From NCBI GenBank assembly GCA_009827225.1, contig WUAI01000012.1:488-64487 (forward strand): a DNA stretch of 64,000 nucleotides. Reading direction: 5' to 3'. Positions 1 through 64,000 of the stretch are shown piece by piece; within the stretch, counting starts at the first letter, position 1; each line of letters begins with the position of its first letter. The notes under the pieces are model-generated. The model was not told where the DNA came from. It ran no database searches and worked only from the letters and a program-made list of their open reading frames with translations. Source of the DNA: Flavobacteriaceae bacterium. GTDB taxonomy: Bacteria > Bacteroidota > Bacteroidia > Flavobacteriales > Flavobacteriaceae. The position numbers were made by a program, and so were the translations under genes.

Positions 1-752
1 CTCACATACTCCTCTTTAGTGCCTGCCAGATGATATTGCATTATTCCATTGGTAATTGTAAATATCGCACCAGCGGCAATCTCTCCATCTTTCTTTGCCA
101 ATAGCAAACGGGAATCATAATCTGGAGCAGATAACATATTTCTGAAATATTCTGAATCAAAATAATAATACTCAGTTGCCTTCACCCGATCCATAGTTTC
201 GCTATATATCTTGACAAATTCCTCCAGTTCTGTATCAAAGTTTGCTGTAGAGACGGTATACCCTTTCTTTTTTCTTAACTGGTTGATCTCGCTCTTGTTG
301 GATTTACGATATTGCTTGCGCTGATCTTCCGGACTAAGCGTCAAATCGATGGATATCGTTCTATTCAACTCCCTAATAGTACCAAGATTTTCCAAAACCA
401 ATTCAGAAGGAATCAACGGATGCAATCTCGAAAAAGCACAAACGACATCTTTTTTGGTCAAAAAGTCGACCAGGGCTTCCTGAAAAGCTATTACGATCGT
501 ACCGGAAATATTGGAAAAGGGCCGATTGCTTATTGGTCCCGGATACCCATACACTGAAGTGCAATCGGTTAGATTAGTATCCTCAATAGGCCTGAACACC
601 AAGGGTATTGCAATAAAATCTTCTCCTCTTTCAAACACGAATAGCTTAGATTTAAAGCTCGTACTTGATGTTTCTGAGATATGATAGGATTGTGTATGAT
701 GGAAATCATATCGATGGGCTCGAAACACAAAAGTATTCCAAAGGTCCTCCAT
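1..752 (-). CDS. FemAB-like / Acetyltransf_6-type transferase; its 3' end lies beyond the window edge
   Basis: The minus-strand frame is open from the ATG (rc of 750-752) to position 3, checked triplet by triplet with no stops. It is absent from the ORF track because it leaves the window. The visible end ...LLLAKKDGEIAAGAIFTITNGIMQYHLAGTKEEYV resembles FemAB/BioF2-like GNAT-fold transferases found in glycan loci. Confidence 0.5.
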   Translation of the reverse strand, partial: MEDLWNTFVFRAHRYDFHHTQSYHISETSSTSFKSKLFVFERGEDFIAIPLVFRPIEDTNLTDCTSVYGYPGPISNRPFSNISGTIVIAFQEALVDFLTKKDVVCAFSRLHPLIPSELVLENLGTIRELNRTISIDLTLSPEDQRKQYRKSNKSEINQLRKKKGYTVSTANFDTELEEFVKIYSETMDRVKATEYYYFDSEYFRNMLSAPDYDSRLLLAKKDGEIAAGAIFTITNGIMQYHLAGTKEEYV

Positions 753-771
753 TAACTCTATTTCCAGGGTT

Positions 772-1821
772 CTATCCATTCAAATCAAAGTTGTTAATTA
801 GGGATGCCATCGCTAATATGTCTTGATCATCATAACGATAGTCTACATGGACAAACAGCAATCCATCTTCCCATTCTTTGTCTTTTTGATCAACTTGATC
901 GGGCCACAAGATAGCGGGATATAGATTATTCTGAACGGCATATGCCTTAAAAGCATCTCGTTTTTCTTTCACTGAAAAATGTAAAGTAAGTCCGAAAGGT
1001 GTTGCACGACCGTCTGCGGTCAAAACTTTGAAAGCATCGTGGTTATTCAAGTTCTTCAACATCAATGAGAGATTTCGCTGTTTACGAGCCAATATAGCTT
1101 CTACGTTTAGTGTAGAGAGTATCTCCATCGCCGTTCGGGGCAAACCTCCTCGGATTTCCGCCATCTCGAAATTCAACTCCGTGGTCAAAAATAGATTTCT
1201 GTAGCTCGACTTATCTTTAGAATTCCCTTCCAAAAAACTGCCTTTTTTTATCATGGCTTCCATTCGATGATTACATAGATCCATGGCTCCGGCAGTAACC
1301 GGTATTTCATTTAATGTGTTGGTTTTTTTGGTGTATACAAATCCTCCCATTGGCATGGGAAGTTCTTTCCGTAAGGAACCAAAGGTAAAATCGGATTCAC
1401 AATCTATAAGGCCTTCAAGATGATGGGTAATATCTTCCACTATGGTAAGTTGTGAAAAATCATCATGTTGAGGCAACGCCATACCGAAGCAAGAATTCAG
1501 CACCAATACAGAAGTTTTAGAGTCTTTTATGTAACCAGAACCGAGCGGACCTTTAAATCCGGGGACACAATCATAAAAATGAATCATGATGGGAAGGGGT
1601 TGAATAAACCTGGAAACATCATGACAGTAATAGGACGGCAGATAGACATCTGTCCATCCAAGGGATTTTATTCCGTGATCCAGTAAATGAAATAATGCCG
1701 CACGACCTGAAGCATAAAAACTGAAGTTCGTACCGTGGAAGAAAGGTGTGTCCGCTGCGTCTAAAAGAAATTCTGAAGGAACGGGAAGATGAAAATCGGA
1801 GCCGTATTCGTGAACCTTCAT
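772..1821 (-). CDS. DegT/DnrJ/EryC1-like PLP-fold aminotransferase-type protein
   Basis: 349-aa ORF. It has FYASGRAALFHLL (like the G-R-x-A-L motif), IVEDITHHL (like IEDxAHA) and FGSLRKELP (candidate PLP lysine). It sits in a sugar-modification context. Confidence 0.45.
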   Translation of the reverse strand: MKVHEYGSDFHLPVPSEFLLDAADTPFFHGTNFSFYASGRAALFHLLDHGIKSLGWTDVYLPSYYCHDVSRFIQPLPIMIHFYDCVPGFKGPLGSGYIKDSKTSVLVLNSCFGMALPQHDDFSQLTIVEDITHHLEGLIDCESDFTFGSLRKELPMPMGGFVYTKKTNTLNEIPVTAGAMDLCNHRMEAMIKKGSFLEGNSKDKSSYRNLFLTTELNFEMAEIRGGLPRTAMEILSTLNVEAILARKQRNLSLMLKNLNNHDAFKVLTADGRATPFGLTLHFSVKEKRDAFKAYAVQNNLYPAILWPDQVDQKDKEWEDGLLFVHVDYRYDDQDILAMASLINNFDLNG

Positions 1822-1824
1822 GAA

Positions 1825-2376
1825 TTAATATCCATTAGCCTTGGCAACTTCTTGAAAATCTGAGGCAGTTATTCCCAATATGATCATATCCCATCGGGTG
1901 TTCTTTCGGAAATAGTAATCTTTTTTGACACCTTCCTGTTTCCAGCCACATTTGTTAATATACAGGCCGAGAGATGCTTCATTGTTGCTGATTATCGTGG
2001 TATCCAATCTATTCAGTCCTAATTCTTCAAATGCATATTTGGCAATGGTCATAACGGTGTCGGTACCATACCCTTTTCCGCGAGAACTGTTTTCCCCCAA
2101 CAACATCCCGTGAAAAGCATTTCCATCCTTCCAGTTGATATCGACTAAATTGGCCACGCCGATAAATCCCTCTTGTTTGGAATGAATGGCAAAGCGCTGG
2201 TTATTGCTATTTAAACTCAAACCTTCAAACCATCTTTGCTGATCCTGCATGCTGGATGGAAAGTGCCATCCGCCCAACATATAGTTGATGGTAGGGTCGT
2301 TAGACCAATCGTGAATTTTTTTCAGATCTTCCTGTTCAATGGCTTTTAAGACAACTTTCTTTCCAACTATGTTCAT
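1825..2376 (-). CDS. GNAT family N-acetyltransferase (RimJ/RimL-like)
   Basis: 183 aa. The acetyl-CoA motif region is SSRGKGYGTDTVMTIAKYAFEELGLNRL. It overlaps the upstream gene by 4 nt. Confidence 0.75.
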   Translation of the reverse strand: MNIVGKKVVLKAIEQEDLKKIHDWSNDPTINYMLGGWHFPSSMQDQQRWFEGLSLNSNNQRFAIHSKQEGFIGVANLVDINWKDGNAFHGMLLGENSSRGKGYGTDTVMTIAKYAFEELGLNRLDTTIISNNEASLGLYINKCGWKQEGVKKDYYFRKNTRWDMIILGITASDFQEVAKANGY

Positions 2377-3017
2377 ACCTTATTTTTGAAATGATTTGCA
2401 TCTAAATTCTTACTCAATCCCAGATCATCGACTTCGTCCACCGTTTGTCCATGAACTATGGTCTTCGACTTGAATAGTACAGATTTCACTGTCAAAAGTA
2501 CTATTTTTAGATCTAGCAGAAACGATTGATGTTCCACATAATACACATCGTTTTTAAATCGTTCGCTAAACAGCATGGTATTTCGTCCTCTTACCTGGGC
2601 CAGCCCGGTAATGCCGGGACGAACCAGATGTCGCTTCTTTTGTTCTTCCGAATATAAGGGCAAATACTCCGGTAGCAAGGGCCGTGGGCCAACAAGGCTC
2701 ATATCTCCTTTTAGTACATTGATTAACTGAGGAAGCTCATCCAGCGATGTTTTTCTCACAATCTTACCGAAGCCGGTTAGCCGATCTGCGTCGGGTAGCA
2801 AAACCCCTTCCGAATCTTTTTTGTTATTCATGGTCCTGAACTTAATGATGGTAAATAATTTCTCATCTTTTCCGGGCCGCAACTGGTAAAAAAAAGGCTT
2901 ACCGGAATTAACCATCAATAGCCCGAGCCAGACCAATATGAATAACGGACTTGCAACTGCCAGGAAAAACAAGGCGAATAGAAAATCGGCTATGGGCTTT
3001 AAAAAGTTACGATACAC
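2373..3017 (-). CDS. Small PglC/WbaP-C-type undecaprenyl-phosphate sugar phosphotransferase (initiating transferase)
   Basis: Hallmark motif DELPQLINVLKGDMSLVGPRP and a single N-terminal hydrophobic helix. The start is GTG at 3017. Confidence 0.85.
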   Translation of the reverse strand: MYRNFLKPIADFLFALFFLAVASPLFILVWLGLLMVNSGKPFFYQLRPGKDEKLFTIIKFRTMNNKKDSEGVLLPDADRLTGFGKIVRKTSLDELPQLINVLKGDMSLVGPRPLLPEYLPLYSEEQKKRHLVRPGITGLAQVRGRNTMLFSERFKNDVYYVEHQSFLLDLKIVLLTVKSVLFKSKTIVHGQTVDEVDDLGLSKNLDANHFKNKV

Positions 3018-4167
3018 CTTTAAGTAGGTTTTGATATTCCTTTAATAACGATTTCCAAATCACGGACTGTTCATAACGATCGGAGATCAATTTACGACAA
3101 AGATCGGGGTTCATTTCAGAGTGTGCATTTTTCAAGGCATTTAACATCGCTAATTTAAGCTGTTCCTCATTCTTCGCTGGTATTATCCATCCATTCTCAC
3201 CCTCCTTAATAATTTCATTACAACCATTAATATTGGAAACTATCGCCGGTAACCCCATAGCTCCGGCCTGCATAACCACATTCGGAAATCCTTCTCGATA
3301 TGATGGAAATACCAGAATATCACTAATAGCGAAATAAGGCCGAACATCCTCTTGAAACCCTACGGCCAGAATCTGTGAATTATTTTCTATTTCTGAAATA
3401 GTACTACTCCGCAATGGATCCAGTGCATGTTCAAAATCACCTAGTATCAATAATTTAGCCTGCTGATTTTCTGCCGAAATCTCTTTAAAAGCAGCAATCA
3501 TCTCGTTGATCCCCTTATCGCCTACTAAACGTCCTACAAAGATAAACACGTAATCATTCGGCTGTATTCCCAATTCCTGTTTGAGCAGGTTTCGTTGTTC
3601 CTGGGAGATTTGAGCAGGATCAAAATGCGCTATATCGATTCCATTGGAGCTGCCGTTGGCGATTATATTCAACTTATTGGAACGGGTAAATTTTTCCTTC
3701 AGAATAAAATCATATAATCCCTTTGAATTTGGATACACCCTAGTCGCAAATCGATACGTCAGTTTCTCGACAAAGTTCAACAGCTTACGTTTCATTCCGG
3801 AAATTTCCATCAAGGGCATTCCGGCTACTGTATGTATACGAATCTTAACTCCAGCCAATTTGGCCGCCATCATTCCTACTATGCCTGCCTTAGGAGTGTG
3901 CGTATGCACTATGGCCGGTTTTTCTCGTCGTATTATTTTATATAACCTCCAAACGGATCTCAAATCTCCAATGGGTGAGATGGTACGAGTCATTTGAAGT
4001 GGAATGATGCGTATGCCTTCCTCAATAGCAACATCATCCAATTCCTTGCCGGAACTCGAAATCCCGATCACCTCGAAGTGAGAACTCATAAACCGATGCT
4101 GTCCCCTGAGAAGAATCTTCAGAGAAGAAGGAACGGTGGTGATTCGGATTAACTTCGGTTTAGACAT
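3007..4167 (-). CDS. Glycosyltransferase family 4
   Basis: E-x7-E region REGFPNVVMQAGAMGLPAIVSN. I prefer the ATG at 4167 (MSKPKLIRITT) over the longer 4185 start. Confidence 0.8.
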   Translation of the reverse strand: MSKPKLIRITTVPSSLKILLRGQHRFMSSHFEVIGISSSGKELDDVAIEEGIRIIPLQMTRTISPIGDLRSVWRLYKIIRREKPAIVHTHTPKAGIVGMMAAKLAGVKIRIHTVAGMPLMEISGMKRKLLNFVEKLTYRFATRVYPNSKGLYDFILKEKFTRSNKLNIIANGSSNGIDIAHFDPAQISQEQRNLLKQELGIQPNDYVFIFVGRLVGDKGINEMIAAFKEISAENQQAKLLILGDFEHALDPLRSSTISEIENNSQILAVGFQEDVRPYFAISDILVFPSYREGFPNVVMQAGAMGLPAIVSNINGCNEIIKEGENGWIIPAKNEEQLKLAMLNALKNAHSEMNPDLCRKLISDRYEQSVIWKSLLKEYQNLLKGVS

Positions 4168-5242
4168 GTTTACGGTATAAGGCAATATGTTTGTCGATCA
4201 TCACGTCCATACTGTATTCATCGGCCCTTTTGGAACCTTTAGAACTAATAGTATCGTAATATTCTTCTGAATCCAATAACTTCTGAACGGCCTCGGCCAG
4301 GGCTCTGTCATTTCCAATCTCAAATAGTACCCCAGCTCCTTCCACTATTTCGCTAAGACCAGGAGCCCTGGTAGCCACGAAAGGCTTGCCACTCGCCAAT
4401 GCTTCAATACTGGATAAAGACAGACCCTCATAATGTGTGGATAATATCACAACATCAGACATCTTTAATAGGTCGGGGACATCCATTCTCACCCCCAGAA
4501 AGTGCACCCTGGCTTCAAGTTGTAATTCTTTAGTCAAGGATTGCACTTGTTCCATGGTGGGCCCTGTACCTACCAGTACCAGATGCACCTGAGCATCCAA
4601 GTGCTGCATCGCACGAATGACAGTCGCTTGATCTTTCTGGTCGGTAAAACTGGAAACCTGTATAATAATTTTAGAACCATCGGGCAATGAAAATTCAGAC
4701 GGATCAATAGGAGATGCTTCTCGAATTGCTTCCACATCAATCCCATTTTGTATGAACTCAAAACGAGAATCAGGCAAATCCAGATGAGCTTTTAGATTAC
4801 TGTCCACTTCAGCAGAAATCGTTATTATAGACTTGTACATTTTATAGAGCTTTCTGTCCATCCTAGAAAGGAACCAATGATCGCGACGCCTGTTGGTGGT
4901 ATTATGTTCTGTAAAAATGAGAGGCGTTTTTATATGGAACCATTTTTTTGCGAATGCTACCCAATATAATGCAGGAAATAAATGCACGTGTACCAGGTCG
5001 TAGGATTTGAGATGTTTTTTTAGCTTAAAAATATGTTTGAAACGATATACAGACCCTTCTCCTAATGAAATAATCTTACAGTCACATCGCTTGCGTAATT
5101 CCGAAACAAAAGGATATTCTTTACCATTAAGCAGTAAGAGATCCATCTCGATTCCCAACTTGCGGTACTTCGGGATCGAATCCAGTAAGAGCTTCTCGGC
5201 ACCTCCGGTAGCCAGGTTATTAATTACCTGAAGTATTCGCAT
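4160..5242 (-). CDS. Glycosyltransferase family 4
   Basis: N-terminus MRILQVINNLATGGAEK and YEGLSLSSIEALASGKPFVAT. I prefer the start at 5242 (MRILQV). Confidence 0.8.
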   Translation of the reverse strand: MRILQVINNLATGGAEKLLLDSIPKYRKLGIEMDLLLLNGKEYPFVSELRKRCDCKIISLGEGSVYRFKHIFKLKKHLKSYDLVHVHLFPALYWVAFAKKWFHIKTPLIFTEHNTTNRRRDHWFLSRMDRKLYKMYKSIITISAEVDSNLKAHLDLPDSRFEFIQNGIDVEAIREASPIDPSEFSLPDGSKIIIQVSSFTDQKDQATVIRAMQHLDAQVHLVLVGTGPTMEQVQSLTKELQLEARVHFLGVRMDVPDLLKMSDVVILSTHYEGLSLSSIEALASGKPFVATRAPGLSEIVEGAGVLFEIGNDRALAEAVQKLLDSEEYYDTISSKGSKRADEYSMDVMIDKHIALYRKHV

Positions 5243-6419
5243 AGCGTGCATTTAAGTAAATAGAACTGCAGTAATAATAAGCCCAGAAGCCGAATATCAA
5301 AAACAGTGGAAAGAACATGTTTTTCTGACGTAACATAATCCCCAGATTTCCTAAAATGAGAGAAAAGGACAGTGCGCCCATTAAGAAGAATAAGAGGCTA
5401 CCTTTCAAAAGAAAGGGGGCTTTCCGGAAACTTCGTATAGGACGATTTCTAAAAAGTTGAAAGGTAAAGATCAACAAGATCAAGTTTTCAACGGATGCCA
5501 GTATGGCCAGAACACCATTTACATCAAAAAACAATGGACGGTATAAAAAAGTAAAAACCTTCAACGGATATGGATAACCTGAAATATCAAGACCCGATGA
5601 GGAATCCGCCTGATTCAAATTTGCTGCCTTTTTGGCTGTATAGCTCTCGATTTCAGTAGTTTCCAAGCTTTCCAATTGGACGAAATCCAAGACGTAATTA
5701 AATATGGATGCGAAAGAAACCACAAAAACAGCCCCGATCAATAACTTTTGATAGCCTTTTAAACGGCCATCCATGGTATATGCCAGTCCAAAGGCGATGA
5801 TTAAAAATAAGGTGATATGCGGTCTGATAGTCAAAGATAGGATCACACTTAGTAATAATGCTATATAACGCTTCTTTACATTGAGTAACGAATAGGTGAA
5901 CATAGCAATACACAAAAATAGCACGGTATCTTTCCCTATACCTGAAGACCAGAAATGCAGGTTCGGCAAGAACCAAATCCAAGGGAATAAAGGAATTCCA
6001 AATAATTTAAAGTTCTTGAACACATTGATATCCGTGAATAGTATTTTGCTAATTCTATAATAATAGACAAAGCCCAAATAACCTAATAACGCATATATTA
6101 AATTACCCGTGAGAAAGGATAGATCCAGAATATGTGCGAAAAAATAATTTAAGAGATAGATCGTACCGGAGGCAGATCCCCGGTCTATGACGTCCATGAC
6201 AGCGCTTAATTCATTATTCTTCGGGAAGTTCCAATATACGATAGCATCACCACCTCCTTGTGCAACAATAAAACTAAATACAATTGCAACAAAGAAATGA
6301 TACGCAAAAAGTCTATCCAGAAATCTCTTATCAGATTTATCAAAAGAGAAACCCGCATTCTTTAGATTGAATCCAACGATGATTACTATAATACAAACAC
6401 ATATATCCAATATAATCAT
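5220..6419 (-). CDS. Wzy/EpsG-like polysaccharide polymerase (polytopic membrane protein)
   Basis: 399 aa with about 10 hydrophobic helices and no soluble domain. It lies between GTs in a locus that also has Wzx. Confidence 0.55.
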   Translation of the reverse strand: MIILDICVCIIVIIVGFNLKNAGFSFDKSDKRFLDRLFAYHFFVAIVFSFIVAQGGGDAIVYWNFPKNNELSAVMDVIDRGSASGTIYLLNYFFAHILDLSFLTGNLIYALLGYLGFVYYYRISKILFTDINVFKNFKLFGIPLFPWIWFLPNLHFWSSGIGKDTVLFLCIAMFTYSLLNVKKRYIALLLSVILSLTIRPHITLFLIIAFGLAYTMDGRLKGYQKLLIGAVFVVSFASIFNYVLDFVQLESLETTEIESYTAKKAANLNQADSSSGLDISGYPYPLKVFTFLYRPLFFDVNGVLAILASVENLILLIFTFQLFRNRPIRSFRKAPFLLKGSLLFFLMGALSFSLILGNLGIMLRQKNMFFPLFLIFGFWAYYYCSSIYLNARYANTSGN

Positions 6420-7297
6420 AGGGTAGAATGCTCTTTAAAAAACCGATTCAATTCCGCCTTAAGATCAGGAGACAGTTTCATTTCGAAAGCATCTTCCTTA
6501 CTAGTCGCACGAAAAATCCATTGTTTAAATGTATTACTAAATAACCGTGAAAAATAATCTTTCAAGCCCATCTTTTTCAGAACATAAAACAGTCGGCCAT
6601 ATTTTGGCTTTCTAGCCACATTTTTATGAACTAAAGTTTCTTGTTCAAAATCTGATATGTCTAAATAACTAGCAAGAGATTCTAATGTGGTCTTAGGTTG
6701 GTCCTTCAAGTCCTCCAAATGGATCACTATCACTTTAGAAAATTCTTTTTTAAAAGACTCAATCGATGCCTTGTAAGAACTCATCCCCAAATAGGAATGC
6801 CAGGGCAAGGCATGTAATTTGCTCTGAGTAATTTCGTCTTGCAAACAAGACTCAAAAGTTTTATTTATTCGTCCTTTACCTACATCCATTTTATAATGAG
6901 AAAAGGCTCGCTTCAAAGGATCGCGAAGCAGCACAACTATAGTAGCATCCGGGTTATAGGCTTTGATCCGTGAAGCTACCCCGGGAGCAGAAAGATAAGC
7001 CGTACTTGAGTCCAAACGATACTTTTGCTCTCCGGCAAGCGAGTAAGCCAGTTCATATTGAGATTCTGTGTTGATATTTGTGATATGTAATGGCTCCGGA
7101 AAATTCTTTTCAAAGTACTGTTCCAGATCAAAAAAACGGGAGGGTTCGTATAAATTTACAGGCAATTCGTCCACAAAATAGTGTGGCTCCTTAATAGGTG
7201 AAGCATAAATTTCTTCATGCTGAGACAATAATTCGGAGAAGGAAGTAGTGCCTGCTTTCATTGCTCCTACAAGAAATAAATTTACACGCTGCCCCAT
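6416..7297 (-). CDS. Sulfotransferase (Sulfotransfer_1-like)
   Basis: 5'-PSB-like motif LVGAMKAGTTS and 3'-PB-like motif RDPLKRAFSHY. Confidence 0.8.
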   Translation of the reverse strand: MGQRVNLFLVGAMKAGTTSFSELLSQHEEIYASPIKEPHYFVDELPVNLYEPSRFFDLEQYFEKNFPEPLHITNINTESQYELAYSLAGEQKYRLDSSTAYLSAPGVASRIKAYNPDATIVVLLRDPLKRAFSHYKMDVGKGRINKTFESCLQDEITQSKLHALPWHSYLGMSSYKASIESFKKEFSKVIVIHLEDLKDQPKTTLESLASYLDISDFEQETLVHKNVARKPKYGRLFYVLKKMGLKDYFSRLFSNTFKQWIFRATSKEDAFEMKLSPDLKAELNRFFKEHSTL

Positions 7298-8214
7298 CCC
7301 TGTCCTTTCATTTTTTTGTAGAATCCGTATACGGGAATCACGGTGAACAAATCCAGTAAAAAAGACTTAAAACTTCCCATTAAAATTTGAATTTTCTTTT
7401 TAATTCCACGACGTTTCTCTTGCGTATACTGCTGTTTATTTTGCAGGTAGGCCAGGAAAACGAATCTTTGATAATATTTTTTAAAATAGTGGGAATCAGT
7501 TCCCGTCAGTTTCGATTTAACCTCTATCAGTGTGTCCAGATATTGAGAAAAATCATCTGCCGAATATAATTTTTGTGAAGCAGAATCCTCGGTAGTTTTG
7601 CGATAGAATGAAAGGTTTTTGTTGGTACAAACGATATCTTGATCCATACACAGCCGTAACCATAAATCGTGGTCTTCATGCCTTCTTTGACCTGGTCTGA
7701 AGTAACCATTGCGGTCAAACAATGATTTGCGAATCACCGCATTGGAAGAATTGATCAAGGGTAAGTATTTTTGAATAATCTGGTAATGATTTACTATTCC
7801 CGTCGCTCCGTCAGTTGGTAAAAAAGGATTCGCATACCGTTCCAGCTGTTGTTTAAATACCCGACATCTGCCTGTCGCGAAAATGGATTCGTTCGGAAAT
7901 TGCTGAATCGCTAGGAAAATTTCAGCAAGAAACTTAGTGTCCCACCAATCGTCTGCATCCAGGAAAGCAATCCATGGGTAGGAAGCCGCTTTAATACCTT
8001 TATTCCTGGCCACGCTCACACCCGAATTTGGAATGGAAATCACTTTCAACCGAGAGTCATTGAAGTGTTCGTCGATCAAGGCTAGTGACCTGTCGGTACT
8101 GCTATCGTTAATCACAACTAATTCAAGATCCTTAAACTCTTGATTCAATACCGATCGAATGGTCTCGACGATGTATAGTTCTTTATTGAATAAAGGAATG
8201 ACCACCGAAAACAT
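7282..8214 (-). CDS. Glycosyltransferase family 2
   Basis: FSVVIPLFN, VINDSSTDRS and LDADDWW (DxD) motifs. Confidence 0.85.
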   Translation of the reverse strand: MFSVVIPLFNKELYIVETIRSVLNQEFKDLELVVINDSSTDRSLALIDEHFNDSRLKVISIPNSGVSVARNKGIKAASYPWIAFLDADDWWDTKFLAEIFLAIQQFPNESIFATGRCRVFKQQLERYANPFLPTDGATGIVNHYQIIQKYLPLINSSNAVIRKSLFDRNGYFRPGQRRHEDHDLWLRLCMDQDIVCTNKNLSFYRKTTEDSASQKLYSADDFSQYLDTLIEVKSKLTGTDSHYFKKYYQRFVFLAYLQNKQQYTQEKRRGIKKKIQILMGSFKSFLLDLFTVIPVYGFYKKMKGQGWGSV

Positions 8215-8216
8215 GA

Positions 8217-9089
8217 TTACAGCACTTTAGAGATTAATTTAATCATTCTGAAGTAAAACTTATCGAAAAAAGTGAGATGAGTCAACACTGTTTTCTGATT
8301 TTTTATTTCAATGGTCCCCAATTGAGATCGCATCGGATTCCCGCCGATCGCATGGTTTTTTTGAAGTTGAAGGTTGGTAGTAGGAATTGATTCATCTAGA
8401 AAGACAGATAATTCCTCCAATGTATTTTCCGGGTGTTTACAAAAGGACTTATATTTTATCTCCATATATGGAACCCTAACCACAAGGTAATTAGCCATCT
8501 TCTTTATTTTCAACCATGTCTTCGCAATAACCCAGTTCCCCTTCACAGGCATCCAAACTTCTCTCGTTGTATATTCCGGGAGCATTACTTTCTTTTTCCA
8601 ACTATTTGCCACTGCCAACACATCCCTTTCAAGGTGAATCATGCGGATATCGAAAACTCCCAGTTCCAGCAGTAAATAGGCCCAAGGAACACTTTTCGAA
8701 CTGTCAATAATTACATTCTTACCTGTGATTTCGGCTATAGAGGCATAAAAATAAACCACAATCTTCCCGAATGTTTTCCACTCTTCCGATTGCAGTAGTT
8801 TTGGAATCTGCTTAAAATTTCTAAAAAACTGAATCTCTCTTACCTTCTGGACAAACTGAGCGATCTCATAATCTGGAAATTTCGTCTGAAGTCGACTTTG
8901 AATCTGGCTCCACAGTGAACATTCGGTAACGATATTGGAACAACCACAATGAGAGGCTCCTTCCGAATATCGAATCCAAAAACGATGACACTCCCCTACC
9001 GAAATCGAGTTTTCAATATTTGATAGCACAGAATCTAACAAAGTAGAACCCGATCGACCATCCCCTGCTATGTAAATAATCTTAATCAC
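8217..9089 (-). CDS. Sulfotransferase (Stf0/Sulfotransfer_3-like P-loop type)
   Basis: N-terminal IIYIAGDGRSGSTLL PAPS-binding loop. GTG start at 9089. It sits in the same operon as the PAPS synthesis genes. Confidence 0.7.
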   Translation of the reverse strand: MIKIIYIAGDGRSGSTLLDSVLSNIENSISVGECHRFWIRYSEGASHCGCSNIVTECSLWSQIQSRLQTKFPDYEIAQFVQKVREIQFFRNFKQIPKLLQSEEWKTFGKIVVYFYASIAEITGKNVIIDSSKSVPWAYLLLELGVFDIRMIHLERDVLAVANSWKKKVMLPEYTTREVWMPVKGNWVIAKTWLKIKKMANYLVVRVPYMEIKYKSFCKHPENTLEELSVFLDESIPTTNLQLQKNHAIGGNPMRSQLGTIEIKNQKTVLTHLTFFDKFYFRMIKLISKVL

Positions 9090-10412
9090 TTAAATAATCG
9101 CTGTATTGATATTGAGATGTTTCCGAACATATTTTAGCAAGATAATATTCTGAAGGATCAGTGTGGTGCTTATGACAATGGCAGCCCCCGTAACATCGAG
9201 ATAAATTACCATAGGTACACTCAAAATCAATAGAATGAGAAGCATTTGTAAATTGCTGTTGCTAAATACTTTCTGGTTGCCGGTCATACTCAATAATAAG
9301 CCAACGGATCCGGCCATGCTACTTACCAATTGACCGATACACATTATAACTAACGGTATGTAGGAGGCATCGTATTCGCTTCCAAACACCCATTGAACCA
9401 GTTCTTTTCCTCCAAAAATGAATACAAGTCCAACGGGTAATGAGAAAAAGAATATGAGCCGTCCGGTTTTCCTAATGATCCGTTGTAAATACTCCATATT
9501 CTTCTTTTCGAAAGCGGTGGATACAAAAGGTGAAATGGCCGAGTTCAAAGCATTAAGCGTAAATGCTACCAAATTTGCTCCTCTCATGGCCACATCAAAG
9601 ATGGCCACTGCTTCCACCGATCCGAACGCCACCAAAACGTAGTTTAACAACTTGGATCGAACCACCTGTATTCCACTGTTAATAGAAAAAGGGATGGTTT
9701 GTTTGATCCATTCTTTATTGCTGAATTGCGCTCTGATAGCACGTAATCCCCTAAGCAGTTTGCGATTCAGAAATATGAAACCCAGTAAAAAGCTTAGTCC
9801 GGTGGCTATAATCTGAAAAATAATGGCCACTTTCGGATTTAAAGGAAATTCCAAAATTACAGCTCCCATTAACATGCATGTGAACCAAAAATTTCGTAAT
9901 AAAGTGTCTGGTAATTCTGCCAGAATAACAAACTTCATACCTCTAAGAGCAGAGGCCCGCAATGCACTCAATCCAAGTAAAGGCAACAGTAAAAAGCCAT
10001 AGAGCATAGTTTCAACTATCACGGAATCATATTTATTCCACCAAAAGAAATAACTGGCGAATGCCACCGCGTAGATGATCAAGGTTGAATACACAACAAA
10101 GGCGTTGGACTTAATCAACAAGCCTTTGATAAGCGCAAAATCTTCACTTATGGCGTATTTGGAAATGTATCGGGTGAGCAAATTAGGAAGCCCCATGGTC
10201 GCAGGTACGGCAAGTATAGTCATGGTAGTAAAAACGAGCACGTAATACCCTAAATCGGCAACAGACATATATCGGGCTAGCAATACGGCATTCAGAAATG
10301 CAAAAAACGCCGATCCAAACTTTATAATAACACTGCCCGCCGAAGCAGATCTAATATCTTTCTTAGATAAAAAGTTGAATAGTTTGGACAATTTTCTATG
10401 ATTTGAAGTCAA
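9090..10412 (-). CDS. Wzx-type polysaccharide flippase (MOP superfamily)
   Basis: 440 aa with about 12 TM helices and a typical Wzx length and position. The TTG start lies directly after the stop of the upstream gene. Confidence 0.75.
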   Translation of the reverse strand: MTSNHRKLSKLFNFLSKKDIRSASAGSVIIKFGSAFFAFLNAVLLARYMSVADLGYYVLVFTTMTILAVPATMGLPNLLTRYISKYAISEDFALIKGLLIKSNAFVVYSTLIIYAVAFASYFFWWNKYDSVIVETMLYGFLLLPLLGLSALRASALRGMKFVILAELPDTLLRNFWFTCMLMGAVILEFPLNPKVAIIFQIIATGLSFLLGFIFLNRKLLRGLRAIRAQFSNKEWIKQTIPFSINSGIQVVRSKLLNYVLVAFGSVEAVAIFDVAMRGANLVAFTLNALNSAISPFVSTAFEKKNMEYLQRIIRKTGRLIFFFSLPVGLVFIFGGKELVQWVFGSEYDASYIPLVIMCIGQLVSSMAGSVGLLLSMTGNQKVFSNSNLQMLLILLILSVPMVIYLDVTGAAIVISTTLILQNIILLKYVRKHLNINTAII

Positions 10413-10982
10413 TTACCTTTGAAGTAAATGAGCTTTCTCTTTCATTTCTTTTAGTGACCAATCCCACCACTGAAGTTGATCCTGAGCCTTCATTTCTTCT
10501 TCAGAAAACCGAAATTTAATAAACTTGGCCGGTACACCTGCCATAATCGCATAATCAGGCACATTTTTGGTTACCACTGCACCAGCGGCTATAATGGCAT
10601 TATTACCAATAGTAACACCTGGTAGAATAATAGCTCGATCTCCAATCCAAACATTATGCCCGACGGTTACATTGTTTCTTTCATCCACCCTGGCTTCTAA
10701 ACCAATTCTTTTCAGCAATGCGTATTGTAAAATGATGTCGTCGACCTTATGATTGGAAGTTATAATCCTAATATCATCTCCAAGGGCGCAATACTTACCA
10801 AAGGTGCAATCGCCGCGGCCTTTGATGGTAATTTTTCCGTTGATGCGAGTGCCATCACCAAATACAGTTCCGTTTACAATTCGGGACCCTTTGCCGATAA
10901 GAATACCACTTGTATCTTTTAAATCTCTGAATTTTAAAAGAAAACGATACCAGGTGGCGTTTTTACCGGAAAATGTCAGCAT
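10413..10982 (-). CDS. Hexapeptide-repeat O-acetyltransferase (Vat/CatB-like left-handed beta-helix)
   Basis: VTVGHNVWIGDRAIILPGVTIGNNAIIAAGAVV hexapeptide repeats. Confidence 0.8.
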   Translation of the reverse strand: MLTFSGKNATWYRFLLKFRDLKDTSGILIGKGSRIVNGTVFGDGTRINGKITIKGRGDCTFGKYCALGDDIRIITSNHKVDDIILQYALLKRIGLEARVDERNNVTVGHNVWIGDRAIILPGVTIGNNAIIAAGAVVTKNVPDYAIMAGVPAKFIKFRFSEEEMKAQDQLQWWDWSLKEMKEKAHLLQR

Positions 10983-10985
10983 AAT

Positions 10986-12242
10986 TTAGAGTATCATTCC
11001 AGCGGCAACTGTTTCGTGAGATGCATCATCAATTAAAACAAAGCTACCGGTAATTCGGTTATCCCTATATTCATCGATCATCAAAGGACGAGTGGTTCTT
11101 ATTTTGATACGCGCAATGTCGTTCATATTAAGATCCTTATTTTCTTCGTCTCGACTGTAAGTATTGATATCAATTTTATACAGAATATCCTTGATCATTG
11201 CCTTCTGCTCATTGGACGTATGCAAAATGGTGTATTTCGCGCGGGGCCTGGCAGCTGAATTGTTCAACCAACACAACATAGCATCAAACTCCTGGGTAGG
11301 CGTAGGTTTGTTGTTCGTTTTTACAATCATATCCCCACGACTTATATCGATATCGTCCTCAAGCGTTATTGAAACCGACATAGGCGCATAAGCCTCATCC
11401 ATAGGGCCTTCAATAGTATCCACCGATTTGATCACGGAGGTAAACCCTGATGGCATAATCGTAACATCATCACCAGGTCGGAAGATCCCACTGGCTACAC
11501 GTCCTGCATACCCGCGGTAATCCACAAATTCCTTGCTCTGAGGTCGTAATACAGTTTGCACCGGAAAACGAGCATCGATTTTGTTTAAATCACTACTAAT
11601 ATGCATATGTTCCAAAGTATGCAACAAAGGGGCACCCTGGTACCATCCCATGTTTTCGGATCGATTTACCACATTATCACCATTTAACGCACTAATGGGA
11701 AGGAATCGAATGTCTTTTACATACAGCTTGGATGAAAACTCTTCGAACTGGGCAATTATATTTTCATAAACCTCCTCTTTGTAGTCCACCAAATCCATTT
11801 TATTGACACATACAATGATATGTGGAATCTGAAGCAGAGAAGCTATAAACGCATGGCGTTTTGTTTGTTCAATGACACCGTTTCGAGCATCTATCAGGAT
11901 GAGGGCCGCGTTTGCTGTGGAAGCTCCGGTGACCATGTTCCTGGTATATTGAATATGCCCTGGCGTATCAGCAATAATGAATTTACGCTTTGGGGTAGTA
12001 AAATAACGATAGGCCACGTCAATAGTAATCCCCTGCTCTCTTTCATCCCGCAGTCCATCGGTGAAAAGAGCCAGGTCTACACCATCATGACCTTTTCTTT
12101 TACTGGTGGTTTCTACGGCCTCCAATTGATCTTCAAAAATCGCTTTGCTATCGTACAACAAACGACCGATAAGTGTACTTTTTCCGTCGTCCACACTACC
12201 GGCGGTTGTAAATCGTAATAATTGATTATTATCTATTTGCAT
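10986..12242 (-). CDS. cysN: Sulfate adenylyltransferase subunit 1
   Basis: GTPase motifs GSVDDGKST, DTPGH and NKMD. I prefer the start at ATG 12242 (MQIDNNQLLRFTT) because the 12314 start would overlap cysD by 59 nt. Confidence 0.9.
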   Translation of the reverse strand: MQIDNNQLLRFTTAGSVDDGKSTLIGRLLYDSKAIFEDQLEAVETTSKRKGHDGVDLALFTDGLRDEREQGITIDVAYRYFTTPKRKFIIADTPGHIQYTRNMVTGASTANAALILIDARNGVIEQTKRHAFIASLLQIPHIIVCVNKMDLVDYKEEVYENIIAQFEEFSSKLYVKDIRFLPISALNGDNVVNRSENMGWYQGAPLLHTLEHMHISSDLNKIDARFPVQTVLRPQSKEFVDYRGYAGRVASGIFRPGDDVTIMPSGFTSVIKSVDTIEGPMDEAYAPMSVSITLEDDIDISRGDMIVKTNNKPTPTQEFDAMLCWLNNSAARPRAKYTILHTSNEQKAMIKDILYKIDINTYSRDEENKDLNMNDIARIKIRTTRPLMIDEYRDNRITGSFVLIDDASHETVAAGMIL

Positions 12243-12255
12243 TTTTTCTGAAATA

Positions 12256-13161
12256 TTAGAAGTAACCTTGTCGTTTTCTATCCTCCATAGAGGTCTCACT
12301 TCGTTTGTCATCACTACGGTTACCTCGTTCGGTCTGTTTCATGGAGCTTACCTCCTGCACAATTTTTTCCAATGAGTCTGCATCCGATTCAATCCCACCG
12401 GTGATGGTAATATCACCAAGGGTTCTGAAGCGAATCTTTTTTGAATGAATCTCTTCTCCATCCTCCAGTTTAAGATATTCTGACACCGGGATCCAGGAGT
12501 CGTTTCTCCATACTACTTCCCGTTGATGTGCATAATACAAGGAAGGAATACTGATATTTTCACGGAGTATGTAATTCCACACATCCATTTCGGTCCAGTT
12601 ACTGATTGGGAACGCACGGAAATGTTCTCCTTCAAAATGCTTTCCGTTAAGTATGTTCCATAGTTCGGGTCTTTGATTTTTTGGATCCCATTGTCCAAAA
12701 TCGTCCCGGTGCGAGAAGAAACGTTCTTTAGCACGTGCCTTTTCCTCATCCCTTCTTCCGCCACCAATAGCGCAATCCACATTATGAGTTTCAATAGCGT
12801 CCAGCAAAGTGGTGATCTGAAGTGCATTCCGTGTTGCATTTTTTCCACGTTCTTCGGCCACTCTCCCCGTATCGATGGATTCCTGAACGGAACCTACGAT
12901 TAGCTGTGCTCCAAGGTCTGCAATAAGATCGTCCCTGAATTTAATAGTCTCCGGAAAATTGTGCCCCGTATCCACATGCATCAAAGGGAAAGGTATCTTG
13001 GAAGGATAAAATGCCTTTTTGGCTAAATGAGTAACAAGTATAGAATCTTTACCTCCCGAGAATAGAATAACGGGGTTCTCGAACTGAGCCCATACTTCCC
13101 TGAGGATATAAATGGCTTCGGATTCTAATTCATCCAAATAGTTTAAATAATACTTACTCAT
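12256..13161 (-). CDS. cysD: Sulfate adenylyltransferase subunit 2
   Basis: PP-loop ILFSGGKDS. The length (301 aa) and C-terminus are typical of CysD. Confidence 0.92.
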   Translation of the reverse strand: MSKYYLNYLDELESEAIYILREVWAQFENPVILFSGGKDSILVTHLAKKAFYPSKIPFPLMHVDTGHNFPETIKFRDDLIADLGAQLIVGSVQESIDTGRVAEERGKNATRNALQITTLLDAIETHNVDCAIGGGRRDEEKARAKERFFSHRDDFGQWDPKNQRPELWNILNGKHFEGEHFRAFPISNWTEMDVWNYILRENISIPSLYYAHQREVVWRNDSWIPVSEYLKLEDGEEIHSKKIRFRTLGDITITGGIESDADSLEKIVQEVSSMKQTERGNRSDDKRSETSMEDRKRQGYF

Positions 13162-13756
13162 TATCTAATTGTAATTTACTTTTTACTTTTTCAAATATTA
13201 TTTCGACTGCCTCTTCAACCGAGGTTGAAGTAGTATCAATTTCGCAATCGGGATTCACAGGGGCCTCATAGGGAGCATTAATCCCGGTAAAATTTTTGAT
13301 CTCACCTGCCCTGGCCTTCGCATAAAGGCCCTTCACATCTCGACGTTCGCACTCTTCCAGGGGAGTATTAACAAATATCTCCACATAATTTTCAGGTCCA
13401 ACTATGTTGCTAATATCTTCCCGGTCTTTTTGGTAAGGGGAAACAAAAGCACCTAAAACTACCAATCCCGCATCGACCATCAAATTGGCAACTTCGGCAA
13501 TTCGTCTGATGTTCTCCGTGCGATCTTCAGGGGAAAATCCCAGATTTTTATTGAGGCCCTTTCGTACATTATCCCCATCAAGCGCATAGGTGTGAATATT
13601 CTTTTCCGCAAGATGTTTTTCAAACGCATTTGCAATGGTCGACTTACCAGACCCGGATAGGCCTGTAAACCATACCAAAAAAGCACCATGTCCTTTGAGC
13701 CCGGTGCGTTCCGCTTTGCCAATGCTAAAATTATGTGGGATGACGTTATCCTGCAT
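13154..13756 (-). CDS. cysC: Adenylyl-sulfate (APS) kinase
   Basis: P-loop GLSGSGKST and the LDGDNVR motif, 200 aa. Confidence 0.92.
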   Translation of the reverse strand: MQDNVIPHNFSIGKAERTGLKGHGAFLVWFTGLSGSGKSTIANAFEKHLAEKNIHTYALDGDNVRKGLNKNLGFSPEDRTENIRRIAEVANLMVDAGLVVLGAFVSPYQKDREDISNIVGPENYVEIFVNTPLEECERRDVKGLYAKARAGEIKNFTGINAPYEAPVNPDCEIDTTSTSVEEAVEIIFEKVKSKLQLDNE

Positions 13757-14217
13757 TATCGGTTAAGTATCTTCTTGTACACAAAGTTTCGGATTCGTCC
13801 TAATGGCAGACGGAGCCAGATGCGTTCGTGTAAATAATAAAGTGCAAATTTAGTAAATAGCTCGGTTAAAGCTATAAAAAGAGCGATTTCGGTAAAACTC
13901 TCTAAAATGGCCCCTGAAATAAGGAATGTCATGGTGGTGGCCACGATTCTCCAGGACAGAGTTTTATAGAGGGTTCGTTTCTTGGATACTTCTTTCCCCG
14001 CATGATACTTTTGCCAGATTCTTTCATGCACGTAGTACACTGCGAATTTGAGAACAAATTCGATTCCGCCTATCTTCAGGGCATTTTCTAAACTACAATT
14101 ACCAAACAAACAGGTAATAGCCAAAGCTACGACCACCGTATCCGTAGTAGCAACAATACGCCAGGAGATCCCTTTTAAGAGACTTCGTATGTGAGATTCC
14201 TGTTTGTAAACGGCCAT
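13756..14217 (-). CDS. DUF2061-type membrane protein, internally duplicated
   Basis: Two copies of SWRIVATT...KFA(V/L)YY(V/L)HERIW. Its stop overlaps the cysC start (TAATG). Confidence 0.6.
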   Translation of the reverse strand: MAVYKQESHIRSLLKGISWRIVATTDTVVVALAITCLFGNCSLENALKIGGIEFVLKFAVYYVHERIWQKYHAGKEVSKKRTLYKTLSWRIVATTMTFLISGAILESFTEIALFIALTELFTKFALYYLHERIWLRLPLGRIRNFVYKKILNR

Positions 14218-14218
14218 C

Positions 14219-15007
14219 TTATGCAGTTACTAAAAAGTAGGGATTCAATAAGTTCTCCTTATTGTATTGCAATGGTTTCTGGGTATTTTGATCAATCACT
14301 GAAACGCCACTCGCATTGCAAATAGCGTGACCAGCTGCAGTATCCCACTCCATGGTAGGTGCAAATCTTGGATATACATGCGCATTGCCTTCGGCCACCA
14401 GGCAAAATTTTAAGGAACTTCCCCTGGATACGATCTCAACCTGTTGGTCCTTTTCGATTTCAGCAATGAAATTCCGGGTATCATCATTGAGATGAGAGCG
14501 ACTCCCAACAACCTTCACTGGTTCACTCTTTTCAGCAGGTGCAAGTACCTCAGCACCAGACAGTATTTGATCCATCGAGTAATTGTCTTCATCTATCTCG
14601 ATTTTTCTGGCCTGATCGGCATCAGCATTGGTAAAATATAAAGTTCTTGAAACCGGTACATAAATAACTCCAAGTACAGGGTTTCCATTTTTAACTAAAG
14701 CAATGTTTACCGTGAACTCCCCATTTCTTTTCACAAATTCTTTGGTTCCGTCCAGTGGATCCACAATCCAGCAACTTTGCCATTGGCTGCGTTCAGAAAA
14801 CTCAATTTGCTTGTTTTCTTCACTTATAATAGGAACATCGGTAGTGAGAAGGTAAGTATTGATTACATCATTGGCATTTCGATCGGCCAATGTAAGCGGA
14901 GAATTATCTCCTTTTATTTCTACATCGAAGTCGGTGGCATAAATCTTCATTATCTCTTTTCCACCTTCAATAGCAGCTTTTATCGCAGTCTCTAAATAAG
15001 ATTTCAT
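14219..15007 (-). CDS. cysQ: 3'(2'),5'-bisphosphate nucleotidase (PAP phosphatase)
   Basis: WIVDPLDGT and WDTAAG motifs. I prefer the start at ATG 15007 (MKSYLETAIKAA) because a -7 box lies inside the longer ORF. Confidence 0.85.
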   Translation of the reverse strand: MKSYLETAIKAAIEGGKEIMKIYATDFDVEIKGDNSPLTLADRNANDVINTYLLTTDVPIISEENKQIEFSERSQWQSCWIVDPLDGTKEFVKRNGEFTVNIALVKNGNPVLGVIYVPVSRTLYFTNADADQARKIEIDEDNYSMDQILSGAEVLAPAEKSEPVKVVGSRSHLNDDTRNFIAEIEKDQQVEIVSRGSSLKFCLVAEGNAHVYPRFAPTMEWDTAAGHAICNASGVSVIDQNTQKPLQYNKENLLNPYFLVTA

Positions 15008-15026
15008 GGGGGTGACGTTAGGTGCG

Positions 15027-15034
15027 CAAATGTA
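15027..15034 (-). promoter_or_regulatory. Candidate Bacteroidota -7 box (TACATTTG) for the cysQ-to-FemAB-like operon
   Basis: The reverse complement of CAAATGTA matches TAnnTTTG. It lies 19 nt upstream of the cysQ ATG at 15007. Confidence 0.3.
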
Positions 15035-15148
15035 CAATATTTCCATAAAGAACAGAATTTTTTAATCGCTCATTGCTAAGAAATCCGTGTTTAATTATGG
15101 CCTGAAATTTGCTTCCAACAGATTCATAAACAATTGTAAATTTGTGTT

Positions 15149-16009
15149 ATGAAAAAGATACTCCTGTTCTTATGGGTTCTTCCTTCGTGTATCAGCTGCC
15201 AGGATTTCGGCAGATTAGAATTGGTAGCAGATTTGCCGGGCCTTTTGAAAGAAGTGAGCGGAATTGAATATTCCACGGAGTCCAATCTAATTTGGTCCAT
15301 CAACGATTCTCGAAATGCTCCTGAGGTCTACGGTTTTGATATCGAATCTCAGAAAATTCAACGCACCATACGACTCAAAGGTGCCAGTAATATTGACTGG
15401 GAAGACCTGGCATTCTCCGAAGACGGAACTCTTTATGTAGGTGATTTCGGAAATAATATCAGTAATCGAACGGACCTTGCTATCTATCATGTACCGACTC
15501 CCGATTCCGGAGAAAAAAGAAGGCAAGAACCTCTCATTACCACATTCGCCTACCAGGATCAAATTAACTTTCCCCCGAAAGAAAAGGACAAAAGCTATGA
15601 CGTAGAAGCGTTTATCCATCTAAATGAGTCTTTTTATCTTTTCACAAGAAACAGGTCTAAAAAGTACGACGGAACCACTAAGATCTATAAAATAACTGCC
15701 GAAGAGGGCCCGCAGGAAGCTATATACGTTGGAGAATTAGAAACTTGTAAAGATCAAAGTGATTGCGAAATCACGTCCGCCGCTATTCATCATCCTACCG
15801 GAAAAATTGCCCTGCTCTCATATAACAAAGTGTGGATAATTTCCGATTATCAAAATGACTATTTCCCTTCAGGGAAGGTGGAGAAAATAAAACTTGGGCA
15901 TTCTTCTCAAAAAGAGAGTATTAGTTTTAAGACCGAAAATGAACTTTACATTGCTGATGAACGAACTCACGGCAAGGGAAGAAATTTGTATTTGCTTCGT
16001 CTGGACTAA
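15149..16009 (+). CDS. Secreted/lipoprotein beta-propeller-like protein (SdiA-regulated/phytase-like resemblance)
   Basis: Signal peptide with Cys (LPSCISC). Motifs LKEVSGIEYS and DWEDLAFSEDGTLYVGDFGNN. Confidence 0.35.
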   Translation: MKKILLFLWVLPSCISCQDFGRLELVADLPGLLKEVSGIEYSTESNLIWSINDSRNAPEVYGFDIESQKIQRTIRLKGASNIDWEDLAFSEDGTLYVGDFGNNISNRTDLAIYHVPTPDSGEKRRQEPLITTFAYQDQINFPPKEKDKSYDVEAFIHLNESFYLFTRNRSKKYDGTTKIYKITAEEGPQEAIYVGELETCKDQSDCEITSAAIHHPTGKIALLSYNKVWIISDYQNDYFPSGKVEKIKLGHSSQKESISFKTENELYIADERTHGKGRNLYLLRLD

Positions 16010-19000
16010 AGGCTTACTCCCAGGGTGAAGGTAATTCGAATTCCATCGTCACCATTAAAGACACCTAGCTGCCCGGAAAGGGCATCCACGGCATTGAGCC
16101 ATAAACCTCCGCCAAAACTGCTGTGCCAAATGTCGGAATCTTCACCGTCCACCCAAACGCGTCCAGTATCAGCACCCCCATATATACCCAACTGTAATGG
16201 CAATAGTCCGGTTTTGAATCTGCGGAACCCATAACGAAGATCGCCTCCTACCGCTACAGCACTTTCACCGCTAAATCTTTGTGTCCTGTAACCGCGAAGG
16301 CCTGTATTTCCTCCAATGATTGCAGCCTGGTAGAACTCAAATTCATCACCGATATTAAACTGTCCCTGTGCCATGGTTTTTAATACCAATCGTCCGTTCT
16401 TGCTCAGGGAATTGTAAAACTGCAATGCTGGATGCACATATCCATAAGTTCGTTCGGTATCTTCTGCATTGGATCTAACCCCTCCTTTTAGTTTAAACAC
16501 CATCCCTCTAGTGGGATTGGCCTTGTTATCAAAACTTTCATATTCATAATCCATGTCAACATTCACAAAGGTCATCGGATCGAAAGTCATCGGGCTGTTC
16601 ATGAATTCTTGCTCTATGAATCGACCGGCGGTATTCTCAACTTCAATATTTTCAACACCTGCCGACAATACCAACCTACTTCCATACTCTCCCTGGCGCA
16701 CTACTCCTACCCGTCCGGATATGATTCCGGTCTTAACCCTGTTGAAATCAAGCTCCAGTTCTTCCTCGTCCTGGGGATTCTCTGTTTCATTTCCGAATCC
16801 AAAATAGTTTCTGGTGAAGTTTTCACTCGCAAAATGACCGTCGATCAACAGATTCCAGGATCCAAACACCCCTGCAAATTCTCCATTATATCGAAGATCG
16901 AATCCTTCAGTGGCGAAGTAATATGCCGCGCTCATGGTATGCTTTTGATGAAATGGATTGTTCTTAAATCCTGAAACGGTATAGATATCGGTAAGTACTA
17001 ATTTTAAGCCATCATCCGGATTGGCACCTATAATGGGAAGAATGGAATTAGAACGGCTAATTAATTTTTCGTAGTTATAGGTGTTGAGTGCATAATCGTC
17101 TCTGAACCTAAACGACCCACTCCCCTTTTTGGCGATGGTATTCGGTTTCGTCCTTGTATCGTGTACCTTGATGGCTCTGCCACTGTCGAAGGTATAAACG
17201 TCGTTGTTTTGTCCGCCCATGATTCGGATGAAAACCGGATTCCTTCCTTCGCCACGCACAACGAATTCATCGTCATCATCCAGCCCGTATATCCATACAT
17301 CTTTGGTCTCTTTGGAATTGATAATTCGCTCTTTGTATGGGGCTTGTTTTTCTCCGTCTTTGATTCTGGAAATGGAAATCTTTGTGAATCCGTTACCGCG
17401 GGTAATCTCAAAGAGGTCATCTTTATCCGTTCCTGTCAAAACTACCAGCCTCGATAAATAATCATAGTAGCGACCCGCCACTTCGACCATTTGATCTCTC
17501 CGCGATTTTAATTTGGATTTGATTTCTTCTGAAGTACCATCCTGGACCTCCTCGGGCAGGGACAAGAAAGCTTCATCGATAATGGTATCCGTTAGTCCTT
17601 CCTGAATTCTTCGCGCCTGCGCCTGCCATTCTTCTTTCCCGGATTGTTGTACAAAGGTCCGATCCAGTTTAATCCCTGCTGCGTTCAACCATTGTAAATC
17701 ATCGATTTCATTTTCGTAAGTCTGCAACTGCCTTGTTGGCGGTATAAGGGTCCTAAGAACATTCAACAGGGACCCGTCGTAATTAGAGAATACCTGATCC
17801 CGATCTCGAGGGATGGGTCTGTAAATTCTTTTGTCTTCGGAAATATCGAAGCGCGACCACCGCCATTGGTCCTGGTGTCGGTCCCAGTCGCCCAATAGCA
17901 TATCAAACAATCGGGCCCTGATAAAGGCATCTTCATCTACCTGGTACTTTTCATCCTTGCGAAGTTTCTTTCTGAGATCACTGGTACTTTCAATTGCGTC
18001 AGGCTTTCCGAAGGAAGCTACGTCCAAAAAGTCATCATCGGGACGTTCTTCTATTACGTATAGCTCATCACCAAATTCAGCGTTATACTTGCCTAATGCT
18101 TTGTGTTTAGGCATATAAAACAAGAAAGGATTAGTGTGGTACACGCCTACCGCATCAGCCAATGGGGCCACTACGAAAGCAGCATACGGATGACTGGCGG
18201 TGTAGAAATCCAAAACCAGATCTTCGGTAATGGTTTCTTTAAAATCTTCTTCGATATAGGTGTCGGTGAAAATAACCGTTTGCAAGTAACGAGTGGCACT
18301 TTTCTTGACCCCTCTTAATGCGAAATTCCGCCCGTTTTTATCCAGTAATCTAAGAGATCTCGTTTGGTGACCTCCTCCTTTACGGGCAATTGTAAATCCG
18401 CCATACAAAGTGTCCAACGTTGCAACCGGAACCTGGATGTCTGTTCCATATACGTAGCGGTAATGATCTCCCCAAAACCATCTGTAGCTTTTTCCCTTTT
18501 CCGTTTTTTCCTTCTGATATGCCGTAGCTTTAGTGCTAGGTTCAAAGTTATCCGCCAATCCTGAAGTATCGTAATCCTCTATGGGTGTATATACTTCCGA
18601 AGTAAACAATAATTCAGGTGTACCCCCCTTTGCACTGTAAAACCGCACTTCCGAAGAACCATCAGTAAAGATATCGAGTACTGCAAATCCCTGGTCACCA
18701 TAAACAAACTTCGCATGTTTGCCCAACTTCGCCGCCGAGTTTTTGGATCCGCTTCCTGAAACAATCTGCTTCACGCCATCATCCACATTGTACTGCAAAG
18801 AATGTTCATGGCCGGAAGTTAGGATCACCCGATCATTGCCTCGAACTAAAGTGGTAAGACGATCCATCAATTCGTCATAACGATTGTTAAATCGATCTTG
18901 TGGTGACACGCCTCCCGTGGCTCGAACCTGGTTCATCGCCGTGGCAATTCCAGGTAGTGGAATTTTCCCTTGAAAAGGAAAAAGATGTTTCTTGGCGCTA

Positions 19001-19707
19001 AAACCACCTCCATGTGGGCCATAGGTAATCGCCGGATGATGCATGGCCAGAACAATGGTTTTTTCGTTGTTCTTTTTCAATTCACCCTCAAGTTCATTGA
19101 TAAACTCCTGTCGCGATTTGATCTCGCATTCATCATTCATTGTGGGATGATGATCCCAGTTTGTGAGATACCATTCGGTGTCTATGATAAGCAAGACGAT
19201 ATTGTCTGTTATATCCTTCTTTTCAATAGGGCACCCATTTTCCGGAAGAAAAGAATTTTTCCCTAAAGCGTCCTCGACCAATTTTTCCTGTCGTTTCACC
19301 CCCGATAATCCCGAATACCAATCGTGATTTCCAGGAATGAAAATACTCGTGCCTTTAAACTTGTTAGCCGAGTTAATCTGAGCATTTAATCGTTCTACGG
19401 CTTCATCATATTCTTTACCTTTCTCAGAAGGAATGCCGTCCTCATACACATTATCGCCTAAATACAATAAATACTGACCTTCGGTGTTCTTATTCTGAAT
19501 AAAAGAATCGAAGGCATTCAAAGCCGGAGATCCCTGAGAATTAGCTTTTCCTGCATCGCCAATTAAGTAAAATGTCTTTTCAATGGTTTTGCCGGAACTT
19601 GTAGTTGAATTTAAATTGTTTCCTTCAGCATAGCGTGCCTGGTAAGTGGCACAGCTGGAGATTAAAAAAATCAACATTAATGCTGCAATTCTGTAAACTT
19701 TGTTCAT
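16006..19707 (-). CDS. Lipoprotein metallophosphoesterase fused to an Omp85-like (bacterial surface antigen) beta-barrel
   Basis: Lipobox LISSC. Calcineurin-like motifs GDAGK, GDNVYEDG, GNHDW and GHEHS. The C-terminus has GGNTGLRGY and GGADTGRVW barrel motifs. Confidence 0.7.
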   Translation of the reverse strand: MNKVYRIAALMLIFLISSCATYQARYAEGNNLNSTTSSGKTIEKTFYLIGDAGKANSQGSPALNAFDSFIQNKNTEGQYLLYLGDNVYEDGIPSEKGKEYDEAVERLNAQINSANKFKGTSIFIPGNHDWYSGLSGVKRQEKLVEDALGKNSFLPENGCPIEKKDITDNIVLLIIDTEWYLTNWDHHPTMNDECEIKSRQEFINELEGELKKNNEKTIVLAMHHPAITYGPHGGGFSAKKHLFPFQGKIPLPGIATAMNQVRATGGVSPQDRFNNRYDELMDRLTTLVRGNDRVILTSGHEHSLQYNVDDGVKQIVSGSGSKNSAAKLGKHAKFVYGDQGFAVLDIFTDGSSEVRFYSAKGGTPELLFTSEVYTPIEDYDTSGLADNFEPSTKATAYQKEKTEKGKSYRWFWGDHYRYVYGTDIQVPVATLDTLYGGFTIARKGGGHQTRSLRLLDKNGRNFALRGVKKSATRYLQTVIFTDTYIEEDFKETITEDLVLDFYTASHPYAAFVVAPLADAVGVYHTNPFLFYMPKHKALGKYNAEFGDELYVIEERPDDDFLDVASFGKPDAIESTSDLRKKLRKDEKYQVDEDAFIRARLFDMLLGDWDRHQDQWRWSRFDISEDKRIYRPIPRDRDQVFSNYDGSLLNVLRTLIPPTRQLQTYENEIDDLQWLNAAGIKLDRTFVQQSGKEEWQAQARRIQEGLTDTIIDEAFLSLPEEVQDGTSEEIKSKLKSRRDQMVEVAGRYYDYLSRLVVLTGTDKDDLFEITRGNGFTKISISRIKDGEKQAPYKERIINSKETKDVWIYGLDDDDEFVVRGEGRNPVFIRIMGGQNNDVYTFDSGRAIKVHDTRTKPNTIAKKGSGSFRFRDDYALNTYNYEKLISRSNSILPIIGANPDDGLKLVLTDIYTVSGFKNNPFHQKHTMSAAYYFATEGFDLRYNGEFAGVFGSWNLLIDGHFASENFTRNYFGFGNETENPQDEEELELDFNRVKTGIISGRVGVVRQGEYGSRLVLSAGVENIEVENTAGRFIEQEFMNSPMTFDPMTFVNVDMDYEYESFDNKANPTRGMVFKLKGGVRSNAEDTERTYGYVHPALQFYNSLSKNGRLVLKTMAQGQFNIGDEFEFYQAAIIGGNTGLRGYRTQRFSGESAVAVGGDLRYGFRRFKTGLLPLQLGIYGGADTGRVWVDGEDSDIWHSSFGGGLWLNAVDALSGQLGVFNGDDGIRITFTLGVSL

Positions 19708-19761
19708 AACGGTTGACTAACGCTAAAATTTAGTAATTTGGTAATCCAATTTGTATCCAAG

Positions 19762-20949
19762 ATGTCGCGAATAGTAGATGAGACCCATAACTACGTACGT
19801 AAAGTACTAACTGAAGATCTTCCAAGCACCTGCCTATATCACAATTTGACCCATACCCAACGGGTATTTAAAAGTACGAAAGAAATTATAGATAATTCTT
19901 CATTGTCTGAACAAGATGAAGAAATCCTTTTATTATCGGCTTTATTGCATGATATCGGGTATGTAAAGGGTAGTGAAGATCATGAAGAATCAGGAGTGAA
20001 AATGGCCAGAAAATTCTTGGACTCCAAGGATGTTGATAGCGATGTGATCGAAAAAGTAAGTGAATGTATAATGGCCACTCGTTTCGATGCTGAACCTATG
20101 ACCGAGTTGGAGAAAATTCTCCGCGATGCGGATGCGTCACATTTTGCAAAGGATTACTTCCAGGAAGCCAGCGAATTCCTGAGATTAGAATTGAAAATGA
20201 TGGGGCACGAGGATTTCAATAAAAAGAAATGGTTGGAAGGGAATATCGAATTGCTTCAGAATAAACACAAATATTACACGGATTACGCCCAAAAGAACTG
20301 GGAACCCAAGAAGCAGGAAAATATTGCTAGAATGAAACTGGACTCGGATGCGCTTAAGGAGAACGATCAAAAGAAAAAGAAGAAACTTAAAAACAAGCTA
20401 AAAAGCGTTGATCCTGAAAAGGCAATTCAAAGTGTATTCAGGGTGACACTTCGCAATCATATCAAATTAAGTGATATTGCTGATACCAAGGCAAATATAC
20501 TGCTGTCGGTGAATGCGATCATCATTTCGATAGCCTTATCCAACCTGATCCCAAAACTCGATAATCCGTCCAATCAGTATCTCATTATCCCAACGGTGAT
20601 ATTTTTATTTTTTACCGTGGTATCAATTGTACTATCGGTTTTGGCTACTCGTCCTAATGTGACTTCCGGAAAATTCACCAAAGAGGATGTAGATAACAAA
20701 CAGGTTAATTTACTATTCTTTGGGAATTTCCATAAAATGAGTCTTAACGAATTCCAGTGGGCTATGAATGAAATGTTGAACGATAAGGATTACATCTATT
20801 CATCACTCACCAAAGACCTATATTTTCTGGGATTGGTACTACAACGTAAGTATATGTTGCTACGACTCACCTATTCGATCTTCATGACCGGGATCATCGT
20901 TTCGGTTGTTGCGTTTGCTATAGCTTTTTTTACCGGTGGAACGAGTTAA
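19762..20949 (+). CDS. HD-domain phosphohydrolase fused to a DUF5706/PycTM-like three-helix membrane module
   Basis: HD motif (NLTHTQRV ... LLHDIGY), Lys-rich linker KKKKKLKNKLK, then ADTKANILLSVNAIIISIAL plus two further TM helices. The ATG at 19762 is preferred over the TTG at 19738. Confidence 0.65.
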   Translation: MSRIVDETHNYVRKVLTEDLPSTCLYHNLTHTQRVFKSTKEIIDNSSLSEQDEEILLLSALLHDIGYVKGSEDHEESGVKMARKFLDSKDVDSDVIEKVSECIMATRFDAEPMTELEKILRDADASHFAKDYFQEASEFLRLELKMMGHEDFNKKKWLEGNIELLQNKHKYYTDYAQKNWEPKKQENIARMKLDSDALKENDQKKKKKLKNKLKSVDPEKAIQSVFRVTLRNHIKLSDIADTKANILLSVNAIIISIALSNLIPKLDNPSNQYLIIPTVIFLFFTVVSIVLSVLATRPNVTSGKFTKEDVDNKQVNLLFFGNFHKMSLNEFQWAMNEMLNDKDYIYSSLTKDLYFLGLVLQRKYMLLRLTYSIFMTGIIVSVVAFAIAFFTGGTS

Positions 20950-23321
20950 ACCTTGATCTCATTCATCAGGTCGTCGTAAGTGTAGTATTCCTTATCTTTT
21001 TCACCTCGATTATACAACACGTTCACACGGATGGCCTTCAAACCGGTAACGCCTTGCAGATTCTCTAATTCGAGTATCTCCACCTCGTCGCCCAGGCATT
21101 TCTTAGACTGAAGGAACTTCACATATTTAAGATATTCCTGCTCGTCGCTTTTTTGAGAATAAACGATGGTGATCTTACCAGGTTGGGTTATCCTTTCATC
21201 AGTGCCCTTTATGTGTGCCTTATCCACTCGCTTTTTCACGACTTCATAACGTGCATTATATGTTCCATCTACATCAAATCGCTTTTCATCCATTCGGAAT
21301 CGCAACGATAGCGGCGTATTAAAGGAAAGAATCATTGAAGCTACATCCAGCGGAACGGGAAGGTTTTCCTTCAATTGATAGAAACTGTTTTCCATTTCAC
21401 ACATAGCTTGCAACTGCCATAGACGAAGGTTGTATAAATAAATCTTGTTGAAACTATCCTGCTTGGTGATCGATTCACCTACATACAAATTGTGCTCAAC
21501 ACCATCTGTTTTGAAACGCTCGTAATAATGCGGATACATCAACTGGGCTTCATCCTGTTTCTTATCCAGGATATTCGCCATGGTTTTATTGATCAACATC
21601 ACAGAATCATCATAATTCTTTCGGTGCTTGTACACGAATCCTTTATCATCATCAAGCAATTCATAGTACTGATCAATCAATTCTTTCATACGGGCATCTT
21701 TCTTACTCAAATGCTCGTACAAGGGTACTATTTCATTTTTTAAGAAACTTAGCACCTTTCGTTCGCTGTCCACCTGCAGGTTCTCATCCAGGTTTGAGAG
21801 GAAACCATCGATCCTGAAATTAAGCTGCTCGTAAATAGGAAGACCTTCAATTTTATATATTTTATCGATGATCTTTCGAACTTTTTTCAGCTGAAATACC
21901 AGGTCGGCCTTGGTCGCATCGTTTCTCGCCACAGAAGATCCCTTGATGTCAACCTGTCCAAATAATGGATACACATTCTCAAAAACAATTTCTTCAAAAG
22001 AGGCCTCAAGCCCTTCCATCTGGGTCTTTATCACACGTTCTGCTTCTTTCTTAAACTTCCAGTGAACACTATTATGGATAGAAGTACATTCCTGTTGGAT
22101 AAGCAGTTCGATTTCTGCTTCTTTTTTCTCGATACTTCGCTTCACTGAATCTACCAGGAACGGCATAATATCCAGTAATTTATTGGCGTTGATAGTATTT
22201 AACTCCTGCGGATTCGGAGAGACGATTTCGGTCACACCCATTACTTCTCCTTCACTTACCAATGGCGCAATGATCGCACTCTTCACTCCTTGCTTGTGCA
22301 ACTTTTGGTACAATCGATTCTTCGGATAAAGTCCGAGATAATGATCGACGTCCGTCACAATAAAGGGTTCATGTTTGTTAAAAAGATTGGCGTAAGAGAA
22401 CTCACATAAGGATCTGCTACACTTTTCCGCTTCCTTGCCGTCCAATAAATAACTTTTTACATCCAGCACAGCAGGCGGATGCTCAAACTCATCTTCTTCT
22501 TTGTTAAAGATTGAATACCCTACTTCTAACTCCGGCAAATTGAATATTGCCTGGATAATAGTCTGAAACTCCTGCACAAAGTTTTTGTCTTTCGCATCCT
22601 TTTGAAGCAAATTAGCCTTGAAATTGGATAAGGACACATCGGTGGTAGCATCATAGATATTCGCAATGATAAAACCACTGAACCTCCAACTATTCGGTGG
22701 GAACTTCTCTTTCCACAGGTCAATATTGTTGAAATTATCGAGTAATTCAGCCACGTCGGATTCCGTGATATCAATACTATTATCTGTTTTTTCGATGTCC
22801 ATGAAATCGGCATTGTACATCACGCGATAGTGACGCATAATTCCACTTGCATCGGGAATATCATAATAAAAAGGTCTTCTAAAATCCACCTTATAACCGT
22901 AAAACGCATTGAGGACAATACTACAGCCCATAATATAGAACTGGTTCTCATCGAAGTCCACTAATGCCAGTTCGTAATCGGAACCCGCTACTTTGATGAT
23001 GTTTTTATATCGTTCAGTAGACTGAAAAATCGACTGTTGAAAAGGAATAGTAGCAACCTTTATTTCGTTTTTCTGAAGAACATTGGCAAAAAGGTCCTCC
23101 AACACCAAATCGACTTGAGGTTGGAACTTTTCCAAATCAGTTATGTTCTTTAGTCCGGAGGTTAGTTCCGGATATTCATCGGCAATCTTCAATACTTCAG
23201 CAGCGCGAGCCTTTAGAAGATCGCTCCCCGTCTTCATGTTTTCTCTATACATAGCGAACAGTTTTTTAAAACTGATCTCTATATCGAGTGGAAAATCCTG
23301 GTTCGTAGTTTTCGTGCTCAT
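20946..23321 (-). CDS. Large GAF-domain protein with uncharacterised N- and C-terminal regions
   Basis: 791 aa. The GAF-like core is around residues 250-395 (...SAIIAPLVSEGEVMGVTEIVSPNPQELN...LLDIMPFLVDSV). I recognised no known output domain. Confidence 0.6.
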   Translation of the reverse strand: MSTKTTNQDFPLDIEISFKKLFAMYRENMKTGSDLLKARAAEVLKIADEYPELTSGLKNITDLEKFQPQVDLVLEDLFANVLQKNEIKVATIPFQQSIFQSTERYKNIIKVAGSDYELALVDFDENQFYIMGCSIVLNAFYGYKVDFRRPFYYDIPDASGIMRHYRVMYNADFMDIEKTDNSIDITESDVAELLDNFNNIDLWKEKFPPNSWRFSGFIIANIYDATTDVSLSNFKANLLQKDAKDKNFVQEFQTIIQAIFNLPELEVGYSIFNKEEDEFEHPPAVLDVKSYLLDGKEAEKCSRSLCEFSYANLFNKHEPFIVTDVDHYLGLYPKNRLYQKLHKQGVKSAIIAPLVSEGEVMGVTEIVSPNPQELNTINANKLLDIMPFLVDSVKRSIEKKEAEIELLIQQECTSIHNSVHWKFKKEAERVIKTQMEGLEASFEEIVFENVYPLFGQVDIKGSSVARNDATKADLVFQLKKVRKIIDKIYKIEGLPIYEQLNFRIDGFLSNLDENLQVDSERKVLSFLKNEIVPLYEHLSKKDARMKELIDQYYELLDDDKGFVYKHRKNYDDSVMLINKTMANILDKKQDEAQLMYPHYYERFKTDGVEHNLYVGESITKQDSFNKIYLYNLRLWQLQAMCEMENSFYQLKENLPVPLDVASMILSFNTPLSLRFRMDEKRFDVDGTYNARYEVVKKRVDKAHIKGTDERITQPGKITIVYSQKSDEQEYLKYVKFLQSKKCLGDEVEILELENLQGVTGLKAIRVNVLYNRGEKDKEYYTYDDLMNEIKV

Positions 23322-23432
23322 GTGGTTTGTTTTCTAGTATAAAATTACTAATTCTAGCCATATTTAGTCCTGAAAGCCTGGGAATTAACAATATTTTGCA
23401 ATTCCTTGATTTTTTTCAGAAGAAAATACTTC

Positions 23433-23440
23433 TATTTTTG
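23433..23440 (+). promoter_or_regulatory. Candidate -7 box TATTTTTG
   Basis: Matches TAnnTTTG and lies 21 nt upstream of the ATG at 23462. Confidence 0.35.
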
Positions 23441-23461
23441 TGACGTAAAAGACACACTAAT

Positions 23462-24577
23462 ATGAGACGAATTATTGGCCTTTTTATTACAGTTTTATTG
23501 ATCGGATGTAATACTGACAGCGGAGATAATTTTGCATTGAACGGAAATGCCTTTGGATTTGATGACGGAACCGAGGTTTACGTGATGGAATTTGATAGTA
23601 AAAATCAGCCTTCACCTGTCGACACTTTAACCGTGAATAATGGAAAATTCACCGCTAGTTACCCAAAATCGGACGAGACCGATCTAATGATGCTCCGAGT
23701 GAGTGGTATCAACGCCAATATTATCTTTTTTGCTGAGAATGAAGATCTAACAGCTAATGTCTACAAGGATAGCATTGCCTCTTCATTCGTTGCCGGAAGC
23801 AAGCAAAATGAGCTTTACAACGAATACAATCAGGAAATCGTAGAAATTTCAGCAAGAAAATTAGCCATTAACAAAGCTTACAAACAAGCTCAGATAGAAC
23901 AGGACGGAATCATGGTGGCCGAACTTCGGGATGAAAATACCAAATTAACCGCCCAGGAAAGAGCCTTCAAAAGAGATTTTGTCAATAATAACAGTAATAC
24001 GCTCTTCGGAATTATGCTCTTGTCTGAAATGTTCAACCGGGAGGAGATCACCACTAACGAAACTAAGGCTATCCTCGATAAATTGAGCCCGAAAATGGCT
24101 TCGAGCGATTTGGTTACCACATTAAAAGCGACCATTGAAGCCAAGAAAAAGGCCGAAGTAGGAGGTGTAGCACCGAATTTCTCTGCACCGGATCCTAATG
24201 GCGACATGTTGTCTTTAAATGATGCCCTCGGAAAATATACCATCATCGATTTCTGGGCCTCATGGTGTCGTCCTTGCCGTATGGAGAATCCTAACGTGGT
24301 GAAGGTTTATAACAAATACCATGACAAAGGACTTAATATTATTAGTGTTTCACTCGATAAGAGTGGCCAAAAGGCACGTTGGCTGAAAGCCATCGAAGAT
24401 GACAAGATGGATTGGTATCATGTGTCAAACCTTAAATTTTGGCAGGATCCTATTGCCAGACAATATAATGTACGAAGTATCCCGGCTACCTTCCTTTTGG
24501 ACGATCAGGGAAGAATAATCGACAAAAACCTAAGAGGAAAAGCGCTGGAGAACAAAATCGCCTCCTTGCTGGATTAA
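23462..24577 (+). CDS. TlpA-family thiol:disulfide oxidoreductase lipoprotein
   Basis: Thioredoxin motif WASWCRPC. Lipobox LLIGC. The N-terminal domain is DUF4369-like. Confidence 0.85.
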   Translation: MRRIIGLFITVLLIGCNTDSGDNFALNGNAFGFDDGTEVYVMEFDSKNQPSPVDTLTVNNGKFTASYPKSDETDLMMLRVSGINANIIFFAENEDLTANVYKDSIASSFVAGSKQNELYNEYNQEIVEISARKLAINKAYKQAQIEQDGIMVAELRDENTKLTAQERAFKRDFVNNNSNTLFGIMLLSEMFNREEITTNETKAILDKLSPKMASSDLVTTLKATIEAKKKAEVGGVAPNFSAPDPNGDMLSLNDALGKYTIIDFWASWCRPCRMENPNVVKVYNKYHDKGLNIISVSLDKSGQKARWLKAIEDDKMDWYHVSNLKFWQDPIARQYNVRSIPATFLLDDQGRIIDKNLRGKALENKIASLLD

Positions 24578-25251
24578 TTCAATTCGAAACTCACATTTAC
24601 CCTGGCTGAAATCTGCATTTCTCCGGGAGCTATCGTTTGCTTGCTGGAACTCGCTTCATCAAAACTCATGCTGCGTAATACCGGACTAGGAGTGTTTACC
24701 TGCTGAAATTCACTGATATGAACGGCTTTCCCAACGGTTTGTTCCAATACACCCGCATATTCCATTGCTTTTTGTTTTGCGTTGACTACCGCCTTCTTTC
24801 GAGCCTCGGCCTCTAATTCCTTTTGTTGTGAAGAAGAAAATGATATGCCGTCAATACGATTGATCCCCGTTTCCAGTAAGCCATCCATGATATCTTCATA
24901 TTTCGAGAGATCGATTAGTTTTATGGTTACCGACTGGTTCGCCGCATAATTATAAGTCTTGGTGTTGTATTCGTAGTTCTTGCTCAATCGGATATATTCG
25001 GTACGAACGTGCTTCTCTTCAATGCCAGCCTGCTTTACGAATTGAAGTACCTGATTGATGATCTGGTCGTTTTTAAGTTTGACTTCCTTAGCGTTACTTC
25101 CGGTGTGTTCCACCCGTACGCTAATGGTGACCTGATCAGGAACTACGTTCACAATTCCTTCGCCCGAAACATCTACGGTGGGTTTTTTAAGCTGCTGTGC
25201 TGTCATAAATGTGGTAATTAAAACAAGGGTTAGGGTTAATAAAGGTTTCAT
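24574..25251 (-). CDS. SIMPL/DUF541 periplasmic protein
   Basis: Signal peptide followed by VDVSGEGIVNVVPDQVTISV, typical of the SIMPL family. The ATG at 25251 is preferred. Confidence 0.7.
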   Translation of the reverse strand: MKPLLTLTLVLITTFMTAQQLKKPTVDVSGEGIVNVVPDQVTISVRVEHTGSNAKEVKLKNDQIINQVLQFVKQAGIEEKHVRTEYIRLSKNYEYNTKTYNYAANQSVTIKLIDLSKYEDIMDGLLETGINRIDGISFSSSQQKELEAEARKKAVVNAKQKAMEYAGVLEQTVGKAVHISEFQQVNTPSPVLRSMSFDEASSSKQTIAPGEMQISARVNVSFELN

Positions 25252-25264
25252 TATTTCTGAAATA

Positions 25265-25912
25265 TTAGATTTTTCCAAACTTGTACATGAGCAATAAGAT
25301 AAGTATGGGTGCCGCGAGTACGGCCACCAGCCACAAATCGGTTTCTAAAATCGATGGCATAAAGGCAATAGTGAGCAGATAACCGGCCACTGCGCCTCCA
25401 AAATGGGCATCATGGCCAATGTTCCCAAGTCGTTTTCTCATTCCGTAGATCGAGTACAACAAATATGCCAAGCCAAATATCCACGCCTTGATGGGTAAGG
25501 CATAGAAAAGATACAACTTGCCTTCAGGATACAATAAAATAGCCGCATAGATCACGCCCATTACGGCTCCACTGGCTCCTACTGCCGAATAGTGATATTC
25601 GTCCTTATGAAGATATAAAGACAATAGATTTCCCACGATCAGACTCAATATATATATCAGTAGGAATTTCGAAACCCCAAGATTGAATATCACCACATCA
25701 GCAAAAAAATAGAGGGTCAACATATTGAACAACAGATGCGTAAAATCTACATGGAGAAAGCCAGAAGTAAACATCCGAATTTGTTCTCCCCTGCGTATTC
25801 CGGCAATATTGAATTTATACCTTTCGAAAAAAGAAAAATCGTTAAATCCCTTTAACGATATTAAGACATTCACAGCAATGATTAAGATGGTGACGATATG
25901 AAGGTTTTGCAT
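25265..25912 (-). CDS. Rhomboid family intramembrane serine protease
   Basis: GASGAVMG catalytic Ser motif and HVDFTHLLFNM. The ATG at 25912 is preferred over the TTG at 25939. Confidence 0.8.
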   Translation of the reverse strand: MQNLHIVTILIIAVNVLISLKGFNDFSFFERYKFNIAGIRRGEQIRMFTSGFLHVDFTHLLFNMLTLYFFADVVIFNLGVSKFLLIYILSLIVGNLLSLYLHKDEYHYSAVGASGAVMGVIYAAILLYPEGKLYLFYALPIKAWIFGLAYLLYSIYGMRKRLGNIGHDAHFGGAVAGYLLTIAFMPSILETDLWLVAVLAAPILILLLMYKFGKI

Positions 25913-25979
25913 ATAAACGTTTTTGAAACCGCGAGGCAACTATGCAATAAATTTAATTAGTTTTGCTTTAAATATAACT

Positions 25980-26849
25980 ATGCAGCGGTTACTTTATCTT
26001 TTGTTGTATCCTATCATGTGGCTCACTTCCGTATTACCGCTTTGGCTGTTATACATTAAATCCTCGATTTTATTTTTTCTCATCTATTACATCGTGGGGT
26101 ATAGAAAAAAAGTGGTGCGGTCCAACCTGCAACTCGTTTTTCCTGATAAATCAAAAGCTGAAATAAAAAGTATCTCAAAAAAGTTCTACCAGCATTTGTG
26201 TGATATGATCTTCGAAACGATTAAGAATCTCACCATTTCGGAAAAAGAAGTCAGGAAACGATTCCAATTCGATAATCTGGACCTGCTGGATGAACTTTTT
26301 GCAAAGGACAAAAGTATTCTGCTAATGTGTGGACATTACGCCAGTTGGGAATGGAGCGGAATATTGAACTATCAGAATCCGTATCGCGGATTTGCCGTTT
26401 ATAAAAAACTCGATAATCCCTATTTCGATCGGTTGGTAAAAAAGATCAGAGGACGATTTGGGGCGGGCATTGTAGCCAATACCAAGATCGTTTCCACGCT
26501 CTTCCGGCTCAACAAAGAGGGAATTAAGACCATGAGTTTGATTCTATCCGATCAAACTCCCAAATTGGGTGCCTTCAAACACCGGGACACTTTTATGGGT
26601 ATCGATGTGCCAGTATTTACGGGAACCGAGGAATTGGCAAAAAAATTGGATTTTTCTTGTCTTTACTTAAAAATAAGGAAAGTAAAACGTGGTTTTTATA
26701 GAGCCGAGTTTGTACCTCTGGCCATTGAGTCAAGGGAAATGGCGGATTATCAGATAACTCGTTTATTCCTTTCTGAAATTGAAAAACAGATCAAAGAAGA
26801 GCCTCAATATTACCTTTGGTCCCACAAAAGATGGAAACATCGTAATTAG
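25980..26849 (+). CDS. Lipid A lauroyl/myristoyl acyltransferase family (LpxL/HtrB-like)
   Basis: N-terminal TM helix and CGHYASWEW (H-x4-E type) motif. ATG at 25980. Confidence 0.75.
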   Translation: MQRLLYLLLYPIMWLTSVLPLWLLYIKSSILFFLIYYIVGYRKKVVRSNLQLVFPDKSKAEIKSISKKFYQHLCDMIFETIKNLTISEKEVRKRFQFDNLDLLDELFAKDKSILLMCGHYASWEWSGILNYQNPYRGFAVYKKLDNPYFDRLVKKIRGRFGAGIVANTKIVSTLFRLNKEGIKTMSLILSDQTPKLGAFKHRDTFMGIDVPVFTGTEELAKKLDFSCLYLKIRKVKRGFYRAEFVPLAIESREMADYQITRLFLSEIEKQIKEEPQYYLWSHKRWKHRN

Positions 26850-28339
26850 ATCTCAAACCATTCCTCTCTGAAGGCCGTATCGCCTTTTCCTTCAAGCGAT
26901 TTATGAACGAATTTGCCATTTTCGTGTAAATATTCTTCCTGATAATCAGCCCAATTTTGTGCTAATTCAATAAGGCTGTCACACACATACTTTAATTCAT
27001 TATTTGTAGTAGTAGGATGCAATGATATACGCACCCAACCGGGCCGAATCAACACTTTCCCCGATTCTACTTCACTGAGTATGCTAAGGGAGCTTTTTTG
27101 ATCAATTTCCAGGAGATAATGCCCGTAAGTACCCGCGCAGCTGCAGCCTCCACGAGATTGTATTCCAAATCGGTCATTCAAAATTTTAACCGCCAGGTCA
27201 TAATTCAATTCCCCAATATTCAGGGAGATCACACCCAATCGATCTTCATGTTCACCCGCTAGAATAGAAATATCTTTTATGGGTTTAATTCGCTCGAAAA
27301 AGTAGGACAACATTTCTTCTTCCCTTTCCAGCATTTTCTCAACGCCCATCTTTTCTTTCAATTTAATCGCCAGTGAGGTCCGTATCACTTGTAAAAATCC
27401 GGGTGTTCCACCGTCTTCACGTTCTTCAATATCTTCGATGTATCGATGAGTTCCCCACGGATTGGTCCATGTTACAGTTCCTCCTCCGGGGCAATCCGGT
27501 ACTAGATTTCGATATAATTTACGATTGAAAAGCAATACCCCGCTACTCCCGGGACCCCCTAGGAACTTATGCGGTGATATAAAAATGGCATCCAGGTGCG
27601 CCTCCGGATCTTCAGGATGCATGTCTATTTTGATATAAGGTGCCGAACAGGCAAAATCCACGAAACACAATCCATCATTCTGATGCATAAGTTTTGCGAC
27701 TTCAAAATATGGCGTTGTGATTCCTGTAACGTTGGAACAACTGGTGATGGAGGCAATTTTTAACGCTTCGGAGTCCTTATATTGATCTAATAATGCTTTG
27801 AAATTCTCAAGACAAAAAAGCCCTTCTTCGTTACAAGGTATTACGATCACCTTCGCGATGGTTTCCATCCATGAGGTCTGATTGGAATGATGCTCCATAT
27901 GCGAGACAAACACGATGGGCCTGTTCTCTTCTTCAATTTCAAAATAGTCCTTGATTTGTTCCGGTACTTTAAGACCAAGGATCCTTTGAAATTTATTAAT
28001 CGCCCCGGTCATACCGGTCCCGGTGGTAATCAGAACATCATCTTCACTGGCATTTACATGTTTTTTGATGATATTCCTTGCTGCATGATAAGCCAGGGTC
28101 ATCGCGGTTCCACTGGCGGTAGTCTGAGTGTGGGTATTCGCAACAAAAGGTCCGAACTCCTGCAGCATTTTCGATTCGATCGGGCCATATAGGCGTCCGC
28201 TGGCTGTCCAGTCTGTATACACTATTTTCTTAACTCCATAAGGAGATTCAAAAGTTTGATCTATTCCAAGAATATTTTCACGGAATTTGGAAAAATAGTG
28301 TTCCAAGGAAGTTTCGGCCTTGGTTTGGAGTGGTTCCAC
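26846..28339 (-). CDS. Aminotransferase class V-fold PLP enzyme (cysteine desulfurase/lyase-like)
   Basis: ISPHKFLGGPGSSGVL (PLP lysine context), 497 aa. GTG start. Confidence 0.7.
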   Translation of the reverse strand: MEPLQTKAETSLEHYFSKFRENILGIDQTFESPYGVKKIVYTDWTASGRLYGPIESKMLQEFGPFVANTHTQTTASGTAMTLAYHAARNIIKKHVNASEDDVLITTGTGMTGAINKFQRILGLKVPEQIKDYFEIEEENRPIVFVSHMEHHSNQTSWMETIAKVIVIPCNEEGLFCLENFKALLDQYKDSEALKIASITSCSNVTGITTPYFEVAKLMHQNDGLCFVDFACSAPYIKIDMHPEDPEAHLDAIFISPHKFLGGPGSSGVLLFNRKLYRNLVPDCPGGGTVTWTNPWGTHRYIEDIEEREDGGTPGFLQVIRTSLAIKLKEKMGVEKMLEREEEMLSYFFERIKPIKDISILAGEHEDRLGVISLNIGELNYDLAVKILNDRFGIQSRGGCSCAGTYGHYLLEIDQKSSLSILSEVESGKVLIRPGWVRISLHPTTTNNELKYVCDSLIELAQNWADYQEEYLHENGKFVHKSLEGKGDTAFREEWFEI

Positions 28340-28375
28340 GGTTAGGGTAAGTTTTGTCCCTATAAATGTAAGAAA

Positions 28376-29764
28376 TTAAATAGAAGCAACTGTCTTGATT
28401 TCTTCTATGAATCGATCCGCCAATGCATCAGCTTCTACCTGTGATTTGGCCTCGGTATAAATTCGAATGATAGGTTCGGTATTCGACTTGCGCAAGTGCA
28501 CCCAGTTTTCAGGAAAGTCAATTTTCACCCCATCGATGGTTTGAATTTCTTCGGAAGCATACTTCTGCTCAAACGCTTTCAGAATTCCATCCACATCCAA
28601 TTCGGGTGTTAACTGTATCTTCTTCTTACTCATAAAATAAGACGGATAACGTTTCCGAAGTTCACTTACCGATAAATTTTCTTCCGCCAAATGACTTAAG
28701 AACAAGGCAATCCCCACAAGGCTGTCCCTTCCGTAGTGCAAATCAGGATAAATGATTCCTCCATTACCTTCTCCACCAATTACCGCTCCGGTGGATTTCA
28801 TTTCCGTAACTACATTCACCTCACCCACCGCACTGGAACTGTAGGTGCCTCCCCGCTGCAGAGCAACATCCCTCAAAGCTCTAGAAGAAGACATATTGCT
28901 CACCGTATGACCCGTTTTATTTTTAAGTATGTAATCTGCCACTGCCACCAGGGTATATTCCTCGCCAAACATTTCACCATTTTCATCCACAAAGGCCAAT
29001 CGGTCCACATCGGGATCCACCACAATACCGAAATCGGCCTTCTGGTCTTTCACCATAGCCATTAGATCGGTTAAATGCTCCTTCAAAGGCTCCGGATTGT
29101 GCGGAAATTCACCATTAGGAGTACAATACAACTTGACGGGATGTACGCCTAAAGCCTCGAGTAAGAGAGGTACTGCGATTCCTCCTGTGGAATTTACCCC
29201 GTCTACTACCACCTTGAATCCTGCTTTTCGGATGGACTCTGCATCCACTAGTTCAAGGTCCAGTATCTCATCAATATGCAAGTCGATATAAGCATCGTTA
29301 CGGATGATGCTTCCTAACCGATCCACTTCAGCAAAATCGGAATCCTCAGCTTCTGCGATCTCTAGTATCTTTTGACCGGCTTCAGCATCCAGAAACTCTC
29401 CCTTGCTATTAAGTAATTTGAGTGCATTCCATTGTTTGGGGTTATGGCTGGCGGTGAGAATGATTCCGCCATCAGCGTGCTCGAGTGCAACCGCTACCTC
29501 CACGGTAGGTGTCGTCGAAAGACCCAAATCCACGACATCGATTCCCATACCTACCAGGGTTTGCATTACCAATTGCTGAATCATATTTCCGGAAATACGC
29601 GCATCACGGCCTACGACCACACGATAGGTTTCCTTATCGCGCTGTGCACGAACCCAGCTACCATAGGCAGCCGCGTACTTCACCGCATCGATCGGGGTAA
29701 GGTTATCCCCTTGCTTCCCTCCTATGGTTCCTCGTATCCCTGAAATGGATTTAATCAATGTCAT
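28376..29764 (-). CDS. glmM: Phosphoglucosamine mutase
   Basis: Active-site ILTASHNP, N-terminus MTLIKSISGIRG, 462 aa. Confidence 0.88.
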   Translation of the reverse strand: MTLIKSISGIRGTIGGKQGDNLTPIDAVKYAAAYGSWVRAQRDKETYRVVVGRDARISGNMIQQLVMQTLVGMGIDVVDLGLSTTPTVEVAVALEHADGGIILTASHNPKQWNALKLLNSKGEFLDAEAGQKILEIAEAEDSDFAEVDRLGSIIRNDAYIDLHIDEILDLELVDAESIRKAGFKVVVDGVNSTGGIAVPLLLEALGVHPVKLYCTPNGEFPHNPEPLKEHLTDLMAMVKDQKADFGIVVDPDVDRLAFVDENGEMFGEEYTLVAVADYILKNKTGHTVSNMSSSRALRDVALQRGGTYSSSAVGEVNVVTEMKSTGAVIGGEGNGGIIYPDLHYGRDSLVGIALFLSHLAEENLSVSELRKRYPSYFMSKKKIQLTPELDVDGILKAFEQKYASEEIQTIDGVKIDFPENWVHLRKSNTEPIIRIYTEAKSQVEADALADRFIEEIKTVASI

Positions 29765-29780
29765 TTGCTGAAATTTTGAG

Positions 29781-29788
29781 CAAAGATA
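29781..29788 (-). promoter_or_regulatory. Candidate -7 box TATCTTTG for glmM
   Basis: The reverse complement of CAAAGATA matches TAnnTTTG. It lies 16 nt upstream of the glmM ATG (29764). Confidence 0.3.
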
Positions 29789-29835
29789 CTTTTTCTAAAA
29801 CATAATTTTAGCTCCATTTTTGTAAATTGTACCGA

Positions 29836-30420
29836 ATGAATTTTCTCGCACATATTTATCTTTCAGGCGATGATGAAGGGGTGATAATCGGTAATTTTAT
29901 TGCCGATGGTATTAAGGGAAAGCGCTACGAAAAGTATCCTGAAGCCATCCAAAAAGGTATCCTACTTCATCGGGGAATTGATTCGTATACCGACCAGCAT
30001 CCCACAGTAAGAAAAAGCACTGCCAGACTTCATAAAAATTACGGCCATTATGCCGGGGTGATCGTGGACATACTGTACGATCATTTCCTTGCGAAAAACT
30101 GGAAGAAATATCACGACACTCCACTGGAGATTTTTGTCGAGAATTTTTATGAATTACTTCGGAATAACTTCACGATTTTACCGGCTAGGATTCAACGAAT
30201 GATGCCCTATATGATAAGTGATAACTGGTTGCTTAGTTATGCTACTATTCCTGGTATCAGTAAGATTCTGAACCAGATGAATGTTCGCACCAAGGGCATT
30301 TCGAAGATGAATTTTGCCGTGGTGGAACTGGAACAATATTACGAGTTGTTTGAGGAAGAATTCACGTCCTACTTCGAAGAACTCATTGAATTTTCAAAAA
30401 ACAAACTCGCCCAACTATGA
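29836..30420 (+). CDS. acpH: Acyl carrier protein phosphodiesterase
   Basis: N-terminus [28 protein letters not shown] is typical of AcpH. Confidence 0.8.
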
Positions 30421-32120
30421 ATTGGAAATTTCTCGCCGCACTACTCATACTTTTTAGTTGTAAAACTGAACCTGAAAAGAAGGAACTAACCCTTCCAAAA
30501 CAAGGCCTTATTGTTGAAAATGCTATGGTTGTTTCAGCAAGAGAGGAGGCTTCCCGGATTGGTGTACAAATCCTCAAGCAAGGCGGTAATGCCTTTGATG
30601 CGATGATTGCTACAGAGATGGCCCTGGCTGTTACCTATCCTAATGCTGGAAATTTGGGAGGCGGCGGATTTATGGTTTATCGAACCCGATACGGTGAATT
30701 GGGAGCGTTCGATTATCGCGAGAAGGCACCTATCAAGGCTTCCCGGGATATGTACCTGGATGAAGAAGGAAATTTTATTTCAGAAAAAAGCAAAAGAGGA
30801 AGTCTCGCCGTAGGAGTACCGGGTACGATTGCAGGAATGTTTGCGGTCCATGAAAAACTGGGCTCTCTTCCTATGGATGTCATCCTGCAACCGGTTATCG
30901 AGTTAGCAAGAAACGGATATGTCGTTACCGAACTGCAGGCTTCGACCCAGGAAGAATTTATCCCGATCATCAAAGAAACCAATGGCGAAGAATCCATCTT
31001 TACCCGGAAATATGTTGCAGGTGACACCCTTAAGAACATTGCACTGGCAAATACCTTGTCCAGAATTGCTGAAAAAGGCAGATCGGAATTTTACGATGGT
31101 GAGACCGCAAAGATTTTGAGCGATTATATGCAGGAAAAAGGAGGTATTATTACGATCGATGATATGAAAGCTTATGAGGCAGAATGGCGGGAACCACTTG
31201 TTTTTGATTACAAGGATTTACGGGTGATTTCCATGTCCCCACCATCTAGTGGCGGCGTTTGTCTGGCCCAAATCCTAAAGATGATAGAACCATACCCAAT
31301 CGATGAATACGGACATAATTCGGTGAAGTCCATCCAGGTCATCACAGAAGCTGAGCGAAGAGCTTATGCGGATCGTAGTTTTTACCTCGGTGATCCTGAT
31401 TTTGTAAATATCCCAATCGACTCCCTGCTGGCAGATGCATATCTTTTGGAACGGATGGAAAGTTTTAGTTTCGATGAGGCTACGGAATCCTCCAGCCTGA
31501 GTTATGGTAGCATCCCCGGCTATGAAAGTACGGAAACGACGCACTATTCCATTGTAGACAGTTTGGGAAATGCAATTGCCGTTACCACGACTTTAAATTC
31601 TTACTACGGGTCAAAACTGTATGTGAAAGAACTGGGGTTTTTCTTGAATAATGAAATGGACGATTTCAGCGCCAAACCGGGCGAACCGAATATGTTTGGA
31701 CTTATTGGCGGAGAAGCGAATGCCATCGAACCGCAAAAGCGAATGTTGAGTTCCATGACCCCAACCCTGGTGGAAAAAGACGGCAAATTCTGGATGAGCG
31801 TGGGTACTCCCGGAGGGTCTACGATCATTACCTCTGTACTACAAACCATTCTGAATGTCTATGAACACGACATGAGTATGCAGGATGCCGTTGATGCACC
31901 GCGATTTCACCACCAATGGTTGCCTGATATAATTCTTTTCGAACCGGAATCCTTTGCACCTTCGGATTTAGATAAATTACGAGAGAAAGGCTATACACCC
32001 GACGAACAGAACTCTCCTGTGATTGGCAAAGTAGACGCTATCCTGGTACTTCCGGATGGCAAACTAGAAGGAGGCGCAGACCGCCGTGGTGACGATACCG
32101 CTGTCGGTTACCTCCCATAA
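30417..32120 (+). CDS. ggt: Gamma-glutamyltransferase
   Basis: Autoprocessing/catalytic Thr context ETTHYSIVD, lipoprotein signal LFSC, 567 aa. ATGA overlap with acpH. Confidence 0.92.
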
Positions 32121-32330
32121 ACCACCTTTTTTTAGTTCTTTATCGGTAAAACCGCACTTTATAACGATTTGTAGGTTTTTTACTACATTTTGTGAGAATT
32201 TGGGTTAATTTTGATATTGAATCAATACCTTAAAAATTGCAGTAAAGGGATCGTTGGGAATCCTTTATTCCCGCGGAGAAGCCCTTGAATTCCGCCCCCC
32301 GCTCCAGTTGCTAGCAATGCAGTTCGCTCT

Positions 32331-33347
32331 ATGAGAGACAATAAATCTTTCTTTAGGGACTTGTATGCCCTTATCCCGCTCATTTTAAGCGGGTTTCTCT
32401 GCATTGCATTGATCTTTCTTCTCTGGCAAAAATCGATTACAGACGTCACTTTTATTACTACCCTTGGCGATGTGTCTACTATCTTCATTAGTATCAGCGG
32501 ATTTTTAGCTGCCATTATCATGGTGTATCTGGCCTCTGCAGCCGCAGGCCTTAAAACTACACGAAATACGGTGATTGATACTTTAAGCAAGTTCACTCAG
32601 AAAATGCACAATTTCCGAACGATTGTAGAGCTACTGCTTCGTTCGAAAATGTGGCTACCGGGCCTTAATGAATACATTGATGAGGAATTTGCCGGTCTTA
32701 CGTTCTTCGAGGTCAAGGAATTCTACAAGGGGAAATCCAAGCTGGCCATCGAGTTTCTTCAGGAGACGCACCGATATGAGGACACGGAAAACCTCTATTT
32801 GGAGCTCAAATCACTGTTAATGACCAATCCGAAGGAGAAAAAGATTCCTGAAAACATCCGCTATCCCAGTGTCTATGAAAAAGACATTGTAGCCAAGTGG
32901 TTGGAACACAAATGCGGTTCCGGTTTGTGGTATTATTTCGGATATAAATACGGTAGTTTCAAGGAGTCGTTAGACTTCAATGCGGTGTTTGAACGGCATC
33001 AGGAAAAGATCATGACGCTGGCCAATGCTATCGATAGTGAGGCTTTCGAGGATTCTTCTTTTAATGAGGTCTTTCTTGCCAAGTTGGGAGAATACATGAG
33101 TAATGAAGTGATACCGAAGCTATTCCAGTTCCAGGATAAAAGCGACAGCAAAATGCCGGGGATCATTCGCTACCTCTACTCTATTTTCCTGTTCCTGGTG
33201 TTGTTTGGTGTATTGTTACCCCTGGCCTTCCTATTGTTATCACTACCCATTATCACATTAATCATAAGCTATGCGTTCGTGGTAAGTATTATCTTCTTCA
33301 TTGCTACCAGTTTCTATCAGTTTGTACTTCGGGAGATAAAAAGCTGA
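32331..33347 (+). CDS. Hypothetical membrane protein (2 TM + about 210-aa soluble region + 2 TM)
   Basis: 338-aa ORF with no motif I recognise. Hydrophobic helices sit at both ends. Confidence 0.45.
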   Translation: MRDNKSFFRDLYALIPLILSGFLCIALIFLLWQKSITDVTFITTLGDVSTIFISISGFLAAIIMVYLASAAAGLKTTRNTVIDTLSKFTQKMHNFRTIVELLLRSKMWLPGLNEYIDEEFAGLTFFEVKEFYKGKSKLAIEFLQETHRYEDTENLYLELKSLLMTNPKEKKIPENIRYPSVYEKDIVAKWLEHKCGSGLWYYFGYKYGSFKESLDFNAVFERHQEKIMTLANAIDSEAFEDSSFNEVFLAKLGEYMSNEVIPKLFQFQDKSDSKMPGIIRYLYSIFLFLVLFGVLLPLAFLLLSLPIITLIISYAFVVSIIFFIATSFYQFVLREIKS

Positions 33348-33408
33348 GATTAACATTTATTTTAACAACAGATTGTACCTGCTGACCAAAATTTTCAATC
33401 GGTTTCAG

Positions 33409-33416
33409 TACCTTTG
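33409..33416 (+). promoter_or_regulatory. Candidate -7 box TACCTTTG directly before the uvrA ATG
   Basis: Matches TAnnTTTG and ends 6 nt before the ATG at 33423. Confidence 0.3.
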
Positions 33417-33422
33417 CAAATT

Positions 33423-36254
33423 ATGGTAAAAAGCGACGAAGTTATTGAAGTTTTAGGGGCCAGAGTTCATAATTTAAAGAACATTGACGTTACCATTCCC
33501 CGTGAGCAATTGGTAGTAATTACAGGCCTTTCCGGCAGTGGGAAGTCCTCTTTAGCCTTTGATACTATCTATGCTGAAGGACAACGTCGCTATATCGAAA
33601 CCTTCTCGGCCTACGCGCGTCAGTTTTTAGGTAATCTCGAACGTCCGGATGTGGACAAGATCGAAGGTCTTTCCCCCGTCATTGCCATAGAGCAGAAAAC
33701 CACAAGTCGATCTCCGCGTTCCACCGTTGGAACCATTACCGAGATTTACGATTTCCTTCGACTCTTATTTGCACGTGCCAGCGATGCCTATAGTTACCAA
33801 ACCGGAGAAAAAATGGTAAGCTATAGCGATGAGCAGATCAAGGAACTTATCATCAAAGATTTCAACGACAAAAAAGTAAGCGTTCTCGCCCCGGTGGTGC
33901 GATCTCGTAAAGGTCATTATCGCGAACTTTTTGAACAAATCGGTAAACAGGGATTTTTGAAAGTTCGGGTAGATGGAGAAATCCTTGATATTGTAAAGGG
34001 AATGCGTATCGATCGCTACAAAACGCATGATATTGAGATAGTGATCGACCGCCTCAAGATCACAGAAGCGGTGGATCAGGACAAACGGTTGATGGAAACT
34101 ATCATAACCGCCATGTACCACGGTGATGACGTATTGATGGTTCTGGACAATGAAACTGGGAAAGCACGATATTTCAGTAGATCCCTAATGTGTCCTACTT
34201 CGGGTATCTCCTACCCAAATCCGGAACCCAATAATTTTTCTTTCAATTCTCCGAAAGGAATGTGCCCCAATTGCAAAGGTCTTGGTGAATTACACGAAGT
34301 GAACCTCGATAAAATTGTACCGGATAATCGGCTGTCCATTAAACAAGGAGCTTTAGCGCCTCATGGTCCGCAAAAGAGCAATTGGGTATTCAAACAACTG
34401 GAGATCATTGCACAACGATACGAATTCAAGTTGAGCGATCCCTTTGAAAGTATCCCGGAAGAAGCCAAAGACGTCATATTTAACGGAGGAAATTCTACTT
34501 TCGAAGTGGAGTCCAAAACCTTAGGGATTACCCGTAATTATAAGATTGATTTTGAAGGTGTTGCCACCTTTATTCAGAATACATTTGAAAACAACGATTC
34601 CAAATCTCTTCGACGTTGGGCAAAGGAGTATATGGATAAAATCCCTTGCTCCGAATGCAACGGCAGCCGATTGAGAAAAGAATCTCTCAACTTTAAGATC
34701 AATGGTAAGAATATCGCCGATCTGGCATCCATGGATGTCATTGAAATCTCCGAATGGTTCGAAAATATTGAAAAGGATCTCAGCGAAACACAGTTGAAGA
34801 TTGCTTCGGAAATCATTAAAGAAGTACGTGCCCGACTCAAATTCCTTGTGGATGTTGGACTCACTTACTTATCACTTAATCGAAGTTCTAAATCCTTGTC
34901 GGGTGGAGAGGCGCAGCGAATCCGCCTGGCAACGCAAATCGGATCTCAGCTGGTTGGGGTGCTTTATATATTGGATGAACCCAGTATTGGTTTGCATCAG
35001 CGGGACAATGAGAAACTGATCGATTCTCTGCTGAAATTGAAAGAAATTGGAAATTCGGTCATTGTCGTGGAACACGACAAAGACATGATCGAAAAGGCCA
35101 ACTACGTGATTGATATTGGTCCGGCAGCCGGAAAGCACGGTGGTGAGATCGTTTCCGAAGGAACACCTAAGGAAATTCTAGAGCATCATACGCTCACAGC
35201 AGATTATCTCAACGGAACCAAGGAAATCGCTATTCCGAAGAAAAGAAGAAAAGGAAACGGTAAAAAGCTTTCTCTTAAGGGAGCGACCGGAAATAATTTA
35301 AAGAATGTCGATCTGGAAATACCTTTGGGTAAAATGATCGGTGTAACGGGGGTTTCAGGAAGTGGTAAGTCGACACTGGTGAACGAAACCCTGTACCCCA
35401 TCCTTAATGCCCATTTCTTTAATGGTGTGAAAAAACCTATGCCTTTTAAAAAGATCGACGGCCTGAAACATATCGATAAAGTTATTGATATCAACCAGTC
35501 ACCCATTGGAAGGACTCCAAGATCTAATCCTGCAACCTATACAGGAGTATTTTCTGAAATCCGAACTCTGTTCTCCAAAGTACCGGAAGCGATGATTCGT
35601 GGCTATAAACCAGGTCGATTTAGCTTTAATGTGAAAGGTGGCCGTTGTGAGACTTGCCAGGGTGGCGGACTGAAAGTCATTGAAATGAATTTCCTTCCGG
35701 ATGTGTACGTGGAATGTGAGACGTGCCAAGGGAAACGATTTAATAGGGAAACTCTTGAAATTCGTTATAAAGGAAAATCGATTTACGATGTGCTGGAAAT
35801 GACCATCAATGAAGCCTGTGGTTTCTTTGAGCATATCCCAAAGATCTATCGAAAACTCAAAACCATACAGGATGTGGGCTTGGGTTATATTACCCTCGGG
35901 CAGCAGTCTACGACATTGTCCGGAGGCGAAGCTCAACGTATCAAACTTGCCAGTGAACTCTCCAAAAGGGACACCGGAAACACCATGTACATTTTGGATG
36001 AACCTACTACAGGGCTTCACTTCGAAGACATTAGGGTTCTTCTCCATGTATTGAACCGATTGGTCGATAAAGGAAACACTGTGGTCATCATCGAACATAA
36101 TCTCGATGTTATAAAAACCGTAGACTATATTGTGGATATTGGTCCTGAAGGAGGTAAGAAAGGTGGAAATATCGTGGCCACCGGAACACCTGAAGAATTG
36201 GTGAAGCATAAAAAGAGCTATACCGCACGATTCCTTAAAAAAGAACTACATTAG
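33423..36254 (+). CDS. uvrA: Excinuclease ABC subunit A
   Basis: Two ABC modules ([18 protein letters not shown], 2x LSGGEAQR) and zinc-finger Cys clusters. Confidence 0.97.
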
Positions 36255-36265
36255 CTTTATAGAGT

Positions 36266-36961
36266 ATGACGATGAGAAGCAATAATCATAAGAAAAACTG
36301 GAACGAGATAAAAACTAACGATTCCTGGGCGATCTTCAAGATCATGGGAGAGTTTGTGAATGGTTTCGAAAGGATGAGCAGCATTGGCCCCTGTGTTTCC
36401 ATTTTTGGGTCCGCAAGAACTCAACCGGATGATGAGCATTACAAAATGGCCGTGAAAATTGCTGAAAAGATCACACTCAACGGATATGGTGTGATCACCG
36501 GCGGTGGCCCTGGTATCATGGAAGCGGGTAATAAAGGTGCCCATTTGGCCGGTGGAACATCCGTTGGGCTGAATATCGACCTGCCTTTTGAACAACATGA
36601 CAATCCTTATATCGATGGTGATAAAAGCCTCGATTTCGATTACTTTTTTGTTCGGAAAGTGATGTTCGTAAAGTATTCCCAGGGATTTGTAGTAATGCCC
36701 GGCGGATTCGGAACACTGGACGAACTCTTTGAAGCGATCACCTTGATCCAAACGCACAAAATTGACAAGTTTCCAATCATTTTAGTGGGAACATCCTTCT
36801 GGACCGGTCTTATTGACTGGATCAAAACTACCTTGTTACAACAGAACGGTAATATTAGCGCAAAAGACCTGGATTTAATCCACATCGTTGATAATGAAGA
36901 CCAGGTCCTGGACATCTTAAACAGCTTCTACGATAAATATAATCTCAGTCCTAACTTCTAA
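36266..36961 (+). CDS. LOG family / TIGR00730 Rossmann-fold nucleotide-binding protein
   Basis: GGGPGIMEA and PGGFGTLDELFE motifs. Confidence 0.85.
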   Translation: MTMRSNNHKKNWNEIKTNDSWAIFKIMGEFVNGFERMSSIGPCVSIFGSARTQPDDEHYKMAVKIAEKITLNGYGVITGGGPGIMEAGNKGAHLAGGTSVGLNIDLPFEQHDNPYIDGDKSLDFDYFFVRKVMFVKYSQGFVVMPGGFGTLDELFEAITLIQTHKIDKFPIILVGTSFWTGLIDWIKTTLLQQNGNISAKDLDLIHIVDNEDQVLDILNSFYDKYNLSPNF

Positions 36962-36985
36962 AAAACAGCACATACCTCCCATCCT

Positions 36986-38239
36986 ATGCGACATATTTTG
37001 ATTGTGAGTCTATTGTTCCTTGGTGTGTTCAACCTATCGGCACAGAATACCATCAAAACAATGTTCTACAATCTGTTGCAGTATCCCGAGGCTCAGTCTG
37101 GTGACCACAGGGCGTTAATTTTGAAGGATATCATCGCCGAATATCAGCCTGACATTTTCATGGTGTGTGAATTGCAGTCGGCAGCGGGAAGAAACGAAAT
37201 TCTGGCAAAGTCCCTGAATGTGGATGGCAACCATTACATAGGGCTTCCCTTCGAAGCAAATCAGTCGGGTTCAGGAGATTTGCAGCAATTGTTGTTTTAT
37301 AGAAGCAACATGTTTACATTAATTGAAACCGATATTATCACCACTTTTGTTCGGGATATCAACCGTTATGTCTTGCAGTTAAATACGGCCAACGGAGATA
37401 TTGATCCTGTGGTTTTGGATATATATGTTTCGCATCTGAAGTCGAGTCAAGGGGGTGATAATGTCGCACTTCGGCTGGATATGGTGAATGAATTTACCGC
37501 TACTTTGGATGATTTGGATCCGAATTCGTTTATTATATTTTCAGGAGATTTAAACCTATATACCTCGACGGAACCTGCTTATATTGAATTACTGGATCCT
37601 ACCAATGCCATTACATTGGCCGACCCCATCGACCGTCCCGGTGCATGGAACTCGAACATTAATTTTCAAGACATACATACGCAGAGTACTCGCATCAGTT
37701 CTGGACCTTTTGGTGCTGGCGCAGGTGGTGGACTGGATGATCGTTTCGATTTCATTCTCATTTCTGAAAATATGCTGACGGATCCCAAATTGAAATACGT
37801 GCCCGATACCTATGAAGCCTATGGAAATAATGGGAACTGCTTTAATGAAAGCATCAACGATCCGGATTGCTTCGGAATATTTCCGCAGCAACTAAGGAAC
37901 GATTTATATGTGATGAGTGATCACTTGCCGGTAGTAATGGAATTAGAAACCGATCAGGAAATTATTTTATTGAATGGTACAGAGTTTGAGGCGGTATTAC
38001 CAAAATTTGATGTGGAGCAAACAGTAGTTGGAGACAACCTTCGACTTATTTTCCCGTCTAACTATGAAAAAGGACTCGAAGTAAGGATTTTTGACACTCT
38101 TGGTAAAGAAGTGATCAAGCTACCGGTTGGAAGTGGTGAAACTTTTAAGGATATAGATGTTTCCTCGCTGGCAGCAGGCATATACACCGTCTTGAGCAAC
38201 CCTTGGCCCTCGACTCCGCTAAAATTTGTAAAGAAGTAA
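36986..38239 (+). CDS. Secreted endonuclease/exonuclease/phosphatase-family protein with T9SS C-terminal sorting domain
   Basis: Signal peptide, EEP C-terminal motif SDHLPV, and a CTD-like tail (RIFDTLGKEV...AGIYTVL). Confidence 0.7.
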   Translation: MRHILIVSLLFLGVFNLSAQNTIKTMFYNLLQYPEAQSGDHRALILKDIIAEYQPDIFMVCELQSAAGRNEILAKSLNVDGNHYIGLPFEANQSGSGDLQQLLFYRSNMFTLIETDIITTFVRDINRYVLQLNTANGDIDPVVLDIYVSHLKSSQGGDNVALRLDMVNEFTATLDDLDPNSFIIFSGDLNLYTSTEPAYIELLDPTNAITLADPIDRPGAWNSNINFQDIHTQSTRISSGPFGAGAGGGLDDRFDFILISENMLTDPKLKYVPDTYEAYGNNGNCFNESINDPDCFGIFPQQLRNDLYVMSDHLPVVMELETDQEIILLNGTEFEAVLPKFDVEQTVVGDNLRLIFPSNYEKGLEVRIFDTLGKEVIKLPVGSGETFKDIDVSSLAAGIYTVLSNPWPSTPLKFVKK

Positions 38240-41056
38240 TTGAAGAAGTATTGCATTGGCCTGGTATTACTATTATGCGCCTCCCTTTCGGGTTGGGCGC
38301 AGCATGATATTATTATCAATGCTGAATTAAGTCCAGGTGAAGATATACTTCGTATTTCCCAGGAAATAACGTATATGAATACTTCCGAAGAAACACTTGA
38401 TCATATATTTCTAAATGATTGGGCGAATAGCTTTTCATCCAAGAACACTCCCCTTGCACAACGCTTTGCTGAAAATTTTAAAAGTGGATTTCATTTCGAG
38501 AAGGATTATCGTCGGGGAAGAACCGACATTTTTGACATTACCGATGCCGCAGGAAATCCGATTCCCTGGGAACGTGGTGATGAACTCGATATTATCCGTT
38601 TGAATTTGAAAGAACCATTGGACGAAGGGTCATCCACGAAAATTTCATTGAATTATGCAGTAAAGTTACCGGAAACAAAATTCACTCGTTTCGGGGTCGA
38701 TAAAAACAAGGAGTACAAGTTAAAATATTGGTACATCACCCCTTCCGTGTACGACGGTACCTGGTACACCTATAGCCACAAGAATACCGACGATTTTTAT
38801 CAACTCCCCAACGACTTCTCAATTACGCTTAAAACTCCAGTTGATTACAAGGCATTTACCGACCTCAATATAACATCGGAAGCGACCGCTGATAATTCCA
38901 AAATCTTCGTCATGCGAGGTGAAAAACGTCTGAATGCCGGTATTTATTTGGAAAAGATTCCAAGCTTTCAAAGTGTAGTGACAGACAGGCTTGAAGTAAT
39001 CACAAATCTCAAAGATAGAAAGGTAACCCCGGCCGTTAAGGCTCTTCTGGTAGATAGAATTACTGGGTTTCTGGATGAAAAATTAGGGGATTATCCCTTT
39101 GAAAAGATCGTGATCAGTGAGGCAGATTATCGCAACAGTCCGGTGTATGGTTTAAATCAGTTACCCGATTTTATCAGTCCGTTTCCCAATGGTTTCGAAT
39201 TGGATATCGAGTTGCTTAAAACGACGACCCGGAAATACCTGGTGAATTCGCTTCCTTTAAATCCGAGAAAAGATCATTGGCTGCTGGGTGCTATTCAGAT
39301 TCATCTGATGATCGAATATGTGAACACCTTTTATCCGGATATGAAGATCATGGGAGAGTTTAGCGATTATTTGATCATTAGATGGTCGCATGCATCTGAA
39401 ATGGAATTTAACGATCAGTATCCATTTCTTTATCTGAACATGGCTCGGCGCAATCTCCACCAATCACTGGTAACATCCAGGGATTCTTTGGTGAAATTCA
39501 ATAAAAATATAGCCAGTGACTACCAGGCTGGTAATGGTTTTACTTACTTAAATGATTACCTCGGAAATGATATACTCAATGAAACCATTAAAGAGTTTTA
39601 TTCGGACAGTAAACTAACATACACCAACCCTTCTCAATTTGAATCATTGCTTAGGGAGAATACTGATTTGCCTGTAGACTGGTTTTTTGACAGTTACGTT
39701 TCAGAAAGAAATACAATCGATTTTAAGATCAAGAAGGTGAAAAAGCTTGAAGATAGTCTGGAGGTAACCGTAATCAATAAAAAAGAATATGCAATGCCGG
39801 TGTCGATCTATGGACTCAAAAAAGATTCCGTGGTATTCAAAAAATGGTTGGATCCGGTAGCCGATGAGATGGTCGTAAGAGTTCCGAGGGAAGAAGTGCG
39901 AAAATTGGTATTGAATTACGAGGCTGTGATCCCGGAAATCGATCAAAGAAACAATACGCGAAAAGTAAAAGGACTACTCAATCGCCCAATTCAATTTCGT
40001 GTGTTCAAAGATATTGAAGACCCTGCTTACAACCAGGTGTTCTTTATGCCGGTGTTTCAGTACAACCTCTACGACGGGTTTAGCGCCGGACCTAAAATCT
40101 ATAATAAAACCTTCCTGCCTAAAGGACTGCATTACCGGCTCGAACCTTTGTATGGATCGCGGTCTAATACACTTATCGGGAAAGGTGCTATTGTTTATAA
40201 AAGCAGGCTGGACGATAAGAATCTTTATTTCGTTAGGGCCGGATTGGCCGGAAGTACGTTTTCCTATAATGAAGGATTATTTTACAGGCGCCTCTCCCCT
40301 TACCTCACGTTTGCCTACCGCGATAATAATGATCTTCGGAAGAACGAAAAGCATTTCATCAATTTCAGAAATGTAAACGTATTTCGGGACGAAGACCCGA
40401 ACGATCCTACTCAGGATCCGAACTACAGCGTCTTCAATATGCAGTATGTGTATTCAGATAACAACCTGATCAATTTCTACCGGGGGGTGTTCGATTATCA
40501 ATTGTCAAACGATTTTAGCAAAGTATCGGCACAATTCGAGTATCGTAAATTATTTCTGAATAATCGCCAGATCAACCTCCGTTTTTATACGGGGATCTTT
40601 GTATTTAACAAAACTCGCGATAATGGGGACTTTTTCAGCTTTGCCATAGATCGTCCTACCGATTACCTCTTCGATTACAATTACTACGGAAGAAGTGAAG
40701 ACACCGGGTTGTTCAGTCAGCAGTTTATCCTGGCCGAAGGAGGATTCAAATCCCAATTGGAACCTGCCTTTGCCAACGAGTGGATAGCCACCATCAATGC
40801 CAGCACGAATATCTGGAAATGGATCTACGCCTATGGCGATATCGGCCTGGCAAAGAACAAGGGGGTGGAAGCAAAAGCACTTTGGGACACAGGAATCAGG
40901 GCTAGTTTGGTTGCCGATTATTTTGAGCTTTACTTCCCATTATATTCCAACCTGGGCTTTGAGCCGGGACTGGATGATTATGACCAGCGAATCCGGTTTA
41001 TTGTCACCCTCGATTTGAAAACACTTTTCAGTCTTTTTACCAGGGAATGGTATTAA
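38240..41056 (+). CDS. Large secreted/outer-membrane protein: M1-peptidase-like N-terminal region without HExxH, beta-rich aromatic C-terminus
   Basis: 938 aa with signal peptide LLLCASLSGWAQ. The TTG start follows the previous stop immediately. I saw no HExxH. The protein ends ...FTREWY. Confidence 0.4.
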   Translation: MKKYCIGLVLLLCASLSGWAQHDIIINAELSPGEDILRISQEITYMNTSEETLDHIFLNDWANSFSSKNTPLAQRFAENFKSGFHFEKDYRRGRTDIFDITDAAGNPIPWERGDELDIIRLNLKEPLDEGSSTKISLNYAVKLPETKFTRFGVDKNKEYKLKYWYITPSVYDGTWYTYSHKNTDDFYQLPNDFSITLKTPVDYKAFTDLNITSEATADNSKIFVMRGEKRLNAGIYLEKIPSFQSVVTDRLEVITNLKDRKVTPAVKALLVDRITGFLDEKLGDYPFEKIVISEADYRNSPVYGLNQLPDFISPFPNGFELDIELLKTTTRKYLVNSLPLNPRKDHWLLGAIQIHLMIEYVNTFYPDMKIMGEFSDYLIIRWSHASEMEFNDQYPFLYLNMARRNLHQSLVTSRDSLVKFNKNIASDYQAGNGFTYLNDYLGNDILNETIKEFYSDSKLTYTNPSQFESLLRENTDLPVDWFFDSYVSERNTIDFKIKKVKKLEDSLEVTVINKKEYAMPVSIYGLKKDSVVFKKWLDPVADEMVVRVPREEVRKLVLNYEAVIPEIDQRNNTRKVKGLLNRPIQFRVFKDIEDPAYNQVFFMPVFQYNLYDGFSAGPKIYNKTFLPKGLHYRLEPLYGSRSNTLIGKGAIVYKSRLDDKNLYFVRAGLAGSTFSYNEGLFYRRLSPYLTFAYRDNNDLRKNEKHFINFRNVNVFRDEDPNDPTQDPNYSVFNMQYVYSDNNLINFYRGVFDYQLSNDFSKVSAQFEYRKLFLNNRQINLRFYTGIFVFNKTRDNGDFFSFAIDRPTDYLFDYNYYGRSEDTGLFSQQFILAEGGFKSQLEPAFANEWIATINASTNIWKWIYAYGDIGLAKNKGVEAKALWDTGIRASLVADYFELYFPLYSNLGFEPGLDDYDQRIRFIVTLDLKTLFSLFTREWY

Positions 41057-41153
41057 GGAGTTCTTCGGAAAGATTTTGGATTATTAATATTTCTTCTATT
41101 TTAGTGCCGCTTTTAGCGACTTAACCTATTAATAACCTAAATCTATTACTACC

Positions 41154-41624
41154 ATGGGAATTTTTAAAAAATTCAAGGATAAACTGGGTATTGGCGGTGT
41201 CAAAGTGGAACTGAAAATACCTGGACAAATCGAAAAACAAAGTGGAATGATCAATGGAACTGTGATCTTAACCACTAAAAGCGATCAGGAAATAAAAGAT
41301 ATAACCGTTCAGTTAATCGAAGAGTTTTCTACCGGGAGAGGCGATGATAAGGAAGAAAAAGAATTCGAACTGGGCGAAATTAAAATACCCGCAGGTTTTT
41401 CCATAACTACTGGAGAAACCAAAGAAATCGAATTTTCATTACCCTTTCAGTTGGTAAATTCCAATGCTGATGACCTCAAAGAAATGGGAGGCGCCCTGGG
41501 AACCCTGGGTAAACTTGGAAAATTCGCCAACAATGAAAAATCCAGTTTTTTTGTGGATGCCGAGGCAGACGTGGTAAGTGCTGCGCTAGATCCTTCCGAC
41601 AAAAAGGAAATAAAACTCGTCTAA
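41154..41624 (+). CDS. Spo0M-like (arrestin-fold) protein, short form
   Basis: N-terminus MGIFKKFKDKLGIGGVKVELKIPGQIEKQSGMINGTVIL resembles the Spo0M family. Confidence 0.55.
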   Translation: MGIFKKFKDKLGIGGVKVELKIPGQIEKQSGMINGTVILTTKSDQEIKDITVQLIEEFSTGRGDDKEEKEFELGEIKIPAGFSITTGETKEIEFSLPFQLVNSNADDLKEMGGALGTLGKLGKFANNEKSSFFVDAEADVVSAALDPSDKKEIKLV

Positions 41625-41642
41625 CTTTCCAAACTCAATCAA

Positions 41643-42518
41643 ATGGTTCAATTATGCAAGCGAATTGCTGATTCCAAGTGGTTTCAGAATTCGATCACTA
41701 TCGTTATTCTTATTGCAGGGGTACTGGTGGGTATCGCCACCTATCCCGATTTTTCAGATAAATACCATTCCATCCTCGAAATTGCGAATCGCGTAGTCCT
41801 GTGGATATTCGTAGCGGAGGTAGTTATTAAAATGGTGGCAGAAGGAAATAAACCCTGGCGCTATTTCTATGATGGTTGGAATGTTTTCGATTTCATTATC
41901 GTAGCAGCGGCCTTCCTACCCTTTGGTGGTAGTTCGGTAGCTATATTACGTTTACTGCGTTTGTTAAGGGTTCTGAAACTGGTAAAAGCTCTGCCAAAGC
42001 TTCAACTGCTGGTGAGTGCTCTACTAAAAAGTATACCTTCCATGGGATACGTTTCTATCCTATTATTGCTGTTGTTTTACATTTATGCCGTGGCAGCGGT
42101 ATTCTTCTTCGGGGCCAACGACCCGTTGCATTTTGAAAATCTGCAGATGTCCATGCTTTCCCTTTTTAGGGTAGTAACCCTTGAAGACTGGACCGATGTT
42201 ATGTATATCAATATGTACGGTTGTGAAAACTACGGTTATGATGGTAATATGGATCTTTGTACCAATTCCAGTGCCAGTCCGATAGGAGCAGCAATTTTCT
42301 TTGTGTCTTTCGTTCTATTCGGAACCATGATCATTCTCAATCTTTTCATCGGTGTAATTATGAATGGTATGGACGAAGCAAGGGACGAAGCCATCGAAGA
42401 AGAGATCATTGCTCCGGAAGATGTACAATCCAACCTTTCCGAACTGGAAGAAAAACTTTTAGAAGTTCAGCAACTGGTATTGCGTTTAAAGCATCCCGGG
42501 ATCGCAGCTGAAGAGTAA
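41643..42518 (+). CDS. Bacterial voltage-gated cation channel (BacNaV/NaChBac family)
   Basis: S4 segment ILRLLRLLRVLKLVKALPK, pore FRVVTLEDWTDVMY, six-TM layout and a C-terminal coiled-coil tail. Confidence 0.85.
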   Translation: MVQLCKRIADSKWFQNSITIVILIAGVLVGIATYPDFSDKYHSILEIANRVVLWIFVAEVVIKMVAEGNKPWRYFYDGWNVFDFIIVAAAFLPFGGSSVAILRLLRLLRVLKLVKALPKLQLLVSALLKSIPSMGYVSILLLLLFYIYAVAAVFFFGANDPLHFENLQMSMLSLFRVVTLEDWTDVMYINMYGCENYGYDGNMDLCTNSSASPIGAAIFFVSFVLFGTMIILNLFIGVIMNGMDEARDEAIEEEIIAPEDVQSNLSELEEKLLEVQQLVLRLKHPGIAAEE

Positions 42519-42543
42519 CTCACAGAAGGAATTAGAAATTGAG

Positions 42544-42575
42544 TCCGCTTTTCAACCCGAAAGGCGGATTTTTTT
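42544..42575 (+). terminator. Rho-independent terminator after the channel gene
   Basis: Stem 42544-42552 / 42560-42568 (TCCGCTTTT ... AAAGGCGGA, one G.U pair), 7-nt loop, then a T7 run at 42569-42575. Confidence 0.6.
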
Positions 42576-42603
42576 ATTGCTGAAATTCGAATACCTTTAA
42601 AAG

Positions 42604-42828
42604 GTGAATATTTTCAAAAATTTTCAAGTCCTTATTCTCCTTGCCCTGATACTCGGTCTTGCACCCTTTTATCCGGAGCCGCACCTTTGGGGTAAAATCA
42701 AATGGATCTGGGGTGGTGCCGAAGGAATGACCGCCTTTGACTGGTTCGATTTCGCCTTTCATAGCTTGCCATTTTTATTGCTGATTCGACTTATCGTTAT
42801 GAAATATTTAATAAATCGTGAAAAATAA
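42604..42828 (+). CDS. Small hypothetical membrane protein
   Basis: 74-aa ORF with a GTG start and two hydrophobic helices. It lies between a terminator and a promoter-like box. Confidence 0.35.
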   Translation: MNIFKNFQVLILLALILGLAPFYPEPHLWGKIKWIWGGAEGMTAFDWFDFAFHSLPFLLLIRLIVMKYLINREK

Positions 42829-42895
42829 CACAATTTGTTGATAATTTTTCAATGTTTTAACAGGGTGAGGGATTGCAAAATCGCCTTGTTTTAGC

Positions 42896-42903
42896 TACTT
42901 TTG
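42896..42903 (+). promoter_or_regulatory. Candidate -7 box TACTTTTG
   Basis: Matches TAnnTTTG and lies 20 nt upstream of the ATG at 42924. A TTG sits about 20 nt further upstream (42873-42875). Confidence 0.35.
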
Positions 42904-42923
42904 CAGGGTCAATTCATCCTTCT

Positions 42924-45338
42924 ATGCAAACAAACCCACAGGCTAACAGCGACTTATCTTTTGAAGATTTTAAAGCAGAGGTAATCAACGATTACCGAAT
43001 TGCGGTGACGAGCCGTGAATGTAGTCTGCTGGGTCGACGCGAGGTCCTGACAGGGAAAGCGAAGTTTGGGATTTTCGGCGACGGAAAAGAAGTCCCGCAA
43101 TTAGCATGGGCAAAAGCCTTCAGAAATGGAGACTGGCGTAGTGGTTATTACCGGGATCAGACCTTTATGATGGCCATTGGTGAGCTTACGATCGAGCAAT
43201 TCTTTGCCGGACTTTATGCTCATACAGATATAAAAGCGGATCCCATGAGTGCCGGAAGGCAAATGGGAGGTCATTTTGGAACCCACAGTTTAAACGAAGA
43301 CGGTTCCTGGAAGAATTTAATGGCGCAAAAGAACAGTAGTGCCGACATCTCCCCTACTGCCGGACAAATGCCACGTCTCCTGGGATTGGCACAAGCTTCT
43401 AAAATTTTTCGTCATGTTGAAGAATTGAAAGGTCATACTCAATTTTCCAACAAGGGAAATGAAGTGGCCTGGGGAACCATCGGGAATGCCAGTACCAGTG
43501 AAGGGTTGTTTTGGGAAACCATCAATGCTGCCGGCGTGCTACAGGTTCCAATGGTAATGTGTATATGGGATGATGAATATGGAATTTCCGTTCATGCGAA
43601 ACATCAAACCACCAAAGAGAATATTTCAGAAATTCTTAGCGGGTTCCAAAGAAATGAGGAAGACGAAGGCTACGAAATTAAAGTAGTAAACGGATGGGAT
43701 TATGCCGAATTGGTACAGGTGTTTCAGGAAGCCGGTCATATTGCTCGTGAAGAACATGTTCCTTTATTGATCCATGTGAAAGAATTAACACAGCCACAAG
43801 GACATTCTACCAGCGGTTCCCACGAAAGATATAAAGATGCCGAACGTTTGGAATGGGAAAGATCGCACGACTGTAATCTTAAAATGCGACAATGGATGAT
43901 CGCAAATAACATTGCAGATGATGAAGAGCTTACGACAATTGAAAAGTCTATAAAGAAAGAGGTTCGTGAGGGCAAGAAGCGAGCCTGGGAAGCCTATCTT
44001 GCTCCACATCGCCAGGAACAAAAAGAAGCGATTACATTGCTCGGGAATCTGGCTGAGAATAGTCCGAATGGAACATTCATTAATAAGATAAAGTCGGAAC
44101 TAACTGAAAACACAGAACCGCTTAGAAGTGATGTCATTTCATTGGTTAGGAAAGCATTGCGCTATGTCGTTACGGAAAATACTTCGGAAAAGCGACAACT
44201 TCAGGATTGGGTGAATAACTTCTTCGAAATCGTTCAGCCCAAGTATAGTTCACATTTGTATTCAGAAGCAAGTAACAAGGCGACGACCATTTCAGAAATA
44301 AAAGCACAATACGATGAAGATGCACCTATGGTGGACGGACGGATTGTGTTACGGGATAATTTTGAATCCATTTTTGCCAACCGGCCGGATACCCTCGTAT
44401 TTGGAGAAGACAGTGGTGCCATTGGCGATGTGAACCAGGGCTTGGAAGGGCTTCAGGAGAAGTTTGGAGAATTAAGGGTTAGTGATACCGGTATTCGGGA
44501 AGCTACCATCTTAGGACAGGGAATCGGAATGGCCATGAGAGGCCTGCGACCTATCGCTGAAATACAATACCTCGATTATATCTTATACGCTTTACAGATC
44601 ATGAGTGATGATCTGGCGACCGTTCGCTACCGTACGAATGGTTTGCAAAAAGCTCCGCTTATCGTGAGGACTCGTGGTCATCGATTAGAAGGAATTTGGC
44701 ATAGTGGCTCCCAAATGGCAGCTTTAATCCATTTGCTACGCGGAATGTACATCTTGGTACCCAGGGATATGACAAAGGCAGCAGGTTTTTACAATACGCT
44801 GCTGGAAAGTGATGAACCAGCCGTTATTGTAGAATGCCTGAACGGATATCGATTAAAGGAAAAGTTACCCTCCAACCTTGGAGAACTTAGAACTCCGATC
44901 GGGGTGGTCGAAACGGTTAAAGAAGGTACTGATATTACTTTGGTGTCCTACGGAAGTACTCTTCGAATTGTACAACAGGCGGCCAAAGAATTGGCACAGG
45001 TAGGCGTTGATGCCGAAGTAATTGACGTACAAAGCCTCCTACCGCTGGATATCAACCACGACCTGGTAAAAAGTTTGCAGAAAACCAATCGTATCCTGGT
45101 GGTGGACGAAGACATGCCTGGAGGAACCGCAGCTTACATTCTTTCAAAAGTATTGGATACCCAAAATGGATACCAGTACCTGGACAGCAAACCGCAAACA
45201 TTGACGGCCCAATCGCATCGTCCTGCTTACGGAACTGATGGAGATTATTTTTCAAAACCTTCTGTGGAAGACGTTTTCGAGAAGGTCTATGAAATGATGC
45301 ATGAGTCAAATCCCACTGATTTTCCGCAATTGCGATAA
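42924..45338 (+). CDS. Fused alpha/beta E1 component of a 2-oxoacid dehydrogenase (TPP-dependent)
   Basis: The N-terminal half resembles E1-alpha (GNASTSEGLFWETINAAG). The C-terminal half resembles E1-beta/transketolase (GEDSGAIGDVNQG, TGIREATILGQGIGMAMRG). Confidence 0.85.
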   Translation: MQTNPQANSDLSFEDFKAEVINDYRIAVTSRECSLLGRREVLTGKAKFGIFGDGKEVPQLAWAKAFRNGDWRSGYYRDQTFMMAIGELTIEQFFAGLYAHTDIKADPMSAGRQMGGHFGTHSLNEDGSWKNLMAQKNSSADISPTAGQMPRLLGLAQASKIFRHVEELKGHTQFSNKGNEVAWGTIGNASTSEGLFWETINAAGVLQVPMVMCIWDDEYGISVHAKHQTTKENISEILSGFQRNEEDEGYEIKVVNGWDYAELVQVFQEAGHIAREEHVPLLIHVKELTQPQGHSTSGSHERYKDAERLEWERSHDCNLKMRQWMIANNIADDEELTTIEKSIKKEVREGKKRAWEAYLAPHRQEQKEAITLLGNLAENSPNGTFINKIKSELTENTEPLRSDVISLVRKALRYVVTENTSEKRQLQDWVNNFFEIVQPKYSSHLYSEASNKATTISEIKAQYDEDAPMVDGRIVLRDNFESIFANRPDTLVFGEDSGAIGDVNQGLEGLQEKFGELRVSDTGIREATILGQGIGMAMRGLRPIAEIQYLDYILYALQIMSDDLATVRYRTNGLQKAPLIVRTRGHRLEGIWHSGSQMAALIHLLRGMYILVPRDMTKAAGFYNTLLESDEPAVIVECLNGYRLKEKLPSNLGELRTPIGVVETVKEGTDITLVSYGSTLRIVQQAAKELAQVGVDAEVIDVQSLLPLDINHDLVKSLQKTNRILVVDEDMPGGTAAYILSKVLDTQNGYQYLDSKPQTLTAQSHRPAYGTDGDYFSKPSVEDVFEKVYEMMHESNPTDFPQLR

Positions 45339-45411
45339 TTTCTAAGGAATTTATTTGGAATCTTTGATTTTTTTACTGAATCTTTATACTCAGTTTTAAT
45401 AAAACAAGTCC

Positions 45412-45462
45412 ATGTTACAGTACAACTTAAATAATAACAATAATAATAACGGAATGCCGTAA
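45412..45462 (+). CDS. Putative Asn-rich leader peptide MLQYNLNNNNNNNGMP
   Basis: ATG TTA CAG TAC AAC TTA AAT AAT AAC AAT AAT AAT AAC GGA ATG CCG TAA. It lies 88 nt upstream of asnB and is followed by antiterminator/terminator helices. Confidence 0.65.
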   Translation: MLQYNLNNNNNNNGMP

Positions 45463-45501
45463 CAAGAACTTGTCGCGATATATGGCCCGTCAGGTTTTTG
45501 T
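45462..45501 (+). promoter_or_regulatory. Candidate antiterminator helix of the asnB leader
   Basis: 45462-45472 ACAAGAACTTG pairs with 45491-45501 CAGGTTTTTGT (11 bp, 2 G.U). It overlaps the terminator left arm at 45491-45495. Confidence 0.5.
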
Positions 45502-45518
45502 ACCTGGCGGGTTTTTTT
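45486..45518 (+). terminator. Intrinsic terminator (attenuator) upstream of asnB
   Basis: CCCGTCAGGT (45486-45495) pairs with ACCTGGCGGG (45502-45511): 10 bp with 1 G.U and a 6-nt loop. A T7 run follows at 45512-45518, 31 nt before the asnB ATG. Confidence 0.7.
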
Positions 45519-45549
45519 ATGAATCAATAATAAACCAAAATCAAAAATT

Positions 45550-47238
45550 ATGTGTGGAATTGTATGTGCCTTCGAACTAAAACAGCCCGCAGAAATCCTG
45601 CGCCCCCAATTATTAACCATGGCGAAATGTATTCGTCACCGAGGCCCCGACTGGAGTGGAATCTATGATCACCCTAAGGCTATCTTAGCCCACGAACGAC
45701 TGGCTATCGTGGATCCTACCTCTGGAAAGCAACCCTTGTATTCCGAAGATAAAAAGCTGATCCTTGCGGCTAATGGTGAAATTTACAATCATATGGAATT
45801 AAGAGCACAATTCGAAGGCAATTACAATTTCCAGACAAAAAGCGATTGTGAAGTGATACTGGCCTTGTACCGTGATAAAGGGGCAGACTTCCTCGATGAT
45901 CTCAATGGTATTTTTGGTTTTGCGATCTATGATGTTGAAAACGATTCTTATTTGATCGCCAGGGACCATATGGGGATCATTCCTCTCTATATGGGTTGGG
46001 ATCAAAACGGAACCTTCTATGTTGCCTCCGAATTGAAAGCTCTGGAGGGAGTATGTACTAAAATAGAATTATTCCCTCCCGGACATTATCTTCATAGTGA
46101 AGACGGAGAAGTGAAACGATGGTACACCCGGGATTGGATGGACTATGAGAATGTAAAGGACAACGAAACTTCCATTGAAGAGTTACACGATGCTTTGGAT
46201 GCTGCTGTTCACAGGCAGTTGATGAGTGATGTGCCATACGGAGTATTGCTTTCCGGCGGACTGGATTCTTCCATCACATCCGCTCTTGCCAAAAAATACG
46301 CCGATAAACGAATCGAGACCGGTGATAAAGAAGGTGCCTGGTGGCCACAACTCCACTCTTTCGCCATTGGTCTGGAAGGATCTCCTGATTTGGCCGCAGC
46401 TCAAAAAGTTGCCGATCATCTGGACACGGTTCATCATGAGATTCATTTTACCATCCAGGAGGGAATCGATGCCATTCGAGACGTAATTTATCATGTGGAA
46501 ACTTATGATATTACCACTATCAGGGCCTCTACCCCAATGTTCTTGCTGGCCAGGGCGATCAAAGCTATGGGAATAAAAATGGTACTCTCCGGCGAAGGCG
46601 CTGACGAGATTTTCGGTGGATACTTGTATTTCCATAAGGCTCCAACCGCCAAAGATTTCCACGAAGAAAATGTTCGTAAACTGGACAAGCTACATATGTA
46701 TGATTGTTTGAGGGCAAACAAATCTCTTGCTTCCTGGGGTATAGAAGGCCGGGTTCCATTTTTGGACAAGGAGTTTATGGATGTCGCTATGCGATTAAAC
46801 CCTAAAGACAAGATGATCATTGCCGGTCAAAGCGATCTAAAAGCCAGACAAGCTATGGAAAAATGGGTCCTTAGAGCTGCCTTCGGCGACTATTTACCTG
46901 AAAGTGTGGCATGGAGACAAAAAGAACAGTTCAGCGATGGTGTGGGATACAGTTGGATTGATACGTTGAAAGAAATGGTGGAACGGGAAGTGAGTGACGA
47001 ACAAATGGCAAATGCCCAGTACCGTTTCCCTATTCAAACGCCCACCAGTAAAGAAGAATTCTTCTACAGGTCAATCTTCGAAGAGCATTTCCCAAGTGAT
47101 GCAGCCGCATTAACGGTTCCTTCCATACCCAGCGTTGCATGCAGCAGTGCCGTAGCCCTGGAATGGGATGAAAGCTTCAAAAACATGAACGATCCCAGCG
47201 GTAGGGCCGTTGCGAATGTACATGAAGACGCATATTAA
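45550..47238 (+). CDS. asnB: Asparagine synthase (glutamine-hydrolysing)
   Basis: N-terminal MCGIV (Ntn Cys), PP-loop SGGLDSS, 562 aa. Confidence 0.95.
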   Translation: MCGIVCAFELKQPAEILRPQLLTMAKCIRHRGPDWSGIYDHPKAILAHERLAIVDPTSGKQPLYSEDKKLILAANGEIYNHMELRAQFEGNYNFQTKSDCEVILALYRDKGADFLDDLNGIFGFAIYDVENDSYLIARDHMGIIPLYMGWDQNGTFYVASELKALEGVCTKIELFPPGHYLHSEDGEVKRWYTRDWMDYENVKDNETSIEELHDALDAAVHRQLMSDVPYGVLLSGGLDSSITSALAKKYADKRIETGDKEGAWWPQLHSFAIGLEGSPDLAAAQKVADHLDTVHHEIHFTIQEGIDAIRDVIYHVETYDITTIRASTPMFLLARAIKAMGIKMVLSGEGADEIFGGYLYFHKAPTAKDFHEENVRKLDKLHMYDCLRANKSLASWGIEGRVPFLDKEFMDVAMRLNPKDKMIIAGQSDLKARQAMEKWVLRAAFGDYLPESVAWRQKEQFSDGVGYSWIDTLKEMVEREVSDEQMANAQYRFPIQTPTSKEEFFYRSIFEEHFPSDAAALTVPSIPSVACSSAVALEWDESFKNMNDPSGRAVANVHEDAY

Positions 47239-47354
47239 AAAGGAGGCACATGTAACTTGGCATTCTCATCTTACTTTATTTTAATTCTAAGTTTAGTTTT
47301 TGTTCTATCTTTAGACGATTTCTTGTTGAACAAAGCGGATTAAAATTGACCGAT

Positions 47355-48776
47355 ATGAAAAAAATTAGCTCTTTACTACTGCTGTTTACAGCCTTGTCTT
47401 ATGCACAAACTCCCTGCACCAACGGCTTTGCCGGTCAATACCCGTGTAATGGCTATAATCTCTTATCCCACATCACCGCAACCACTATGGGAGCTAGTGG
47501 TGGAAATGATACCTGGGGTTGGACCGATCCTCAAGATGGAAAAGAATATGCCATTGTAGGATTAGACAATGGAACCGCTTTCGTAGATATAACAGACCCT
47601 GTATCGCCCGTCTATCTCGGAAAACTACCTTCCGTAACTGGATCGGCTACAGCGAGAGATATAAAGACGTATAACAATTTTGCATTTGTAGTAAGTGATA
47701 ATAATGGGAATCACGGGATGCAAATATTCGATCTAACCCGATTGCGAAATGTTACCAATCCTCCTGAAACATTTACGGAGGACGTCCTTTATTCGGATTT
47801 CGAAAATGCGCATAATCTCGCTATTAATGAAGAAACAGGTTTTGCTTATGCCTGCAGAACCAACCTTTTTGGAGGAGGTGTTCATTTTATAAACATTCAG
47901 GACCCTTTGAATCCCATAAATTCTGGAGGAGTTAGTGGTGTTCTCACTCACGACGCCCAGATAGTTGTATATAATGGACCGGATACCGATTATACAGATC
48001 GGGAAATACTCTTTAGCTACAACGGATTCGATGGAGATGTCACAATCGTTGATGTTACTGACAAATCCAACCCACAAATTATTTCAAACTTTTCTTATAG
48101 CAATAACGAACATGCTCATCAGGGATGGTTGACTGAAGATCAGCAATATATTATTATGGGTGATGAATCGGACGAACTTAATTTAGGGCTGGATACACGG
48201 ACGATTATTTTTGATATTAGTGATCTTGACAATCCAACAGAGTCCTTTGTTTATTTCGGCCCAACAGCAGCGACCGATCACAATGGCTATGTTAAAGGAA
48301 ATACCTATTATCTGGCGAATTACAACGCAGGAATGCGGGTTATCGACATTTCCGAAATCGGCAGCGGAACGTTTAACGAGACCGGGTTTTTCGATGTGTA
48401 TCCGGACAATAATGCGTCAGGATTTAACGGTGCCTGGAGCGTCTATCCTTATTTTGCCAGTGGCAATCTCATCATTTCTTCCCGTGGGAGTGATGGTGGT
48501 TTATTTGTAGTGGCGGAGAGTTTATTGGAGACCACCTCATTCGAAGATTCGATTACTTTTGAGATAATACCTAATCCGTCAAACGAACTAATTAACATTC
48601 AATTGAGTCAAAGTGTTCAGCTGTTATCAGCCGATATTTATGATAATCTTGGTCGACAGGTTTTTCAAAGTAAGGATTCAACTTCTATCAATATTTCATC
48701 TTTGAATAACGGAATGTACTTTTTAAAGATCGTCACCGACCAAGGGAGCTTTACCAAGCGACTCATCAAAATTTGA
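47355..48776 (+). CDS. Choice-of-anchor B / LVIVD-repeat beta-propeller protein with T9SS C-terminal sorting domain
   Basis: Signal peptide, TPCTNGFAGQYPCNGYNLLSHI, and a CTD tail (IIPNPSNELINIQL...GMYFLKIVTDQG). Confidence 0.65.
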   Translation: MKKISSLLLLFTALSYAQTPCTNGFAGQYPCNGYNLLSHITATTMGASGGNDTWGWTDPQDGKEYAIVGLDNGTAFVDITDPVSPVYLGKLPSVTGSATARDIKTYNNFAFVVSDNNGNHGMQIFDLTRLRNVTNPPETFTEDVLYSDFENAHNLAINEETGFAYACRTNLFGGGVHFINIQDPLNPINSGGVSGVLTHDAQIVVYNGPDTDYTDREILFSYNGFDGDVTIVDVTDKSNPQIISNFSYSNNEHAHQGWLTEDQQYIIMGDESDELNLGLDTRTIIFDISDLDNPTESFVYFGPTAATDHNGYVKGNTYYLANYNAGMRVIDISEIGSGTFNETGFFDVYPDNNASGFNGAWSVYPYFASGNLIISSRGSDGGLFVVAESLLETTSFEDSITFEIIPNPSNELINIQLSQSVQLLSADIYDNLGRQVFQSKDSTSINISSLNNGMYFLKIVTDQGSFTKRLIKI

Positions 48777-48848
48777 TCGAACTTACAGCATTTCTTCGTT
48801 TCAACTTTATTTTGCCTTCAAGTTAAATAAGTATATTGCAAGAAAAAG

Positions 48849-49946
48849 ATGAAGAAGATATTTGTACTTCTTACCCTGTTGTTTTTCGCCTGTTCCGATG
48901 ACGACGGAAATGCTCCCATTGAAGAAATGGAGCCCCCTACCCTGAATATTTCGGTCATCTCTTCCGCTTCTACCAACAACGGGATGTTCGAGCTGGATAT
49001 TCAAACCAATGGCGGTGAAATTTCGACTTATAACCTTTCAGAATTGATAAATGTTCCTCTGGACGCTAACAGAGCCTACACCAGAAATATTTGGGCTACC
49101 TGGTATAAAAGAACCGGGGATGTTATGGAAGTCTGGCAAAGAAATCTCGAGAATTCTTCTTCAGCGGAAATTGGGTCACTTTGCACATTAACAGGTGAGT
49201 TCCCATTGTTTGTGGATAATTCACTCGATCGACTGTTCGTGGTTACACAATTTCAAACAAGTCAGGAGACGAGCAGCAGGGTGCACATCTTCAATGGCTC
49301 CGGAGCTTGTATTGTTCAAACCATAGATGGTTTCAGGATTCGGACCGTATTTGAATATGGAGATACGTTGCTGGTTTATTGCAATAGCAATTCAGTAAAT
49401 AACGTTCAGAAAATCGTGAAGATCGATATGGCAACTGGTGACGTTGTGGATGAATTGTCGCTACCGCAAAGTGCTAAAATAGCCGTTCAGGATAACATCC
49501 TACATGTCTTCTTTATCAATGAAGATTACAATACCTATAATGCCGATAATTTCAATTTTATTTCAAACGCCACTATTCAATTCAACTATGATGAGATCCA
49601 GTTTGGCTTTATCAATACCGAATTCGAAGGAAATACGCTTTATACCAAGGTGACTTACGCTCAACCAGGACTCATACCGAACGGCCCTGCCCTATTCGAT
49701 TTCATTACCGGGGAAATTGTCACCCCCTACAATCTTTTATACGACATTAACAACAACCTTAATTTAGTTTCAGAATCATTCTATAATCCAACAGGGACTT
49801 ACGATGTGGATTTGGTAAAAGATATTGTTGTAGTGGGATATACGGATGGAGCCACGGATCACGGAATTGTGGTAAGTAATTTCGATGCTGAAATTTTAGA
49901 AATCATTCCACTGGATTATTTCCCAACCGAGATTACCATTCGATAA
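48849..49946 (+). CDS. Hypothetical lipoprotein
   Basis: Lipobox LLFFACSDDDG. No motif recognised. Confidence 0.4.
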   Translation: MKKIFVLLTLLFFACSDDDGNAPIEEMEPPTLNISVISSASTNNGMFELDIQTNGGEISTYNLSELINVPLDANRAYTRNIWATWYKRTGDVMEVWQRNLENSSSAEIGSLCTLTGEFPLFVDNSLDRLFVVTQFQTSQETSSRVHIFNGSGACIVQTIDGFRIRTVFEYGDTLLVYCNSNSVNNVQKIVKIDMATGDVVDELSLPQSAKIAVQDNILHVFFINEDYNTYNADNFNFISNATIQFNYDEIQFGFINTEFEGNTLYTKVTYAQPGLIPNGPALFDFITGEIVTPYNLLYDINNNLNLVSESFYNPTGTYDVDLVKDIVVVGYTDGATDHGIVVSNFDAEILEIIPLDYFPTEITIR

Positions 49947-49949
49947 CTA

Positions 49950-50789
49950 TTAAGGTAACCACTTTTTAGCAAAGTTAGGTTTGCGCTTTTCGAGAAATGC
50001 ATCCCTACCCTCCTTAGCTTCATCGGTCATATAAGCCAATCTGGTCGCTTCCCCTGCAAATACCTGCTGACCCACCATACCATCATCGGTAAGGTTCATG
50101 GCGAATTTCAGCATTTTAATAGAGGTAGGTGATTTCGCTAGAACTTCCTGCGCCCATTCGAATGCAGTAGCCTCCAATTCATCATGGGGAATAACCGCAT
50201 TTACCATCCCCATTTCAAAAGCTTCCTGAGCCGAATAATTCCTTCCGAGGAAAAAGATCTCACGAGCTTTCTTCTGCCCCACCATTTTCGCCAGGTAGGC
50301 ACTTCCGTATCCACCATCAAAACTGGTAACATCGGCATCGGTTTGCTTAAAGATCGCATGTTCTTTGCTAGCGAGGGTCATGTCACAAACCACATGCAAG
50401 CTATGTCCTCCACCCACTGCCCATCCGGGAACTACGGCGATCACGGCTTTTGGCATAAACCGGATCAAGCGCTGAACTTCGAGTATATTCAAACGATGAT
50501 AACCGTCTTCACCTACATACCCCTGGTGTCCCCGGGATTTTTGATCACCGCCACTACAGAAACTATAGACACCATCTTTGGAAGACGGACCTTCAGCAGA
50601 CAATAAAACAACTCCTATTGAAGTATCTTCCTGGGCATCGTGAAAGGCATCCAATAACTCGCTCGTTGTTTTAGGCCGAAAAGCGTTCCGAACATCGGGC
50701 CTGTTAAAAGCAATTCTAGCTACGCCATCACACTTTTTATAGGTGATATCCGAATATTCTTTGGCCGTTTTCCAGTTGGGTGTACTCAT
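49950..50789 (-). CDS. menB: 1,4-dihydroxy-2-naphthoyl-CoA synthase
   Basis: Crotonase fold with FCSGGDQKSRG and GGGHSLHVVCD. I prefer the ATG at 50789 (MSTPNWKTAKEY). Confidence 0.92.
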   Translation of the reverse strand: MSTPNWKTAKEYSDITYKKCDGVARIAFNRPDVRNAFRPKTTSELLDAFHDAQEDTSIGVVLLSAEGPSSKDGVYSFCSGGDQKSRGHQGYVGEDGYHRLNILEVQRLIRFMPKAVIAVVPGWAVGGGHSLHVVCDMTLASKEHAIFKQTDADVTSFDGGYGSAYLAKMVGQKKAREIFFLGRNYSAQEAFEMGMVNAVIPHDELEATAFEWAQEVLAKSPTSIKMLKFAMNLTDDGMVGQQVFAGEATRLAYMTDEAKEGRDAFLEKRKPNFAKKWLP

Positions 50790-50819
50790 ATTTTTTATTT
50801 TAGCGTAAAGATAAAAATT

Positions 50820-51938
50820 ATGCGTCATTTACTCTCGTTTTTATTCCTGTGTCTTGCCCTTACTTTGCACTCACAGGAAGCTTATAAGTTCACTGAAATA
50901 ATCGATCTCGAAGCGACACCCGTGATAAGTCAGGGAAGAACCGGAACCTGTTGGAGCTTTTCCAGCACCTCGTTCCTGGAATCAGAAATTATACGACTTA
51001 CCGGAAAAGAAATAGACCTTTCTGAAATGTACACGGTACGAAATACGTATCCAAAAAAAGCCGAGAATTTTGTCATGAGACAAGGGAAGGCTCAATTCAG
51101 TGAGGGCGGACTCGCACATGATGTGATGAATTCAGTTCGGGATTATGGTTTGGTGCCCAATGAAGCGTTTACCGGGCTGGACATGGGAGTTGATAGACAT
51201 AATCATGCGGAATTAGTCGCTATCCTCAGGGCGATGGTAGAAACTTATGTGGATAACCCTGGAAGAAAATTAAGTCCGAAATGGAGAGGTGCTGTAGACG
51301 CAGTACTCGATACGTATCTGGGAGAAAATCCGAAGCAGTTTACATTCCAGGGGAAACAATACACTCCGAAATCCTTTTTGGAAATGACCCAGATCGTACC
51401 CGGAGATTATGTAAATCTCACTTCTTTTACCCATGCTCCGTTTTACTCTGAATTTATTCTGAACATCCCTGATAACTGGAGCTATGGAAAATTTTATAAC
51501 ATTCCGATAGATGAATTGATGCAGACCGTCGATAACGCACTCGAGTATGGGTACACTGTTGAGCTTGATTGTGATGTGAGTGAGCGAACCTTCTCTTCCA
51601 AAGATGGCGTGGCGGTAATTCCAAGAGACGCAGTGAATAATAAAAAAGCATTGCAAGGAATTTACCCTGAAAAGAACATTAGCCAACAATATCGTCAACA
51701 GGAATTTGAAAACTTCACCACGACCGACGATCACCTGATGCATATCACCGGGATACTTAGAGATCAAAACGGTACAAAATATTATAAGGTGAAAAACAGC
51801 TGGGGTACCGATGAGAGCAGGACTGCTTATGGCGGGTATGTATATTTCTCTGAAGCTTATATGCGTTTGAAAACCATCAGCATTACCCTGCATAAAGAAG
51901 GCGTGCCAAAGGACACTTCGAAAAAGTTAAATTTATAG
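50820..51938 (+). CDS. pepC: C1-family cysteine aminopeptidase (aminopeptidase C / bleomycin hydrolase-like)
   Basis: Catalytic Cys context QGRTGTCWSFS. There is a C-terminal His/Asn region (HLMHITG...VKNSWG). Confidence 0.8.
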   Translation: MRHLLSFLFLCLALTLHSQEAYKFTEIIDLEATPVISQGRTGTCWSFSSTSFLESEIIRLTGKEIDLSEMYTVRNTYPKKAENFVMRQGKAQFSEGGLAHDVMNSVRDYGLVPNEAFTGLDMGVDRHNHAELVAILRAMVETYVDNPGRKLSPKWRGAVDAVLDTYLGENPKQFTFQGKQYTPKSFLEMTQIVPGDYVNLTSFTHAPFYSEFILNIPDNWSYGKFYNIPIDELMQTVDNALEYGYTVELDCDVSERTFSSKDGVAVIPRDAVNNKKALQGIYPEKNISQQYRQQEFENFTTTDDHLMHITGILRDQNGTKYYKVKNSWGTDESRTAYGGYVYFSEAYMRLKTISITLHKEGVPKDTSKKLNL

Positions 51939-51981
51939 TAATTATCGAGCATCTGGCCCGAATTTTGATACTTTTGAGACG

Positions 51982-52437
51982 ATGAAAAAGTGGTTTTTCA
52001 TATTCGCTTTGATCCCGGGAATCAGCATCGCTCAGTATGATTTTGACACCCGTTATTTCACAATTGATGCGGGATCATTACCGGATGTGGAGGAGTTGAC
52101 GTCCTTCGACCTGCAATTTGAAACGCCTTCGAGTTTCGATATCGATGCGTTGAAAAATTACGATAAGGTCACTGCCAACAACTACTGGCAACCTGTAGAC
52201 ATGGCAAAGGCCGTTGACGAGATCGAAAGATACCAACAAAACGAATTCGACTTAAATCGGTTGCAATCTAAAATGTTTGCCCGGGGTGGAACGGCTCAGT
52301 ATGGAACCGATGCCGCTTCCGCAGTAAAAAATACGGTTTACAGGGAGCAACGAGGACTTGATTTTCTGGATCCCTGTCCTCCATTCGGAATTTGTTCGCG
52401 ATGTGCTCCATATCGCGTAGGACGTGGTTTTCGGTAA
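51982..52437 (+). CDS. Hypothetical secreted protein with Cys-rich C-terminus
   Basis: Signal peptide MKKWFFIFALIPGISIAQ. The C-terminus is DPCPPFGICSRCAPYRVGRGFR. Confidence 0.4.
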   Translation: MKKWFFIFALIPGISIAQYDFDTRYFTIDAGSLPDVEELTSFDLQFETPSSFDIDALKNYDKVTANNYWQPVDMAKAVDEIERYQQNEFDLNRLQSKMFARGGTAQYGTDAASAVKNTVYREQRGLDFLDPCPPFGICSRCAPYRVGRGFR

Positions 52438-52452
52438 ATTCTTAGTTGGTAA

Positions 52453-53286
52453 TTAAGAGATCAGTTCGATACCGTCTTCTTTGATTCGAATCGCTTTATT
52501 CTTGTATAAACTCCCGATCGCCTTTTTAAAGCTTTTTTTGCTTAAACCCAGTTCGTTTTTGATGGCTTCGGGATCCGATTTGTCATGAAGTGCCAGGAAT
52601 CCTCCGGCTGCTTTGAGTTCCTCCAAAACGTATTGCGCATTAGGTTCGATGCTTCTGTAACCGGGAGATTGCAATACAAGATCCACCTTATTATCATGAC
52701 GGATTTTCTTAACAAAAGCCTTGATCTTATCACCGGTTCTGATATCCTCGAATATATCTTCCAGGTAAATCAGCCCTTTGTGCTTCCCATTGATAATCGC
52801 GTTGGCTCCCTTGTCGGTGATATGAGTAACCAATATATCCACTTCATCAAACTTTTCAACGCTTAAGGTATCATTACTAAGAAATCGGTTGGACTTACTT
52901 GAACCCACCAAACGGTTCGTTTTATCATCCAGGTATAAATACACTATATACCAATTTCCCTGTTTCATGGGCCGTGCCTGTTCTTTAAAGGGGACAAATA
53001 ATTGCTTCACAAGACCCCAATCCATGAAAGCCCCATATTTCGTGACGGCACTACATTCCAGAAATGCAAATGTATTTAATGTGATAAACGGTTCATCAGT
53101 AGTTGCCACTGGCCGTTCTTCGTTGTCCAGATAAATAAAAACGTCGATAGAATCGCCAATTTGATAGCTTTCCGGTTTGTAGCGATTAGGTAGAAGCACT
53201 TCGTTTTCTTCGGAATCTCCAAGAAATAAACCCGGGTCGGTCTCTCGTAAAATGGTAAGTGTATTATATTCACCCAGTTGCAACAT
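52453..53286 (-). CDS. S1-like RNA-binding domain protein (CvfB/YitL family)
   Basis: 277 aa. N-terminus MLQLGEYNTLTILRETDPGLFLG, repeated S1-like segments and a C-terminal winged-helix-like tail. Confidence 0.7.
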   Translation of the reverse strand: MLQLGEYNTLTILRETDPGLFLGDSEENEVLLPNRYKPESYQIGDSIDVFIYLDNEERPVATTDEPFITLNTFAFLECSAVTKYGAFMDWGLVKQLFVPFKEQARPMKQGNWYIVYLYLDDKTNRLVGSSKSNRFLSNDTLSVEKFDEVDILVTHITDKGANAIINGKHKGLIYLEDIFEDIRTGDKIKAFVKKIRHDNKVDLVLQSPGYRSIEPNAQYVLEELKAAGGFLALHDKSDPEAIKNELGLSKKSFKKAIGSLYKNKAIRIKEDGIELIS

Positions 53287-53331
53287 CGGGCAAAGGTAGT
53301 ACTTTCTTAACCAGTATTTCTTTAAAAAATA

Positions 53332-53347
53332 GATTTAGTACTAAATC
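53332..53347. promoter_or_regulatory. Perfect 16-bp palindrome GATTTAGTACTAAATC in a divergent intergenic region
   Basis: Verified base by base. It lies 25 nt upstream of the ATG at 53373. The TAGTACT core also occurs at 53297-53303. Confidence 0.3.
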
Positions 53348-53372
53348 AGAAATTTATTACCTTCACAGCTGA

Positions 53373-53798
53373 ATGAGCCAGGTTAGTCCCCATAATTTTC
53401 CTGAAACTACAAAGTTTTACAGGAAACTTGAAACAGAGATCGCCAACATTTATTTCTATAAAAGGATGGTGGTTGTGGAAGCGCACGAAGGAGTTACATT
53501 GTCCTTTAAAACAGGATTTGCGACTTTGCTCCACGGACTTCGAATCGGCGGATTTAAACCCTTCATTTACATCGCTAACCGAATTAACTCTTATTCGGTT
53601 TCACCTATGGATTACAAATATTTGAACAAGATCAAACCTCTTCGTGGGATTGCAATTGTGAGCGACACAGAGTCTGCCAGAAATAATGCAGAATTGGAAA
53701 AAAACTTCTGTTCCAAGCCTCTTGAGATTTTTGAAACTCTTGAACAAGCCCATGCCTGGGCATTGCAACAATTGGAAAGTCAGGATTATTTAATGTAA
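53373..53798 (+). CDS. Hypothetical protein
   Basis: 141-aa ORF with no recognised motif. Its 3' end overlaps the menD 3' end by 13 nt. Confidence 0.35.
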   Translation: MSQVSPHNFPETTKFYRKLETEIANIYFYKRMVVVEAHEGVTLSFKTGFATLLHGLRIGGFKPFIYIANRINSYSVSPMDYKYLNKIKPLRGIAIVSDTESARNNAELEKNFCSKPLEIFETLEQAHAWALQQLESQDYLM

Positions 53799-55453
53799 TC
53801 AAAGTACTGAAGTAGCACCTGGTCGTTCACATCGTGTGGTGTAAAAACTTCGAGGAGCCTCGGTGCATCTGATGGCCCAAAAAAGTCTCCCAAAGCGTTT
53901 TTTAGTTCCTCTTCATTGGTTGCATTGGTGTATTCAAATCCGAACATGGCACATAAGTGCTTCGCGGTAAGTGAATGTGAAGTTTCGAAATATTTCTCAA
54001 ACTGATCGATTTCCCTGGCACCGGAAAGTATCCTGAATATACCCCCTCCTGAATTATTCACCACGATGATTCTAAAACTAATCGGGATATAATTATTCCA
54101 TAACGCATTACTGTCATAAAAGAAGCTGAGATCTCCGGTAATGAACACTGTTTGTTTCTGCTGAACCCTCGCAGCACCAATGGCCGTGCTTGTACTTCCA
54201 TCAATACCACTGGTCCCACGGTTGCAGAACACCTCATAACTTTTGTGCAAATCGAATAATTGAGCGTAACGCACTGTAGCACTATTGGCCAACTGAAGAT
54301 GTATATTGTGTGGCAGATTCTTAAATAAGACCGAGAATACGACAAAATCCGAATAAGGAATCTCCTTCAGGTAGGCATCGTGCATGGTCAATCGATGATC
54401 TCGAATAGAAAGCCATCTGTTCCTGTAATTACCCGCACTAACCCTATCAGACACTAACAGCTCTCCTAAAAATGTTGCAGGTTCGTTTTTAAAATGATAA
54501 GTGAGTTTAAAAAACGTATCGTTCGCTTTTTTTGAATCTACGTGATAATGATATTTCGGTGGATATTTACGAAGAAATGCTTTGATTCGCTTAGACACTA
54601 TCATCCCACCAAAAGTGAGCAATACTTCGGGTTGCAATTCTTTTAATTCGTCATCCTCCAAAGAGGAAATCAGCTGATCTATGGCAGGAAAGAAATGTTC
54701 GTGATGTAAGTTGGAAGTTGTTTCAGTAAAAACTAACAGATCCGAATCCTTCGACAGATTATCCAGCAGCTCTTGTGGAATTTGTTCTGGATGCATCACT
54801 CCTGCTAGTATCATTTTTCTTTCTGCTGTATTCCAACGATGTTGGAAAGTGTCCATTTTTTCGACCTCAATTTCGGGAACAAAATGTTTCGCAGGTTTGT
54901 TCTCAACCTTATAGTCTGACGACTCTGTAACCTCATAAAGAGGCTCATTAAAAGGCACATTGATATGCACGGGGCCATTTTGTTCGATAGCGGTGTTCAA
55001 GGCCTGGTTGATCTGCCTTAAGTTGCTGGCATCATTTTCATGTCCGGTTTTGCAGTTTGCGGAACATAAAATATGGTTTCCAAATACATTCTCCTGTTGT
55101 ATTGTTTGCCCGTCGCCTATGTCGATAAGATGTTCGGGGCGATCCGCCGAAATCACCACCAAAGGAATATCGCTGTAGTAGGCTTCAGCAATTGCCGGAT
55201 AATAGTTGAGCAGTGCAGATCCGGAAGTACAAACCAACACCACCGGTTTTTGCAGTTGTTGAGCCATTCCCAAAGCAAAGAAGGCTGCACAACGCTCATC
55301 AACAATGCTGAAATTGGTAAAATCGGGGTGATTAGAGAATCCAATGGTCAAAGGAGCATTGCGCGATCCCGGTGAGATCACAACATGATCAATTCCTTTG
55401 GCCAGACAGAGTTGAGTGATAAATTGTGAGAGAATCTTTTGAGAAAACATCAT
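53786..55453 (-). CDS. menD: 2-succinyl-5-enolpyruvyl-6-hydroxy-3-cyclohexene-1-carboxylate synthase
   Basis: The TPP enzyme has ISPGSRNAPL and GDLSFFYDSNAL motifs. The start is ATG 55453 or 55450. Confidence 0.9.
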   Translation of the reverse strand: MMFSQKILSQFITQLCLAKGIDHVVISPGSRNAPLTIGFSNHPDFTNFSIVDERCAAFFALGMAQQLQKPVVLVCTSGSALLNYYPAIAEAYYSDIPLVVISADRPEHLIDIGDGQTIQQENVFGNHILCSANCKTGHENDASNLRQINQALNTAIEQNGPVHINVPFNEPLYEVTESSDYKVENKPAKHFVPEIEVEKMDTFQHRWNTAERKMILAGVMHPEQIPQELLDNLSKDSDLLVFTETTSNLHHEHFFPAIDQLISSLEDDELKELQPEVLLTFGGMIVSKRIKAFLRKYPPKYHYHVDSKKANDTFFKLTYHFKNEPATFLGELLVSDRVSAGNYRNRWLSIRDHRLTMHDAYLKEIPYSDFVVFSVLFKNLPHNIHLQLANSATVRYAQLFDLHKSYEVFCNRGTSGIDGSTSTAIGAARVQQKQTVFITGDLSFFYDSNALWNNYIPISFRIIVVNNSGGGIFRILSGAREIDQFEKYFETSHSLTAKHLCAMFGFEYTNATNEEELKNALGDFFGPSDAPRLLEVFTPHDVNDQVLLQYFDYIK

Positions 55454-55482
55454 AAAAAACAAAGGTACAAAGGAGCATTACA

Positions 55483-56550
55483 TTATGCTAGCATAGGTTG
55501 GATTACTTGTAACATGGTTGACAGCTTATTCTGGGTTTCCTGCCACTCGTCGGTTGGCACGGAAGCTTGCGTTATACCTCCCCCGGCATATAGTTTAGCC
55601 TTGTTGCCAACGATTTTCATACATCGCAGATTGACAAACAAATCAAAGATGCGCTCTCGTGCTCGTATGGGCCCTAAATAACCGGTATAAAATTCCCGCT
55701 CGATGTGTTCATTTTTGAGGATAAAATCTCTGGCCATGTCACGCGGTAACCCACATACTGCAGGAGTGGGATGCAAAGCGTGAATGGCATCTCGCACAAT
55801 ATTCTGCCGACTGAAGAATTTACCCCGGAAATCGGTGCGTAGGTGGACCATCTTTCCAGCCTTGTGATTATTTACTTCGGAAATATCCATTTCAGCAGTA
55901 AAGTCTTTTAGCAATTCCGTGACAAACTGTGTTACAATTTTCTGTTCCTCCAGTTCCTTTTGGGTCCATTGTACCTCGCCCATTGCATTTGGTATTTTGG
56001 TTCCTGCAAGGGACATCGTTGAAAACTCTTCACCTCTAACTTTTAGCAGGACTTCAGGAGTAGCTCCACACCACAAGCCGTGTTCGGGGTGATAGCTAAT
56101 ATATCTGAAAGCATTAGGATACAGTCCAAACAACCTTGTGATCAAGAGTTCCCAATCAAGAGCCCTAATGTCTATTTCCCCGCTACGAGCTAACACAATT
56201 TTTAAACCTGGACCATTTTCCATCTCATGGATAGCGGAGGCCACCAGTGCCTCATGCCGGGACTGCTCGACCTTACTATCATAGGGTTGAATATGAGATG
56301 ATTTAGCGTTGAACTCCGGGAGTGTCATTGAAATTCTATCAGACTCGTTTTCCGGAATAAACAAAGGTTCACCCGCATGAAAAGGAACCATGAGAAATCC
56401 ATTTTCATTCCAGGGATCTCCATGAGTCTGTCGATTGTTTGATTGAAATATCCCGGAAATATTCGTCTCGGAGGGCAATGAATATATGGCGAAGGGATAT
56501 CCTTGATGGAAGTTGCGGGAAATATGTTTTAATAAATTCTCAGAATCCAT
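55483..56550 (-). CDS. menF: Isochorismate synthase
   Basis: Chorismate-binding C-terminus with AGGGITQASVPTDEWQET. It is adjacent to menD. Confidence 0.85.
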   Translation of the reverse strand: MDSENLLKHISRNFHQGYPFAIYSLPSETNISGIFQSNNRQTHGDPWNENGFLMVPFHAGEPLFIPENESDRISMTLPEFNAKSSHIQPYDSKVEQSRHEALVASAIHEMENGPGLKIVLARSGEIDIRALDWELLITRLFGLYPNAFRYISYHPEHGLWCGATPEVLLKVRGEEFSTMSLAGTKIPNAMGEVQWTQKELEEQKIVTQFVTELLKDFTAEMDISEVNNHKAGKMVHLRTDFRGKFFSRQNIVRDAIHALHPTPAVCGLPRDMARDFILKNEHIEREFYTGYLGPIRARERIFDLFVNLRCMKIVGNKAKLYAGGGITQASVPTDEWQETQNKLSTMLQVIQPMLA

Positions 56551-56973
56551 TTATGACTTCGGTAGTGCAATGGTCGTAAGTTTTACCAGTGAGATTAATT
56601 CATCCGCTTCGTTGGTGATGCGAATTTGCCATAGTTGTGTGGTTCTTCCCTTATGCAAAAATGAGGCTCTGGCGTATACGTAACCGTCCTTCACTCCTTT
56701 CACGTGGTTAGCGGCAATTTCGATTCCGCGGATACTCACTTCATCGGTGTTCATAAAAATATGTGCTCCCGCACTTCCTACACTCTCAGCTAGTGCTACG
56801 GAAGCGCCACCGTGCAACACTCCATCGGGTTGATGAACCCTTGGGGTAACTGGCATTTTCGCGGTAAGGGATGATTCGGAAAAATCTACAAATTGGATAT
56901 TCAGTGTTTCCATCAGGGTGTTCTTACACATAGAATTACACTGCTCCAACACTTCTTCTTTGGAAAAGTTCAT
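56551..56973 (-). CDS. PaaI-family hotdog thioesterase (likely 1,4-dihydroxy-2-naphthoyl-CoA hydrolase)
   Basis: HQPDGVLHGGASVALAESVGS motif. It abuts menF with a 0-nt gap. Confidence 0.75.
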   Translation of the reverse strand: MNFSKEEVLEQCNSMCKNTLMETLNIQFVDFSESSLTAKMPVTPRVHQPDGVLHGGASVALAESVGSAGAHIFMNTDEVSIRGIEIAANHVKGVKDGYVYARASFLHKGRTTQLWQIRITNEADELISLVKLTTIALPKS

Positions 56974-57003
56974 AGTAAAGATTTACTTTGGTAAAAATAC
57001 GAA

Positions 57004-57651
57004 ATGAACCTCAATATGACCAACGAAATCCGTCTTTCTTATGATGCTACAAATACCTATTCCACGTTAAATGAACTCACGGATAGAACAAAAACCATAT
57101 GGATGGTTTTTCATGGAATGGGATACCTCAGCAGATTCTTTATAAAGTACTTTAAGGAGCTTGATCCTTCAGAAAATTATATCATAGCGCCCCAGGCTCC
57201 CTCCAAATACTATCTGGATAGCACATTTAAGCACATAGGAGCTTCCTGGCTCACCCGGGAAAATACTTCCGAAGAAATGGAGAACGTGCTTTCGTATGTA
57301 AATTCGGTTTGGTTAGCTGAAAACCTGCCCAGAGACCGACGTCTTATTGTTGTAGGATATTCCCAGGGTGTTTCAGTCGCTACTCGATGGATGGCAAATC
57401 AATCGTTAGACTGTGATATTCTGGTCTTACATTCCGGTGGCATTCCGGAAGAATTATCAGCGGATAAGTTTCAGTATTTGGACAAAAATACCCAGGTTCA
57501 TTACGTTTACGGAAACCGTGATCCCTACATCACTGAGGAGAGAATACTAAAAGAAGAGCAAAAGGCACAAATGCTTTTCGAACAACGTTTACAGATGCAT
57601 CCATTTGAGGGTAAACATGTCTTCAACAAGTCTTTTATTCAGAATTTGTAG
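57004..57651 (+). CDS. Alpha/beta hydrolase (carboxylesterase/phospholipase-like)
   Basis: Nucleophile elbow VGYSQGV, 215 aa. Confidence 0.6.
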   Translation: MNLNMTNEIRLSYDATNTYSTLNELTDRTKTIWMVFHGMGYLSRFFIKYFKELDPSENYIIAPQAPSKYYLDSTFKHIGASWLTRENTSEEMENVLSYVNSVWLAENLPRDRRLIVVGYSQGVSVATRWMANQSLDCDILVLHSGGIPEELSADKFQYLDKNTQVHYVYGNRDPYITEERILKEEQKAQMLFEQRLQMHPFEGKHVFNKSFIQNL

Positions 57652-57759
57652 GAATTTACTACAAATTAATTGTGCATTTCATCGATTTTATTTGGCTTTT
57701 TGTCTTGCTTATTGTTTATTTGGTATCTATTTGTAAGAAAATTCATAACCTCAACAACG

Positions 57760-58467
57760 ATGAAATTACAACTAACTACCTTTTTTGCCCTCATTTTTAG
57801 CCTGGCAGTTTTTGCGGGAATACCCCAAATTGAAAAGCAGGCACTTGCAGATTTGTATGAACAAACCCAAGGAGATCAATGGAATCAGTCGTGGGACTTG
57901 TCCGGTAACCTTGAAGAACTACCGGGTGTGACTGTCGAAAATGGTCATGTGGTAGAGATTCGGATGTTATTTAATAACTTAAATGGTGAGTTGCCGGCCT
58001 CCATTGCCCAATTGTCCAAATTACGTGTACTAGAACTTTCATTCAACAAGCTGTCAGGTGAGATTCCTACCTCCATTGGAAGCCTTCAGGCTTTGGAAGT
58101 ACTTGCACTTAATGGAAACAATCTAACAGGAATTGTTCCTGCAGAAGTAGGTTCGATATCGACGTTAAAACAACTGCATTTAAGTAGCAACAAGCTTTCC
58201 GGTGAACTTCCTTCATCGCTTAACGAATTAACCGAATTGGAGGTGTTTAACGTATTCGATAACAATCTTAATGGAAATGTGCCCGTAGAATTGGCCAAGA
58301 ATAGAAATATCCGAGAATTCATGGTAGCTGAAAACAACTTCATCAACACTCGTGAAGTTTCAACTATTTTACTATCCAACTCGGCTCAAGTGAATTTAAC
58401 CGACAATATTTTAAACCCCTCAGGAAAATCTATCATCGCCATTGAATCCAGTGATGATGAAAATTAA
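57760..58467 (+). CDS. Secreted leucine-rich repeat protein with plant-specific-type 24-residue LRRs
   Basis: Signal peptide MKLQLTTFFALIFSLAVFAG. Repeats include LSKLRVLELSFNKLSGEIPTSIGS, LQALEVLALNGNNLTGIVPAEVGS and ISTLKQLHLSSNKLSGELPSSLNE. I prefer the ATG at 57760. Confidence 0.8.
   Translation: MKLQLTTFFALIFSLAVFAGIPQIEKQALADLYEQTQGDQWNQSWDLSGNLEELPGVTVENGHVVEIRMLFNNLNGELPASIAQLSKLRVLELSFNKLSGEIPTSIGSLQALEVLALNGNNLTGIVPAEVGSISTLKQLHLSSNKLSGELPSSLNELTELEVFNVFDNNLNGNVPVELAKNRNIREFMVAENNFINTREVSTILLSNSAQVNLTDNILNPSGKSIIAIESSDDEN
57946..58341 (+). repeat. Tandem 72-nt (24-codon) LRR coding repeats, about 5.5 units
   Basis: Periodicity read from the translated sequence (LxxLxxLxLxxNxLxGxxPxxxxx). 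Confidence 0.7.
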
Positions 58468-58491
58468 TTTCATATAGTAAAAAAGAGGTTG

Positions 58492-58524
58492 GAGGACTTT
58501 TCATTGAAAGGTCCTCTTTTTTTT
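58492..58524 (+). terminator. Rho-independent terminator after the LRR gene
   Basis: GAGGAC (58492-58497) pairs with GTCCTC (58511-58516), extendable by TTT/AAA. A T8 run follows at 58517-58524. Confidence 0.65.
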
Positions 58525-58643
58525 GGCTTTATTTTGAAAATTTATAAACCGAAAACGTTGTAGTTGCTAAAGAAAATGAAAAGCCTATAATTTTTTGGGG
58601 GTCGTTTTATATCTTTAGCCTTCAATAAATAAGACCAACTAAT

Positions 58644-60584
58644 ATGCGCAACCAAAGTAGAGTTGTAATTGAAAATATTTATCCCCAGGTAAGTGGGGGT
58701 ACCCTTCCCATAAAAGCAGTTGTCGATGAAATTATTCCTGTCCATGCAGATGTACTGGTGGATGGACACGACGTCATAGCAGCATCGGTACTTTTCAAGC
58801 ATGAAAAAGCCAGAAATTGGCAGGAAGTTCGGATGGCTCCATTGGGCAATGACTTGTGGGGAGCGCAATTCAGCGTTGAGAAACAAGGTTTTTATGAATA
58901 CAAGATCCAGGGTTGGATGGATCATGCCTTGAACTGGCAGCATGGTATAGAACGAAAAATCGAGGACGGACAACATGTAAATTCCGAATTGCTCGAAGGC
59001 GCAGAGATTCTTGAAAACATTAAGAAAATGGCTTCCAAAGAAGATGCCAGCTATTTTGAACAATTGCAAAAGGACTTCCGAGATGAATCTGCTTACGAAA
59101 AAGCGGTTCATGAAGCCGTTTCAGAAAAGCTACACCACTTGTTCACCCAATATCCTGTGAAGAAGTTGGCTAATGAGAGTGAACCTCTCTCCATTTATGT
59201 GGATCGTCTGAAGGCCAGATTCAGTACCTGGTATGAGTTCTTCCCACGTTCGGCGTCGAAAGAAGAAGGTCAGCATGGAACATTCAACGATTGTTTGGAC
59301 TTATTACCCCGTGTTGCTAAAATGGGCTTCGACACCCTCTACTTCCCTCCCGTTCACCCTATTGGAGAAGTGAATCGAAAGGGAAAGAACAACACCACGG
59401 AAGCACATTCTGATGATGTAGGCTCCTGCTGGGGAATTGGCTCAAAGGAAGGCGGACATAAAAGCATTCACCCTGATCTGGGGACAGAAGCCGATTTCAA
59501 AAAGCTGGTTTCCGAAGCAAAAAAACTGGGAATAGAAGTGGCCATGGATTTCGCATTGCAAGCTGCACCAGACCATCCCTGGGTGGAAGAGCATCCGGAA
59601 TGGTTTAAATGGAGACCCGATGGCACGGTTCAATACGCCGAAAATCCACCAAAAAAATACCAGGATATCCTTCCTATTTATTTCGAAAGCAAGGATTGGA
59701 AGAACCTATGGGATGAAATGTTATCAACGGCCCTCTATTGGATCGAGGAATTTGGAATACAGGTGTACCGCGTGGATAACCCACATACAAAACCTTACTA
59801 TTTCTGGGGATGGCTCATTTCCGAAGTAAAGAAGAAGCACCCGGATGTATTGTTCTTATCTGAAGCATTTACAAAACCAAAAGTAATGCATCAACTGGCC
59901 AAACAAGGATTCACACAATCTTATACGTATTTTACCTGGCGTAACAGCAAGAATGAACTCATTGAATACCTTACGGAACTCACTCAAACCGACCAACAAT
60001 GGTTTTTCCGACCCAATTTCTGGCCGAACACACCCGATATCAATCCTTGGGCGTTGCAGGGAAGTCATGAAGCCACCTATCTTCAAAAATATTTCCTTGC
60101 GGCAACATTGAGTTCTAACACCGGGGTTTACGGACCTGTCTTCGAATATATGCAGGGAGCGGCCCTTCCCGGAAAAGAGGAATATCTGGACTCTGAAAAA
60201 TTCCAGATCAGGCACTGGGATTGGGGAATTGAAAATAAATTGACCACCCTTATCACCCGAATCAATGAATTGAGGAAAGATCATAAAGCCCTTCAGCAAA
60301 CCAATAACATAAAATTTCTCACTGTTGAGAATGATCAATTACTGGCTTATTACAAATATGATCAACAATTGGAAAGTGAAGTAATTGCTGTAGTGAGTCT
60401 GGACCCTTATTATGCCCAGAATGGATGGGTACAGCTTCCGCTGGAAGACATGGGTATTTCAGAGGGGCATCAGGTGAAGGTATCCGATTTGATCACGAAA
60501 AGCAGTTATATCTGGGACAAGGAATGGAATTTTGTAGAATTACATCCTGCCTTACCATTCCATTTATTCAAAATAGAGAAGTAA
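58644..60584 (+). CDS. glgE: Alpha-1,4-glucan:maltose-1-phosphate maltosyltransferase
   Basis: DUF3416-type N-terminus (RVVIENIYPQVSGGTLPIKAVVDEIIPVHADVLVDGHDVIAA) and YRVDNPHTKP. Confidence 0.88.
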   Translation: MRNQSRVVIENIYPQVSGGTLPIKAVVDEIIPVHADVLVDGHDVIAASVLFKHEKARNWQEVRMAPLGNDLWGAQFSVEKQGFYEYKIQGWMDHALNWQHGIERKIEDGQHVNSELLEGAEILENIKKMASKEDASYFEQLQKDFRDESAYEKAVHEAVSEKLHHLFTQYPVKKLANESEPLSIYVDRLKARFSTWYEFFPRSASKEEGQHGTFNDCLDLLPRVAKMGFDTLYFPPVHPIGEVNRKGKNNTTEAHSDDVGSCWGIGSKEGGHKSIHPDLGTEADFKKLVSEAKKLGIEVAMDFALQAAPDHPWVEEHPEWFKWRPDGTVQYAENPPKKYQDILPIYFESKDWKNLWDEMLSTALYWIEEFGIQVYRVDNPHTKPYYFWGWLISEVKKKHPDVLFLSEAFTKPKVMHQLAKQGFTQSYTYFTWRNSKNELIEYLTELTQTDQQWFFRPNFWPNTPDINPWALQGSHEATYLQKYFLAATLSSNTGVYGPVFEYMQGAALPGKEEYLDSEKFQIRHWDWGIENKLTTLITRINELRKDHKALQQTNNIKFLTVENDQLLAYYKYDQQLESEVIAVVSLDPYYAQNGWVQLPLEDMGISEGHQVKVSDLITKSSYIWDKEWNFVELHPALPFHLFKIEK

Positions 60585-60585
60585 T

Positions 60586-62217
60586 ATGGCAAAACGAGAC
60601 GCCTCTAAAATAAAGTCAGCATCACAATTCAACACCCGTTGGGAAGCCTTAATGGACGACCAGCGTTTTGTGAAGATGTTGCTTTCAGAGGTATTGGAAG
60701 AATATATCACCAAGCAACGATGGTACGGTGGTAAGTCGAGTAAATTGAAATACATCGAACTCACCGAGTATTTCAGGATTCAGCAACACGAAGAAGTGTA
60801 CTACGGTCTTATACTGGAAATTAATTTCGAAGAGGCCTTTTATCAGCATTACTTTATACCGATCGCATTTGTGACGGACGAAAACTTCGCAAAAAAGGAT
60901 AGAATTTTACCTATCACCATCAATGGCGCTGAGGGTCACATCATCGACGCGATCAACCTGGAGGCGTTCCGAAAACTCGTCTTTGAGCGTATCCTTACGG
61001 CCAAGCCCAACGATACAACCCGGGTACAATATCACCGTGGAGACAGTCTTAATGAGACAGAATATATTTCTTCCCGCTTTATGGGAATGGAGCAGAGCAA
61101 TACGTCGGTGATTATCAACGACCGCTGCGTGATCAAGTTCTTCCGAAGAATTTATGCCAATAAGAACCCGGACTATGAAATGTCCAGGTTTCTCTCGGAC
61201 AAAAAAGGATTTAAGAACACCCCTCCCTACCAAGGCTCATTGAATATCAAGGATAGCGATAATATCATTACCACCATTGCCTTAATGCAGGAACTGGTGC
61301 CGAACGAGGGAGATGCGTGGGAATATATGCTGAACGAACTGCACGAAGTATTCAGTAATATCGAAAAGAAGAATGTTTCAATCAAAAGCCTGCCAAATAC
61401 GGAGATTTTCAAACGATTGCCGATTCATGAAGTTCCTCCAGCCGTCGTCGACTGGGTAGGACTGGGAATATTTCAGAAACTACAACAACTGGCTCTCAGA
61501 ACTGCAGAAATGCACATTGCGCTGGGATCCGAGTTTGAGGAAACGGCATTCACGCCGGAGCGATTTAACGGGGACTATGAAGTATGGCTGAAGAATCGAT
61601 TGTTATATCAATTTCAAAATCGCCTGAATACCGTTGAAAATAACCTACACAAACTCGAAGGTCTTACTCTCGAGCTTGCCAACTGGTTTTTGGAACAAAA
61701 GAATGAGATTCGGAAGCGATTTTTGGACTTCGACTGGACTAAGCTGAAAGGAGAACGCCTGCGCGTGCATGGCGATTACCATTTGGGTCAGATCCTGGTG
61801 AAAGACGGAGATTTTTATATCCTGGATTTCGAAGGAGAACCAGAGAGTACGATTCGTGACAGAAAAGTGAAACAACCGCCTCTTAAAGATGTGGCGGGCT
61901 TGTTCCGATCGTTTCACTATGCGGTCTATGCCACCATTTTTAATAACATCGATGAATACCCTTACTCGCAACAAGAGCTTTTCCACGCAGGAGAGCTTTT
62001 GTACCGCTATTTCATTGGAGTTTTTCTGGAAACCTACACACATCGCATCCAGAATGCGAATATTAACATAGGCTATAATCAAGAGCGAATTTTTGTACTG
62101 AAATATTCTATGCTTGAAAAAGCAGTATATGAATTAGGGTACGAAATGAACGCTCGCCCGTTATGGGCCGTGATTCCTCTGGAAGGAATTGCATCAATTA
62201 TGAATGAAGAACAATAA
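60586..62217 (+). CDS. Maltokinase (Pep2/Mak-like, aminoglycoside-phosphotransferase fold)
   Basis: N-terminal cap QRWYGGKS and catalytic-loop HGDYHLGQILV. It lies 1 nt after the glgE stop. Confidence 0.78.
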   Translation: MAKRDASKIKSASQFNTRWEALMDDQRFVKMLLSEVLEEYITKQRWYGGKSSKLKYIELTEYFRIQQHEEVYYGLILEINFEEAFYQHYFIPIAFVTDENFAKKDRILPITINGAEGHIIDAINLEAFRKLVFERILTAKPNDTTRVQYHRGDSLNETEYISSRFMGMEQSNTSVIINDRCVIKFFRRIYANKNPDYEMSRFLSDKKGFKNTPPYQGSLNIKDSDNIITTIALMQELVPNEGDAWEYMLNELHEVFSNIEKKNVSIKSLPNTEIFKRLPIHEVPPAVVDWVGLGIFQKLQQLALRTAEMHIALGSEFEETAFTPERFNGDYEVWLKNRLLYQFQNRLNTVENNLHKLEGLTLELANWFLEQKNEIRKRFLDFDWTKLKGERLRVHGDYHLGQILVKDGDFYILDFEGEPESTIRDRKVKQPPLKDVAGLFRSFHYAVYATIFNNIDEYPYSQQELFHAGELLYRYFIGVFLETYTHRIQNANINIGYNQERIFVLKYSMLEKAVYELGYEMNARPLWAVIPLEGIASIMNEEQ

Positions 62218-62220
62218 TAT

Positions 62221-64000
62221 ATGGAGAAGGTCATTCCACATAGTTTATTTACAGATTTTGACATTGAACTCTTTAAAGCCGGTAAGCACTTCCGACTGTA
62301 CGAAAAAATGGGGGCGCACCTCACGGAAATTGACGGAGTAAAAGGAGTTTACTTTGCGGTTTGGGCGCCTGCCGCCAAAGCGGTTTCTGTGATCGGAGAT
62401 TTTAATTATTGGATTGAAGGCGAACACCCGCTGAACATTCGGTGGGATTCCTCCGGTATCTGGGAAGGGTTCATCCCCGGAGTGCAAAAAGGGACTGCCT
62501 ATAAATACAAGATACATTCGCACCATAACGATATAAAAACTGAAAAAGCCGATCCGTTTGCCTTTCGAACGGAACATCCGCCAAAAACAGCTTCCATAGT
62601 ATGGGACATGACACACGACTGGAAAGATGCTGCCTGGATGAAAAAGCGAAAAGATATCAACCGCCTGGACAAGCCTTTTTCAGTCTATGAGGTCCATTTG
62701 GGATCCTGGATGTATAACACAGCCGAAAACCGACCACTCACCTATCTTGAACTGGCAAAGTCCCTCACGGATTATGTGAAAAAGATGAACTTTACGCATG
62801 TGGAGTTTATGCCGATCATGGAATATCCTTATGATCCGTCCTGGGGTTACCAACTTACCGGATATTTTGCGCCTACTTCGCGTTTTGGAAAACCAGCCGA
62901 CTTTGCCTTGTTGATCGACGAATTGCATAAGAACGACATCGGTGTGATATTAGATTGGGTGCCCTCTCACTTTCCCGAAGATGCACACGGCTTAGGATTC
63001 TTCGACGGGTCCAACTTGTACGAGCATCCCGACAAGCGAAAAGGATATCACCCTGATTGGAAAAGCCTCATTTTCAATTATGGTCGAAACGAAGTACGCG
63101 CATTCCTGATTAGTAATGCAATGTTCTGGCTGGATAGATACCATGCCGATGGATTACGTGTGGATGCCGTTGCATCTATGCTCTACCTTGATTATTCGAG
63201 AGAAGACGGTGAATGGGAACCCAACGAGTTTGGCGGACGGGAAAACCTGGATGCAATCTCATTTTTCAAAGAGTTGAATGAAGCGGTATATGGGAACTTT
63301 GAAGGTGTACAGACGATTGCCGAGGAATCTACCTCTTTCCCAATGGTTTCAAAGCCTACGTATTTGGGCGGACTAGGATTTGGTATGAAGTGGATGATGG
63401 GATGGATGCATGATACACTCGAATACTTCAAAAAAGAGCCTATTTACAGAAAACACCATCAAAACGATATTACGTTCAGTATGACCTATGCGTTTACTGA
63501 GAATTTCATGTTACCCTTGAGTCATGATGAAGTGGTATATGGCAAGCAATCGATTTTAGGAAGAATGCCCGGCGACGAATGGCAGCGTTTTGGGAATTTA
63601 AGGTTATTGTACTCTTATATGTTTACACATCCCGGAAGTAAGCTGTTATTCATGGGAGGCGAGTTCGGACAGGGAGAAGAATGGAATTTCCAGCAAAGCC
63701 TGGATTGGCATTTATTGGATTATGATGTCCACAAGGGAGTTCAAACTCTGGTATCCGATTTGAATAAGTTCTACAGTAAAGAAGTTGCCTTACATGAAAA
63801 ACAATTTGTTGTTGAAGGCTTCGAATGGATCGACTATAACGATGCAGAGAACTCTGTTTTGTCTTACATAAGAAAAGGAAATAACGAAAAAGACGATGTG
63901 ATCCTCGTATGCAATATGACCCCAATGACCCGGGAAAATTATCGCATAGGGCTACCAAAAAAAGGAAAGTATAAATTAATATTCAATAGTGACGAAGCCC
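62221..64000 (+). CDS. glgB: 1,4-alpha-glucan branching enzyme; its 3' end lies beyond the window edge
   Basis: MEKVIPHSLFTDFDIELFKAGKHFRLYEKMGAHL..., WAPAAKAVSVIGDFNYW and ADGLRVDAVASMLYLDYSR. The frame is open to the window end, so it is absent from the ORF track. Confidence 0.92.
   Translation, partial: MEKVIPHSLFTDFDIELFKAGKHFRLYEKMGAHLTEIDGVKGVYFAVWAPAAKAVSVIGDFNYWIEGEHPLNIRWDSSGIWEGFIPGVQKGTAYKYKIHSHHNDIKTEKADPFAFRTEHPPKTASIVWDMTHDWKDAAWMKKRKDINRLDKPFSVYEVHLGSWMYNTAENRPLTYLELAKSLTDYVKKMNFTHVEFMPIMEYPYDPSWGYQLTGYFAPTSRFGKPADFALLIDELHKNDIGVILDWVPSHFPEDAHGLGFFDGSNLYEHPDKRKGYHPDWKSLIFNYGRNEVRAFLISNAMFWLDRYHADGLRVDAVASMLYLDYSREDGEWEPNEFGGRENLDAISFFKELNEAVYGNFEGVQTIAEESTSFPMVSKPTYLGGLGFGMKWMMGWMHDTLEYFKKEPIYRKHHQNDITFSMTYAFTENFMLPLSHDEVVYGKQSILGRMPGDEWQRFGNLRLLYSYMFTHPGSKLLFMGGEFGQGEEWNFQQSLDWHLLDYDVHKGVQTLVSDLNKFYSKEVALHEKQFVVEGFEWIDYNDAENSVLSYIRKGNNEKDDVILVCNMTPMTRENYRIGLPKKGKYKLIFNSDEA

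Follow-up and report, generated by a model that had tools for sequence, protein, structure and literature searches.

The locus examined here raises the question of whether a set of genes for making and recycling the sulfate donor PAPS, found side by side with a polysaccharide pathway of the Wzx/Wzy type, serves to sulfate the polysaccharide or merely happens to be its neighbor. The window, i.e., the whole stretch of 64,000 nucleotides analyzed, comes from a marine bacterium of the family Flavobacteriaceae that is placed near Aequorivita, Patiriisocius, Ulvibacter, and Aureisphaera. Seventeen co-directional minus-strand ORFs (16 complete and 1 truncated at the left window end) fill positions 1–15046, and all 16 junctions are overlaps or gaps of at most 3 nt in ORF coordinates. 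Starting from cysQ, the order is cysQ, DUF2061, cysC, cysD, cysN, hexapeptide acetyltransferase, wzx, ST2, GT2, ST1, Wzy-like, GT4, GT4, PglC-like transferase, GNAT, unknown protein, and FemAB-like. A preliminary description had reported this tight minus-strand packing, the combination of glycan-assembly and sulfate-handling sets, and a TAATG overlap at about 13756; all three are found again, both sets lying in one tightly packed block and the overlap at 13758–13754, where the DUF2061 stop meets the cysC start. Such spacing suggests expression as a single transcript.

The upstream end of the block consists of the following features:

15027..15034, minus strand: probable -7 box of a promoter, TACATTTG, lying some 20 nt ahead of the cysQ start codon (ATG 15007)
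14219..15007, minus strand: cysQ, 3'(2'),5'-bisphosphate nucleotidase (PAP phosphatase), with DPLDGT and WDTAAG (TIGR01331, 267.5 bits vs. a cut-off of 228.8; Inositol_P, 156.8 bits)
13756..14217, minus strand: small DUF2061 membrane protein containing two internal repeats (PF09834, 111.6 bits, two stretches)
13154..13756, minus strand: cysC, APS kinase (APS_kinase, 224 bits; TIGR00455, 249 vs. 138.7)
12256..13161, minus strand: cysD, ATP sulfurylase small subunit (TIGR02039, 413 vs. 396.6; NF003587, 442 bits)
10986..12314, minus strand: cysN, ATP sulfurylase GTPase subunit (TIGR02034, 549 bits vs. 336)

In the family HMM searches that had been proposed as a check, CysQ, CysC, CysD, and CysN all exceed the curated NCBIfam cut-offs, and every motif quoted beforehand for cysD, cysN, APS kinase, and cysQ is present. 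The cysQ start given earlier, ATG 15007, is the conserved one, CysQ homologs being 260–263 aa long; the start of the longest ORF, 15046, was rejected, as it would swallow the promoter. For cysN, the true start is probably ATG 12242 (25th codon), giving 418 aa, because its homologs have 418 aa; the cysD–cysN gap would then be 13 nt. The Bacteroidetes-type -7 box has the consensus TAnnTTTG. The window shares a block TTGTAC(A/C)TTTG at the equivalent position with Aureisphaera, Ulvibacter, and Altibacter; in an uncultured relative, GTTAACTTTG stands there, and 15027..15034 probably functions as a promoter element of this type.

Downstream of cysN, with a spacing of 3 nt and then 0 nt and with neither a strand change nor a terminator-sized gap, follow the glycan genes:

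10413..10982, minus strand: hexapeptide-repeat acetyltransferase (Hexapep, 46.4 bits; best NCBIfam matches of the Vat, CatB, and WbbJ types)
9090..10412, minus strand: Wzx-type flippase with about 10 hydrophobic segments (Polysacc_synt, 33.5 vs. 28.2; Polysacc_synt_3, 23.6 vs. 23)
8217..9089, minus strand: ST2, predicted PAPS-dependent sulfotransferase, cytoplasmic, from a divergent subfamily within Sulfotransfer_3 (supported by family profile and predicted fold)
7282..8214, minus strand: GT2 glycosyltransferase (Glycos_transf_2, 112.4 bits)
6416..7297, minus strand: ST1, predicted PAPS-dependent carbohydrate-type sulfotransferase, cytoplasmic (Sulfotransfer_3, 51.9 bits; Sulfotransfer_1, 39.4 bits)
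5220..6419, minus strand: putative Wzy polymerase, a polytopic membrane protein (assigned solely from its position and by elimination)
4160..5251, minus strand: GT4 glycosyltransferase (Glycos_transf_1, 114.6 bits; Glyco_transf_4, 82.6 bits)
3007..4185, minus strand: GT4 glycosyltransferase (Glycos_transf_1, 117.9 bits)
2373..3017, minus strand: small PglC-like polyprenyl-phosphate sugar-1-phosphate transferase (initiating), with one hydrophobic segment, N-terminal (Bac_transf, 198.7 bits over 214 aa)
1825..2376, minus strand: GNAT N-acetyltransferase, PseH-like (Acetyltransf_3, 73.7 bits; TIGR03585, 75.7 bits, under the equivalog cut-off of 93.1)
772..1821, minus strand: 349-aa protein of unknown family, between sugar-modifying genes, for which Pfam, NCBIfam, and PDB sequence searches gave nothing significant
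1..779, minus strand: FemAB-like (Acetyltransf_6) protein, first 259 codons of 346 aa, cut by the window edge

Apart from the Wzy-like protein and two accessory proteins, all enzymes have an established family identity, and the flippase, PglC-like transferase, three glycosyltransferases (two GT4 and one GT2), and O-acetyltransferase named earlier agree with their families. The hexapeptide-repeat protein is probably a sugar O-acetyltransferase; it was also considered as a CysE and rejected (34.7 bits with the cysE model vs. a cut-off of 210). The “Wzy/EpsG-like” label was less fortunate, finding no family or fold support and being reached by elimination. Searches with this ORF against Pfam and NCBIfam gave no match even at E = 5, and none was found among PDB sequences; of 66 homologs of the ORF (2020 representatives), none matches a Wzy model and 2 match PMT_2. 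Its all-helical AF2 model (pLDDT 94.1) has no significant counterpart in the PDB (ArnT probability 0.66, WaaL 0.47). D58, K163, and R364 are invariant, and R199-P200-H201 and R294 nearly so.

Are the two sulfotransferases what they seem? ST1 is above the cut-off for both Sulfotransfer_3 and Sulfotransfer_1, contains GAMKAGTTS, KEPHYF, and RDPLKRAFSHY, and matches in the PDB 3RNL (5.9e-26) and heparan sulfate 3-O-sulfotransferases (about 1e-5). The HMM thresholds proposed as a check are thus passed by ST1 and missed by ST2, whose own Sulfotransfer_3 score is 24.9 bits for a Pfam cut-off of 27, so that other evidence was needed; both family profile and predicted fold are positive. Homologs of ST2 with 45–58% identity carry PF13469 and PF00685, its family profile matches the OLS/CurM sulfotransferase domains at 1.8e-15 as well as TPST and SULT1A1, and, with an AF2 model of pLDDT 93.2, all 17 Foldseek matches at E <= 1e-3 are sulfotransferases. 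Its invariant residues (G9, G11-S15, R155, and S163) are the predicted PAPS-binding ones. No signal peptide or membrane segment was found in either protein sequence, and both are credible PAPS-dependent enzymes.

The locus does not stop where the window does. The block had been described as spanning 1–15046, and it does occupy these positions, but base 1 is not its end: an independent contig (L083), 100% identical to window positions 1–9175, extends it by about 8.1 kb leftward and adds at 9441–17145, downstream and in the same orientation, DegT, a PglF-like dehydratase, Wza, Wzc, and Wzi, the whole therefore being a capsule locus of roughly 23 genes. Wza, Wzc, and Wzi are export and surface-assembly proteins of group-1-type capsules. 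We consider it likely that the window holds the promoter-proximal 15 kb of a capsule/exopolysaccharide operon of about 23 kb and 23 genes, following the Wzx/Wzy pathway and equipped with its own sulfate donor. Wzx/Wzy loci with a PglC-like enzyme and bacillosamine-type genes do serve O-antigen synthesis or protein glycosylation elsewhere, and the sulfated glycan could in principle be an LPS O-antigen or belong to the general protein O-glycosylation of Bacteroidota instead of a capsule; since the genes for Wza, Wzi, and the tyrosine autokinase Wzc follow immediately downstream on the same strand, we regard this as improbable.

Since enzymes making and recycling PAPS share one operon with a capsule pathway that includes two sulfotransferases, a sulfated capsule is a very probable product of the organism. 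Sulfate on the product is, like the substrate and position of each sulfation, a prediction, and the following steps are drawn from functions established for the protein families. CysD and CysN would adenylate sulfate to APS, which CysC would phosphorylate to PAPS. The PglC-like transferase would begin the repeat unit on undecaprenyl phosphate with an N-acylated 4-amino-4,6-dideoxy-hexosamine, supplied by the PglF-like dehydratase, the DegT aminotransferase, and acyltransferases; GT2 and the two GT4s would lengthen it, probably to a tetrasaccharide. The two soluble sulfotransferases and the hexapeptide acetyltransferase would modify the unit while it is lipid-linked and faces the cytoplasm, where PAPS is available, and CysQ would hydrolyze the inhibitory by-product PAP to AMP. 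Wzx would then move the sulfated unit across the membrane, the Wzy-like protein would polymerize such units, and Wzc and Wza would export the polymer, retained on the cell surface by Wzi.

One may object that the sulfotransferases have another target, such as a lipid of the membrane, a small molecule that is secreted, or a protein, leaving the glycan unsulfated. The solved nearest relatives of ST2, the CurM/olefin-synthase sulfotransferase domains and the tyrosylprotein sulfotransferases, indeed modify protein tyrosine or lipids bound to an acyl carrier rather than sugars, and the target of the only biochemically characterized PAPS and sulfotransferase cluster that we found in the phylum is a steroid rather than a glycan: in Bacteroides, BT_0411–BT_0416, a PAPS module with an adjacent sulfotransferase, sulfates a sterol and so makes cholesterol sulfate (PMC9417993). 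Here, however, ST1 and ST2 lie interspersed with wzx, GT2, and the Wzy-like gene in frames that overlap or abut (ST1 shares 16 nt with GT2 and 4 nt with the Wzy-like gene), the GT2-ST1-Wzy-like triad is kept across genera, the PDB relatives of ST1 beyond 3RNL are heparan sulfate glucosamine O-sulfotransferases, and related loci in Altibacter and an uncultured relative include polysaccharide pyruvyl transferases; we thus hold a non-glycan target to be very improbable.

Sulfation of the capsule has precedents outside the family. The sulfated glycan synechan is an example of the Wzx/Wzy type. The list of genetically defined sulfated bacterial glycans given in the preliminary description was outdated, lacking the capsules of Vibrio sp. 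KMM 8419 and Cobetia marina KMM 1449, whose sulfated structures are solved and whose capsule clusters combine cysDNC with sulfotransferases, a combination that the Vibrio authors name a hallmark; the Cobetia cluster additionally has cysQ and a sulfate permease (PMC11641403, PMC11766843). Our locus resembles them in bringing PAPS genes and sulfotransferases together. A full-text literature search found no published sulfated-glycan locus in Flavobacteriia, in line with what had been supposed; this type of locus is, thus, already known in other bacteria and, as far as the search shows, new for Flavobacteriaceae.

The design of the locus is conserved across genera. Ulvibacter, Altibacter, and Aureisphaera have the same layout from cysQ through the initiating transferase (cysQ-DUF2061-cysC-cysD-cysN-wzx...GT2-ST1-Wzy-like-GT4-GT4-initiating transferase), with flanking genes also common to the Ulvibacter and Aureisphaera loci; in Aequorivita and Marinirhabdus, what is shared with the window is the PAPS genes plus a core of ST1 and the Wzy-like gene, and in an abundant uncultured relative the parts are the same but wzx comes after ST1. 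Cultured carriers include Ulvibacter sp. MAR_2010_11, Altibacter lentus, Aureisphaera galaxeae, Aequorivita soesokkakensis, and Marinirhabdus gelatinilytica. GT2 adjoins ST1 in L001, L002, L005, L084, and L085. CysD is 90–92% identical to its copies in Aequorivita, Patiriisocius, Ulvibacter, and Aureisphaera. We also surveyed 80 Bacteroidota loci, each chosen around one of the nearest relatives of CysD; cysC adjoins cysD in 68 of them and cysQ is present in 60. DUF2061 lies immediately upstream of cysC in 24 of 79 such loci and close to the module in a 25th, and, judging from these positions, is a conserved member of the Flavobacteriaceae PAPS gene set.

The same survey bears on whether cysQ-DUF2061-cysC-cysD-cysN is a general, possibly the only, sulfate-activation module beside a capsule locus, not dedicated to it, and supplying cysteine synthesis, by way of a PAPS reductase from elsewhere in the genome, or a number of unrelated sulfations; the glycan could still carry sulfate, so that this explanation overlaps with ours. 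The four- or five-gene block occurs in most of the 80 loci, and about four fifths lack a detected sulfotransferase within 10 kb, although detection gives only a lower bound (a same-strand sulfotransferase-like ORF downstream of cysN in at least 15 of 80). The PAPS enzymes are also far more conserved (66–92% identity) than the glycan genes (36–56%), which suggests different evolutionary constraints. Against a general module stand the unbroken passage from cysN into the glycan genes, the fact that in at least six genera the PAPS block comes first in the capsule operon, and the neighbors in other Bacteroidota, most commonly polysaccharide genes, with no cysH or sulfite reductase among the neighbor families scanned. 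Neither gene occurs anywhere in the 64-kb window, as noted beforehand. In Kordia (Flavobacteriaceae), moreover, the assimilatory cluster is cysND-cysH-sir without cysC, which is placed with a second cysND copy elsewhere (PMC7477175). We, therefore, find a general module unlikely. The earlier statement that PAPS is made for sulfation rather than assimilation was overstated; from co-location and the Kordia analogy, we infer that the PAPS genes mainly serve sulfation.

Finally, the variable part of the Altibacter locus and that of an uncultured relative encode, with their polysaccharide pyruvyl transferases, another anionic glycan decoration.

The preliminary description had read the minus-strand block at the left of the window as a Wzx/Wzy operon for a sulfated glycan, equipped with its own PAPS cycle; the observation is confirmed and, as far as sequence comparison goes, the interpretation is largely supported, sulfation itself being a prediction. 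The tight packing stands as described: bases 1-15046 of the minus strand hold 16 complete ORFs and one ORF truncated at the left edge, and every junction is an overlap or a gap of at most 3 nt, the TAATG stop/start overlap pointed out earlier lying at 13758-13754. A divergent plus-strand gene begins at 15149, and the block must therefore start in the 15.0-15.15 kb intergenic region. Features within the block to which we refer by name are the following.

Features of the minus-strand block (window positions, strand)
15007 (-): start of cysQ, the first gene
13756-14217 (-): DUF2061 small membrane protein, between cysQ and cysC
8217-9089 (-): ST2, divergent sulfotransferase
6416-7297 (-): ST1, sulfotransferase
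5220-6419 (-): Wzy-like protein, 399 aa, polytopic
1-2376 (-): GNAT, 349-aa (772-1821) and FemAB-like proteins, the last one cut by the window edge

A sigma-70 scan returned fewer promoter-like sites than shuffled sequence (32 vs. 42.4), and terminator-like matches fell within genes; as such a scan is uninformative for Bacteroidota, we instead aligned the region upstream of cysQ with the equivalent region of relatives. A TTGTAC(A/C)TTTG block occupies the same place in the window, Aureisphaera, Ulvibacter, and Altibacter, about 20 nt upstream of the ATG equivalent to window position 15007, and an uncultured relative carries GTTAACTTTG at that position. We take the TAnnTTTG inside this conserved block to be the -7 element of Bacteroidetes promoters. 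Together with the length of CysQ homologs (260-263 aa), the block upholds 15007, the start first proposed, as the true cysQ start; the longer ORF opening at 15046 was discarded, as it would contain the promoter. A search of Rfam over the whole window gave no RNA family, and no riboswitch or leader appeared upstream of cysQ.

Each of the four PAPS enzymes reaches the score of a curated equivalog or subfamily model, and their catalytic and nucleotide-binding motifs are present, including WDTAAG and all the others quoted in the preliminary description.

Scores of the PAPS enzymes against curated models (bits)
CysQ: TIGR01331, 267.5, cut-off 228.8, passes
CysC: TIGR00455, 249.1, cut-off 138.7, passes
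CysD: TIGR02039, 413, cut-off 396.6, passes
CysN: TIGR02034, 549.2, cut-off 336.1, passes

The fifth member of the module, DUF2061, is an uncharacterised family with few mentions in the literature. Among 79 CysD-anchored Bacteroidota loci, it is the gene directly upstream of cysC in 24, mostly from Flavobacteriaceae, while an SLC13-type transporter (CitMHS/Na_sulph_symp with TrkA_C) holds this place in 10, mostly from Cytophagales. Within 6 kb of cysD, DUF2061 occurs in 25/79 loci and the transporter in 14/79, and no locus has both (Fisher p = 0.0035, kinship between the loci being ignored). The role of DUF2061 may be tied to sulfate activation; the protein could act, for example, in sulfate entry, holding the SLC13 slot upstream of cysC. 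Small genes of another family, PF05635 (23S rRNA intervening-sequence protein), are found inserted within the sulfate-activation module of about 10 Bacteroidota loci, e.g., separating cysD from cysC or from cysN (L006, L007, L008, L044, L045, L053, L055, L060, and L066 in our set of related loci).

One has to ask whether PAPS is made here for sulfation, as was first proposed, or for assimilation. We rejected an assimilatory sulfate reduction operon, since neither cysH nor a sulfite reductase is linked to cysDN in the 64-kb window. For a broader view, we compiled 80 loci from Bacteroidota, each anchored on one of the closest relatives of CysD. Among these best 80, none comes from the species of the window (best identity 92%) and no genome appears twice; as the best CysD matches in the species-representative genome set, Aequorivita soesokkakensis and Patiriisocius hiemis, stop at 92%, the source species is absent from that set. 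Neither cysH nor a sulfite reductase was seen among the neighbour families scanned in the 80 loci, even beside cysDN without cysC, where the flanking genes are unrelated ones. cysC lies beside cysD in 68/80 loci and cysQ is present in 60/80, and a sulfotransferase-like ORF follows cysN on the same strand in at least 15/80, a lower bound obtained with HMMs built for this analysis. The commonest other neighbours are polysaccharide genes.

Other neighbours in the 80 CysD-anchored loci
GDP-mannose dehydratase/epimerase family: 34/80
Wzx: 18/80
UDP-glucose dehydrogenase: 16/80
SLC13-type transporter: 16/80
DegT: 15/80
RmlA: 14/80
RmlC: 12/80

In Kordia, another genus of Flavobacteriaceae, a comparative study describes the assimilatory cluster as cysND-cysH-sir without cysC; in Kordia antarctica, cysC sits with a second cysND copy elsewhere (PMC7477175). 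The absence of cysH and sulfite reductase from the window, the neighbour census, and the Kordia arrangement favour PAPS made for sulfation rather than assimilation, without amounting to proof. Reading the hexapeptide acetyltransferase of the locus as CysE, which would point to cysteine synthesis, was also dismissed (34.7 bits for the cysE model vs. a cut-off of 210).

The two sulfotransferases did not fare equally when held, as the preliminary description had advised, against family HMM cut-offs. ST1 passes both Pfam gathering scores (Sulfotransfer_3, 51.9 vs. 27 bits; Sulfotransfer_1, 39.4 vs. 22); among solved structures, its matches include a bacterial sulfotransferase (PDB 3RNL, 5.9e-26) and, more distantly, heparan sulfate glucosamine 3-O-sulfotransferases (about 1e-5). 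It has the lysine-containing 5'-phosphosulfate loop (GAMKAGTTS, residue 11), the RD...S 3'-phosphate motif (RDPLKRAFSHY, residue 125), and a KEPHYF motif that aligns with KEAHFF of 3RNL and corresponds to the stretch in which heparan sulfate O-sulfotransferases have their catalytic Glu and His. ST2 scores 24.9 bits for Sulfotransfer_3, below the cut-off of 27, and therefore fails that threshold. Other comparisons nevertheless place it among the sulfotransferases: many full-length homologs at 45-58% identity carry PF13469 and PF00685; G9, G11-R12-S13-G14-S15, R155, and S163, which form the two PAPS-binding elements, are invariant in an alignment of 31 sequences; and the family profile matches the olefin-synthase and CurM sulfotransferase domains (4GOX, 1.8e-15; 4GBM, 5.6e-12), as well as tyrosylprotein sulfotransferases (TPST) and SULT1A1. 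The AF2 model of ST2 (pLDDT 93.2) points the same way, all 17 Foldseek matches at E <= 1e-3 being sulfotransferases, with modest TM-scores (0.39-0.53). Judged on homolog domains, invariant residues, profile, and predicted fold, ST2 is a predicted sulfotransferase, and the count of two in the original reading holds. As neither protein has a hydrophobic segment and the PAPS loop begins within the first 15 residues of each, ST1 and ST2 should both be cytoplasmic. The ST2 subfamily also has invariant C48, C50, and C57 with an invariant G32-E33 (pattern GEC...CGC...C), which to our knowledge is not a usual sulfotransferase feature; these cysteines could form a metal site or a disulfide.

Family matches were found for most of the glycan assembly genes announced earlier: a Wzx flippase (Polysacc_synt, 33.5 bits vs. 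a cut-off of 28.2; about 10 hydrophobic segments), a 214-aa PglC-like initiating transferase (Bac_transf, 198.7 bits), and three glycosyltransferases, one GT2 and two GT4. The hexapeptide acetyltransferase has its best matches among Vat, CatB, and WbbJ types, and a GNAT acetyltransferase is also present among these genes. The polymerase is a more difficult case. The only candidate in the locus is the Wzy-like protein, which belongs to a family of 2020 representatives (E <= 1e-3) and matches no Pfam or NCBIfam model, even with Pfam relaxed to E = 5. Among 66 diverse homologs, none matches the Pfam models for Wzy, EpsG, or O-antigen ligase, and two match PMT_2. Its predicted model is all-helical (pLDDT 94.1) and Foldseek returned nothing significant against the PDB, the best-probability matches being ArnT (0.66) and WaaL (0.47) with E-values of 0.5-0.65; the family profile likewise had no match among PDB sequences. 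We, thus, dropped "EpsG-like" as a family label; the earlier Wzy/EpsG-like call was overstated, as none of these searches tied the protein to Wzy, WaaL, or EpsG or to a fold of known structure. The gene adjoins ST1 in every related locus, and Asp, Arg, Lys, and His residues are conserved across the family; this position and conservation fit a putative Wzy polymerase, proposed here by elimination.

The locus does not end with the window. A Logan contig of 17,280 nt from run SRR8117323 (L083), 100% identical to window 1-9175, runs 8.1 kb past the left edge and brings the whole locus to about 23 genes over about 23 kb.

Genes carried by L083 beyond the left edge of the window
FemAB-like Acetyltransf_6 protein: the rest of it, whole protein 346 aa
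DegT-family aminotransferase: closest to LegC and PseC, below their cut-offs
Polysacc_synt_2 dehydratase: PglF/PseB-like, 626 aa
Wza: 251 aa, Poly_export/SLBB
Wzc tyrosine autokinase: 793 aa, GNVR and AAA_31; TIGR01007, 122.6 vs. 108 bits
Wzi: 447 aa, Caps_assemb_Wzi

With Wza, Wzc, and Wzi, the locus is equipped for export and surface assembly in the manner of a group-1-type capsule. The GNAT, 349-aa, and FemAB-like trio (continuing at 8397-9437 of L083) stands where relatives have a PglD-type acetyltransferase; among the loci compared, it is specific to the window. The 349-aa protein has no match in Pfam, NCBIfam, or PDB sequences, and the trio suggests that the initiating amino sugar carries an unusual N-acyl substituent, possibly an aminoacyl one.

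More than 100 distinct proteins are closely related to ST1, most of them from marine Flavobacteriaceae. In Ulvibacter sp. MAR_2010_11, Altibacter lentus, and Aureisphaera galaxeae, the order is cysQ-DUF2061-cysC-cysD-cysN-wzx-(variable)-GT2-ST1-Wzy-like-GT4-GT4-initiating transferase, then PglD, DegT, and the PglF-like dehydratase; Wza and Wzc come next in Ulvibacter and Altibacter, the Aureisphaera stretch examined ending before them. An uncultured flavobacterium that has been sampled very widely shows these parts too, with wzx moved to after ST1, and Aequorivita soesokkakensis and Marinirhabdus gelatinilytica have the PAPS genes and the ST1/Wzy-like core in common with the window. Identity to these relatives is 66-92% for the PAPS enzymes, 36-75% for DUF2061, and mostly 36-63% for the glycan genes where a counterpart was found. 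What follows wzx in the variable slot differs: in the window and in Aureisphaera it is ST2, in Ulvibacter a different sulfotransferase, and in Altibacter lentus (L002, 5719-9082) polysaccharide pyruvyl transferases; pyruvyl transferases are also found in the variable part of an abundant uncultured flavobacterium (L085, 15046-16017). These enzymes add a further kind of anionic group, either in addition to a second sulfotransferase or in its place. G+C falls to 0.37-0.39 across ST1-GT2-ST2-wzx (window 6001-10000) vs. 0.40-0.45 elsewhere in the window, which fits a more exchangeable, serotype-like central region.

On the other side of the promoter region, the locus is flanked by a phytase-like protein (15149-16009, +) and by a 1233-aa protein (16006-19707, -) with an N-terminal calcineurin-like phosphoesterase domain (Metallophos) and weak C-terminal ShlB/Omp85-like matches. 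Ulvibacter and Aureisphaera likewise have the protein of about 1233 aa next to the locus, and Aureisphaera has the phytase-like one as well; this conservation of the flanking genes places the capsule locus at a fixed chromosomal position.

From these parts, we propose the following route. CysDN would convert sulfate to APS and CysC would convert APS to PAPS. The repeat unit would be assembled on undecaprenyl phosphate, with a 4-amino-4,6-dideoxy-hexosamine derivative as first sugar, and lengthened by the three glycosyltransferases. The soluble ST1 and ST2 would sulfate it and the acetyltransferase would acetylate it on the cytoplasmic face, where we place these modifications because the cytoplasm is the only compartment holding PAPS, and CysQ would clear the PAP. 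Wzx would then flip the unit, the putative Wzy would polymerise it, and Wzc, Wza, and Wzi would export the polymer and anchor it. What we observe are the identities of the enzymes, the packing of their genes, and the conservation of both; from these we infer in which order the steps run, what the acceptors are, and that the product is sulfated.

Sulfated bacterial glycans are less rare than the preliminary description had stated. The sulfated capsules of Vibrio sp. KMM 8419 and Cobetia marina KMM 1449 have solved structures and known clusters (PMC11641403, PMC11766843), and the authors of the Vibrio study regard PAPS genes with sulfotransferases as a hallmark of sulfated polysaccharide synthesis (PMC11641403). 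The locus shares with both cysD, cysN, cysC, and sulfotransferases inside a polysaccharide cluster, and with Cobetia also cysQ; in the sense of these authors, it is a sulfated-polysaccharide cluster, both gene sets lying in one block with junctions of at most 3 nt. The Vibrio and Cobetia clusters, however, belong to Gammaproteobacteria, rely on ABC-transporter (Kps) assembly, and spread 70-80 genes over several regions and orientations, whereas here Wzx/Wzy assembly with Wza, Wzc, and Wzi is encoded in one co-directional block. In Cobetia, cysN and cysC are fused and a sulfate permease is present, while our locus has a separate cysC, no recognisable sulfate transporter, and, unlike either, a DUF2061 protein in the module.

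The synechan xss cluster of Synechocystis sp. PCC 6803, tested genetically, is likewise Wzx/Wzy-dependent (PMC8205485). It has two sulfotransferases of different subfamilies, with sulfation modelled on the cytoplasmic lipid-linked repeat unit, as proposed here; it is, however, cyanobacterial and plasmid-borne, its outer-membrane exporter is encoded elsewhere in the genome, and, in the passages of that paper covered here, PAPS-synthesis and cysQ genes are not listed for the cluster. As late as 2021, that paper described sulfotransferases as unknown in other bacterial exopolysaccharide clusters (PMC8205485). Within Bacteroidota, the PAPS module of Bacteroides thetaiotaomicron BT_0411-BT_0416 adjoins the PAPS-dependent sulfotransferase BT_0416, shown biochemically and genetically to yield cholesterol sulfate (PMC9417993). 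We considered a small-molecule cluster of this type for our locus, which comes from the same phylum and shows the same adjacency. The Bacteroides cluster has cholesterol as acceptor, a sulfate importer (BT_0412), and neither glycosyltransferases nor Wzx/Wzy genes; here, no SLC13 or other transporter is found (DUF2061 being in the slot), and the sulfotransferase genes sit among wzx, glycosyltransferase, and Wzy-like genes; we therefore rejected a cluster of this type.

In the rhizobial NodPQ/NodH system and with KpsS of Mesorhizobium loti, a dedicated second sulfate-activation copy feeds a Sulfotransfer_3-type carbohydrate sulfotransferase. These are Alphaproteobacteria, the acceptors are lipo-chitooligosaccharides or a K-antigen from a different pathway, and the genes, unlike ours, are not fused into a Wzx/Wzy operon. 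Both NodH and KpsS are mentioned in passages of a published paper (PMC11625862). Searches of the open full-text literature gave nothing relevant on sulfated glycans or sulfotransferase loci from Flavobacteriia or Bacteroidota, in agreement with the earlier remark that no sulfated-glycan locus is characterised in Flavobacteriia, and turned up no polysaccharide structure for any carrier of the locus. Pontiella (Kiritimatiellae) reportedly makes sulfated glycosaminoglycan-like exopolymers.

What we describe is, thus, a new arrangement of known elements in a phylum new for such glycans, with Wzx/Wzy assembly and a full PAPS cycle heading one block, plus DUF2061. We hold it possible, though rather unlikely as a joint proposal, that sulfated capsules are a shared, chromosomally fixed trait of a marine Flavobacteriaceae clade and that DUF2061 is also a functional part of the sulfate-activation module. 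Such a clade may include Ulvibacter, Altibacter, Aureisphaera, Aequorivita, Marinirhabdus, and abundant uncultured relatives and, more loosely, the trait may occur in many Bacteroidota. Few sulfated bacterial polysaccharides are resolved genetically, and this locus is compact, with donor synthesis and recycling, assembly, sulfation, and export in one co-directional block. If the trait is shared so widely, organisms best known as degraders of sulfated algal glycans would themselves be an unrecognised marine source of sulfated polysaccharide. If the product predicted for this locus is indeed sulfated, one more phylum would join the known producers of sulfated glycans; how do sulfatase-rich bacteria then handle their own sulfated surface? 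There would also be two new glycan sulfotransferase families with defined genomic partners, useful for producing sulfated polysaccharides in microbes. The locus is the first functional neighbourhood for DUF2061 and for a large putative-polymerase family matching no Pfam model. Specialists aware of Vibrio and Cobetia may not be surprised, yet the system is clade-wide and tidy, and, as most of the locus is kept in several cultured marine flavobacteria, the prediction is directly testable with existing strains.

Two further observations concern the rest of the window. At 19738-20949 (+), next to the conserved flank, a 403-aa protein combines an N-terminal HD phosphohydrolase with a C-terminal PycTM domain (Pfam, 128.4 bits; PADLOC, 1.6e-16), which serves as membrane effector in Pycsar anti-phage systems; a scan of three neighbours gave no match to a PADLOC model, and no adjoining cyclase was seen. 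Finally, three genes in a row at 58644-64000 (+) encode a GlgE-type maltosyltransferase, a protein with weak matches to maltokinases, and a GlgB branching enzyme. They make up the alpha-glucan pathway of the GlgE type, known chiefly from actinobacteria and here seen in a flavobacterium.

Follow-up and report, generated by a model that had tools for sequence, protein, structure and literature searches.

How is asnB, the gene for a glutamine-hydrolysing asparagine synthase B, controlled in this member of the Flavobacteriaceae, and what is the role of the short Asn-rich ORF and the hairpin found in the spacer in front of it? The locus lies within a 64-kb stretch of DNA, hereafter the window, which was analysed at its full length. 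Our answer, which we hold to be highly likely, is that the spacer encodes a ribosome-mediated (leader-peptide) transcription attenuator that would sense charged tRNA-Asn and control asnB. The gene would then most likely be switched on only when charged tRNA-Asn is scarce.

The asnB locus and its Asn-rich leader

The asnB product matched the NCBIfam equivalog NF006949 over its full length with a score of 926 bits (cutoff 499), and it starts with MCGIV, demonstrating that the N-terminal Cys nucleophile is present. A preliminary description of this DNA had taken the gene for asnB, had noted a gap of 211 bp in front of it and had called a 16-codon ORF with eight Asn codons, seven of them consecutive, within that gap; the database match and a direct check of coordinates and codons bore out all three statements. 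The spacer covers positions 45339–45549, the preceding ORF ends at 45338, and the next gene after asnB encodes a T9SS-sorted 'choice-of-anchor B' protein. The features of the locus are collected in Table 1.

Table 1. Features of the asnB leader region (positions in the window)
Feature	Position	Strand	Remarks
Promoter-like region, putative	45330–45390	+	motif match
Segment 1 (CAAGTCCATGTTAC)	45405–45418	+	spans leader start codon; pairs with segment 2; anti-antiterminator
Leader ORF MLQYNLNNNNNNNGMP with stop codon	45412–45462	+	16 codons
Regulatory codons, 7 consecutive Asn	45430–45450	+	one further Asn codon at 45424–45426
Segment 2 (GTAACAAGAACTTG)	45459–45472	+	overlaps stop codon; pairs with segment 1 or segment 3 (antiterminator)
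Segment 3	45484–45501	+	terminator 5′ arm 45484–45495 and loop 45496–45501; 45491–45501 also antiterminator 3′ strand
Segment 4	45502–45518	+	terminator 3′ arm 45502–45513; T7 tract 45512–45518
asnB, regulated gene, glutamine-hydrolysing asparagine synthase B	45550–47238	+	NF006949

The leader opens with the ATG at 45412, continues with the codons TTA CAG TAC AAC TTA AAT AAT AAC AAT AAT AAT AAC GGA ATG CCG and is closed by the stop codon TAA at 45460–45462. A run of at least four AAY codons was found only once on both strands of the 64-kb window, namely in this leader, and Asn makes up 5.4% of the codons in the long ORFs of the window. When short ORFs with at least four identical residues in a row were scanned for other attenuators in the window, the only matches looked like alternative gene frames.

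The unit was present upstream of asnB in the window and in all nine of the closest genomes, one of which (L009) carries a degenerate copy; the carriers are Ulvibacter, Patiriisocius, Aequorivita, Luteirhabdus and MAGs. The element was absent from the next 71 genomes, which represent other Flavobacteriaceae (L010–L080), and a covariance model (R1) run over L009–L080 and the whole window retrieved only the degenerate L009 copy and unrelated terminators. Asn-rich small ORFs were scanned for with ATG, GTG or TTG as permitted starts; the one in L028 (MINNYININNNSYELK) was rejected as a chance occurrence, having no terminator and no conserved counterpart in the sister genome L077. Metagenome contigs were searched with a pattern that was limited to segment 2 and a portion of segment 3 and left the Asn codons, the terminator 3′ arm and asnB unspecified. 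It gave 49 matches, 43 of which carried an in-frame ORF with an Asn run as well as a full terminator. In 41 of these 43 copies asnB followed the leader 79–224 nt downstream, the other two being cut by contig ends, and the six matches that had no leader also lacked asnB. Within the genomes and contigs covered, the element appears to be confined to one clade of marine Flavobacteriaceae. Conservation of the Asn-run ORF, which the preliminary description had put forward as a check, was borne out: the ORF is kept in the nearest genera and in the 43 metagenome contigs, and it is not a general property of the Flavobacteriia.

In all 52 copies of the family, an Asn run is encoded in an ORF that is open in frame from its ATG to its stop. 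The 45 distinct leaders are 13–21 aa long and contain 4–11 Asn each. Their run regions are made up of 210 AAT, 74 AAC and 10 other codons, such that 88% of the non-AAT codons (74/84) are the synonymous AAC. Run length ranges from 3 to 10 codons and changes in whole codons only. Exactly three codons lie between the run and the stop in 42 of the 45 leaders, the last run codon being the fourth before the stop, and the T tract follows the leader stop at 49–55 nt in every one of the 45 members. The last codon of the leader is always CCG (Pro) or ACG (Thr); apart from this, the poly-Asn tract is the sole conserved part of the peptide and the residues flanking it vary freely. The idea of a special, queuosine-related preference for AAT was dropped because AAT accounts for 71% of the run-region codons vs 64% of the Asn codons in the long ORFs of the window.

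Lasso-peptide cyclases are homologous to asparagine synthetase, and the short ORF could in principle encode a lasso-peptide-like precursor that is processed by the asparagine-synthetase-like enzyme downstream. The asnB product does match the lasso cyclase model NF033535, though weakly (147 bits against a cutoff of 525), compared with its full-length score of 926 bits to the AsnB equivalog. Genes for a leader protease or a transporter are absent nearby, and the neighbouring genes are unrelated. In addition, an intrinsic terminator separates the ORF from the enzyme gene, and the peptide, at 13–21 aa, consists mostly of Asn and varies in length. The likelihood of this reading is close to nil, and it was rejected on the strength of the model score and the neighbouring genes.

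Three mutually exclusive helices with compensatory changes

The terminator core pairs 45486–45495 (CCCGTCAGGT) with 45502–45511 (ACCTGGCGGG) and includes one G·U pair and a 6-nt loop, TTTTGT; 31 nt separate the T7 tract from the asnB ATG. An alternative helix of 11 bp, with two G·U pairs, joins 45462–45472 (ACAAGAACTTG) to 45491–45501 (CAGGTTTTTGT). Both structures had been proposed in the preliminary description, the second as a helix that shares half of the 5′ arm and the loop of the terminator, and both were recovered; a pattern scan extended the terminator stem from 10 to 12 pairs (45484–45513). RNAfold gave –20.9 kcal/mol for the terminator hairpin of the window and –13.1 kcal/mol for the conformer with the alternative helix, and the fold of positions 45405–45525 had a z of –3.1 relative to dinucleotide shuffles. 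Taken together, this z, the uniqueness of the Asn run and the conservation of the arrangement in relatives indicate that the observation exceeds chance.

Compensatory covariation, which had been put forward as a check on both helices, was detected in each of them. The counts given below are raw counts over family members that take no account of kinship. Since the search pattern dictated the cores of segments 2 and 3 in the metagenome copies, the conservation of these cores is informative only in the window and the eight genomes whose sequences were collected by way of AsnB alone, nine in total. The hairpin has an energy of –14 to –24 kcal/mol in all members; within the family, the terminator is 99.3% paired, four of its pairs show compensatory changes, and none of 500 shuffles was equally good. 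In the nine AsnB-gathered sequences the antiterminator is 95% paired and the motif AACTTGT of segment 2 is invariant. The antiterminator pair N1-X1 is AT in 23 of the 45 members, GC in 15, GU in 5 and a mismatch in 2. It therefore alternates between A-U and G-C by way of G·U intermediates, with X1 being C only when N1 is G (15/15), and one independent switch was identified in L107. X1, the 3′ partner, sits in the terminator loop; therefore, the covariation of N1 and X1 is explained by the antiterminator alone. Across the family, the mean energies are –19.3 kcal/mol for the terminator and –8.6 kcal/mol for the antiterminator. With the antiterminator so much the weaker of the two, antitermination would have to be kinetic.

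A third helix, between the start-codon region (segment 1) and the stop-codon region (segment 2), had been overlooked in the preliminary description. It is present in the RNAfold MFE structure of the window, and its inclusion completes the full classical 1:2 / 2:3 / 3:4 design. RNAalifold applied to a 45-sequence MAFFT alignment recovered the terminator and missed helix 1:2, because the spacing from CAAGT to the ATG varies, at 1–4 nt; the helix was therefore judged by duplex energies and position-specific counts. Over the 45 members, the mean duplex energy is –10.7 kcal/mol vs –3.0 kcal/mol with a shuffled segment 1 (z about –4.9). The first nucleotide of codon 2 and the third nucleotide of the stop codon form TA in 31 members, CG in 5, TG in 6 and a mismatch in 3, and the combination C-A never occurs: codon 2 changes from TTA to CTA only alongside a TAG stop, in five of five cases spread over at least three sublineages. 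Support for helix 1:2 is weaker than that for the other two helices. By its pairing, this helix would act as an anti-antiterminator and provide for default termination when the leader is not translated.

These data bear on another explanation, in which the hairpin serves solely as an intrinsic terminator for the upstream gene, and an (AAT)n microsatellite in an AT-rich spacer happens to read as an Asn ORF. The upstream gene is indeed co-directional in all loci and rarely has another terminator before the leader. In addition, AAT repeats change in length by slippage, which would produce runs that vary between 3 and 10 codons. However, a chance ORF would hardly keep its ATG, open frame and stop in 52 of 52 copies, with a stop-to-terminator distance that is held fixed, and a plain microsatellite does not account for variant run codons of which 88% are synonymous. 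Nor does a plain terminator need a conserved segment 2 or one that covaries with a nucleotide of the terminator loop. Four unrelated genes lie upstream of the unit across the family and the unit stays before asnB, showing that the element is linked to asnB and not to the upstream gene; moreover, in 63 of the 67 relatives that have no leader, the hairpin before asnB is absent as well. We regard this explanation as extremely unlikely. Since most of the upstream genes have no terminator of their own before the leader, the hairpin may, in addition to its role in the attenuator, also terminate upstream transcripts.

Predicted mechanism of attenuation

A dedicated promoter may lie upstream of the leader, a reading that receives moderate support from a family motif. 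The motif consists of TTTG(G) and, 17–22 nt further downstream, a box resembling TAnnTT[AT]G, whose first base precedes the leader ATG by 31–40 nt in 35 of the 45 members; the motif reached a mean best score of 8.4/10, as compared with 7.0 (sd 0.7) for shuffles. TAnnTTTG is the –7 consensus of flavobacterial sigma-A (PMC9723704). The window scored a modest 8/10, with a tie between two placements: TTTG at 45354–45357 followed, after a 21-nt spacer, by the –7-like box AATCTTTA at 45379–45386, or TTG at 45330–45332 combined with TTTATTTG at 45350–45357. A scan for sigma-70 promoters gave none upstream of the leader, as expected because Bacteroidota use other promoter motifs.

Transcription would begin upstream of the leader, and a ribosome would translate its 16 codons. 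When Asn-tRNA is plentiful, the ribosome would cross the Asn codons and reach the stop codon. Toeprinting has placed the 3′ reach of a ribosome about 12 nt from its A site; with the stop codon in the A site, the ribosome would thus extend ~12 nt downstream and cover segment 2 (CANNAACTTG, stop +3 to +12). Segments 3 and 4 could then fold as the terminator, and RNA polymerase would halt at the T tract, ~30 nt before asnB. When Asn-tRNA is scarce, the ribosome would stall within the run and leave segment 2 free; the stop is the fourth codon after the last Asn codon, so a ribosome stalled as far 3′ as possible would still leave this segment exposed. Free segment 2 would pair with the emerging 5′ arm and loop of the terminator, so that the terminator would be blocked and transcription would read through into asnB. 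With no ribosome on the leader, or after its release, segment 1 would pair with segment 2, freeing segment 3 for the terminator, and the default state would accordingly be off. The Asn codons lie outside segment 1, in the loop that helix 1:2 closes, and a ribosome that stalls late would therefore not itself mask segment 1. On geometric grounds, the stop and the regulatory codons appear to be placed such that segment 2 would be masked by a terminating ribosome and not by a stalled one. The occlusion logic had been outlined in the preliminary description; it fits the fixed three-codon spacing between run and stop in 42 of the 45 leaders, of which that description had no knowledge. We infer the ribosome geometry, the translation of the leader and its response to Asn from the sequence. 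As a precedent, transcriptomics of Flavobacterium psychrophilum has provided 'strong clues' that operons for amino-acid biosynthesis are preceded by leader-peptide attenuators (PMC9723704).

Could the leader instead act through its nascent peptide, or sense free asparagine in a TnaC-like manner, with a ligand-dependent stall at the Pro/Thr-stop junction or in the poly-Asn tract? The invariable CCG or ACG before the stop is in keeping with this idea, a Pro-stop junction being a slow-termination context in E. coli, and so is the fact that the poly-Asn tract is the one conserved part of the peptide. However, the number of Asn residues (4–11) and the residues around them vary freely, which speaks against specific contacts of the peptide with the exit tunnel of the ribosome, and the G of CCG/ACG is paired in helix 1:2, so constraints on the RNA can explain the conservation of the last codon. 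A stall at the stop codon would, moreover, cover segment 2 and favour termination, leaving codon supply as the only route to induction at low Asn. Action through the nascent peptide or free asparagine is thus quite improbable.

It is also conceivable that the terminator/antiterminator switch is real and is set, in a riboswitch-like manner, by a factor other than the ribosome (protein, small RNA or metabolite), the ORF being incidental or serving translational coupling only. In favour of this, the start codon of the leader would be hidden in helix 1:2, and the tie of the switch to translation is a prediction from the sequence. On the other hand, a scan against Rfam 15 gave neither a riboswitch nor a T-box at the locus, and T-boxes were absent from all seven Bacteroidetes/Chlorobi genomes surveyed (PMC2494555). 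What is conserved matches the needs of a ribosome sensor, namely the identity of the Asn codons, their frame and the gap of three codons ahead of the stop. Between the helices, the RNA is of low complexity and variable length, making a ligand pocket unlikely. Control of this kind is in our judgement very unlikely, and attenuation by the translating ribosome is the reading followed below.

Relation to known systems and significance

A cmscan of positions 45000–45900 against all 4227 models of Rfam 15, with E values up to 10, returned only noise (CyaR, NsiR1 and others) far below the gathering scores; neither the T-box model nor any of the leader families (Trp_leader, His_leader, Leu_leader, Thr_leader, Bacteroid-trp and the Leu/phe leader) matched. 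The asnB leader thus has no match in sequence or structure among the Rfam leader models. The preliminary description knew of no catalogued Asn leader family, in agreement with Rfam 15 and with a full-text literature search, in neither of which an Asn leader was found; the attenuator survey of Lopatovskaya et al. (2010) was outside the reach of that search, and an earlier description there is possible.

The element combines an ORF rich in cognate codons, an intrinsic terminator, a covarying antiterminator and a downstream gene for biosynthesis of the same amino acid, asnB being that gene in every uncut copy. In this respect it resembles the enterobacterial attenuators (trpL, hisL, leuL, thrL, pheL, ilv), which likewise possess a short ORF rich in codons for the amino acid of the downstream gene, three mutually exclusive helices 1:2, 2:3 and 3:4, the last being the intrinsic terminator, and a leader stop from which a terminating ribosome extends over segment 2. 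hisL also contains a run of seven identical codons. The asnB leader differs from these systems in its amino acid, asparagine, and in its single target gene. Its regulatory codons are looped out between segments 1 and 2 instead of forming part of segment 1, and its segments 1 and 2 overlap the start codon and the stop codon, respectively. Its host belongs to the Bacteroidota, with initiation that is not based on a Shine-Dalgarno sequence and a different sigma-A promoter (PMC9723704).

Other comparisons are instructive, both within the phylum and for asparagine. The Bacteroid-trp motif is read as a Trp leader-peptide attenuator and as such provides a precedent for the mechanism in this phylum. 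This motif (RF01692) is a Bacteroidetes cis-regulatory RNA that has been listed in front of genes for amino-acid biosynthesis (Weinberg et al., 2010, PMC2864571). It is distinguished from the asnB leader by its amino acid and regulated genes, in line with the lack of an RF01692 match in the cmscan. In Firmicutes, T-box leaders with an Asn specifier precede asnS and associated operons (PMC2494555). They have in common with the proposed attenuator the charging of tRNA-Asn as the signal and, as the output, the formation of either a terminator or an antiterminator ahead of Asn-related genes; unlike the asnB leader, a T-box binds uncharged tRNA directly and needs neither a ribosome nor a leader ORF. 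In E. coli, asnA is under the control of AsnC, a DNA-binding protein that senses free Asn at the promoter. There, as proposed here, expression of an asparagine synthetase responds to asparagine; the AsnC system, in contrast, involves no leader RNA or ribosome and controls asnA, not asnB.

The computational checks put forward in the preliminary description all turned out in its favour, and the interpretation of the asnB leader as a clade-restricted attenuator with a new amino-acid specificity appears well supported, the mechanism itself being textbook. To our knowledge, the leader-peptide families respond to Trp, His, Leu, Thr, Phe and Ile/Val (plus Cys in actinobacteria). More tentatively, and with the balance tipped slightly against it, this may be the first Asn-specific leader-peptide attenuator to be described, having arisen in a single clade of marine Flavobacteriaceae, with sensor codons that vary among close relatives (3–10) by triplet slippage of (AAT)n. 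Slippage of this kind would change the number of sensor codons, and the sensitivity to Asn limitation could thereby be tuned quickly in evolution. Action of the terminated leader RNA, or of the poly-Asn peptide, in trans is a further possibility by analogy to rnTrpL/peTrpL of Sinorhizobium, for which trans action has been reported (PMC7968998).

A compact, well-conserved family of 52 copies with three covarying helices is sufficient to build an Rfam entry, to annotate genomes and to support experiments, and the narrow distribution together with the variable run length makes it a convenient case for studying the birth and tuning of an attenuator. If the proposed attenuator is real, asparagine would join the amino acids whose supply bacteria sense by the stalling of ribosomes, and asnB would gain a defined regulatory mechanism in the Bacteroidota, a phylum without T-boxes in which the regulation of amino-acid biosynthesis has been little studied.

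The asnB leader and its coding behavior

Each element that the preliminary description had placed upstream of asnB, namely a short ORF rich in Asn codons, an intrinsic terminator and an alternative helix, was recovered at its position, and a consensus scan lengthened the terminator stem. The features are collected below; segment 1 lies around the leader ATG, segment 2 comprises the stop codon and the bases after it, segment 3 the terminator 5' arm plus loop, and segment 4 the terminator 3' arm plus T tract.

Features of the asnB leader region (window positions)
Feature	Position	Details
Fused E1 alpha/beta 2-oxoacid dehydrogenase	42873-45338	Upstream gene; 821 aa, E1 alpha-like and E1 beta-like domains
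Helix 1:2 (anti-antiterminator)	45405-45418 with 45459-45472	CAAGTCCATGTTAC, across leader ATG; GTAACAAGAACTTG, across stop codon
Leader ORF	45412-45462	ATG TTA CAG TAC AAC TTA AAT AAT AAC AAT AAT AAT AAC GGA ATG CCG TAA; peptide MLQYNLNNNNNNNGMP
Final sense codon	45457-45459	CCG
Helix 2:3 (antiterminator)	45462-45472 with 45491-45501	11 pairs, two G.U
Helix 3:4 (terminator)	45486-45495 with 45502-45511	6-nt loop
Lengthened terminator stem	45484-45513	12 pairs
T tract	45512-45518	T7
(ACT)AACCAAA motif	45523-45549	3' of terminator
asnB, asparagine synthase B	45550-47238	Full length; NF006949, 926 bits (cutoff 499)
"Choice-of-anchor B" protein	47346-48776	Downstream of asnB; T9SS C-terminal sorting domain

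No intrinsic terminator belonging to the E1 gene precedes the leader. The "choice-of-anchor B" gene is without functional link to asparagine synthesis, and the T9SS sorting domain of its product confirms a Bacteroidota host. A reading of the leader as a lasso-peptide precursor was excluded by the identity of the enzyme, whose N terminus is MCGIV, and by the neighboring genes. The seven-AAY run of the leader is the sole run of at least four AAY codons on either strand of the 64-kb window, in whose long ORFs Asn makes up 5.4% of codons. Region 45405-45525 folded at -30.9 kcal/mol (z = -3.1 against dinucleotide shuffles).

The family comprised 52 copies (one in the window, eight from genomes and 43 from metagenome contigs) representing 45 distinct sequences, and its substitution and length patterns indicate that the leader ORF behaves like coding sequence. 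The leaders are 13–21 aa long with 4–11 Asn residues and vary in length by whole codons only; the run region holds 210 AAT, 74 AAC and 10 other codons, with 88% of the non-AAT codons being synonymous. Exactly three codons separate the last Asn run from the stop in 42 of 45 leaders, and the distance from stop codon to T tract is 49–55 nt in all members. The final sense codon is CCG (Pro) or ACG (Thr) throughout, its G being part of helix 1:2; where the codon is Pro, its junction with the stop might in addition delay termination and keep the ribosome over segment 2. Action of the leader as a nascent-peptide or free-Asn sensor is unlikely, since the peptide varies freely outside the Asn run.

Covariation in the three helices

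Terminator pairing reached 99.3%, with compensatory changes in four of ten pairs (for example CAAG/CTTG versus CAGG/CCTG, and CCCG/CGGG versus CCTG/CAGG). None of 500 shuffles attained its score, and the result was the same in nine sequences gathered via AsnB alone. In those nine the antiterminator was 95% paired. Its core pairs AACTTG with CARGTT; the segment 2 side is invariant, and the A/G change on the segment 3 side is accommodated by a U.G pair. The informative pair joins N1, the first N of CANNAACTTG, to X1, the base after CARGTTT inside the terminator loop, and was A-T in 23 sequences, G-C in 15, G.T in five and mismatched in two. X1 is C solely where N1 is G (15/15). A second, independent G-C pair arose in one member (L107) inside the A-T subfamily, with G.T intermediates in two others adjoining it (L097 and L120).

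The third helix, 1:2, appeared in the minimum-free-energy fold, so that the bases following the stop codon can pair either back to the start region or forward to the terminator 5' arm and loop; this is the complete three-helix layout of classical attenuators. Its duplex had a mean energy of -10.7 kcal/mol, compared with -3.0 when segment 1 was shuffled (z about -4.9), and 43 of 45 members scored 0.03 or below against shuffles. The first base of codon 2 and the third base of the stop were T-A in 31 members, C-G in five, T.G in six and mismatched in three; C at codon 2 occurred with a TAG stop in five of five cases, representing at least three sublineages, and never with TAA. Helix 1:2 is less secure than the other two. 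The CAAGT-to-ATG spacing varies by 1–4 nt, and RNAalifold did not recover the helix. Across the three helices, mean energies were -10.4 kcal/mol for 1:2, -8.6 kcal/mol for 2:3 and -19.3 kcal/mol for 3:4; antitermination must therefore be kinetic, here as in the classical systems.

Distribution and linkage to asnB

A genome scan with the AsnB protein, one genome per species, yielded 80 loci (L001–L080). The eight closest (L001–L008; AsnB identity 83–89%), from Ulvibacter, two Patiriisocius, two Aequorivita, Luteirhabdus and two MAGs, each had, 5' of asnB, an ORF of 13–19 codons that starts with ATG and contains 3–10 consecutive Asn (peptides such as MLQNLNYNFNNNNNGTP, MLYFGINNNNNNNNAQT, MSFISLNNNNNELP and MIRFRLNNNNNNNNNNELP). 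Each ORF is followed by TAR-CA-NN-AACTTGT and then by the terminator, CCCGTCARGTTT...YTTGRCGGG plus T tract. Next in order of relatedness, a MAG labelled Flavobacterium sp. NORP82 contains a degenerate ninth copy (L009, 2831-2930; 61 bits, E = 5e-8 with the family covariance model). Its leader, MFTNNLNTNYKP, has only four, scattered Asn codons, whereas both segment 2 (CAAAAACTTGT) and the terminator have been preserved; this copy may be decaying or may respond with low sensitivity. The model found no convincing member among L010–L080, and 63 of the 67 of these loci with enough upstream sequence had no terminator-like hairpin in the 300 nt preceding asnB. The element is therefore restricted to a single clade. 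A TTG-initiated ORF with six Asn in a Eudoraea MAG (L028, 2877-2927; MINNYININNNSYELK), also upstream of asnB, lacks a terminator and is unconserved in the sister MAG L077, and was judged a chance occurrence in AT-rich DNA.

Metagenomes were queried with CGTARCANNAACTTGT-N(14-22)-CARGTTT, a pattern without Asn codons, terminator 3' arm, T tract or asnB. Of 49 matches, 43 combined a complete terminator with an in-frame Asn-run ORF whose stop codon is that of the pattern; the six without a leader had neither terminator nor asnB. In 41 of the 43, asnB starts 79–224 nt past the leader stop, the other two ending at contig ends. A plain terminator beside a chance microsatellite is contradicted by this exclusive linkage to asnB, as it is by the reading frame, the spacing, the synonymous-codon pattern and the covariation of segment 2 with the loop.

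The variable spacing is explained by G+C-rich hairpin-forming inserts between terminator and asnB, such as CCCCCTTTCAAAGGGGG (L002 2890-2990, L005 2845-2900, L007 2870-2975), which look like small repeat elements. The (ACT)AACCAAA motif, about 15–25 nt before the asnB start, is kept in L001, L002, L005, L007 and L008 and may serve as a processing site or as context for translation initiation.

Four unrelated co-directional genes precede the unit (the E1 dehydrogenase at 16 loci including the window, a secreted protein of roughly 180 aa at 23, a Skp-like protein at two and a 516-aa protein at one); the unit therefore belongs with asnB. Most members have promoter-like elements upstream of the leader, TTTG(G), a 17–22 nt spacer and a TAnnTT[AT]G-like box, resembling the flavobacterial sigma-A promoter (PMC9723704). 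The box begins 31–40 nt before the leader ATG in 35 of 45, and the best score averaged 8.4 of 10 versus 7.0 (sd 0.7) in shuffles; the window's match is modest, with two placements tied. Terminator-like hairpins between upstream gene and leader were seen at nine of 44 loci and were mostly weak. Some read-through from upstream may occur, and the leader hairpin may have a second role as terminator of the upstream gene; neither would conflict with attenuation. In the leaderless loci L011, L028 and L077, a TAnnTTTG-like box (CATCTTTG or CATATTTG; about 2960-3000) lies 25–30 nt before the asnB ATG, pointing to a simple promoter followed by a short 5' UTR. On that view, one clade would have acquired the attenuator as an insertion separating the gene from its promoter.

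Predicted mechanism and relation to known leaders

By established toeprinting, the ribosome extends 3' to about 15 nt from the first base in the P site, equivalent to about 12 nt from the first base in the A site. A ribosome whose A site is occupied by the stop codon would cover stop +0 to about +12, exactly segment 2, and the terminator would form. With the A site on the last Asn codon (stop -12), the ribosome would reach only about the stop codon, leaving segment 2 free to capture segment 3, and polymerase would read into asnB. With no ribosome, or after release, helix 1:2 would sequester segment 2 and termination would ensue. The three-codon spacer fits this inferred geometry. Such a device would sense charged tRNA-Asn and respond by synthesis of the Asn-producing enzyme.

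The ribosome-mediated attenuator first proposed for asnB is very probably correct, judging from the conserved ORF, the three helices with compensatory changes and the asnB linkage, and it gains a third helix and a conserved codon-to-stop spacing. Its logic and layout match those of the trp, his, leu, thr and phe leaders, and every sequence-level feature of the attenuator class was found, class membership being assigned on those features. Leader-type regulation occurs in Bacteroidota (Bacteroid-trp, PMC2864571; F. psychrophilum transcriptome, PMC9723704). The T-boxes of Firmicutes, those at asnS included, monitor the tRNA signal proposed here; T-boxes were absent from seven of seven Bacteroidetes/Chlorobi genomes surveyed (PMC2494555). 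No Rfam 15 model, including the leader families, Bacteroid-trp and T-box, matched the element; a ribosome-independent riboswitch is thus unsupported by Rfam, as it is by the nature of the conserved features. The earlier remark that no catalogued Asn leader family is known held for Rfam 15 and for the full-text literature searched, one relevant survey lying outside that scope. The asnB leader constitutes a new family, restricted to one clade, within a well-known type of regulator, and its predicted amino-acid specificity is new.
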